A stretch of 48,136 bases of DNA from Lama guanicoe (taxonomy: Eukaryota): the NCBI GenBank assembly GCA_013239625.1, contig MU053917.1, positions 144,170 through 192,305 on the forward strand, written 5' to 3'. Of the stretch, positions 1 through 48,136 are shown piece after piece. A program made the position numbers and the translations under genes. Below the pieces are notes generated by a model that worked only from the letters and a program-made list of their open reading frames with translations, did not search any database and was not told the DNA's origin. Each line of letters starts with the position of its first letter. The first letter of the stretch is position 1.

Positions 1-1911
1 CTGTTTCCATGTCTTGGCTATTGTAAATAGTGCTGCTATGAACATTGGGGTGCAGGTGTCTTTTTGAAGTAGGATATATGCCCTTCTGGATATATGCCCA
101 GGAGCAGGATACCTGGGTCCTATGGTAAGTCTATTCCTAGTCTTTTGAGGAATTTCCATCCTGTTTTCCACAGTGGCTGCACCAAACTGCATTCCCACCA
201 GCAGTGTAGGAGGGTTCCTTTTTCTCCACAGCCTCTCCGGCATTTGTCATTTGTGGACTTCTATATGATGGCCATTCTGACTGGTGTGAGGTGATAACCT
301 CATTGTAGTTTTGATTTGCATTTCTCTGATAATTAGTGATATTGAGCATTTTTTCATGTGCCTATTGATCCTTTGTATGTCTTCCTTGGAGAATTGCTTG
401 TTTAGGTCTTCTGCCCGTTTTTGGATTGGGTTGTTTGTTTCTTACTGAGTTGTATGAGCTGCTTATATATTCTGGAGATCAATTCTTTGTTGGTTTCATT
501 TGCAAAAATTTTCTCCCATTCTGTAGGTTGTCTTTTTGTTTTACTTGGTTTCCTTTACTTTGGTTTCCTTTGCTGTACAGAAGCTTCTAAGTTTAATTAG
601 GTCCCATTTGTTTATTCTTGCTTTTATTTCTGTTGCTTGGGTTGACTGCCCTAGGAGAACATTTTTGAGATGTATGTCAGATGATGTTTTGCCTATATTT
701 TCTTCTAGGATGTTTATTATATCTTGTTTTATGTTTAAGTCTTTGATCCATTTTGAGTTTATTTTTGTGTATGGCGTAAGGGAGTGCTCTAGCTTCATTG
801 CTTTACATGCTGCTGTCCAGTTTTCCCAACACCATTTGCTGAAGAGACTGTCTTTACTCCATTGTGTATTCTTGACTCCTTTGTCGAAGATTAGTTGACC
901 AAAAGTTTGTGGGTTCATTTCTGGGCTCTCTATTCTGTTCCATCGGTCTAGATGTCTGTTTTTGTACAATACCATGCTGTCTTGATGACTGTAGCTCTAT
1001 AGTATTGTCTGAAGTCTGGGAGAGTTATTCCTCCAGCCTCGTTCTTTCTCTTCAGTAATGCTTTGGCAATTCTAGGTCTTTTGTGGTTCCATATGAATCT
1101 TACTATGATTTGTTCTAGTTCTGTGAAATATGTCCTGGGTCATTTGATAGGGATTGCATTAAATCTGTAGATTGCCTTGGGGAGTATGACCATTTTAACA
1201 ATATTGATTCTTCCAATCCAGGAGCGTGGGATATCTTTCCATTTTTTTAAGTGTTCTTTAATTTCCTTAATCAGTGTCTTATAGTTTTCCGTTTGTAAGT
1301 CTTTCACCTCCTTGGTTAGATTCATTCCTAGGTATTTTATTACTTTGGGTGCTATTTTAAAGGGGATTGATTCTTTACTTTCTTTTTCTGTTGATTAATC
1401 GTTAGTGTAAAGAAATGCAACTGGTTTTGAACATTAATCTTGTAACCTGCTACCTTGCTGAATTCTTTGATTATTTCTAGTAGTTTTTGTGTGGACCTTT
1501 TAGGGTTTTCTATACATANNNNNNNNNNNNNNNNNNNNNNNNNNNNNNNNNNNNNNNNNNNNNNNNNNNNNNNNNNNNNNNNNNNNNNNNNNNNNNNNNN
1601 NNNNNNNNNNNNNNNNNNNNNNNNNNNNNNNNNNNNNNNNNNNNNNNNNNNNNNNNNNNNNNNNNNNNNNNNNNNNNNNNNNNNNNNNNNNNNNNNNNNN
1701 NCTCGTCTTGTATTTTAGTGGGAAGCTTTTGAGTTTTTCAGCATTGACTACTATGCTGGCTGTAGGTTTGTCATATACAGCTGTTATGATGTTGAGATCT
1801 GTTCCCTCTGTACCCACTTTGCTGAGCGTTTTTATCATATAGGGGTGTTGAATTTTATCAAATGCTTTTTCTGCATCGATTGAGATAATCATGTGGCTTT
1901 TGTCCTTTCCG
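1..1911 (-). mobile_element. Young LINE-1 fragment (ORF2 RT to C-terminal region), spanning an assembly gap
   Basis: Minus-strand ORFs 137-349, 541-975, 1140-1325 and 1500-1949 translate to L1 ORF2 motifs ([53 protein letters not shown]), broken by stops and frameshifts. Confidence 0.95.
1519..1701. other. Assembly gap (183 N)
   Basis: Run of N. Confidence 0.99.
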
Positions 1912-4900
1912 GTGAAGTGCTTTTTGACATTGAAAATCTGTCCTCTCATCTGCTGTTAACATCTTGAGAATCCAGTTTACAGTGGTTTTACAGTTCTTTG
2001 TAGTATTGTTTGAAGGCTTTGGTGCGTACCTCTAAATCTTTTTTTGGCTTAATAATAATAGGTTCTGCTATCTAAAAGAAAGCAAGTATGGGTGACTTCT
2101 TTTGGCAAAAGATTAGTGGACTAGGAAAATGATGGTATTGCTGAACTGGAGTTTGGAGTTAATACATGGACTTAACTTACATGTTTTTCTAAGTTCCTAT
2201 CGGGGTGTTTAATTGAGAACTGAGTGTATCTTAGAATTCTCTCTACATTTGCCTTTGCTCTGAATCACAGAAGGCACTCAGTATGTATTTGTTGAATGAC
2301 AAGAAATGATTGATTGAAACCAGCTAACCTAGCTGCCCAGATTAGATGGGCGTCCTCCGTGTTGTCGGTTCTTGTTTAGAGGCAGAGATGGTAGAATCCT
2401 CTTGTCTGTCTCTCCTGACCTGTGCTGGAAAACTGAAGCTGCTCTTCTGATTTCTGCCCTTGTCCCTCGTCCTTTTGTGGCCAACCCAGTGGTACTACTT
2501 TTACTCCTTTGTTTTTATTGGCACCAACTTGGCTTCTGTAGAGACCAAGGCCCTAGTAGGCTAAGTTTGACTAAATGTGGGTTTGGAGAGTTTTCATCTG
2601 CTTTTGTGTGTAGATAATTCAAAGTTTAAGGAGGGCAGTGTTTATCCTACTACAGACTGGAAGTTCGGGAAAAGTAATGACAAAAGCTCAACATGTATAA
2701 ATAGACATAAGAAATATGTGTTGGCTTTTCTTTCCTCAGTGGTGAGAGGACTGGCTAGAAGTGTCCGAGTGTACAGTCCAATGCCAGACAGCCAGGACAT
2801 TCTCTGGACCCCGGCCCGGGCCAGTGCAGAAGCACCGCACTGTGTGCGCTCCCCTGGCTGGCATGAGGCCCCCGGAACCTGTAAGTACTGTTGTCATCTC
2901 AGAGCTGGCAGAAGAATTTTGTAGGTTTTACAGCCCCTCCTGCTGTAGTTGCTGACGCAGGACAGTAGATGAGTTGGTGTGGCCCTGGGTCACATGCATA
3001 CTCATTTACTGGTGAACTTAGTCTCATGTTCGTATCATGCTTGGCAGCCTGTGAGAACGCAGGGCACAGACATACCCATGTGCATTGCTTAAGTGATTGC
3101 TTTTGATGAATTAAATCTTCGGGGTATTAACTGCAGAGTTAGTAAGCACAAACGAATTTTGGGAAAATGTGTCAGTTATATGAGTTAAAATGTCCCAGTA
3201 GTAGATGGACATCTTTGGTAAACCTTGTCAATTTGGCTTTTATTATAACACATGTTTTGGTTGGGAATTTACCTGAAGGTTTGCCTTCATTAGCTCTTAA
3301 CAGATTGCCAGCCTATCTCAGTACCATTCTGTTTTCTAAGTAGATTAATAATTTAGAGATCAGAAATTATAAATTTGAGTAGGGAGAGTACTGGAACCCC
3401 TGAGGGAGAGTAAACTTACAAGACTTTACAAAAAGGAGGAAGGAGCATTAGCAAAGATACACACATGAGGAGCCTGTCCCAGTGTTGATTTGCATCCTCG
3501 TGTGTGGCAGGACATGTTCAGACAGCACTGCCCTTATCCATCGCATGGAGCAGCTCTCTACTTTAATAGAAAATCTCACCCGACAAGTGTATCTCATGTG
3601 TGTCTAACGTTTGGGGTGCTTTGGGGTCAGTATAACAAGCTCTGGATGTTGTATTTGCAAACCTTCCTAAGGAACCTAAACGGAAGGTTGTTGAGTTCGC
3701 TAAGGGTCAAGTGTGAACTCACATTTAGTGGAGAGGGAATTTCTGAGGGTAAATTGCATCTAATGCTGTGGCCTGGGCAGATGAGACGAGGTAGCATAGA
3801 AGTTGGCTTCTGGTGTGTCTGGGCTCAGCCCTTTACTATAAACGTTGTTACGCTGGCTAATAAAACATTGGGTAAGCATTTGGGTTGTCCTCAGGCAGAA
3901 TGCGGCCTGTCCTCCCCTCTAGATTGTGATTCCAGACACATCCTTTTCCGGGAACATCACTGCCCTCTACTGGGCCTGAGAGGGGAATCACAGCCTTGCC
4001 CAGGGCCAAACACATGAGGCTGAAATCCTTTCCACCCATTTCCCTTGTGACTCAGTGAGGAAGGCTGGACAGGTGGGTGGTGAGGAAGGGATGCTGAGAG
4101 CTGCCTCCACCTTGCGCAGGGGAGAGGAGGCCTGGCGCCCACTTCTGCCCTGGTTCCTCACATTCACATTCAGGCTGAAGGCCCTCTAGGCTGAGTATCA
4201 CAGGGCAATTTTCTCATCTGGGACCTGAGTTAAGGAGGTTTCTTTCCTTCTCCTGCCCTGTGGTGGGTTTTCTGAACAACTGGGCACTTTTGAAATCTGA
4301 AGGCTCGGGCTCTCTGTTTCATTCAACAGGAAGTGGTTAGAGTAGTTAAAATCCCTTTCTCTCCAAGTCTGTACAGTTTGGTTCCAACCTAGACTGTGTC
4401 CCAAAAAGCTCAGCACGTAACCGTAGCGCTGAACGGAGCACTTTCTACTGTTCACGGGTCCACGTGAGAAAGGTAGGAGATGCAGATTTCATCACAGGGG
4501 AGGAAACACCCCAGAGTGCTGCAGCCCCTAGGGACAGTTCCTCTGACCTGGTTACAGTTCTTTTATACCCCTCCTTCTGCCCCCACATCCACCTGCTCCC
4601 AGACAGGCCACTAACTCTTGTTGTGATTTATTTAGGACCATGCAGTGGATCGAGGAATCTGAATCTATGGGGAGACAACCAACAGCCTGTCCGTGCCCTG
4701 GGGTCACGCTGATGGGCCAGCTCAGCAACACAGGATCATTTTTTCTCCCACCGTTGTTGACCCAGTCGATGAATATGTGAGTCTGATACTTGTTCTTTTG
4801 AGCATTTTGTAACCTCTTGCCTGGTTGGAGGGTGAAATTAAGCTTTCTTCTTTAGAAGTGCTGTGCTGACAGTCGAGTCCTGTCTCTTGTGTGATAGTCA

Positions 4901-5479
4901 CATTTTATATGACTTTCTCTGACCTGGCCAATCAGAATCCTCCCCAGCTTGGGGTTGGTGACATGGGGCTGTGCTTGGCGATGCAGTGGGGGCCAAGGCT
5001 GAGGCAGGAGACCTGGAGCCCCCTCTGGAAATCCTAGACCCTGGACCTTCCTCCAGCAAAGGGTGCTGTCCCCTCCCTGGTGATCCTGCCTCCTGGCCTC
5101 CTGTCCTGAGCCCTGCTGGGATCCTCTCACCTGGACCTGCATCAGGGGAGTTGCCTTTGAGAAGGCCTGTCATCGTCCAGGGCTTACTTTTCTTTATATT
5201 GTCTGCTCACTTTCCTGTTGGTTCTTAGTATCTTTTTACATTGATTTGAAGACTTATTTTTAAAATCTCTGTTATCTAGAGCCCCTGGGCTCAGGCACTG
5301 GACGCCTGCTGACGAGGGCCAGCGTGGTGCGAGCGCCAGCTGCACAGGGAGGCCGATGTTGGGCCCCTCCCGGCCTGTGCACAGCGCCCCGCAGCCCTGG
5401 CTGGGCCCAGCCTGGCTGGGGAGGCCTCACGGCCCCTGCGGGGGGTGGGCAGGCCAGGCCCCACAAGGCCTGAAGAATT

Positions 5480-5870
5480 TTTTTTTAATTTTGTGTAAGT
5501 TAATTTTTTATTGGTTCTTTTCTCCTGTGACTACTCGTTTCCTGGTCTGCTGTTGCAGGTGAATTTTATTTTGTTTCTTTCTTGCTCATACAGAATATTC
5601 CAGTTGATCCAGTAACCATGCCTTAATTCAGTTAGTAATTGTAAATGTCATTGGATTATGGTGGATTTTCCATGCATGTAATAATGCCTTGCACACAGAA
5701 TGAGAGTTTTCTTGCTTAACACTTGATCTCTATGCCTCCTATTTTGTTGTCATTATTGCATTATTGTCCGGACAGTGTCTTCAGTATAGTATTGACTAGA
5801 AGGGGTGAAAACTGGCATCTGGTTCTGGCTGCAGAGAAAGCTTTCAGTATCTGCACATTAATTATAGCTT
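5480..5870 (-). mobile_element. Old, degraded L1 fragment
   Basis: T-rich antisense L1 ORF2-like wording, e.g. ttcagtatagtattgactagaaggggtga...gagaaagctttcagt. Confidence 0.5.
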
Positions 5871-5872
5871 AT

Positions 5873-6411
5873 TGTTATGAGTCCAAACTCATTCTGCTCT
5901 CTGCATGACAGGCCTGTAAATCAGGAGACAAGGTGTCAGAGCCAGAAATAGCAACTTTATTCAGAAAGCTGGGGTGACGGACGCAGAAGATTGCCAACTG
6001 ATGTCCCGGAGAACGGTGTTCTCCAAGTCAGAATTCAGGCTCCTTTTATACTAAAAAGAGGAAAGGGAGTGCTTGGTTGTTGCAAACTTCTTGGTGTAGG
6101 AATTCCTTGTTCTTGGAATCCTGTGTTTTTGCAGCTGTCCGTGTGGGTCAGATCATGGTGTCCCTGTAAACCTCCAACAAAATAAGTGTTATTTTCTATT
6201 CTGCAACTTGTTATCTTCATGTGAATGGAAATGTGTTAATATCCTTAAGTGTCAGAGTCTTGAGAATAGGCTCTCCTGTACATGTCAGGCTGTTGGCAAC
6301 ATTGTTTCTCAAAAGATGCAGAGCCAGACAGACTGAGCCTAGGAAACAGCACAGGGTTAAAGTCAAAGGAACAGATCTGATAGGGAGTCAGGTTTGTTCT
6401 TTTCTGTTCCA
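5873..6411 (-). mobile_element. ERV1-type solo LTR
   Basis: TG...CA termini with flanks ttat/tcat (degenerate 4-bp TSD). AATAAA on the minus strand near 5956. Colinear similarity to the element at 47027-47545. Confidence 0.8.
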
Positions 6412-7439
6412 TCATCAGTTCACTTAGATGATCAGCTTCAGGAAGTTGTGGGCTCTCCTTTTGTTTTCTTTTTGGTTCATGGTGCTCAGATTGTGTTTCT
6501 CCCAGTCTGGATTCTAAATATTACTGGCCTCATCATGCTCACTCATGTTAGATTCATTTTTCTATTTCCTTCCTCTGCACTTTACTTCGCAGTTGTGTCT
6601 AGTAAAAAGCCAGTTTTCAGTCTGTTTCCTTCCAAAGAAGGTGGACAGTCCTGTCAGTGGAATTGCTGTTGGTGAAGAAGTAAAGATGGGAGTCTTTATT
6701 AGAGATCTTCTACCTCAGGGAGAGGAGTAACGACAGCTGAAGTGACCTGGGTAATTGCAACCGCCTGCAGGACCTGCCTGCACAGTTGCAGGTTTCTGTA
6801 AAGTGGAATGCAATTGTCACTTTTGTGTTTGAACAAAAGGCAAGAACTTGTCCTTTTATGTTCCTGTCTTGTGCTGTTTGGATTTTCTTGGACAGCTGAG
6901 TGTGTGATTCCTGAAATTGGGCATGTGGAGTCCATGAAGATGAATGCCTGGTGCAGGATGCCTTCTCCTCATTCCAGCGTTGCTTATCCTGAAGGGTTTG
7001 CACCGTCTCATCAGAATGGGTGTTACTGTGGACATATGTTACTATGCCGTAGAGTAAGCCCATCCCTGCCACCCCCACCTTCCTCTCCCACTCGGGAAAC
7101 GGCAGGAATAGGGCCCACAATATGTTTTTCTCACAGAACCACAATTAGACAGTTGCCAAGTTAGTAATAGCAGCCCTCCTCTGTGTAGCAAAACAAAACA
7201 GACACACACATCAAACCTCAACACTGTTAATGAGCTGATTCTGGATGTGCTGCACTCTTTTCAGCTTCATTTACGTGTTTTTATTTAGTGGGAAGATGCC
7301 TACAAACAGTGGAGTGTCCCATTGTTACCTTGTGTAGAGAGAGACCAAGACTAACCTGTGCTAATGCTTTTACTGCGGCAGCTACTGCACTAGGACCACT
7401 GCCCACCTTCCTTGTATTTATCTTACTGCAGTTTTCAAA

Positions 7440-7850
7440 GCAACGTCAGCCCCATTCTTTCTCAGTACAACTGTCCACGATAGGCGATGCGGGTTTCATA
7501 TCCTACATTTTATGCGTAAATGAGAATTGAAGTTCAGAGAGTTGAAGTGGCCGGAATCAGAAGTGATTAAGTAGTGAGATGTAGTGTAGTAAGATGCAAA
7601 TCTGCCTGTGCACTTTTGTTCTGGTCCCAAGTTTTAGCTAATTGAAAGGCAGGTCTGAATCCTGGCTGGCTCTGCTACTTGCTGTCTTGGGAAAATTGTT
7701 TAAGTTCTCCAAGCCACAGTTTCATTGTCTATAAAATACCTACGATACAGATCGTGTTATGTTTGTCTTGTAAGTGAGATAATGTGAATTAGCACAATGA
7801 TCACCAAAGGAAGTGCCTAGGGTTACCTTCATTATTATTATTACTAATGT
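7440..7850. mobile_element. MIR SINE relics
   Basis: MIR core-like motifs: cattttatgcgtaaatgagaattgaagttcagagagttgaagt and gaatcctggc...cagtttcattgtctataaaat. Confidence 0.6.
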
Positions 7851-7902
7851 TGTTAAATGTATGCATTATCCCAAATACATTCTCTTAGAAAGTGCATAGT
7901 GC

Positions 7903-9565
7903 TTTTGTTTTCATTGAGATGTAATAGACATAACTTTATATTAGGTTCTGGCATACAACAAAATGACTTGATATTTGTATATATTGTGAAATGATTACCA
8001 CAGGAAGTTTAGTTAACTTCCATCGTCATATATATTTGTACTTTTTTTGTGTGATAAGATTCTATTCCGTTAGTAATATCGGATATTTTATATGATGATA
8101 TTACCAGTGGTCACCATGCTGTGTGTGTTGTGACCCCATTTTATTTTGTAAATGAAAATTGGTATCCTTTGACCCCAATTCACCAGTATTGCCCCTCTCC
8201 TCCCCACAGCTGACGACCACCAGTGTGTTCTCTGTGAGCTTGTTCTTGATTTTGTCTTACTTAGTTTCTACTTGTAAGTGAAATCAGGCATGTTCATCTC
8301 TGTCTGATTTATTTCATTTAGCATTAATGTCCACAGGGTCAGTCCATGTTGATGCAAATAGCAAGATTTCATTCTTTTTAATGACTTAATACTATTTTGT
8401 TAGATATATACACACATACCCGATTTTCTTTGTCTGTTCATCCATCCGTGGACACTTCAGTTGTTTCTGTATCGTGATGATTGTAACTGATGCTGCAGTG
8501 AAGATGGGGAAGCAGATACTGTCTCAAATCAGTGTTTTGATTTCTTTCAGATAAATGAGTGGAATTGCTGGATCACATAATCGCCCTGTTTTTAGTATTT
8601 TGGGAAACTTCTCTGTTGTTTTACATTGTGGCTCTACTAATTTGCATTCCCAACAGTCACAGGTTTCCCTTTTCTCCGTGTCTTGCCTGCGCTTGTCATG
8701 CCTTGTGTTTCTGATAGTAGCTGTTCTAACCCACGTGAGGTGATATCTTGTGGCACTGATTTCTGTTTCCCCGCTGATTAGTGATACTGACCTTTCCATG
8801 TTTTAATCAGATTGGGGATTTTTAAATTGTTACTGAGTTGTAGTTTTTTTTTGTTTTGTTTTGTTTTGTGTGAATCAGCCCCTTTACAGTTACATTATTT
8901 GCAGTTCTTTTCTCTCATTCAGTAAGTTCCCTTTTCATGTTACTGTTGGTTTCCTTTGCTGTGCAGAAGATTTAAGCCTGATGTATCCCACCTGCTTATG
9001 TTTAATTTCGTTTCTTTTGATTTTGTTGTCAAATTCAAGAACTCACCACCAAGATTGCTGTCAGGAAGCTCACTTCACTACAGTTCTTTTCTCTCATTCA
9101 GTAAGTTCCCTTTTCATGTTACTGTTGGTTTCCTTTGCTGTGCAGAAGATTTAAGCCTGATGTATCCCACCTGCTTATGTTTAATTTCGTTTCTTTTGAT
9201 TTTGTTGTCAAATTCAAGAACTCACCACCAAGACTGCTGTCAGGAAGCTCACTGCCTGTGATTTGTTACAGTAGTTTTATGGTTTCAGGTCTTGCATTCA
9301 AGTCTTTCATGCATTTTGATTTGACTTTTGGGTATGGTAATAAGGTGTAGGAGTCCATTTCCATTCTTTTCTGCGTAGCTATCCAGGTTTCCCCACAGCA
9401 TGTAGTGGAGAAACTGTCCTTTCCCCATTGTGTGTTCTTGGCTCCCTTGTCATAAATTACTGATGCTATCTGCATGGGTTTATTTATGAGCTTTATTCTG
9501 GCCCGTTGATACATGTATCTGTTTTCAAGCCCAAACCATACTGTTTGGATTATTTTCACTTTGTC
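7903..9565 (-). mobile_element. Older LINE-1 3' fragment (3' UTR plus ORF2 end)
   Basis: Antisense L1 3' UTR wording. ORFs 8524-8799 and 9266-9610 give decayed ORF2 C-terminal motifs (RYHLT, WECKLV, DKGAKNTQWGKDS). Confidence 0.9.
8902..9253 (+). repeat. Tandem duplication of 173 bp (period 179) inside an L1
   Basis: 8902-9074 repeats at 9081-9253 with one visible substitution (aagattgctg vs aagactgctg). The junction filler is tcacta. Confidence 0.95.
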
Positions 9566-9852
9566 ATGGAAGTTGCTTTCTTTTACAGTTTTGCTAAGAG
9601 TTGTTTTCATGACTAGTTGATGAATTTTATTAAATACTCTTTTACATTTATCCTACTTAATCATTATTTTCTCATTGTGCTTTTCTGTTAATGGTATAAC
9701 TTACGTAATTAGTTTTGAATCTCAACTAGTCTTACATTTTCCAGTATAGTCTACTATTACTCTATTATGTTTATGTAATGGCTTAATTCATGTAATATTA
9801 TGTTTGAATACATACAGCATGGCCCTTCAGTTCTCTATATACTCCTTTTCAT

Positions 9853-11710
9853 ACTTTTTTATTATGACTTATTACAGGATATTGAAAAAGTTTTCCTGTG
9901 CTATACAGTAGGACTTTTTTATTTACTTGCTATGTAGTAGTTTATGTCTATAGTAGTTAGTATCTGCTCACCCTAAACTGCTAATGTATCCCCTCTCCTG
10001 CTTTCCACTTGGTAATCATTTTGTAAATAAGTTCATTGGTGGCATATTTTAGAGTCCACATGTGGTACCGTATGGTATTTGTCTTTCCGTAACCTGCTTA
10101 CTCAGTATGATAATTTCTCAGTCCATCCATGTTGCTGCAAATGGCATCATTTCATTCTTTTTTATGGCTGAGTTGTATTCTAGTGTGTGTTTGTGTGTGT
10201 GCATATACATGTATGTATATATAAAACCCTTGTTCTTTTACCCATTTATCTAACAAGGGACATTTAGGTTGCTTCCATGTCATGGCTCTTGTAAGTAGTG
10301 CTGCTTGAACATTCTGATGTATGTATCTTTCTAATTTAGTGTTTTCTCTGGGTAAGCCCGAGAGTGGGATAGCTGGATCGTATGGTACCTTCACTTTTAG
10401 TTTTTCAAGGAACCCTCATACTGTTTTTCATAATCATCGTACCAATTTATAGCCCCACCAACAGTGTAGGAGGGTTCCCTTTTCTGCCCATTGTCTCTGG
10501 CATTTGTTTTTGTAGACATTTTAATGATGGCCATTCTGACTGGCGTGAGGTGCTACCTCATTGTAGTTTTATGTGAATTTCTTTAATAATTAGCAATGTT
10601 GAGCATCTTTTCATGTGCCTGTTGGCCGTTTGTAGTTTTCTTTGGCGAAATGACTGTTAAGGTCTTCAGCCTGTTTTGGGGTTTGGATCATTTGCTTTGT
10701 TGTTGTTGTTGAGTTGCATATGCTATTTGTATATTTTGGAAATTAAGTCCTTTTTGGTCACATTGATTGCAGATATTTTCTCTGATTTCATAGTTTGTCT
10801 TTCGTTTCCTTTATGGTTTACTTTGCTGCACAGAAACGTGTAAGTTTGATTAGGTCCCTTTTGTTTATTTGTACTTTTTTTCCTTGCCTTGCGAGGCTGA
10901 CCTAAGGATACATTGCTACAATTTATGTCCGAGAATGTTTTGCCTATGTTCTCTTCTAAGAGTGTTATGGTGTCATGTCTCATATTTCAGTCTCGAAGCC
11001 ATTGTGAGTATATTTTTGTGTCTGGTGTGAGGGAGTGTCCTAACTTCATTGATTTACACGCTCTGTCCAGTTTTCCCAACACCATTTGCTGAAGAGACTG
11101 TCTTTTCTCCATTGTATATTCTTGCTTCCTTTGCTGAAGACAATTGACTCGGGTCTGTGTGTTTATTTCTGGGCTTTCTATTCTGTTCCATTGATCCAGA
11201 GATGTGTTTTTATGCCAGTGCCACACTGTTTTGATTACTGTAGCTCTGTAGTATTGTCTGAAGTCTGGGAAGGTTATTCCTCCAGCTTCATTCTTTTTCT
11301 TCAGTAATGCTTTGGCAATTCTGGGTCTTTCATGGTTCCATATAAATTTTAGGGTTATTTGTTCTAGTTCTGTGAAAAATGTCCTGGGTAACTTGATAAG
11401 GATTGCATGAAATCTGTAGATTGCCCTAGGCAGTATTGCCATTAAAACAATAGCAATTCTTCCAATTCAAGAGCATGGAGTAACTTTTCATCTCTTTAAG
11501 TCAACTTTAGTTTCTTTAATCAATGTTTCATAGTTCTCCATGTATGAGGCTTTCACCTGCTTGGTCAGATTTATTCCTGAGTATTTTATTGTTCTGGATG
11601 CGATTTTAAAAGGGATTGTTTTTTACTTTCTTTTCCTGCTGTTTCATTGTTAGTGTAAAGAAATGCAACTGATTTGTGTATGTTAATCTTGTATCCTGCC
11701 ACCTTGCTTC
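9853..11710 (-). mobile_element. LINE-1 3' fragment (3' UTR plus ORF2)
   Basis: ORFs 10152-10394, 10723-10983 and 10987-11442 translate to L1 ORF2 ([34 protein letters not shown]). Confidence 0.95.
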
Positions 11711-12366
11711 ATGTTTTTATATGACTTCTCTGTCCTTTTATACTGTTCCCTTAGGGTTAGTTGATTTTCTTCATTGTTACGTTAGTGTTTTTCTCACTTG
11801 TTTTTGCATATCTAATGTAGGTTTTTGGTTTACGGTCACCATGAAGTTCATATATGTTGCTCTGTTACAGTAGCTGTTTGTCTTAAAGTGATTGTCATTT
11901 AAGAAGTTTTAAAAGATCTACTGTTTTACTCCCTGCTCCGTTTTTTGTTTTTGATTTTACTTTTTTACATCTTCATGTGCCTCCTGTAAGTTTTAATTAC
12001 AGTTGGTTTTACAGGTTTTGTCCTTCAGTCTTTGCAGTAGCTTAGTTAAGTAGTTGATTCACAGCCATTGCTCCTTTTTTGCCTTTAAAGTGGATTTTCC
12101 CCCTTCCCATAAGTTCTTCTTTCTTGTTACAGCCTTTCTTTTCCAGATAAAGAAGACCTTTTAATACTTTCTGTAAGGTCAGTTTAGGATTGATGAACCC
12201 AGTTTTTGCTCATCTGAGAAGCACTTTAACTCTCTTTCAGTTGTGACTATTAACTTTGCTGAGTGCGTAGCCTAGGTTCTAGGTTTTTCCCTTTGATTTC
12301 TTGAAATATCTCATGCCTGTTCCTTCTGGCCTGCAATGCCTCTGCTGAAAAATGGCTGATAGGCCT
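11711..12366 (-). mobile_element. Older L1, ORF1 C-terminus and inter-ORF region (3' part of a split element)
   Basis: Minus-strand peptide FSAEALQARRNRHEIFQEIKGKNLEPR resembles L1 ORF1. The element resumes at about 15000. Confidence 0.75.
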
Positions 12367-14340
12367 CCATGAGCTCACCTTGCCACAGACGAGTGGCATG
12401 TGAACCACAGTGAACTGCAGCTGACTGCTAGACGACCATAAGATAAAGACTGGAACCTGGCAAGAAAGATCTTCAACTGGAAACATAAAGAGGGAAGGAC
12501 AGCAAGACGGTAGAAGGGGCGTGCTCGCATATAATTGGGCCCCATAACTCCCCAGACCGAAGAGTAAGTCACAAAGGCCCTCCCACAGGAGTGAGGGTTC
12601 TAAGCCCCATGTGAGGCTCCCCAGCCTGGGGTTCTGGCATTGGGAAGAAGAAGAGACCACAGGACATCTGGTTTTGAAAGCCAACAGGGCTTAGCTCTAG
12701 GAGCCCCACTGGACTGGGGGAAACAGAGACTTCATTCTCCTGGGAAGCATACGCAGAATGTTGCATGTGCCAAGTTCAAGGGCAGAGGCAGTGATTTCAT
12801 GGGAACCTGGGTGACACCTGCCTGCTGGTTTTGCAAGGTCTCCTTGGGACATGCGGCATGGGTGCGGCTCACCCCGGGGCTAGAACAGCTGGTGGCTGAC
12901 ACTGGGGGAGTGTTCATTTACATGAGGTTTCCTGGAGGCTGCCATCTTGATTGGATCATCAGCACCAAGACCCAGGCCCACCCAGCAGCCTGTAGGCTTA
13001 AGTGCTGGGAAGCCTCAGGCCACATAGCACCCTGGGTGTGAACACAGCCCCACCCATCAGCAGACTTCCTGAGCCAAAAAGACCTCTAGACAGGGCGCTA
13101 CCCAGCAGAGGCCCAGGAGCAAGCTTCCTCCAGCAGTGGGCAGGCACTGACTTCTCCTGCCAGGAAACCTGCAGCCTCATGCACCAGGGAGCAGCTACCA
13201 GAAAAAAGAAAACTGCAATCCCAAAGCCTGTGGAAGGAGCCCGCAAACACAGGCCAGAGTCCACACTGGGACCGGCTGGACCCTGGCCCTCAGGTGACAA
13301 GAGAGGAGCGTACTGCTGGGACACACAGGATGTCTGCCAGAGGGGACCACTTCTTCAAGGTTGAGAAACATAACTAACCTACCTAAAAATACAGATAGAA
13401 AGAATGAGGTGGCAGAGGAATATCTCCCAGGCCAAGGCACAAGGTGATCCCAGAAGAGGAAATAAGTGATGAGTTAGACAGTTTATCTGAGAAAGAGTTT
13501 AAAGTAATGATGGCAAAGGTGCTGAGGGAACTCAAGAGGCGTATAGGTGCATAGAGCGAAGTTTTTAGCAGAGTTGGAAAACACAAACCCAGATGGAGTT
13601 GAAGAATAAAATCGCTGAAATGAATAACACACTGGAAGGAACCAAGAATACACAGAGTCACAGAGTGAAGCAGAACGGATCAGTGAGCTAGAAGACAGAT
13701 TAGTGGAAATCACTACTGCAGAACAAAACAAAGAAAAGAATGAAAAATATTAGAATATTTTAAGAGAACTCTGGGGCACCATGGAGTGCACTAGCATTGG
13801 CATTACAGTGGTCCCAGAAAGAGAAGAGAGAGAAAGGACCTGAAAAAATTTTTGGAGAGATAATGACCGAGAACTTCCCCAGCTTGGGAAAGGAGACAGT
13901 CACCCAAGTGCAGAAAGCACAGAGTTGCACACAGGATCAGCCCAAAGAGGAACACACCAAGGAATAGAATAAGTAATCAAATTGACAAAAATTAAAGATA
14001 AGGAGAAAATATTAAAATCAACAAGAGAAAAGCAACAAATAACATACAAGGGAACTCCCATAAGGTTATCAGCTGATTTTTCAACAAACTCTATATATAG
14101 GCCAGAAGGGACTGGCACGATATATTTAAAGTGATGAAAGGGGAATCTTACAACCAAGAACACTCTATCCAGCAAGGCTCTTGTTCAGACTTGATGGAGA
14201 AATCAAAAGCTTCACAGATAAACAAAAGCTAAAAGATGTCAGCACCACCAAACCAGCTTTACAACAAAGATTAAGCAAACTTCACTAGTCATCAAATCAT
14301 TAGAAAAGAAAACAAAAAGAAGAAATGGGAAAAAAAACCT
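12367..14340 (+). mobile_element. LINE-1 5' UTR plus decayed ORF1
   Basis: GC-rich 5' UTR followed by purine-rich ORF1-like sequence from about 13404, e.g. gagaaaatattaaaatcaacaagagaaaagcaacaaataacatacaagggaactcccataaggttatcagctgatttttc. Confidence 0.9.
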
Positions 14341-14344
14341 GGCA

Positions 14345-14880
14345 AAAGATTACTTTGGCAGTTTGGGTTCTTTCATAGTTCTATATAAATTCTGGAATTG
14401 TTTGTTCCAGTTCTGTGAAAAATGTGAGTAATTTGATGGGGTTTGCATTGGATTTGTGGATTGCTTTGGGTAGTGGGGCCATTTTGGTAATGTTGATTCT
14501 TCCAATCCAAGAGCACAAGATATCTTTCATTTCTTTGTATCATCTTCAGTTTCCTCCATCAGTGTTTTACAGTTTTCAGAGTATGGGTAAACTTCCTTGG
14601 TTAGATTTATTTCTAGGTATTTTGTTGTTTTTAATGCAATGGAAGTGTTTATGCCAGTTAAAAAATTCTGGTTTTTGAAGTGGAAAAAAAAAAAGTGAAT
14701 GAAAGGCCGCAAATAGCAAAATATCCTTCCTTCTTATGAGTGACGTGCATTCCATTACGTATCTATGGTGCGTCGTCTTTATCCATTCACCTGTTGATGT
14801 GCATTTGGATGCTTTCATGTCTTGGCAGTCGTAATTAGTGTTGCTGTTAATAACAGGGTGTATGTATACTTTTGAATTAA
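14345..14880 (-). mobile_element. Short antisense L1 ORF2 and 3' fragments
   Basis: Minus-strand peptides KYLEINLTKEV...ENCKTLMEE and KCTSTGEWIK. Confidence 0.8.
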
Positions 14881-14999
14881 TTCTTATTCTGTGGTTGCTT
14901 TATTCCTTTAATAACTCTGTAAGTTTAAAAAGCTAAAGCTCTAAACGTTCTTAGAGACTGAACAGTGCACGTATGTACGTTTAAAAATATGTGAAGTAC

Positions 15000-16555
15000 A
15001 AATAGCTGATAGGCTTATGAGGGATTTCCTTTTATGTGAGGCTTTTCTTTTTTCTCGCTGCCTTTAGAATTCTGTCATCTTCTTTAAATTTCCCTTTTGA
15101 TGCTGTGACTGATGTGGTGCTGTTTGAGCTGATCCCGTTAGGGACTGTCTGTGATTCCTGCGCCTGGACATCTCTTTCCATTTTTCAGATTAGGCACGTT
15201 TTCAGCCACGCTTTTGTCTAAGGGTTGCTCACCCTTTCTGTCCCTTCAGGGACCCCCGTAACGTGAGTGCTAGTGTGCTTGGTGCTGTCTCAGAAGCCCC
15301 TTAAACTCCTGTAACGGGCTTTTTCTCCTTGCTTTTCTGATTGGGTGTTTTTCATTCTGTCTTCCACATTGCTGGTGGATCATCTGTATTGCCTGATCTT
15401 CTGTATTCCCTACACTTCTGCTCCGACTGGTTCTTTTTTCTATTTTCTGGTTCTGTTTTTACAGTTCTTCCTGTGTTCATCTGTTCGTTTTCCCAGTTCA
15501 GCTGTCATTCTTAATACTGCTGCTTTGACCTCTTCGTCTTGTAAATTATCTATGTCTTTTCATTATGGTTATTTCCGTTTAACACGTGTTCTTGTGTCTT
15601 CTCATTTTGAGTTTCTACAGCTCTGTGAAATTAGGTGAAACAGTTACAGTCCCAGAATGAAAGGTGTCCTTGTGTGAGAGCACTCCTGTGCAGTCTTCTG
15701 TGCCCAGCGGGTTTGTCGGGAAGAGCTGAACCTGAAGTGATCCTGGGGTGCCCTCTTCCCCCGGGACGTGCTGGCAGCCACTGCAGTGGGGCGGCAGGGC
15801 TGGAGTCACATGGACTGGAGCCAGTTCCAGGTTGAAGCAGGGGCTTCTCCTCTGCTCAGTGACTGTTCCAGCCCTATCAGGGGTGGCACGGGGTCCCGTG
15901 GGGCTGGAGCAGGATCTCTGTGGGAGTGGGGTTCTCCTGGGTGTGGTGGCAGTGTCCGCTTTGGTTTGGGATGTGGCTGAGGCCTGAGGGCTTGCAGCGG
16001 CCCTTCTGCACTGGTTTTACCTTTTCCCCAGTGTGCACACCTTGGCTAGAGGGTGGGTCGGGGCCAGAGAGATTGGGGCCGCAGCCCTGAGCTGGCCCCA
16101 CCCCGTCAGGTGTGCATAGGAAAGTGAGTTCTGGGTATGGCAGGCCCTGCCCTGGTGCTGGTGCTGGTGCTGTCCCCTGCAGAGTGTGCACGGGGACACT
16201 AGCTGGCTGTGACTGCCGGCCATCTTTTCAGAGGCAGGGCCACTCCCAGGCCAGCGCCACTTTCTCCCACGGTATGCACGCTCACCGGCAGTGGAAGCCT
16301 CCGCCTGAGGGCGGAGCAGCACCAGAACGCGGAAGGCGGGAGCAGGAGCCTGGGGGAGTCCGGGGGCCCGCCTGAGCCACCCCTGCCAGCTGGCCGGAGC
16401 CCCAGGCAGCGTTCAGCCTGCTGTGTCCCTGCCGTGGTGGGGAGCCTGCGAGTCTGCACTGGCTCTTCAAGAGCAGACGCTGGGTTCCTTACAGCGCCCC
16501 AGCAAGCCCGGTGCTTTTCACCCCAGCTGAGGGGCTCCTCGTCCCAGCGCTGAAC
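15000..16555 (-). mobile_element. Older L1 ORF1 plus GC-rich 5' UTR (continuation of 11711-12366)
   Basis: Antisense ORF1 wording (gctgataggcttatgagggatttcc...gctgcctttagaattc) grading into a GC/CpG-rich 5' UTR-like region. The right boundary is approximate. Confidence 0.7.
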
Positions 16556-18124
16556 CCCGTGCCTGGCGTGCCTGATGCGTGGTTCAGACCATGACATGAG
16601 GCACGGTGGTTGTCAGGGCCGGAGCAGCGTTGGGACCTCATGCTGTCTGAGCACGGATGCCCACAGCTCCTGGTGTGTGTGGCTGCTGGAGGACCCTGTG
16701 GGGAGCGGCTGTAAGTCTGTTTCGCACAGACAGTTGGGGCTCGTCATGATCATTCCTCACAAAGATGGTATAAGGCCAGATATGCCGTGTCACTTTCCAG
16801 GGGCTTGAATATTATAATGTGTGATGTGCCCCAGCTGCCTAGTGTGAGCAGCATGACTGTAGGTGCTCCGGGTCCAGGAATGCAAACTCCAGTGATGCTC
16901 TTGGGAACCAAAGGAGCAGGTCCTAAAGGGGTCTGCTTATCGTAAATACTCCTACACGTGTCAGTCATAGGGAAACGCCAGATTAAGAGATGAATGCTGC
17001 CTGAGTTTATATTGAATTATTAGAGAATGTAATGAACCTGTAAGATTCTGGATCAAAATTAGTGCAGTGACAAGTGGAAGTGATCCAGGTAGTACATACA
17101 GTAAGAAATAAAGTCCTGAATTTAATCATCTTGTCTGATTTTCTCAGTGGGTAATAAATGATTAGGGTTTTGACTGATCTTTTTATTAAACTATAGAATG
17201 TGATCGTTTGTGAAGTGTGAAAGTCTAAGGATATTTGTAGCAAGGTTAGCATTGTGATGACATAGTTTTGGAGGCTAATCATCCTTAGGAAAGATGAACT
17301 TGGCTGGCTGTGTGTACTGGGGGAAGAAGACAAGTTGCTGATGCAAGCGGAGGCACTAACAGAGGAAGGTTAGTGGAAAAGTGAAGGCTAGTGTCACTCA
17401 GTTGATTCAGGAAGAATGAGCTGATAAGGCTGGTTAACAGGCTGTAAGATGTAGTATTTATTCAGAAGATATGTTTTTTGATAGCTGTGTTAATTGTATT
17501 ATATAACGTTTGTGATAATGAGTTTTAGCCTTGAAGAAGGTTAAGATTTCGTACATGATCAGTGCCGTAGGCATTGGATTCCACAGCTGTCAATGATCGT
17601 CCTGGTGCAGCCTCACAGGCGGGGAGCACCGATAAGATAGTAAGTGTTACGCCAGCTCATGTAGAGTGGGTGCTGAGCATGGTGACAGTTTCTGTAGTGA
17701 GTAATGATGATCTTCTGCAATCTAAGCATAGTAAGGAGGATGTTAAATGTGATTTACATGTTAGTATCCATGTAGGGCACTGTAAATGCAAAAATGATAG
17801 TAACAAAGACTAATGCCATTTGATTAATATGAAGTTAATTATACTTTTATGAGACAAAAGGATATTTTTATTTAAACTGATTATCGTATACATTCGTTCT
17901 AATTCTTTTTAATTCATTCATAGGCTAACCTTATGGCTCCTAGTAATGAGATTAGAGTTTGTGGGATAAAAAGTTTAGTTTTTAGGTCATTCTTTTGAAA
18001 TGCTCAGTGTAGGGGTAGGAGGGGGGCAATTTGTAGGTCAAATAATAGAAAAGTAGTGACTACTGAGTAAGTGAATGGAGAAGTGTGGGTGCGCTGACCC
18101 TACAGAGTCACATCCACATGTGTG

Positions 18125-18296
18125 NNNNNNNNNNNNNNNNNNNNNNNNNNNNNNNNNNNNNNNNNNNNNNNNNNNNNNNNNNNNNNNNNNNNNNNNNNNN
18201 NNNNNNNNNNNNNNNNNNNNNNNNNNNNNNNNNNNNNNNNNNNNNNNNNNNNNNNNNNNNNNNNNNNNNNNNNNNNNNNNNNNNNNNNNNNNNNNN
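18125..18296. other. Assembly gap (172 N)
   Basis: Run of N. Confidence 0.99.
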
Positions 18297-18489
18297 AATG
18301 CTCATCATAGCGTCCTATAGAACAATCACACTTTATCTACAAAACACAGTATCGGGCCGTGGATTGAAATCCAAAGTGATGAGATGTAAAGGAATTTTAG
18401 CTGGCGTAGAAAGCACAGAATGAGAGAAGTCGAGCCAGTAATTTTGTGTAGTTGGTGGAAGCTTTTAGCCGTGAAAGCTGCTGAGCCAG

Positions 18490-18955
18490 AACTCCATCTG
18501 AAACTGAATTTTGTATTCTTCTGACGCTTGCAGTAATAGAAAATGAGTTCCCAGAGGAACTGTAATGAATCAGGCTTGAAGTATTGTTTATGATTTCTTT
18601 CTGTTAGATGATGGGAACGCAAGTGAGGGAAACTTGAGAGGCTCACAGAACTGAAGTATTGAGATGGTATCATGGGAACTGTGTGTGTGGTCAGGTGATG
18701 TGTGCACATGTCTTTAGATACAAAACTCCATCTGAAACTGAATTTTGTATTCTTCTGATGCTTGCAGTAATAGAAAATAAGTTCCCAGAGGAACTGTAAT
18801 GAATCAGGCTTGAAGTATTGTTTATGATTTCTTTCTGTTAGATGATGGGAACACAAGTGAGGGAAACTTGAGAGGCTCACAGAACTGAAGTATTAAGATG
18901 GTATTATGGGAACTGTGTGTGTGGTCAGGTGATGTGTGCACATGTCTTTAGATAC
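18490..18955 (+). repeat. Tandem duplication, period 234 bp
   Basis: 18490-18721 repeats at 18724-18955 with a few transitions (gacgc/gatgc, aacgc/aacac, atcat/attat). Confidence 0.95.
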
Positions 18956-20143
18956 TCGTTTTAGGATCCATATGTATTTGCCTGTGTGTGTGTGGGGGGG
19001 TGAGAGTTTAGTCGTGGGGAGAAGCACTGTGAACTTACCCACCCTGTACTGAGAGCTGTAGGACCTCCTTCCCTGTGAAAAACGGCCCTGCTCTTGTCAC
19101 CACATCCCCACCCATGACAGCACTTCTTTGTAATGAATGTATGTAGTGTCCTGTTTGTCGTGGACCAGTGCAATGCGTCCATCATAGTTCATAAAGTTAC
19201 TTATTTAAAATACAAAAAGTACTCATATGTAGGATGGATTTTATGTTTTTTTACTCTTAATTGCTCTGGTGCCTGACTTAATGATATTAAAAGACCAATT
19301 TCCTGAGACGAAATCGACTTGCCGTTAGGAGTCAGGATCAGCGATGACCACATCCTCACTCTGTTTGTCCTGACTGAGGCATGACTTAGTGTCATTGCAA
19401 GAGGAATTACCTAAGACAAAGCCAGTGGTTTCCTCAAACCTCAGGGAGCAGGTCACAGGATGGGCTCCAGCTGGAATCCCTTTCCAAGGTCGACCCTGGT
19501 TCAAGGTCAAGTTACAGCGCTCACCACCCCTGAGACCCTTAGGTGATTCACACCCTCTCTGTCTCCTTATGTATAAAATGCATTGTCGAGAATGTTGTAT
19601 AAATGCAGTAAGTACTCCAGTTAAAGAATTTGGTCACTTGGCACATCGTGTTGCTCAGTGTGAGTCCTCAGTGCATTTTCCCTGATGTTATTTGGTAATT
19701 TACTGGGGGCCCCGACTCCTGAGGGTTGGAGGGAATTCTGGTTGACCCAGGATCCCTGAAGTCTGCTCACCCCGGATGGGACTCAGTCCCTCCAGGCCGG
19801 GGGACCCTGGGGCCAGCACAGCGCCTGAAGCCCAGCTGTGGAGCCAGGAAGGCCCACGGTGCAGTTGGAAACGCAGCTCCGCTGGGTCTGTGAGGAGTCA
19901 GGGTCAGCTTCCCACAGGGCAGGCTCTGGAGTTTCCTCCCCAAGGGGAGCCCATTCTCCTGGATGTCAGCCCTGACAGGGACAGACCTAGAGGCTGGAAC
20001 CAGCAGTCCCAAGAAGAATGGGAGGTACCAATGTTTGCAAGTATGGTGATCCCTGGGGAGCTCAGCTCCAGGGAGGCCAGAACCTCAGAGCGGGAGGGAC
20101 TGCGAGGCCAGGCTTCCTGCCTTTTCTGCCCCCTTCACTCTGG

Positions 20144-20710
20144 GCCCCTTCCCAGGGTCGGGCCACACTGGCCCAGGTCCCCACCATGCACGCTGGGCTG
20201 GCTCCCTCTTTCCTTCTTGTCTCCGCTTCCCCCTACCCGGTCCCCTCTGTCACCTCCTGTCCCTCTCTAGGACTTAATCCCCCCCTCTCTCAGTTACTCA
20301 CACACAGTCTCTCTCCCTGCCTGTGTCTTCCCCTGTCTCCCCCCAGGCCCTCAGGCCCTGTGCTCTGGTCCAGCCCTGTCCAGGGCCACAGGGCCCCACC
20401 TGTTCCAGCCCTTGCACGGTCACGGCCAAGTTGTGGCCCCGGACCTGCTCACAGTGGATGAAGTCTGGGCACAGAGGCTGCTCCCGCTGGTGTTCACTGC
20501 TGCCCCACTGTTCCCACTGCTTCCCGGGCGGCGCAGCCCCACATGCCCTGGCGGTGGCCTGGCCTGGTCCCCAGGGCCGCAGCAGGGCTGGCTGCCTCCC
20601 GCGCCTGGAAGGAGGGAGGGCCCTGCGGGCTTAAGGGGCTCCTAGGGGATTGGATTGAGGGACCACTAAGGAGCCAGATGGTTCTGCCCAACTCCTCTTC
20701 GTGAGTGGCA
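20144..20710 (-). repeat. Low-copy segment, inverted paralogue of 45220-45686; contains candidate exon 20604-20400
   Basis: Its reverse complement aligns colinearly with 45220-45686, e.g. cagcccttgcacggtcacggccaag vs cagcccttgcaccctcacggccaag. Confidence 0.85.
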
Positions 20711-22022
20711 GAGAGTCCCAAACCACTGGCTGCGCCCTGCCCGTTTCTCACTAAGAACACTGGGCAGACTGTGGGAGCTCCTGAGACTTAGGAGGGAGCT
20801 GCTGCCCTCAGTCCCCTTCAGAGTTTGCCTGGAAGTGGGGCTCCTGGGGGCTGGCAGGGTGGGGCACAGAGCCTGGATTACTGCGGGGCCCCCTCACTGG
20901 ACTCCAGCGGCCACTCCTGGCACCTCATGCCTTCCTCACTGTCAGCAGTTGGCCACTTAATGGGGACAGATAGGAGGGTCTCTCTGACCCTTGTGACTGG
21001 CAGGCCCCACGTGCTCAGTATTGACTGATTGAATGAACACAACCACACCCCCATATCTGGATACCGAATCTTTCCGCCAGCCCAGAAGGCCCCCTCGCAG
21101 TCATGACTACCCCAAGTGTTAACTTTTCTTTTGCCCCACCAGAGTACTTTGTGCCTCTTTGGACCTGGTTGTACATGAATCACCCAAGTGAACTGTAGGA
21201 GGTGTGACAATATATAGTCATTTATTATTACATGTATTTTTGGTGAGAGTAATAGGGTTGATTTTTAAGCATGTGTCGTATGTACCTAAAAGCAATGTGT
21301 CATCTGCAGGTGTATTTCAGATATGGGTGGCCATATGGGTGTGGCGCCCTGAGATGGTTTGCTTTTAAGATCTTCTCCGTCTTGTGGATGTTCTGTCTGC
21401 CTTTTGCGTGCAGTGCTGAGCGAGGGGGAGTGAAGACCTCCCGCTCTGCTTGTGCAGCTGATTCCTCTTGGTTCTGTCATTATTTGCCGTACGTGTTTTT
21501 CAGCCACTGTGCATGGGAAATGCTGGGAATTTGGAGGAGGAGGGAGCGCCCAGAAGTGGGGTCAGGGGACCTGGGTTGAGAAGGACCAGAAAGCATAAGG
21601 TCAGAAAGGTTTGCAGAGAGGACCCAGGGTTGGATGGCAGGTGGTGGGGCGTGTTCTAAAAGTGAGGTCGCCCGGAATGTTCAGGGGTGAAGGCAGGTGA
21701 TTGGTCGAGAGAGGGTGTAAAGCATCGGCGTTGCTAAGGCATCATTCAAACAGGAGAAGGCTCGGAGGAAGGAGTCTCGTCCCCTCCAACTGCTCCTGAG
21801 AGTCCGTCTGACCTGCTGTCTGTTCTCCTGATCTGTTGACCTGCTGACCTGTCTGAACCCTCCTTCCTCCCCTCAAGAGCTTGGTTGACCCTCATCCTTT
21901 CTGTGACCCCCTTCTCCTCCCAAGTGCCAAACCCCCCTTCCTGTCACACTCCCTTCTCAGTCCCATCCCCAGTTCCAACCCCACCCCTCAGGGGACCTGA
22001 GGGCCCCTGAGAGGACCAGGAC

Positions 22023-22097
22023 ATGGAGGTGCTGGAGGTCTTGAGGCTGCTCTTTGGGCCCCAGTGGCTAGGGTGTCCCACGTACCAGGACGTGAAT
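22023..22097 (+). CDS. Candidate first coding exon ([25 protein letters not shown])
   Basis: gacATGG Kozak context and AAT|gtgagt phase-0 donor, in frame with the exon at 26002. No homology evidence. Confidence 0.45.
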
Positions 22098-25000
22098 GTG
22101 AGTCAACACGGGCACCGGGGGGCTCCTCCTTTCTCCTGGGCTTTCTTCCACACTGTGGTTAAGTCTCTGCTTTCTCATGGGGTCCTTGATGGGACCTCAC
22201 CCTTTGTGAAGACCGAGGCCCTCGGGGCAGGTTCTTGGCCAGCCTGGAGCGGCCCTGGCCACCGGCGTCCGTCCTCATCAAGATCTGGGTCCTGTCAGGA
22301 TTTCTTGGACCAAACACAGTAGGGTTGACAGGAGGAAGCCTGAAATAGTTACTTTGTTGCATCAAAGAAGGGAGTGTGAATGTACTAAAAGCCGTTGAGT
22401 TGTACGCCTACAATGGGGGAATGTGTGCATTATATCTCAGTAAAGCTGTTTTTTAAAAATCTGAGAACTTCTCATTTCCTAGGAGTCATAGAGTTAGGCC
22501 GACTTCTGGAGAGCGTGTCAGGATCCTGCTTCAAGCTGCACGTTCGGGTCCAGTCCCCGTGCGGCGCGCTCTCCTGGGAGTGCGCCCTTCCCAGCGGTGC
22601 CGTGTGGCAGCCCTGGGAGCAGCGGGGTCTCAGCTCTGGGCTGGCGCTGGTTGGTTAACCAGTGACGCGGCATCTGTGCTCTGTGCTTTCTGGTCTGTTG
22701 ACTTCTAGCAAGCTTTATTTCCTTTTTTGAGGAGTGTACTCTTTCATTCAGAAATTTTAATGTAACAAAAATACTCAGTAGCCCTATGTTTTTTTAAATG
22801 TCCTTATTGAAGTACAGTCAGTTTACCATGCTGTGTCCGTCCCTGGTGTGCAGCGCAGTGCTTCGGTCACATAGGAACGTGCGGATTTCCATATTCTTTT
22901 TGACCACAAGTTACTACAGTATATTGAATATAATCCCACATGCTCCACAGCATGAGCTAGTTGTTCTTCTACTTTATCTGCATGTTAGTATCTGCAAATC
23001 TCAAACTCCGTTTTTCCCTTCCCACTCCCTTCCCCCCTGGTAACTATTAAGTTTGCTTTCTATGTGAGTCTGTTTCTGTCTTTTAATTAAGCTCTTTTGG
23101 GGTTTTTTTAGTTTTTTGTTTGTTTTTTGATTCCACATGTAAGTGATATCATATGTTATTTTTCTTTTTCTTTCTGACTGACTTCACTTAGAATGACAGC
23201 CTCCAGGTCTATTCATGTTGCTGCAAATGACATCATTTTACTGTTTTTTATGACTGAGTAGTGTTCCATTGTGTAACTATACTGCAGCTTCTTTATCCAA
23301 TCACCTGTCGGCGGACATTCAGGTGATTTCCATGTCTAGGCTGTTGTAAATAGTGCTGCTGTGACCATTGGGGTGCATGTGTCTTTGAATTAAGGTTCCC
23401 TCTGGATGTATGCCCAGGAGTGGGATTGCTGGATCAAATGATAAGTCTGTTTTTAGTCTTTTGAGGAATCTCCACACTTTTTTCCACACTGGATGCACCA
23501 AATGACATTCCCACCAACAGTGTAGGAGGTCCCTTTTTTCCACACTGTCCAGGATTTCTCCTTTGTCGACTTTTGAGTGATGCCCGTTGTGACTGGTGTG
23601 AGGTAATACTTCAGTGTAGTTTTGATTTGCATTTCTCTGATAATTAGTGATACTGAGCTTTTTTCATGTGCTTATTGGCCATTTGTATGTCTTCATTGGA
23701 GAATTGCTTGTGTAGGTCTTCTGCCCATTTTTTTTATTGGGTTGTTTGTTTTCATCTTATTCAGTTGTATGGGCTGTTTATATAGTTTGGAAATTAAGGT
23801 CTTGTCAGTTTCATCTTTTGCAAATATTTCTCCCCTTCCGTAGGTTGTCTTTTTGTTTTGCTTATGGTTTCCTTTGCAAAAGCTTCTAAGTTTAATTCGG
23901 TCCCACTTGCTTATTTGTGCTTCTGTTTCTATTGGACTTGCAGCAGCTTCTGAGTCGTCCCTTTGCTTCTCCTCTTGGAGGCTGCCCCCGGGACCCTGTG
24001 TCCAGCCAGGTTAACGGGAGCCCTGAGAGCCCAGCCGATGTGGATATCAGTGGCTGCGGCCAGCTGGGATGTTTGTAACGGGGAAGTGCCTAGGAGCGAC
24101 ATGGCCGGGGGGACGCGTTGTCGTCCTTGCTTTAGAGTGAAGTGTCCACGTGCTGAGTGTTGATTTACCCAAAGCAGACAGGGTCCTTCGTGTCCTCAGA
24201 ATTGTTCAAATACAAAGGTAATTCAGGTACATACTGTGAAAGTTTTCACTCTCTCAGAATAAAGCGCCTTCATACCTAGGAAGGAGAGAGAGAGGCTGAG
24301 AACACCCCATGGATTTAGGTGGGTTTGTTCTGATGGGCGTGCAGCAGGTTGTTAGGGACCTGGGAGAATCACGTGTCAGGAACAACCTTGGCACCGAGGC
24401 AGCATCACGCCATGGGGACCCTCCACCCAAAGCAGAGTCTGTTCTGTGTTTTCTGAGCTCGCTAAGGAGGGTGTTTCCAGGTCATCTTTGTTGGGATGTT
24501 TCCCTCAGAGGGAACAAGGCTGAGCTCTCACAAGTGAGCAAAGCCCTCTTTCCCACCACAGCTTTGAGCATTTGGATAAACTGACTTGTCCTCCACCGTT
24601 GCTCATGGACAGAACCGGAGTCCTTCGGCCCTGGTGGGTAGAGTCCAGGTAGGAGGCAGCTACTGATGTCCGCGCTCAGACAGCACCATGCATGACAGGC
24701 ATGCCCACGACAAGGGGGTTTTACCAGTTGGTGACCAGACGGTGTTTGTGTTTTTGTGCCTTTGATCTGCACGTCTGTTCTCTGTGCTGAGAGCCACTGC
24801 TCGCTCAGACAGCGGCTACGCAAAGACCGTGCGTGCTTCCCACCAGCACACATCTTACTGACCTCACCACTGAGAGCTGGCAATGGCAGTGTTACCGAGT
24901 TCAAAGGCTGCTTTCTACAGAGGTTTTATTTGCGCAAGACTGAAGCTTGGTGTCTGGATTAGTATAAATGCCATTGTGCATTTACTCCCTGCTGTAGTAC

Positions 25001-28000
25001 TTACAAATCTAGTTTTTACAAAACCATGTGTTTACCTTTTGTTTTGGAGACCACACATTCCAGAAATACAGATTAATTTTCAGGATGGCTGTTCACCGGT
25101 GTAGGTACAATATTAAGAAGTATGCGTGTGAATTATTTGTACTGATTATTTTGAATTCTGTTTTCACATAACTTCATTCTCACAGTTCTAATCGTATTAT
25201 ACAAGATTACTGGATTATACAAATCTTTACGTATTTTGGAAGTCTGACATTACGTGCTCTGGTTCAGAATCAAAGTGAACGTTGAAAGAAAACCACCATA
25301 GGTTTTCGCATGTCGAGCTAAAATAAGGTATAATTAATATTCATTGGAATAGTAATTTTATTGTAACAGCAGCTGACCCACGTTCTCACTCATGTGCAAC
25401 AGACACACACACAAACGTCTCTGTGTGTTGCTCTCAGTTGTGTTTCAGCACTTACATTGGTTGCTGTTCTTTCCTGTCTTCTGTACGTTTTGGGTGTATT
25501 TTGGGGGATACTTCATAGGAGTTTACCCAGGTGCTTCATGAAAACACAATAGAGGATACAGGCTTCCCATCCCCTGTAGGTTTGTATTCATTTGTTTATT
25601 TTCAATTTCAAGTTGGCTTCTACAGTCATAAGTTAAGTTCTCTTAACTATTTTTTAAATGTTTGCACTGTGTCTGTCAGCAAGAGCAAGTCTGTAACACT
25701 CAGGCTTCTTTCTACAGCTTTAGTAATCATAGCACCTTCCAGTGAATGCCGTCTGTTGATGTTTGAAGGAGATGTGCAGGGATGACACCATCAGCAGATG
25801 AAGGCAGTGTCGTCCCCACACTCCCAGGAGCCTCCTCCTGCTCCCTTTGGGCTCGAGTGTCCGCTCTGTCTTCCCCTAGGAGCCACTTGAGGGGCGCGGT
25901 TGCCTCCTGGAGGCTGGCAGGGGGTTTGTAAAGACGATTCGTTGTGACAGATAAACTGTGAGTGTCTTTGAGGTTCCTCATTATCTCCGGTGTCATTTCA
26001 GATCGCCCACTTTCTGCCTGACCTTCTCCGCCCTGGGCCTGCTGTTTCCGGAGCTCTGTGGAGGCTTGGCACGATGGCTGCCTCCTGGGCTGTTGCTTCA
26101 TTTCTCGTGTTCCTGTTCCGGACCGTCCTTGCTGTGAGTGTTACTACAGTAACTGAGCGGTGTCCTTTTAATCACACCTAACAAGAATTTTGAGAGTCAC
26201 TGGAGTAAATTTAGTTGCATGCCTCAGCCAGAATCCAGGAGTCCCACCCTTTTCTTTGTTTCCTTTCAGATTACTCACATGAACAGAAATTAGTTTTGAA
26301 ATGGAAATTCATTGCAAAATACTGTCTTTTTAGTAAGAACTCAATGAGCAAGACCACAGTGTATTCTCAATGAGAAAACGACAATTTATAAGCCCTTCTT
26401 CTCAGTAACAGAACAGAACTATTTCGTGTTTGGTGAGCCCATCGCTGTTCCCACGTGGCCCTGCCTGTGTGGGGGGTGACGGGACCAGGAAGCTCAGCGC
26501 TCCCTGAGCAGCCTGTGAAGTTAGGGGAGCGCCGTGAGTGCCCGCCTGCCCCCCGCAGACGCGTGCTCCCGCAGCCCGTGGTTACCGCCGGCGTCTGGCC
26601 CTGTGACGGTACTCCCGTATCTCGTCGAGGTTTGGGCTGGCCTCAGTATCTCATCATCATTCAAAGTTTTGAATAAAAAAAATGTTTTGAGGGTCAAGGA
26701 GATGTGTGATTGCATGGCATTAAAGTGCAGTCCTGCCTGGGTTTACTGAGCTGTGATTCCTGACGTGGTGGCTCGCGTCTGAGTCAGGAGGCACTTTGGT
26801 TTCTGAAATGGTCGCCGCCTGTCCTGCTGCTGCTCGTGCTCTTATTCCAGCCGTTGCCCACGTCCGTTCTCATTTGCTGCCTTCTTAGGTGCCCCTGTGT
26901 GTTCAGTGGTCCTCAAAAGTCTTAGGACCTCATGTGTGACAACTGTGCATCAGTTCAGCACACAGTCAGCTCTGCATAAGGTTTCAGAAAAGCTTGTAGT
27001 GAGTCACACGGGCTTATCCTAGTGTAAAGGTGTTGCCTGCATTTTTCTTTTAGTTCCCCCCCTTTTTTTTTCAAGGTTATACAACAACCCAGGCTCTGAC
27101 TTTAGTGTGGATGTGTAAGGTTTGACAATAAAAAATTCAGATAAATGATGCATCCTTGTATTTGTAAGAACGTCTTATGAACATAAAATAGTTAACAAGC
27201 ATTATAAAAGTTAAGTAGATTGGTGTTTATTTAATAGAATGTAAGCCGATCTTGTGGCCCCAAATCAGTTATTTACCCTTGTGCCTTCTATCAGAAATGG
27301 TGAGTGAAAGATCGTGCCTGAAATAGGAAATGCTGATTTTCGTTATTTTCAATGATATAAATTGTTATGCTGAACCGGAATGCTAATCGTCGTTTCAGTG
27401 GATTACTGTTTTGATAGTTTATTACAGACTGTATATTTACTAATTATATGTTTTGACATCAAGTTTAATTTTGCTTCTTTCTCTCCTAGATGAAGCGTCC
27501 AAAGAAGTATCAAGGTAAGATATTGGGGTCTAGTTTTCTCTGTAATATATTCTCATTACTGGGATTCAGTGTGGATTTTAATTCAACTAAGAGTAAACAC
27601 AGTGACTTCTGATGTCAGACCTCTGAACTCTTGAAAAATTTCCTCCTGGGATGGTGTGTACATGACACCATAGAGGAAGTTGGCGTCTATTGAGCTAAGA
27701 AGCCAGGAGGGTCACAGGAGGAGGGAGACCAGGATGAGTTTGATTTTGCATAGAAACCTTTAGGAAGCAGGTGATGAGAAGAGTGATGTTTGCAGTGACT
27801 CCCTGATGTGACCTGGGTCTTGGTGAAGAGTAAAGGTGCTGAAACACCAGTGGAGCCTGTCAGGACGCTCCAGGCTGAGGGGGGACGCAGGTGTACCCAG
27901 GCGTGTGTGGCACAGCTGAGGGGAAGCATGGGCTGTGACCCGGAAGTGAAGGGGGCCATTAATGCCGGTCGAGACTTAATGAAAGGGACGCAGCCTGAGG

Positions 28001-31000
28001 TTGGTGCTTTCTGTGCAGGCTTCACGGACTCTGCTGACCGAGTAGGGGTGTGCGTGGTGGTCAGGGCGGCTGCCCGGTGCTCAGTAGGCCCTCAAGGACT
28101 GGTGTTGGTGACAGTGGATGCAGAAGTGCTGGTGCTGAGAAGAGGGATCTCAGCATCAGAGCTTCCCCGCTGGGCAGAGAGATGCGTGTGCGCTGTGTGG
28201 TCACATGAGGGAATTAAATGCCCGAGAGAGAAGCCTGGTTCTCAGGGCCGCGTTCTGGAGCGTCACACATGGAGTCACCTGTGGCCGACTGCTTTGTGTG
28301 TGCTGGTGTCCTGAAGCAGTGATGGGAGCATTCTCATCCTGGGGATGGAAAACTTGTCTTCAGGGCCTGTGAGTCACCCAGGTCCTCCAGTGACTAGGTG
28401 GGGAAGCCCCCATGGTACGGAAGTGTCTAATTCCAACGACCTTGTCCTTCAGGGCCCCCAGTGTGGTTTCCATGACAGGCAGTCAGCTGGGCAGCAGGAA
28501 GATGGGGAGGCATCTTTGAGTAGCCAGTCGACATTTTGAACTTGCCTTCTGTGGAATTGCACTTAGGGTCTAGAAGTGAGGTCAACGTGAATGAAATAAG
28601 GTTGTTTTTTTTAAACAGAGACTTATTTATTTACCTTCATAATTGGATATTTGATCTTTGTTCCATCCCTGGTGGTGACATAATTATTTGAAGTGACTGA
28701 ATTTTCTAGGAATGGTGCTTGGAGATGGGAGGGAAATTAGGAAAAGACTTTTTATTGTATTTCTTCATCTTTGAAAACATTTTAAATGGGAATATCATTG
28801 AATCCAGCTTTTCTTACATATAAAATGCTACTAAATTTTGTTTCCTTCAAGCACAATAGTAAAGCTGAAAAGTTAGTTACACTCATGGTACCAGTCAGAT
28901 AATGTGTCTCTGCTGCTGATACATTGGGATAATTCAATTTAACTGGGTTTTCCTACCAGTCCTACAAATTGCTTTATCTTCTTTTAGTTAACTTACTGCG
29001 AACAAATAAGAAGATCAATAGCTTCATGAAAACAAACAGAGAACTTTCAAAAAGTATATCTTTGTTGGAACAGAAGGTACCGTCCTCTTCTTGTTTTTCA
29101 TGATTTCACCTGCACCTCCTTCCACCTCTGAGAGCTCGGCAAGTTTTCTCTCTTTTGTTTCATCCTGCTGTCCCATTTCATATGTTCCACAAAGAGTCCA
29201 AATTCACAGCCAGCCTCATAGATGCGAAGCACTGCTTTCTGTGTTTGTGGGAGGAATCACACACAGAAGAGATGATGGTCTAACACTGTAATTAATGCTT
29301 GTAATCCTGATTCCTTTTTCCGCAGATCACTGAGTCAAAGATAAGTCGCCGAGACACCACTCGTCACAATAGGATGCTCTCTGGGGAAGCCCTTAAATTT
29401 AAGGTAAAACTCCTCCTTTCCCTGGATCACACTCCAAGAGCGGTGGCACGATAAGGCGGAGCTGTCACTGATGCAGCGTGTGTTGTTGGAGGGTAGCATC
29501 TCTGAGCGACAGCCTCCACGTCCGCGCGGGGCCGGCTCCGGGAGAGCCTGGCACTGCTGCGCTGGCCGGCATGGGGCTCCGAGGCGCTCTGTGCACTGGG
29601 CAGGCTGTGCGTTCCCCTCCTCTTGCTTTTGTCCACAGCAGAGTGTGGGAGTTGGGAGCGGCACCTCCCTGTGAACAGTGACCCAGAATTTCATGGTCTA
29701 AAACCTCCGTGACTTTTCCTATTTCAGAGACTAGGAAATACATTTTACTTTCACAACCTAGGGAGTTTTCTTGCCACTCACAGCGCCCTCCGAGATACAT
29801 GGAAAATGCCAGGAAACACCTGAGAGGGGAAGGAAGTTGCTAGCCAAGGAGTACAGCCCCTTGCCCTGTTGATGTTCAACAGGGAACTTTCCATGTGAAT
29901 TTGGATAAACTGGGTGTGTATTCCACCAGGGACACTCATTTGTGAGCTCTTCGACATGATAAGTTTCCCACCCTTGCTTCCCCTTGTCGTCCGGTCGTGC
30001 CTCCCATTGTCCAGTGAGGAGGAAGTCTGTGGAGGTGAGGAAGTAGCTGTGCCTGGAGGTCTTTCTTTGTTCTGCATTTCTTCGTGGGCTTGACATTCGT
30101 CCCGGGCCCAGCCTGGATCAGCCGCCATCACAGGAAACTTAGGGGTGGCTGTGGGAAGCATGGGCTGTGACCCGGCAGTGAAGGGGGCCATTAGTGCCGG
30201 TCGAGACTTAATGAAAGGGACGCAGCCTGAGGTTGGTGCTTTCTGTGCAGGCTTCACGGACTCTGCTGACCGAGTAGGGGTGTGCGTGGTGGTCAGGGCG
30301 GCTGCCCGGTGCTCAGTAGGCCCTCAAGGACTGGTGTTGGTGACAGTGGATGCAGAAGTGCTGGTGCTGAGAAGAGGGATCTCAGCATCAGAGCTTCCCC
30401 GCTGGGCAGAGAGATGCGTGTGCGCTGTGTGGTCACATGAGGGAATTAAATGCCCGAGAGAGAAGCCTGGTTCTCAGGGCCGCGTTCTGGAGCGTCACAC
30501 ATGGAGTCACCTGTGGCCGACTGCTTTGTGTGTGCTGGTGTCCTGAAGCAGTGATGGGAGCATTCTCATCCTGGGGATGGAAAACTTGTCTTCAGGGCCT
30601 GTGAGTCACCCAGGTCCTCCAGTGACTAGGTGGGGAAGCCCCCATGGTACGGAAGTGTCTAATTCCAACGACCTTGTCCTTCAGGGCCCCCAGTGTGGTT
30701 TCCATGACAGGCAGTCAGCTGGGCAGCAGGAAGATGGGGAGGCATCTTTGAGTAGCCAGTCGACATTTTGAACTTGCCTTCTGTGGAATTGCACTTAGGG
30801 TCTAGAAGTGAGGTCAACGTGAATGAAATAAGGTTGTTTTTTTTAAACAGAGACTTATTTATTTACCTTCATAATTGGATATTTGATCTTTGTTCCATCC
30901 CTGGTGGTGACATAATTATTTGAAGTGACTGAATTTTCTAGGAATGGTGCTTGGAGATGGGAGGGAAATTAGGAAAAGACTTTTTATTGTATTTCTTCAT

Positions 31001-34000
31001 CTTCGAAAACATTTTAAATGGGAATATCATTGAATCCAGCTTTTCTTACATATAAAATGCTACTAAATTTTGTTTCCTTCAAGCACAATAGTAAAGCTGA
31101 AAAGTTAGTTACACTCATGGTGCCAGTCAGATAATGTGTCTCTGCTGCTGATACATTGGGATAATTCAGTTTAACTGGGTTTTCCTACCAGTCCTACAAA
31201 TTGCTTTATCTTCTTTTAGTTAACTTACTGCGAACAAATAAGAAGATCAATAGCTTCATGAAAACAAACAGAGAACTTTCAAAAAGTATATCTTTGTTGG
31301 AACAGAAGGTACCGTCCTCTTCTTGTTTTTCATGATTTCACCTGCACCTCCTTCCACCTCTGAGAGCTCGGCAAGTTTTCTCTCTTTTGTTTCATCCTGC
31401 TGTCCCATTTCATATGTTCCACAAAGAGTCCAAATTCACAGCCAGCCTCATAGATGCGAAGCACTGCTTTCTGTGTTTGTGGGAGGAATCACACACAGAA
31501 GAGATGATGGTCTAACACTGTAATTAATGCTTGTAATCCTGATTCCTTTTTCCGCAGATCACTGAGTCAAAGATAAGTCGCCGAGACACCACTCGTCACA
31601 ATAGGATGCTCTCTGGGGAAGCCCTTAAATTTAAGGTAAAACTCCTCCTTTCCCTGGCTCACACTCCAAGAGCGGGGGCACGATAAGGCGGCGCTGTCAC
31701 TGACGCAGCGTGTGTTGTTGGAGGGTAGCATCTCTGAGCGACAGCCTCCACGTCCGCGCGGGGCCGGCTCGGGGAGAGCCTGGCACTGCTGCGCTGGCCG
31801 GCACGGGGCTCCGAGGCGCTCTGTGCACTGGGCAGGCTGCGCGTTCCCCTCCTCTTGCTTTTGTCCACAGCAGAGTGTGGGAGTTGGGAGCGGCACCTCC
31901 CTGTGAACAGTGACCCAGAATTTCATGGTCTAAAACCTCCGTGACTTTTCCTATTTCAGAGACTAGGAAATACATTTTACTTTCACAACCTAGGGAGTTT
32001 TCTTGCCACTCACAGCGCCCTCCGAGATACATGGAAAATGCCAGGAAACGCCTGAGAGGGGAAGGAAGTTGCTAGCCAAGGAGTACAGCCCCTTGCCCTG
32101 TTGATGTTCAGCAGGGAACTTTCCATGTGCATTTGGATAAACTTGGTGTGTATTCCACCAGGGACACTCATTTGTGAGCTCTTCGACATGATAAGTTTCC
32201 CACCCTTGCTTCCCCTTGTCGTCCGGTCGTGCCTCCCATTGTCCAGTGAGGAGGAAGTCTGTGGAGGTGAGGAAGTAGCTGTGCCTGGAGGTCTTTCTTT
32301 GTTCTGCATTTCTTCGTGGGCTTGACATTCGTCCCGGGCCCAGCCTGGATCAGCCGCCATCACAGGAAACTTAGGGGTGGCTGTGGGTCCTGGCTGAGAA
32401 GGGGCAGGATTCCACATGGGTTGAAGAGAAGCAACTGCCCATCAGAAGAAACCAGGACTTGCTGGAAGAGATTGACAGGCTGGCGGTGGAAGAGGACCAG
32501 CTAAAGAAGGAAATGCAAGACGCAGGGGGTGAGGAGGAGCTGTTAGGACCGCCAGTGCTAGAACCTGAAGTACAAGGCCCTGTCTGCTGTAAACGCTCAA
32601 ATGCCGCAGTGTCTTCGACCCCAAGCTGAGATTCATACGGAGTCCCAGATGCGCTCAGGCCTGTGGAAGGGGACGTGTGACACTTGCTTTCTTTTCTTTT
32701 TAAAATCTGAATGTTCAGAATCATTTCACTGCACTAGTACCGTCTGGAGAGAATGCTCCCCAAGTCTCTGGACGTGTACCAGGGCTAACAGATTTACTGT
32801 CTACAGTTTGTTTTGCACTTCACAAATAACTTGTTTTTGAAAAATAAAGTTACACTTTCTGAGCATATCACCCTGAGTGTCCAGTGAAATCTTAGTACAC
32901 GCTTTGTTTCTATCCTGGGTGAAGATACTGGAAAAAGGAAAATCTCCAGAGAACTTGAAAGGTGCTATTTCAATGAATACTTGAGGAATTTCGGAGGTAA
33001 ATGCCTCCAGGTGCAGCAGGACTTCGTTGTACACATCAGCTTTCACAAGGAACAGCAATTTCGTGCCCTAGATGATTAAAATGTTGATACCTATTCAAAT
33101 TATTTTTCTTGAGAATTAAGTCATCAATGAGAATGTTTTGCTTTAGATTGAAATTTCTCTTAATAAAGCTCGTGTCCACGAAGCCACAGTGAAATGTGCA
33201 GAAGTGTGTGTGCGGGAGGATGCGCAGCTCAGCAGCAAGGAGAGGGTCACAGACGTTAGTCCCCCCCAGAGATGCTTACCTCAGAGAGCCAAGCACCACT
33301 GTGTCAGTGTTCAGTTGTGCTGTGGCGCACGCGGAGCCGATGGCCTGTCTTAGCCGTTTCCATGTGTACGGCCTTGTCGCGTTAAGTACATTCACGTTGC
33401 TGTGGATCAGTACTTCTTGAACGTCTTTTCTCACATCTGTCTTGCAGCCAGGTGGTTTGAAGACAAGATCTGAGCTTGGGATGCAAAGAACCGTGATGAC
33501 TGAGGACTGCAGCCTGGAAGGTATGTTGCTTCTTGAGATGAAGACCTCATATGCAGGCTTCCTGGGAGGTAGTGTGCTTCAGTGTCAGACCCCTGAGATA
33601 AAATAAATATAATAGAGTCGAACAGGGTTTTTTCGGTTTGTTTTCCAGTGCATGTAAGTTATGTTTATACTATACTGTAGTTCATTAAGTGAGCAATGCC
33701 ACGGTGTCTAAAAACCCCAATGTTCATAACTTAATTAAAATATACTTTATTACTAAAAGCTACCAGCTGTCCTCGGAGCCTTCAGTGAGGTGTTGTCTCT
33801 TTGTTGGTGGATGGTGCTGAATTGATGTTGGTGGCTGCTGACCGATCATTGTGGCGGTTGCTGAAGATTGGTGTGGCTTTTGCAGTTTCATAGCATGAGA
33901 CCAGAATGAAGTTTGTCACAGGATTAACTCTCCCTTTCAGGAACAAGTCGTCTGTAGCAGGCAGTGCTGTTTGATAGATTTTACACACAGGAGAACTTCT

Positions 34001-37000
34001 TTCCAGATTGGGGTCAGTCCTCTCAAACCCTGCGGTAGTTTCTCAGCTAAGTTCATGCACTCTCGTAAGTCCTTTGTTATTTCAACCTTCTTCACAGCAT
34101 CTTCACCAGGAGTAGATTCCATCTCGAGAAAACAATTTCTTTGCTCGTCCATAAGAAGTAGCTCCTCATTCGTGCACATTTACCACACGGTTGCAGCCGT
34201 TCAGTCACATCTTCGGGTTCCGCGTCTAACTCTGGTTCTCCTGCTATTTTCAGCACATCTGCAGTTCTTCCTGCACTGAGGTCTTGAGCCCCTCAATGTC
34301 ACACATCAAGACTGGAATCGATTCCTTCCAAACCCCGGTTCATGTTGATAGTTTGACTTCTTCCCATGAATCACAGATGTTCTTAATGACATCTAGAATA
34401 GAAAATCCTTTTCAGGAACTTTCCCATTCATTTGCCCAGACCCATCAGTGGTGTCACTACCTTTGGCAGCTAAAACCTTCCAAGGTGTATTTCTTACATA
34501 ATCAGATTTGAAAGTCATAATTACTTCCGCATCCGTGGGGTGCAGAATGGATATCGTGTTAAGCATGAGGACAGCATTCATCTCATAACATCTCCCTCAG
34601 GTCTCCTGGGTGACCGGGTGCATCACCAATGAGCAGTAACATTTTGAAGGAAATGTTTTGCGTCTTTTTTAAGCAGTAGGACTCAACAGTGGGCTAAAAT
34701 ACTCAGTCAACCATGATGTAAGCAGATGTGCTGTCGTCCAGGCTTTGTTGCATTTATAGAGCACAGAGTAGATTTCACATGATGCTTATGGGATGTAGGA
34801 CTTCCAGAGTGTTAAATGAGCATTGGCTTCAGGGTACAGTCACCAGCTGCGTTGGCCCCTCACAAGAAGATCAGCCTGTCCACGGAAGCCTCGATGCCAG
34901 GCGCTGACTTCTCCTCTCCAGCTGTGACTGTGCTGGGCGGCCTCCCCTTGCAGTTCTCTGCATTGAAAATCTGTTTCGTGCAGCCACCTTCATTGGCTGT
35001 CTTAGCGTCACCTCCTGGAGCACTTGCAGCAGCTTCTGGGTTAGGTCTTCCCGCCTTACCCTTGCACAGATATGCAGTGGTGATGGAGTCTTGCCTTAAA
35101 CTTCATGGATCAAGCCTGTGGCTTCATACCTCTCTCGCGTAGCCTCTTCGTCTCTCTCAGGTTTCCTAGAATTGCTGAGTTAGGGACTTCCCCTGGATTA
35201 GGCTTTGTCTTAAAGGAATGTCATGCTTCTTTTAAATCAAAATGATAAAGAATGAAATATTTCAAGAAATACCAAAATGTGACACAGAGATAAGAAATGA
35301 GCAAATGCTGTTGGGAAAAAATGTCACGGATAAAGTTGGTGGACTCGGGGGTGCTACATGTCTTCAGTTTGTTTGAAAAAACAAAACAAACATCATGAAG
35401 GGCAGTGAAATGGGACATGTGTGTTGTAGACATGAGCTTGCTCTGGGAAGGTAAGTGGATTCCTGCCTTCAGGATTCTCTCCTTTCTCCACCCCCAGCTC
35501 AGCCAAGCTCTTGTGTGCGCACGTACACGTGCAGAGACAATTGTTTTGTGTTTACAGAAAGTGAAAAGAAAGCGCAAGCCCACCACGCTGCGTCGGGGTG
35601 TCTGAAAGTGGGGAAGGAAGCCAGTCTCCACCGGCGGGAGAAGAAAGTGCGCTTCCTTGATGAAATCTGTGGAGAAGGAAGTTTGGGCACCCAAGGGTAA
35701 GGCGTTCCGTGTTAATTCCGACACATGCTGCCGTGTGAATGAATGTGTGGAAACGTGGATGTCACGATGTGTGTCAGAATTCCCACCACCATTTTTTACC
35801 GTGTTTGACCTGGACGTGTTTGGTTTACTTTCCTGCCGTGATTTGTCACCTGCTGCTTTTCATCCTGACTGGTCACCGGAGGTCTTGCTTGCGTTTAGTT
35901 TGACATCTTAGCGGGTTCTTGGGCCAGATTCAATCACTTCGTTATCTGGATCCTCCTGAGTCCATTTTCATTGTCCTTCGGTTTCAAGCCCATCATAGTG
36001 TCATGATCTGCCGTGCATCCATAACGTTTATTAAACTCTAGACGCTGTGTAGAAAATAGAGAAAATCGGAGGCCTCGTGTGAGGTTAACTTGCTGCAGAG
36101 AAGGTGGGCGTTACAGCTGGCAGGTGATCAGGGCGCCAGCAGTGCTGCGCCTGTTAACCCAGTTAGCAGCTGAGATCAGTCAGTGTAGGCTCAGCCCTCC
36201 TGAGGCCCGTGTGTCTCCTGTCCACCTCTACTCCTGGCACGTAGCTCTCGTGGATCCCACCTAAGGCCTGCGGGGCTCCCTAGGAATCACCTGCGCTGAC
36301 GGCCGTGAGCTCCAGCCGTCTGACTGCAGTGTCCGTGTGTGGGGAGGTGGGTCACCAGCTGCCGGGCTGCTGTGTGCCTCAGTGGTTTCCTCTGTAGTTG
36401 CCGGGTGAGCCCTGGGGAAGGTGGACCCCGTCCTGGGCTTCCTTCTCCATCTTGGCGTCATGTTCCTTCCTGGCTTGTTAGCAACTTGGTACCTTTGTTC
36501 ATGGACTTCATAATTTGTCCAGCATTTCCTTTCATTCTCAGGGGGAGGTCATGGACTTCACACCCATTAACCCACGTTCAAAAGGAAACATTTTCTTCTG
36601 TTCCCTGAAGAACCAGGTTTTGCCCCAGGCTTTGACTGAAATCAGGGCTCTCCATGGGAGAAATGAAATGAGTCATGAACGCTTGCTTCATCCTAATGTG
36701 TTCGGTTGTGATGACTTGGTCAGGCCGTGTGTCCCATGTTGAAACGCAGTGAGCTCGCGCTGTCCCGGTCACAGGAGCCTGAGCCTGGGGGCGCCCGGAG
36801 CGCAGCTCACTTGGGCTCTTCCTGTGAGCGTACTTTATGCACAAGTGATTAGGGATGGAGACGCTGAAGGGAAGCTCGGGTACCAAACACTTGCCAGAGG
36901 TCTGAGTTTAATTTTTTCATACCTATTAATGGGGCCTTTAATTCTTTCCTCTGTATTTGTCAGTCTGTGCATTTATGGGGAAGGGCGAAAGGAACATTGA

Positions 37001-40000
37001 ATTCTTCCCTTCCATTTTCTGGGAGGGAAACTGGCAGAATTTCACAGAGTTTCTTTTCCTCTTAGCAAGGTGGACATGAACAGATGTGAGCTGGTGGAAA
37101 AGAAGCAGCTGTTGGCAGCAGAGGAGAGGGCAAAACTGGCTGAAAAAGAGACACGAATGTACAAGTGAGTTCAGCTCCTCAACACCCGCAGCTCAGAAAA
37201 TCCCTCATGGATTTTTTAAAAGCTTTTCTAAAATGTTCAGACACAGTATCATACACAGACCAAAACAAATGTTCAGAAGACATTTGTATTCATACTTCAC
37301 ACAGGAGAGAAAATGTTAAGTTTTACACACGTTAAGTTAAAGGTTTAACTTTACAAAATATTAAGTTACTAAGAATTTGCTGGTCCCCAGTGCTGGCCAG
37401 ACTGTGGAAAGACGGTTCACAGAGGTGTTTCTGAAGGTGCTATAAACTGCTCTCAACCTGAGGACAGCAGTTTGGTGTAGCGTCAGGTGCACCAGTAATT
37501 ATGGCCACGCCACTGGAGAGAACTACATGTCGTAAGGCTGAGAGGCAGGACAAGGATGTAAGGAAAAGAAGAATCGAATTTTATGATGAAAGATACTCAG
37601 TACAGGATACAGTAGGGAAATGCTGAGGATGGGCAAGGAAATTACGTGAGCGCAGAACGTGGCGGGCATGACGTAGTGGTGAGGGAAGGAGTGACTGCAG
37701 CGGTAGCTTCGAGCCTACTGTGCTTGTATAGTCATGTGACATCTGTCATGTGTGGTTAGGCAATGTGTACAAGCGTGTAGTTCGGATCATATGACTTGAG
37801 CAGGTTATTTAAAATCATACCCAGCATTGTGTTTTCTCTGATGAAACAATTTGTACCTCGTAGGAGAAGACTTGAAGAATTGCAACAGAAAATGCAGGAG
37901 GCAGAGGACGCCTTCAGACACCAGGTACCCTGCCTTCCCCCTGACACACCCGAGTCCTCGGCACCTGATGCAGACGGTTCCCGTGGCCCTGAGAGCCCCA
38001 ACCACGGGCCGTTTCTTGTGTTGACTTTTTCAGATCACACTTGCTGAGAGGAAGGCTGCAGACAACTGGGTGAGAATTTGTTCCCTTCCTTCCGTTTGTG
38101 CACAGTCGGCCACAACTGAACGTGGGTGTGGTTTTTCTCACACAGCTCAGGGCTCACGGCCTGGAGATGGAAAAGGCTGAGATGAGAAGAAGGGAGGTTG
38201 CCCACCTGAAACAAAGGTACAGAATTTTGACACATTTTTAAGAGTGTTTTGAGATTTCTAAGGATTGGCTGTTTGTGTCTAGGAGAGGAATTGATGATGT
38301 AATCCTTGTTGAAGCCATTCTTTCTCTGCCTTTAAGATTGGACGTCGCCTGCGGACAGAGGCAGGCAGGGGAGTGCGTGAGGCAGGCGCCTACCCCAGGG
38401 GGACCACACAGGCTGCCTCCACACAGGCTGCCTCCTCCCCTGAGAGGTAAGGAGCGCACCGTGAAGGGCAGCAGCTTCATTTCTGCAGCAAAAGCCGCCC
38501 AGTGGACTTCTTGTCCCCATGGGTGATTGTTGGGTTTCCTGGACACCATGCCATACACTCACCGCAGGGAACAGGTTCCCACTTGACTGACAGAACACTC
38601 TTTTCACATGCCACCCGCCAGCAGGGCTCTGTCCCCTGTGAGCAGTGGGCCGCCCCCCAGGCCCTTGGTTGGCTGGCCTGGCTGGTTTCTGTGCACTAGA
38701 AGACATGAGCGTCAGCACCCTCTTCCCTCCTGGAGACACTGTTGAAGGCTGGATTTTCCTTTGATTTCAGAAACATAACATGCACAGTGTTTTAGAATGA
38801 AGGCAGTGTTTCTTGATGAGGAAAACATCATCTTCGTTTGTCTTGGTGCATTAATATTCTATTCAAGATCTGCTTTAAGACAGCCAGCATTTCTTTACTA
38901 CTTTCGCAGGTCCCTTCATTCTTACAAAAAATGTTGCACAGTGACCTAGAGTAGCCAGCTAGTAAGTGACATTTCTACGTAGTCTCAGTCTTCCAGAGTT
39001 GTAAGTGTAACTCTAGATCTTCCATTGGATTCTCCAGATACTTCACCATTGTTTTGCCCATTATTACAATATTAGTCTTTCTAAAGCCACTTCTTTCATA
39101 AATACTTACACCTGGTCACTTAAACAAGACATTCTATCAGACTGAAAGACTTTAAAAATTAACCAGTGGGCTGACGCGAAAGCGAGGTGGAGCTCGTGGT
39201 CAGGGGGCGTTGATACTCTTCCTATGAACGGCTCTTCTGTTTTCATGTTTAACCTGCATAGAAACTGTGGCTTCCCCTGAAGTGTATGGTGAGTCCCCTG
39301 CGTGAGTGCTGATTTCCAGGGATCTGAGCCGTGAGCTCCCATCCAGGTTAATTAGTTATGAAAACACCTGGACTAGGGCTCTGGGGTGTCCTCAAGGGTC
39401 AGGGGCCCAGGCTCCCCTGGTCCTCGGGGTCGCCTGCGACACGACGGAAGCCCTCCGCCTCTGCCTGCAGCCCAGGCGTGGGCGGGAGCGGGCGTCTGTC
39501 AGAGTCGGCCGTCAGCGCTGCTCTCCCTTTATCAGGTTCAGGACCTGGCGCCGCGCCTGTGAGGAGCAGAGGCTCCTTCCCCGACGAGGAGGCCGAGGAC
39601 ACCCAGGTGAGAGCCTTCTTCCCGTCGTGTCTCCGTGGTCATTTTGTGTCGGGACTATCTCTGGAAACATCTGTTTTTCTCCAACCGCCCTTTCCTGGCC
39701 TTGCCTCTGGATTGGGTGTTCTGTGATGCGTCTGCCGTGTCACTTTTCAAAAGCAGACTCTTCCCCACGGCCTCTCCACTCAGCGGGTCACCTTTGGTGC
39801 TGCCTACACAGGCCATGGGTGCTTAGAGGCTGCAGACGGCAGGGCTGGCTCTGCGGCCGGAAGCAACCCGAGGGGACGACACTCACCTCCGCGCACGTCC
39901 CCTGGCGCGGCTGGCTCTTGTTCCCGGAGAAGAGCGTTTCACGTTACGCTCACGTAGCCCGGTTCCCTGACGGCCCGCGCAGCTGCAACAGTTGGTAAAT

Positions 40001-42946
40001 CTTCTGAGCGTGGTTGAAAGGACTTTTCCTTCTTGGTATCAAAATACGTACCTTTTAATTGTGTCATTTAGACAATTCCAGACAGTTTTCCACAGAACAA
40101 GGTTAGTCTGCTTTTGCTAGTTTACGTTAAATTGAGTATTGCCTGTGGAGTGAGATAAATCCCACGGCTGTGCCTGTGTGACTTCTGTGGGCATTGCTTC
40201 TGCCCGGAAACCCCTTCCCAGCTTGCCTCCAGGCCTCCAGGATTGCCATCTGCCCAGAGATCTTTGTGACCCTGGACAGCACCGCCAGACAGGACGAGGG
40301 GAGCAGAGGCGCCCAGCAGGGCCCGGCAGTCAGAGCTGGTCAGCACCCTGCTCTGCCTTTGGCAGCAGTGTGACCCTGGGGGTTTATCTCTCTCCTCGTT
40401 GAGCCTTGGTTTCCTTACGATTAGAGCAGGATGGTCACTGTTACCTTGCGTAGTTCTGAGAATCAGAGACAGGACGTGAAAAGTCTTTATGAGTCTCAGC
40501 TGAGCAGCTGTTGCATGTGTGGAGAAGGGACCTAGACCTTAGGTAAACAATCTGGTTCTAAGCCTCCAGGAGTAACAGAGAAGCCCAGAGTTCACAGAAA
40601 GAAGGAAGGAATACAGATGAGAGGAAATGAATGAAACAGCGAAGATGAAAACCATAAAAAAGGTGAACAAAACCAAGAGTGTGTTGTTGAAGAGGGTTTT
40701 AAAAATTGACAAGCCTTTACCTAGACTAACAAATTGTCAAGAGGGAGAGGACCCACGTCCACAGCATTATAAATAAAACAGGAGACGTTATGACTGATGG
40801 CACCGAAATACGAAAGATTGTAAGAGGCTACTGTGGACAGCTGCACAGCAACATACTGGACAACTTATACAAGAAATGGAAAGACTGTATTTCCTAATTC
40901 TAATATATGACCTACCAACACTAAATCGGGAAGAAACAAAACAGACCAGTTACTGCAAAGATGGAATCAGCTGTATTAAAATCCCGAGAAAGAAAAACCG
41001 AGGAACTGACGGCGTCGTTGGTGAAGAGAACCAGACAGTAAACAGGGACTTGATGCCAGCACCCCTCTAGCTCTTCCCAAAACTCAAAGAGAAAGGAGCA
41101 CTCACACTTACTTTCTGAGGCCAGCGTTGCCCTGATACAGAGGCAGAAAAGGCCTCTACAAAAAATGGAGGCCGAGCTCCCTGATGAGTACAGATGCAGA
41201 ACTGCTCAGAAAATACGAACAGTTCAAATTTATCGCCACATCAAGGGCATCATTCTCCATGACCACGTAGGATTTATGTTGGGGGACACACAGGTGGTTA
41301 AATGTGATGCATTGACGGAAGGAATAAAAGCTCCTACGGCCGTCTAAGTAGGCACAGGAAAGGCCTCTGACAGGGTTCAGTTCCCGTCCCTGGCATACTC
41401 TCTTACCAGATTAGGTCCAGAAGGAACTCGCCTCAACAGGGTAAAATCCACACACGTGCACAGCTGGCGCTGTACTCTGTGGTGAACGTTTCAGAGCCTT
41501 TCCTCTGAGATCAGGAAGGAGAGCAGAGTCCAGCGCCCACGCTCACCACTGCCGTTCCGTCTAGGACAGGAAGCTGCAGCCAGAGCGGTAAGACAGGGAA
41601 AAGGAGAGAGTCAGACTGGAAGGGAAGGAGCAGAGTGGCCTGTTTGCAGACGACATGGTCTCATGTGTAGAAAACGCCCGATGTCACCACCAAACAATGT
41701 TAAATTTAATGAACAAATTCATTTAAGTCGCAAGATAAAAAACAATTAATAGTCCATAACAGCATTTTTAGTCATTAACAGATTATCTGAAAAAAAAAAA
41801 AACAAAGGACACGACCCCACTTACAATAGCACCAAAAATAGTAAAACGCTCGGCAACAGCTTTAACCAAAGAGGTGAAAGATGTCTGCACAGAAAACTAC
41901 AGAACACTGATGAGAAAAATGAAGGTGGCACAACTACATGGGAAAGTCTCCCATGCTCATGAATTGGAAGAATTATTATTGTTAAACTGTCCGTGCCCCA
42001 GAAAGCAATCCACAGATTCGTTGCTTTCCCTTTCAAGATTTCAATGTCATTTTTATAAAAGTAGGGAAAAAATTCCTAATATTTATATGGATTCCCCCAG
42101 ACACCCTGGGGAGCCAACGTGATTTCCTGAGAAAGAAGAACACAGTGGTGGAGGCATCACAGCCCCCAATTGCAGGCTGCGTCATAAAGCTGTAGTTCCC
42201 AAAGCTGGCACGAAGCCAGACCCGGGACCGGTGGGACGCGCGCAAGAGCCCAGCAGTGAACCCACGCGGACACAGGTCACCGGACACTTGACAGGAGCCG
42301 CGGGTGCTCAGTGGAGAAACGGCAGTGTCTGGGATAAGTGGCGCTGCGGAAGCTGGGTGTTCCCGCGTGGAAGGATGGGGCTCCTGTCTTCTACCCCCAA
42401 AGTTTAACTTGGAGTGGCTTAAACCCTTAAGGGGAAGACCTGAGACCACCATTCCTTCTCCTCTCTGCTCTTCGCTCTCAGAGAAGGAGCCGTGGTGGGG
42501 GGGTGGCCCTGGGGATAGATGCTGGCTTGTCTCTGACCCCCGAGGCCTGGTCCCTTCCCTCCCTACGTGTGCAGCCCCTGGCAGTGACTTACAGCCTGGC
42601 CTCCTACAACTTCCCTCGGTTCCCAGTGGGACCCGCCAGAGGGCAGAGTTTGGGGGGCACTGATGCTGTTCTTTGGAACCCTGGTGGATGGGGAGGTGAC
42701 AGGGACGGATCCTGTCTTGGCTGGCGTTTGTGTTCGTGTGTTTGCCCACCATAGTAACATATTTTGAAACTGTCTTCTGTCCTGCAGGTCCGTGTGGCTG
42801 GAAGAGCCCCCCGTCCCATCCCAGCAGCAGCCTACGTGCTGTACCCCAGGCGATGTCCACCACCCTTCGTGGGCTGTGTGTCACCTCCACCGGGACCACC
42901 CTGGTGGCCCTGGGACCTCAACCGGCACCTCCACCTCCACTCTGTG
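22023..42946 (+). CDS. MIA3: Multi-exon diverged MIA3/TANGO1-like (cTAGE family) gene with short-isoform architecture; a paralogue rather than the orthologous MIA3 locus; functional or pseudogene status uncertain
   Basis: Series of AG/GT-bounded exons whose order, lengths, phases and translations follow the TM, coiled-coil and proline-rich exons of human MIA3 as recalled (see the individual exons). Confidence 0.85.
22788..23935 (-). mobile_element. 5'-truncated LINE-1 3' end (intronic)
   Basis: T-run, then ttattgaagtacagtcagtttac 3' UTR. ORF 23319-23543 gives [23 protein letters not shown]...[11 protein letters not shown]. Confidence 0.93.
26002..26133 (+). CDS. MIA3: MIA3-like membrane-anchor exon (132 bp, phase 0-0)
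   Basis: tttcag|...|gtgagt. [44 protein letters not shown] matches MIA3 LVATLPDDVQPGP...IASFAIFLWRTVLV in length (44 aa) and motifs. Confidence 0.92.
27490..27514 (+). CDS. MIA3: MIA3-like micro-exon (25 bp, phase 0-1)
   Basis: ctcctag|...tatcaag|gtaaga. MKRPKKYQ compares with VKDRVYQ. Confidence 0.85.
28988..29076 (+). CDS. MIA3: MIA3-like coiled-coil exon, copy 1 (89 bp, phase 1-0)
   Basis: cttttag|...|gtaccg. [30 protein letters not shown] compares with [30 protein letters not shown]. Confidence 0.88.
29326..29403 (+). CDS. MIA3: MIA3-like coiled-coil exon, copy 1 (78 bp, phase 0-0)
   Basis: ccgcag|...|gtaaaa. [26 protein letters not shown] compares with [26 protein letters not shown]. 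Confidence 0.88.
31220..31308 (+). CDS. MIA3: Duplicate of the 89-bp exon (copy 2)
   Basis: Same sequence and splice sites as 28988-29076. Confidence 0.8.
31558..31635 (+). CDS. MIA3: Duplicate of the 78-bp exon (copy 2)
   Basis: Same sequence and splice sites as 29326-29403. Confidence 0.8.
32375..32528 (+). CDS. Candidate remodelled coiled-coil exon (154 bp, phase 0-1)
   Basis: aacttag|...|gtgagg. Open frame [55 protein letters not shown] matches the end of the expected MIA3 exon. The acceptor is weak. Confidence 0.45.
32925..32996 (+). pseudogene. MIA3: MIA3-like exon with in-frame stop (72 bp, phase 0-0)
   Basis: gaag|...|gtaaat. [23 protein letters not shown] compares with [24 protein letters not shown]. 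TGA at 32982-32984. Confidence 0.85.
33448..33520 (+). CDS. MIA3: MIA3-like exon (73 bp, phase 0-1; alternative acceptor gives start 33452)
   Basis: ttgcag|...ctggaag|gtatgt. Ends in EDCSLE, compared with STKCNLE. Confidence 0.7.
33554..35421 (-). mobile_element. Tigger1 (TcMar) DNA transposon, internally deleted and decayed
   Basis: ORF 33937-34179 [32 protein letters not shown] matches the Tigger1 transposase C-terminus. Both ends resemble Tigger1 terminal regions (accaaaatgtgacacagaga...aaatgctgttgg). Confidence 0.9.
35558..35696 (+). CDS. MIA3: MIA3-like exon (139 bp, phase 1-2)
   Basis: tttacag|...|gtaagg. ESEKKAQ...KVGKE...KKVRFLDE...TQG aligns ungapped over 47 aa to DQVKKLE...KAGLE...QKVEILNE...LQK. 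Confidence 0.88.
37066..37164 (+). CDS. MIA3: MIA3-like exon (99 bp, phase 2-2)
   Basis: ctcttag|...tacaa|gtgagt. [33 protein letters not shown] compares with [34 protein letters not shown]. Confidence 0.88.
37864..37924 (+). CDS. MIA3: MIA3-like exon (61 bp, phase 2-0)
   Basis: ctcgtag|...|gtaccc. [20 protein letters not shown] compares with [20 protein letters not shown]. Confidence 0.9.
38034..38069 (+). CDS. MIA3: MIA3-like exon (36 bp, phase 0-0)
   Basis: ttttcag|...|gtgaga. [12 protein letters not shown] compares with IATHEKKAHENW. Confidence 0.92.
38146..38216 (+). CDS. MIA3: MIA3-like exon (71 bp, phase 0-2)
   Basis: cacacag|...|gtacag. [24 protein letters not shown] compares with [23 protein letters not shown]. 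Confidence 0.9.
38337..38446 (+). CDS. MIA3: MIA3-like exon (110 bp, phase 2-1), start of the proline-rich region
   Basis: tttaag|...gagag|gtaagg. [36 protein letters not shown] compares with LLELTQK...KPMPGKPNTQNPPRR. Confidence 0.85.
38610..38715 (+). pseudogene. Degenerate MIA3-like exon remnant
   Basis: ggctctgtcccctgtgagcagtgg (SPVSSG, compare SPVSGG). The expected acceptor reads ttttcacat, with no in-phase AG. Confidence 0.5.
39536..39606 (+). CDS. MIA3: MIA3-like exon (71 bp, phase 1-0)
   Basis: tttatcag|...cag|gtgaga. [24 protein letters not shown] compares with [27 protein letters not shown]. Confidence 0.8.
40550..42450 (+). mobile_element. Old LINE-1 ORF2 fragment (intronic, sense)
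   Basis: Decayed ORF2 wording (aaaattgacaagcctttacctagactaac, gaggtgaaagatgtctgcacagaaaactacagaacactgatg) and peptide [10 protein letters not shown]. Confidence 0.88.
42788..42946 (+). CDS. MIA3: MIA3-like proline-rich exon (159 bp, phase 0-0)
   Basis: cctgcag|...|gtaaga. [12 protein letters not shown]...PPPFVG..SPPPGPP compares with VNMAPKGPPPFP...; the MIA3-like ending GPQPAPPPP lies in a shifted frame. Confidence 0.8.
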
Positions 42947-43885
42947 GTAAGATGAACGCACAGTCAATCTGTGTCCTTTGAGTCTCTGCTGAAGGAGGGG
43001 AGTTGTCACTCCAGGGCTTTGCAGCACAGGGGTAAACCTGACCGAGGACACCGTAACGTTCTAGGTCCTTAGCGCGCACGTTTGATGGACTGTGTCATTT
43101 CCCCGCCCTGACCTGGGCAGCAGGTGTCTCCTGCAGAGAAGGAAAGAGGCTTGTGACAGAAAGTCAGACGTCCCAGTTCTGCACGTGTGCCTGGTGCGCG
43201 GACCATGTTGTGTGTGCTCTGTGAGGGGGGAGGCACATCCGTAACTTCAGGGGCTTAAGGTGTTTCCTCGAGAGGTGGGGAGGAGACAGAGAGGGGGAGA
43301 GAGACAGTCAGAACAGATGGCTTGTGGTCACCGTAAGAGAAGGGCCAGTACAGGGCCCCGGAGTACAGAAGAGGGACACGTGAGCCACACAGGAGCAGAT
43401 AGGTGGCTGTGGAGGAGAAGGAAGGAGATGAGGGGTGCCCAGTGGGGGTTTGTTGGATTCGCTCAGATGGAGCTGGAAGGTCACTCCCAGCAGGGCAGGC
43501 CGTTGGGGCAGGATGTGTGAAGGCAGCACGGGGCCCACGCAGAGCCACGCGTGTGTTCAGGGGGCCCAGTGCGGCCCTGCAGTTGTGCCCGTCAGAACCC
43601 GCTGCTGCCAGAAAGCCCTTAGTTCACCACCTTCTGCAAAGATGACTATCGCCCTTGGGCTTCTGAGTGTCCTGTCCCAGGTGGAGGAAAGCCCTGGGCA
43701 TGAGGGAAACTGACGTTTAACTGGGTTTGTTCAGGATATTTTGTGTGGCTGAAGTTTTCTTTTGCCCCAGTGATTCGAAAAGTGCAGGCAAGTTTCAGAC
43801 CAGCTGAGCAGCTGTCTGGGCCTTCAGCATGAGGCAGCTTCTTTGGGAGATCCGTGGGTGATCAGGGGGACCCCCCCCCTTGCAG

Positions 43886-44218
43886 GACCCTTCTCCCCAC
43901 ACCCCTGCACCCTCTGGTCACCACACCATCAGCTGTGCATCTGCCACGTTTATGTCACAGTCTCCAATTTCTGATTCTTTGCTTGAATTCCTGACGTTCA
44001 GTCCCGAATACCGAGACTCAGGGGGGCCTCCACAGGGTCTCAGGTTTGTTACATGTGAACCGAGGGTAACGCTGGTTTCGGATGTCATTGTGAGGAAGGT
44101 TGGATCAAGTACACATACTATTTTCAAAAATGGACATACTTCTCACTCAGCATTCTCCTATTTAAAAGAAAATGTCTGCACACGGATTCATCAAAAGGTA
44201 CCCCGGCAAGTACATTAA
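43886..44218 (+). CDS. Candidate terminal exon (110 codons plus stop)
   Basis: cccccccccttgcag acceptor, open in phase 0 to TAA at 44218, with ATTAAA at 44298. No recognised homology. Confidence 0.3.
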   Translation, partial: DPSPHTPAPSGHHTISCASATFMSQSPISDSLLEFLTFSPEYRDSGGPPQGLRFVTCEPRVTLVSDVIVRKVGSSTHTIFKNGHTSHSAFSYLKENVCTRIHQKVPRQVH

Positions 44219-45219
44219 GTTAAACTAAAGATACGAGAGCTCAGGCCGAGTTTACCACTGTCTTCTTTGAAGGTGAGGCGAAGGGTCCCTTTCTTCTATT
44301 AAAACTCATGTCTTACTAGTTAAAGAAGGAAGTGTAATAATGAGAGTGTGTGCATTTTGGGGTCTGTGTCTGAGGTCTGAAGACAGTCATTTTCGTTATA
44401 TAGACACACACAGATGCACATGCAACTGCAGTGTCCATTGGAGTCCATACATACATAAGAGAAGGCAAAACAGGAAAGAAGACCCCATCAAAACACAAAG
44501 CCCTCTTTGCCTTTCAGGACAGTCGGTGTGAGCTTTGAAGAGGCCCCTGCGCTGCAGCAGTGACACATAGAGCTGACGGCAGAGGCACATTACGGCCCCG
44601 GTGTCTCCCTGCTCCATCCTGCCCCCTCTGCTGTGGTCTCTCCTGTCGTCACCCCTAATAAACCTGTTACAGTTCTCTGTCTCAGTGTCTGCTTCCTGGA
44701 GGATCAGTGGTCACACCCTCTCAAGGGGACACAGTGCGATTCACGGGCACACAGTTCACAAGCCAGCAGGAACTAGGGTGTCAGGGCAGACGCAAGGTCA
44801 CCCCTGTTGGGCAGCAGTGACCGCAGGAGCCCAGGAGCTCCCCCTGGGGCGGTGGGCACAGCCTATGTCTAGATCCAGTGATGGCGGTGTTTCTTCCGTC
44901 TATAAACACTCACTGGGCACACAGGGTCTGTCAGTCACAGGGGTGTCCAGTCGTGAGACACATGACCAGGATGAAGGGGCCGTGTCTCGTGGTGAGGAGC
45001 GGACAAGGGGCCAGGAGCAGCCGTGGGCGTCCAGCGAGAGGCCCTGCACTGACCCAGGCCTATGCCTCTGCCCCACGTGGTCACCTGCCCCTGCAGCCCC
45101 AGTTCTAGGGGGACTGAGGGCAGCAGTTTTCTCAGTAAGTCCCATGAGCTTCCTTCATCCTCCCACAATTTCCTTACTACGAAGTGAGCAGGGCAGGGGT
45201 CACTGTTTGGGACAGCACC

Positions 45220-45686
45220 ACTGCCAAGGAAATGGTGTTGGGTAGAAAAACCTGGCTCCCTTCAGGTCTCCCAGTCCACTCCATTCTGCCCTGGCTGCCC
45301 CTGGAGCCTGCGGGGCCCGCCCTCCTTCCAGGTGGGGAAGGCGGCCAGCCCTGCAGGAGCAAATCCAGCAGGAGCAGCCTCTGTACCCAGACTGCGTCCA
45401 CTGTGAGCAGTGCCAGGGCCGCAGCTTGGCCGTGAGGGTGCAAGGGCTGGGATGGGTGGGGCCCTGTCACCCTGGACAGGGCTGGACCGGAATTGAGGGC
45501 CTGGGGGGAGACAGGGAGAAAGACAGTGCATGAGTGACAGGTGGGGGTCAAGTCATAGAGAGTGACAGGAGGTGATAGAGGAGGACCAGGTAGAGCGAAG
45601 CAGAGACAAGAAAAGGCAGGAAGGAAAGAAGGAGTCAGCCCAGGGTGCGTGGTGGGGACCACGGGCCAGGGTGACTCGGAAGGGGA
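45220..45686 (+). repeat. Low-copy segment, inverted paralogue of 20144-20710; contains candidate exon 45332-45455
   Basis: Colinear reverse-complement similarity to 20144-20710 with one 81-bp indel. Confidence 0.85.
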
Positions 45687-45874
45687 GTTGGCCCGTCCTT
45701 CGCCCTACAGCTGCCACTATCTGGGCCCCAGGGACCAGCAGCCCGCCCAGGTTACAGGCCCCATCCGCCCTCAGGAGGGGGCCGAGAGCCGCCCCCACTG
45801 CCCTCTGGCCACCCCGGTAAGGGGCACCAGGAGGGCTCCCCCAGCACCACAGAGGTGCTGTCTCTAGTTTCACA

Positions 45875-45955
45875 CAGAGACCCTGTGAGCAGGCACCGTC
45901 CGTCCCCGTTCCACAGAAGGGAAACTGAGGCTCGGCCAGCCGGCTGACCTGGCCC
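45875..45955 (-). mobile_element. MIR fragment
   Basis: ccccgttccacagaagggaaactgaggctc is a MIR core motif. Confidence 0.65.
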
Positions 45956-47026
45956 TGTCTGCAGGGTTATTTAGTTTCCTGATTCTTCTTTCCCAGTCAG
46001 GTCGGTGCCCCCTGTGTTACTAAGAAGGTCCGTGTGTGCAGGATGTGTGCACGTGTCGGGGGCGCAGGATCCCGGGAAGCCTGAGGGAGGTGGGCACGTC
46101 TGCCCTTGGGAGGCCCCGGTAGGCTCAGATAGAACTTCCTAGGGTAGCCCCACATCCTGAAGGGTAAGTGGGTGTTTGCCAGGCAGAGGACAGGGCAGCC
46201 CAGGCCGAGGCATGACCTGAGCAAAAGCCTGAGCACATAAGTGTCTTCAAAGTCTGCAGGTGTTCGGGGTGGCAGGACCCTGAGCAAACAGAAGTGTGAT
46301 GAGAGTGAGGGGCTGAACGGGGCAGCCTGGAGCAGAGCCAGCACAGGACGGGGCCCCCACCTCACCCTCCAGCAGCTGACCACCTTGGGTCCCTTCTCCT
46401 CCTGGGCAGCTCCACCTTGCTTCCAGCCAGGTTCCCCTGAGGACCCCTGTGCCCAGGCAGGCGGGCAGGGGAACGAGGCATCCCTGGGGGCTGGGCCTGG
46501 CAGGCTTGGTGGGTGTGGTGGATTTTGGGGGGGGGCCGGCCCTGCTGGCAACCCAGCACCACCAGGTGTCCCCTCCCTGCCTGGTGGGGATGCCTCGCCG
46601 GTCTGCCCGCACCTCTCTGCTGTGAGTGGAGTATCACCCAGGAGCCTCTTTAGGGCAGGCCTCGGTGCCCCACAGTCAGCCAGGGCATTGGGGGCCTGGT
46701 TGGCTGTTGCGGGCTGAGAGTGGGAACAGATGGTAGCCGTCGCGCTGCGGGGAAGGCTGGTCTAGTGCCCCAACCGGCTCTGTGCTCATGAAGGGAGGCC
46801 TGCCTGAGCTTCCCAGCCCCTCCTAGCTACCCCAAGCACCTTAGATGGCTCAGACAGGTTATCCTGGGCCTGCAATGGGGGTCTCCCGCCAGGGCTGCCT
46901 CTGCTTCCGGGTGATGAGCTGCCTCCCCTGCTGTGGCCCAGGGGGATCTGTGTGGGCCCATGGGGCACCCCAAGCAGGGAGGGCAGGCTGCAGTGGGCAG
47001 GGTGGACCGGGGCCCCCTCCTGCTGG

Positions 47027-47545
47027 TGTTACCGAGTCCAGACTTGTTCTCCTCGCACAACAGGCCAATAAATCAGGAGACCAGATGTTGGAGCAAGGAA
47101 TAACAACTTTGTTTGGAAAGTAAGCCGACTGAGAGGATGGCAGACCAATGTCTTGGCGAACCATCCTGCTCCAGTCAGATTACAGGCTCCTTTTACACAA
47201 AAATACAGGAGAGAGGGTGTGGTTGTTTGTTGCAAACCTCTTCCTGCAGGAATTGTTTGTTCTTACAGCTGTCCATGTGGGCCAGTCCATGGTGTCTCTG
47301 CAAACTTGCAACAAACCAAGTTATTCTCTATTTTGCAACTTGCCATCTCTGCCTAAGTGCAGAAGTGCTAACATCCTTAGAGGTCAGAGCCCCCAGAATA
47401 GGCTCTCCTGTCTATTTCAGACTAAGGGCAACATTGTTTCACAGAAGGTGCAGAGCCTGCAAGGCTCAGACTGGAAAACAGGGCACAGGGTTAAAGCTGA
47501 AAGAACAGATCCAATATCGAGCCAGATCTGTTCTCCTCTATTACA
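47027..47545 (-). mobile_element. ERV1-type solo LTR (519 bp)
   Basis: TGTTA...TTACA termini with a perfect 4-bp TSD CTGG (47023-47026 and 47546-47549). Same family as 5873-6411. Confidence 0.9.
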
Positions 47546-48136
47546 CTGGCTCTCCCAGCCCCGCATGCCTGCCAGCATCCTGGGCCCCTCTCAGTGCTGT
47601 GTGTGCCCACCTGCCTCTCCCTCCCCAGTGCAGTCTTCCCTGGACACAGGGCGGGCAGGACAGCAGAGTGCCTTTTGTGCCTGGTGTCTGGGGATGGAGG
47701 CCTTTGGTGGCCTGGGATGTGTGGGCAGGGGATGGAGCAGGGCCTGGGTTGGGTGTGTACTGGGCCAGGCCAGGGCAGGGTCTGACAGACTGAGGTGAGG
47801 CTGGAAATTCCTGGAGGCTGAGGGCGCAGTGTCCAGCCAATGCCCTTGTTGTCCACTGGAGAAACTGAGGCACGGGGGCTTCTGATCGTGGGGAGGGGCA
47901 CAGATGGTTTGCATGTTCATGTATATACATCTGGGATGGTGGTGGGAGGTGCGTGTGACGTCCCTCCCCTAGTGGGGACCCTGGCAGCTGCAACGTGGGG
48001 CCGATACGGCTCCTACCCACTAGGCATCTCGGCACCAGATGCTCATGTTTTATTTACAAAACGGCTTCCAAATTTGCTTGTAAAGGACATACCATTTGTC
48101 TCCTCCATCCTGCTTTCAGTGACTTGGAGGCCAGGC

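Follow-up and report, generated by a model that had tools for sequence, protein, structure and literature searches.

The window analysed here is a stretch of 48,136 nucleotides of Lama guanicoe DNA (contig MU053917.1, positions 144,170 to 192,305). It contains, on the forward strand, a chain of 14 exons running from 22023 to 42955. All 13 acceptors are AG, all 13 donors are GT, and the phases are compatible, in agreement with a preliminary description of this DNA. The length of the chain had been given there as 1218 nt and 406 codons; the actual length is 1227 nt, consisting of 408 codons and a TGA, open throughout. The start is an ATG in exon 1, in the context GACATGG.

Exon 1 (22023-22097) provides the first 25 codons of the X2-type model and is identical to residues 1-25 of the alpaca RefSeq protein P0001. 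The transmembrane (TM) exon, exon 2 (26002-26133; 132 nt, phase 0), equals the MIA3 TM exon in size and phase. It encodes the most hydrophobic 19-mer of the window protein (residues 50-70), and as a query it returned a single match at E<=10 among 41 candidates, P0001 at 100% identity. Exon 3 (27490-27514) is a micro-exon of 25 nt with a MIA3 counterpart of 22 nt, while exon 4 (28988-29076; 89 nt) and exon 5 (29326-29403; 78 nt) have counterparts of the same size. The pairing of exon 6 (33448-33520; 73 nt) with a 91-nt MIA3 exon is tentative, and exon 7 (35558-35696) has 139 nt in both genes.

The part resembling coiled coil 2 (CC2) begins at exon 8 (37066-37164; 99 nt, 102 nt in MIA3). Exon 9 (37864-37924; 61 nt) and exon 10 (38034-38069; 36 nt) have the sizes of their MIA3 counterparts, and exon 10 ends in a ...DNW motif common to MIA3 and NPIP. 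Exon 11 (38146-38216; 71 nt, 68 nt in MIA3) is longer in two paralogues, by 18 and 81 nt, in frame. A 15-nt tandem repeat (38404-38435) adds five codons to exon 12 (38337-38446; 110 nt) relative to the alpaca model. Exon 13 (39536-39606; 71 nt) was placed by the spliced chain and the comparison with P0001, and its pairing with a MIA3 exon is tentative. Exon 14 (42788-42955) encodes the proline-rich tail and ends at the stop codon (42953-42955) or at an alternative donor, GTAAGA, after 42946. In the RefSeq-type model this donor leads to a terminal coding exon at 44518-44538, which encodes DSRCEL and a stop, the C-terminus of P0001. The gene had been described as extending to 44218; the exon chain holds, but the RefSeq-type last exon lies beyond that end.

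The product has about 410 residues. A short N-terminal segment is followed by a single TM helix, a strongly reduced coiled coil 1 (CC1), a coiled coil resembling CC2, and a tail. The tail, which is short and rich in proline, has three PPP motifs, at residues 325, 377, and 386, the last two in exon 14. A sequence search of the PDB gave no match at E<=0.1. The spliced window protein is identical to P0001 at 397 of 406 positions and therefore the chain is no chance open reading frame. The two models differ by three replacements and two indels, both in frame, all in the final 130 codons. RefSeq lists two predicted protein isoforms at the locus, the X2-type model and X1 (P0002). The gene is thus already in the alpaca RefSeq by automatic annotation and in that respect is ordinary.

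Duplicated, relic and upstream exons

A tandem duplication occupies 27921-32387, with units at 27921-30155 and 30153-32387 that are 99.3% alike. Exons 4 and 5 each occur a second time in it, at 31220-31308 and 31558-31635, without a single difference and with intact AG and GT dinucleotides. Were they spliced in, the frame would break and a stop would follow at codon 147. The duplication may have arisen as an artefact of the assembly. A relic of the 72-nt, phase-0 MIA3 CC1 exon is found at 32925-32996; its AG and GT are intact, it has an in-frame TGA at 32982-32984, and the model skips it. The frame is open because three splice-competent exons, the two duplicates and the TGA-bearing relic, are skipped. 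The intron also includes an open 84-codon exon of the JAKMIP_CC3 type (32375-32626; Pfam PF16034, 58.7 bits), which is coding in the paralogues P0010, P0011, and P0078 and lies outside the RefSeq model of the window gene.

The upstream exon that gives the N-terminus of alpaca isoform X1 is located at 4636-4776. In the window, GTG is found at the start codon (4693-4695) and TGA at 4660-4662. A position directly 5' of exon 2 was also considered for this exon and was ruled out by stops. Upstream exons of the fn3 type, which are used by paralogues, contain stops in the window as well. An exon-like match to residues 188-225 of paralogue P0007 (76%) lies at 20349-20462, with an inverted copy at 45396-45506. 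Ten long open reading frames near the gene, from both strands, were tested; eight have no Pfam family, and the other two are the JAKMIP exon and a COX3-like NUMT. The screen against family proteins was extended to 130 kb upstream of the window. The end of the window is the end of the contig.

A protected frame in a fast-changing sequence

A genome-wide copy count, as proposed in the preliminary description, was made with a stretch of exons and introns of 3.8 kb and gives at least eight other near-full copies, 77-82% identical, in addition to fragments. Exons and introns were compared with two of these paralogue stretches, which cover 6 of the 14 exons. Identity is 80.3% in exons versus 83.7% in introns, 78.8 versus 83.7%, and 90.7 versus 94.1% (Fisher p = 0.06, 0.01, and 0.006). 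Without CpG sites, the trend of exons below introns persists (p = 0.15, 0.09, and 0.08). The dN/dS ratio ranges from 0.57 to 1.11, based on 165 codons in these 6 of 14 exons and on 2 of the at least 8 paralogues. Neither measure makes any residue-level constraint visible in the six exons. On the other hand, all 36 splice dinucleotides are kept (three copies, six exons each), and indels among the three copies are multiples of three in 4 of 4 cases in exons versus 8 of 44 in introns. When neutral substitution was simulated, with indels not counted, 408 codons stayed free of stops in 1.9% of the runs at d = 0.09 and in 0.07% at d = 0.18.

The amino-acid sequence is almost free to change, at about ten times the pace of MIA3 (end branches of 0.43 for the window gene and 0.042 for MIA3 of the same genome), and the frame and the splice sites are protected. 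The strong divergence of a protein with kept frame and splice sites had been described correctly. It had been taken to speak against neutral decay, which stands for the frame but not for the amino acids, whose change is near neutral. The dispersed DNA copies, which contain introns and whose exons diverge no more slowly than these, place the gene, like LCR16a, among the core-duplicon families.

The same data bear on the possibility that the window copy is degenerating or already dead, an unprocessed pseudogene, perhaps transcribed, with an open frame that exists solely in an exon-skipping model. The exact duplicate of exons 4 and 5 would shift the frame, as this reading expects, but it is itself possibly an assembly artefact. 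A dN/dS near 1 would also be expected of a pseudogene; the in-frame exon indels, the complete set of splice dinucleotides, and 14 exons that remain stop-free against the simulated odds would not. The differences from the alpaca model accumulate near the C-terminus, yet both indels are in frame, and RefSeq predicts two protein isoforms at the locus. The pseudogene reading also draws on the TGA within the splice-competent relic, on the stops in the upstream exons and the loss of the X1 start codon, and on the missing Camelus orthologue, since no Camelus protein above ~71% identity to the window protein is found among the best 150 of 177 matches. Among the sequencing runs listed as containing the stretch, 20 runs from 8 studies are DNA or unclassified and share 0.65-0.79 of its sequence words, and one targeted-capture RNA run is linked to it by species label alone, a result that weighs on neither side. 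We consider a pseudogene unlikely, although not far-fetched, and favor a gene whose frame is protected.

Descent from MIA3 and kinship with NPIP

The true MIA3 of the same genome was found at C8876:14694737-14713108, whereas the window belongs to contig C1934; that MIA3 lies elsewhere had been predicted. Its exons are 70-92% identical, exon by exon, to Mustela TANGO1S. From the TM exon on, they measure 132, 22, 89, 78, 111, 72, 105, 123, 112, 56, 91, 139, 102, 61, 36, 68, 101, and 138 nt, and the series continues. The window gene has 132, 25, 89, and 78 nt, then 73, 139, 99, 61, 36, 71, 110, and 71 nt, and is missing the six CC1 exons (111 to 56 nt, 579 nt in total) in between. Phase is equal to that of the MIA3 exon at 13 of 13 exons, with the pairing of exons 6 and 13 tentative. 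Exon size is equal at 6 of 13 and differs by 3 nt at three (25 versus 22, 99 versus 102, and 71 versus 68), so the in-frame length changes that had been quoted from recall are real. Since the phases of MIA3 and several of its exon sizes are kept, the window gene is a DNA-level duplicate, an intron-keeping relative of TANGO1-short as first described.

Protein comparison agrees with this origin. With phmmer, true MIA3 proteins match at 2.4e-30 (Mustela TANGO1S) and 2.4e-21 (Sarcophilus), and a MIA2 protein (Polypterus) at only 3.1e-7. The TM, coiled-coil, and proline-rich parts show a family likeness that would also suit a retrocopy of the cTAGE type, or the true MIA3 or MIA2 of a divergent species. 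These identities are refuted by 13 introns at MIA3 positions, by the location of MIA3 on C8876, and by a MIA2 score far below that of MIA3, and we give them practically no weight.

Two bona fide primate NPIP proteins (322 and 331 bits in Pfam) match the window protein in phmmer at 4.6e-8 and 2.0e-6. In pairwise BLASTP, the primate NPIP protein P0148 matches at 4e-18, with a colinear alignment that runs from the TM exon through the ...DNW exon. P0001 reaches 17.3 bits (E 0.0042) with the Pfam NPIP family (PF06409), below the gathering cut-off of 27.5 bits. This cut-off is passed by 1 of 13 relatives in a first set and by 16 of 95 matched proteins of up to 1100 residues, a set from which 41 longer ones were left out. 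In a tree of 42 rows and 408 columns, all short MIA3-derived paralogues and NPIP form one clade (support 100/100), and within it the window gene falls into a camelid-only clade of 13 rows (100/100). The only printed mention of the likeness of NPIP to TANGO1 that we found is in one preprint (10.1101/116087), a remark on low-percentage similarity. A literature search for NPIP and TANGO1 gave no match, and one for NPIP with MIA3, MIA2, or cTAGE had no NPIP among the matches listed. For NPIP and camel, nothing was relevant by title or abstract among the matches listed, and the sole match for MIA3 and camelid concerns red deer.

Short paralogues are found in Tamandua, rabbit, dog, cat, cattle, and deer, and as NPIP in primates. 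By the placement in the tree, the founding duplication is old, stem-placental, and only the later multiplication is camelid-specific. Another alpaca gene, P0050, groups with ruminants, which suggests that it is the ancestral-position copy. The preliminary description had proposed a lineage-specific duplicate, that is, a recent copy of MIA3 with very fast divergence. The exon plan common with MIA3 and an NCBI gene name taken from TANGO1 would suit such an origin, but the gene nests with the Tamandua, rabbit, carnivore, ruminant, and primate NPIP proteins at full support, and even to the closest copies of its own genome, introns included, its identity reaches only 77-82%. A recent duplication of MIA3 is therefore very improbable, and lineage specificity applies to the multiplication in camelids and not to the founding event.

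The camelid family, its proposed role and its known relatives

A search of 7129 candidates gave 36 relatives of the window protein at E<=1e-3. Most of them are camelid; they are 40-60% identical and sit on many different chromosome-size contigs. The tree implies that the window copy is older than the split of Camelus and Vicugna. The window gene is a real, intron-bearing, fast-changing member of a many-copy family, with an old split from MIA3/TANGO1, a gene of collagen export, and kinship to NPIP. Taken together, we hold it to be probable that the window contains one member of a gene family that is specific to camelids, dispersed, and intron-bearing, with an origin in MIA3, kinship to NPIP, and frame-protected fast evolution.

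The lineage goes back to an old copy, made at the DNA level, of the TANGO1-short half of MIA3. Its members include NPIP/morpheus of primates as well as the short genes named "TANGO1 homolog" in dog, cat, cattle, deer, rabbit, and Tamandua. The six CC1 exons are lost, including most of the TEER stretch by our mapping, with one persisting as the stop-bearing relic. The TANGO1 literature (PMC5851698) assigns TEER to CC1 (human residues 1255-1295), binding of cTAGE5 to CC2, and binding of Sec23 to the proline-rich domain (PRD); TEER was placed on the 78- and 111-nt exons from the protein lengths given there. Judging from homology, the product would be a membrane protein of the ER or nuclear envelope. 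Its CC2 may still allow pairing with cTAGE5/TANGO1 assemblies, and its PPP motifs may provide a weak contact with Sec23. With most of TEER lost, it can probably neither self-assemble nor recruit the NRZ tether and ERGIC membranes. At ER exit sites it could then serve as a modulator or a competitor; alternatively, its role could be a new one, as has been suggested for NPIP. The analogy with ancestral NPIP makes a testis bias in expression probable.

Compared with MIA3/TANGO1-short, the window gene shares the exon plan and phases from the TM exon via CC2 into the proline-rich part, and the proteins are ~30-34% identical over residues 147-386. Both are short forms that start just 5' of the TM exon. 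However, the window gene is not the MIA3 orthologue. It is also without the six CC1 exons, without most of TEER if the mapping is right, and apparently without most of the PRD, which in TANGO1 is long, rich in PPP motifs, and binds Sec23/Sec16; the window protein has three PPP motifs against six in MIA3 of the same genome. It evolves about ten times faster. The primate cTAGE family (CTAGE1/4/6/8/9/15) is likewise a lineage-specific multiplication of a TANGO1-family member. Its genes are mostly intronless retrocopies of MIA2/cTAGE5, whereas the camelid family retains introns and is derived from MIA3.

NPIP/morpheus, of the LCR16a core duplicon, is a textbook example of a family that drives segmental duplication and evolves at extreme speed in apes. 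It is homologous to the window gene from the TM exon to the ...DNW exon and shares its clade apart from MIA3 proper. Both families consist of many dispersed intron-bearing copies, with variable exon sets and with models in which they are fused to adjacent genes, and in both an open frame is maintained at a rate of amino-acid change that equals or exceeds the neutral one. NPIP proteins carry C-terminal repeats, in place of which the window protein has a TANGO1-like proline-rich tail, and P0001 stays under the Pfam NPIP cut-off. An account of NPIP (PMC7419210) describes maintenance of the open reading frame, a dog orthologue, change of a neutral-like kind in dog and monkeys, and an ancestral expression biased towards testis. 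The camelid expansion is independent of the primate ones and its copies are old (~80% identity), while primate duplicons are recent and of high identity.

NPIP-type genes are a clear offshoot of the TANGO1-short half of MIA3, which suggests the ER/nuclear-envelope membrane and the COPII exit-site machinery as a possible site of action for their proteins. With a second, independent multiplication outside primates, camelids could be used as a comparison for why the gene spreads and why its frame and not its sequence is conserved. We tentatively raise the possibility, somewhat less likely than not, that this family is to camelids what the LCR16a/NPIP core duplicon is to apes. In that case a gene derived from MIA3 would have been carried in a duplicon of at least 45 kb to a dozen or more chromosomes, gaining fn3, JAKMIP CC3, KH, ankyrin, and actin model exons en route, with coding exons that change at or above the intron rate and a frame that is kept. 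If this is true, NPIP-type behaviour would be a recurrent property of the MIA3 offshoot in mammals and no primate oddity.

Gene model and descent from MIA3

The window is mammalian DNA with L1 fragments, a GC content of 34–60%, and two N runs, and it forms the final 48 kb of a 192-kb contig (C1934). In the MIA3/TANGO1-short-like gene at 22023–44218 (+), an AG acceptor is found at all 14 exon starts that had been proposed, with an ATG at the first, and splicing at the nearest strong GT donors gives an open chain. Its exons measure 75 nt and then, from the TM exon onward (phases in parentheses), 132(0), 25(0), 89(1), 78(0), 73(0), 139(1), 99(2), 61(2), 36(0), 71(0), 110(2), 71(1), and 168(0) nt. 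The splice sites and open frame of the preliminary description therefore hold, but its total of 1218 nt and 406 codons is corrected to 1227 nt, that is, 408 codons and a TGA at 42953–42955. No CpG island is present at the 5′ end (CpG o/e 0.23–0.32).

Searched by itself, exon 2 matches one database protein (among 41 candidates), with an identity of 100%. The spliced protein is identical at 397/406 positions to P0001, an alpaca RefSeq protein of the X2-type model. The three replacements and two in-frame indels all fall within the last 130 codons; a 15-nt tandem repeat accounts for one indel (5 aa), and the other is of 1 aa. Isoform X1 (P0002, 409 aa) has an N-terminus unlike that of P0001, and its start codon is GTG in the window copy. 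The C-terminal tail is unlike the RefSeq form because of splicing: in the RefSeq form, a GTAAGA donor after 42946 leads to a last exon at 44518–44538. The window gene can be called real insofar as a near-identical model was predicted independently, and it is itself already listed in RefSeq. The source animal is a very near relative of alpaca.

MIA3 was sought in the same assembly (2.05 Gb) and spliced by script from the TM exon onward. The true gene lies elsewhere, as anticipated, on contig C8876, with 70–92% identity per exon to Mustela TANGO1-short. Its exons measure 132(0), 22(0), 89(1), 78(0), 111, 72, 105, 123, 112, 56, 91(0), 139(1), 102(2), 61(2), 36(0), 68(0), 101(2), 138(1), 69, 80, 151(0), and 341 nt. 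From the TM exon on, phase is equal at 13 of 13 window-gene exons, with the pairings of exon 6 with the 91-nt and exon 13 with the 138-nt MIA3 exon being tentative. Size is equal at six exons and 3 nt apart at three, exactly those named in the preliminary description (25/22, 99/102, and 71/68 nt). The model lacks any counterpart of six coiled-coil-1 (CC1) exons of MIA3, together 579 nt and in frame. A relic of one persists in the intron at 32925–32996, 72 nt long as in MIA3, with AG/GT kept and an in-frame TGA.

The window gene derives from the TANGO1-short half of MIA3 by DNA-level duplication, in agreement with the preliminary description. A retrocopy origin is ruled out by the retained MIA3 exon plan and phases. 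The gene is also nearer MIA3 than MIA2 in sequence, since phmmer gives E-values of 2.4e-30 to 1e-17 for MIA3 proteins and 3.1e-7 for a MIA2 protein. Elsewhere in this camelid genome, two intronless stretches (C55225:11228772–11230001 and 11235477–11236775) with 28–37% identity to TANGO1-short may be cTAGE-like retrocopies; one lies in an open frame of 463 codons, and many stops interrupt the other.

A camelid family related to NPIP

Among 7129 candidates, a word-based protein search found 36 at E ≤ 1e-3; nine more came from a "longer" band. Nearly all are camelid models with 40–60% identity to the query, and muntjac, reindeer, and ibex models were also found. Alpaca members are spread across contigs of at least 11 different lengths, and in several family models foreign domains (fn3, JAKMIP_CC3, KH, ankyrin, actin) are fused on. 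Exhaustive phmmer gave 177 matches at E ≤ 1e-3, of which 95 reach ≤ 1e-10 and 24 reach ≤ 1e-30. Among the 20 whose names were looked up are short "TANGO1 homolog" paralogues from dog (formerly "MIA3-like"), clouded leopard, zebu cattle, rabbit, and Tamandua. A brown bear match is a longer "uncharacterized protein" (1578 aa), and two squirrel matches are a 1005-aa protein with an SH3 domain and a 1867-aa "A-kinase anchor protein 9-like". No Camelus protein above ~71% identity to the query is among the matches listed in either search.

Two phmmer matches (E 4.6e-8 and 2.0e-6) are genuine primate NPIP (Pfam PF06409, 322 and 331 bits). Pairwise BLASTP of P0001 against one of them gives 4e-18 for a colinear alignment that begins at the TM exon and runs to the "...DNW" exon. 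Pfam was run on the 95 matches of ≤1100 aa, the 41 longer ones being left out. NPIP was found at E ≤ 1e-4 in 21/95, 16 of them above the cut-off, and one NPIP-matching protein also bears the TANGO1 SH3 domain. P0001 itself scores 17.3 bits, below the cut-off of 27.5. A similarity of 16–27% between NPIP and the MIA3 N-terminal region is reported in a 2017 preprint (10.1101/116087), and a dog orthologue is reported in PMC7419210, in which MIA3 is not mentioned (0 occurrences). A literature search brought up no paper describing an expansion in camelids. The window gene adds a camelid member, and a camelid expansion, to the known NPIP-like kind.

A careful IQ-TREE run used 42 rows and 408 columns, after removal of nine near-duplicate or gappy rows from a 51-row set. 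Of long proteins, only the region aligning with the window protein or own MIA3 was kept, and the root was a MIA2 protein. Placental MIA3 and all short paralogues are set apart from marsupial MIA3 (100/100), and all short paralogues including NPIP (32 rows) form a clade (100/100). Within it lies a camelid-only clade of 13 rows with the window gene as second-deepest branch (100/100 and 99/96), which places the window copy before the Camelus–Vicugna split. Another alpaca gene, P0050, joins the ruminants (94/82) and is the likelier ancestral-position copy. A quick 51-row tree is concordant. Because long branches are present, the exact rooting within placental MIA3 is to be read only with care.

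Irregularities and flanks of the window copy

A tandem duplication (27921–30155 and 30153–32387; 2232 bp, 99.3% identity, joint free of N) contains an unchanged second copy of both exon 4 and exon 5, splice sites included. Including both pairs adds 167 nt and brings a stop at codon 147. As assembled, the duplication may be real or an assembly artefact. An open 84-codon exon with a JAKMIP CC3 match (32375–32626, +; 58.7 bits) begins in the intron where the duplication ends, and it is a coding exon in dromedary paralogues.

Upstream fn3-type exons of the paralogue models P0007, P0008, and P0039 are colinear here from 2.3 kb before the window (L019) to 20462, so the duplicated unit spans at least ~45 kb. 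The fn3-bearing N-terminal exons match at 2732–4777 and on C1934 just before the window, and several fn3-type exons carry stops in this copy. An inverted pair surrounds the gene (20164–20939, +, and 44992–45673, −; 68–76% alike), each arm with an exon-like match to paralogue proteins (20349–20462 and 45396–45506), and a direct pair lies at 5879–6411 and 47034–47545 (72% alike). An ORF at 18329–18892 (−) matching cytochrome oxidase subunit III (28.1 bits), inside a 234-bp tandem repeat (18487–18955) beside an N run, probably represents mitochondrial DNA that was inserted into the nuclear genome and duplicated.

Predicted product and mode of evolution

The window protein retains the TM exon (most hydrophobic 19-mer at residues 50–70), exons one and two of CC1, and those of CC2; its short tail carries PPP at 325, 377, and 386. 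In TANGO1, CC1 residues 1255–1295 (TEER) serve self-association and NRZ/ERGIC recruitment, CC2 binds cTAGE5, and the PRD binds Sec23/Sec16 (PMC5851698). A length offset (1907 vs 785 aa) places TEER on the 78-nt and 111-nt exons; the window gene lacks the 111-nt one. With these parts kept and the second TEER exon gone, the product is predicted to be an ER/nuclear-envelope anchored coiled-coil protein in which the tethering part and most COPII contacts would be lost. Pairing with cTAGE5-type partners may persist, and the protein might act as a modulator or competitor, or have a new role.

Two paralogous loci, 92% alike to each other, match a 3.8-kb stretch of the window gene (exons 7–12 and introns) over its whole length at ~80% identity. 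The genome-wide count shows at least eight further near-full matches in the same genome (77–82% identity) and many fragments on small contigs, with none >88% identical; this is a lower bound, since 40/1263 candidates were scored. Exon identity is below intron identity in 3/3 pairs (400/498 vs 2691/3214, Fisher p 0.06; 395/501 vs 2631/3145, p 0.01; 468/516 vs 3002/3191, p 0.006). Without CpG sites and splice-site flanks the direction is the same (p = 0.15, 0.09, 0.08), and the claim is therefore limited to exons being no better conserved than introns. Over 165 codons, dN/dS is 0.57–0.74 (NG86), 0.61–0.94 (LWL85), and 1.02–1.11 (YN00, two of three pairs).

Exons 7–12 have no stops in 3/3 copies and keep 36/36 splice dinucleotides. 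In exons, all four indel events have lengths divisible by three (3, 15, 18, and 63 nt), against 8/44, 7/41, and 2/19 in introns. Under random substitution, the 408-codon CDS stays stop-free in 38%, 10%, 1.9%, and 0.07% of cases at d = 0.02, 0.05, 0.09, and 0.18 (20,000 runs); the introns differ from those of the nearest sequenced copies by ~16%. A repeated 21-nt (heptad) unit makes exon 11 (38146–38216) longer in frame at two paralogous loci (L032 and L033; +18 and +81 nt), a case of coiled-coil growth through tandem repeats.

The reading frame is thus protected while the sequence is unprotected. The earlier view of a fast-evolving gene "rather than neutral decay" stands for frame and splice sites, but not for the sequence itself, given the dN/dS of 0.57–1.11 and exons no better kept than introns. 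PMC7419210 reports this same pattern, a kept frame with a freely changing sequence, for NPIP in monkeys and dog.
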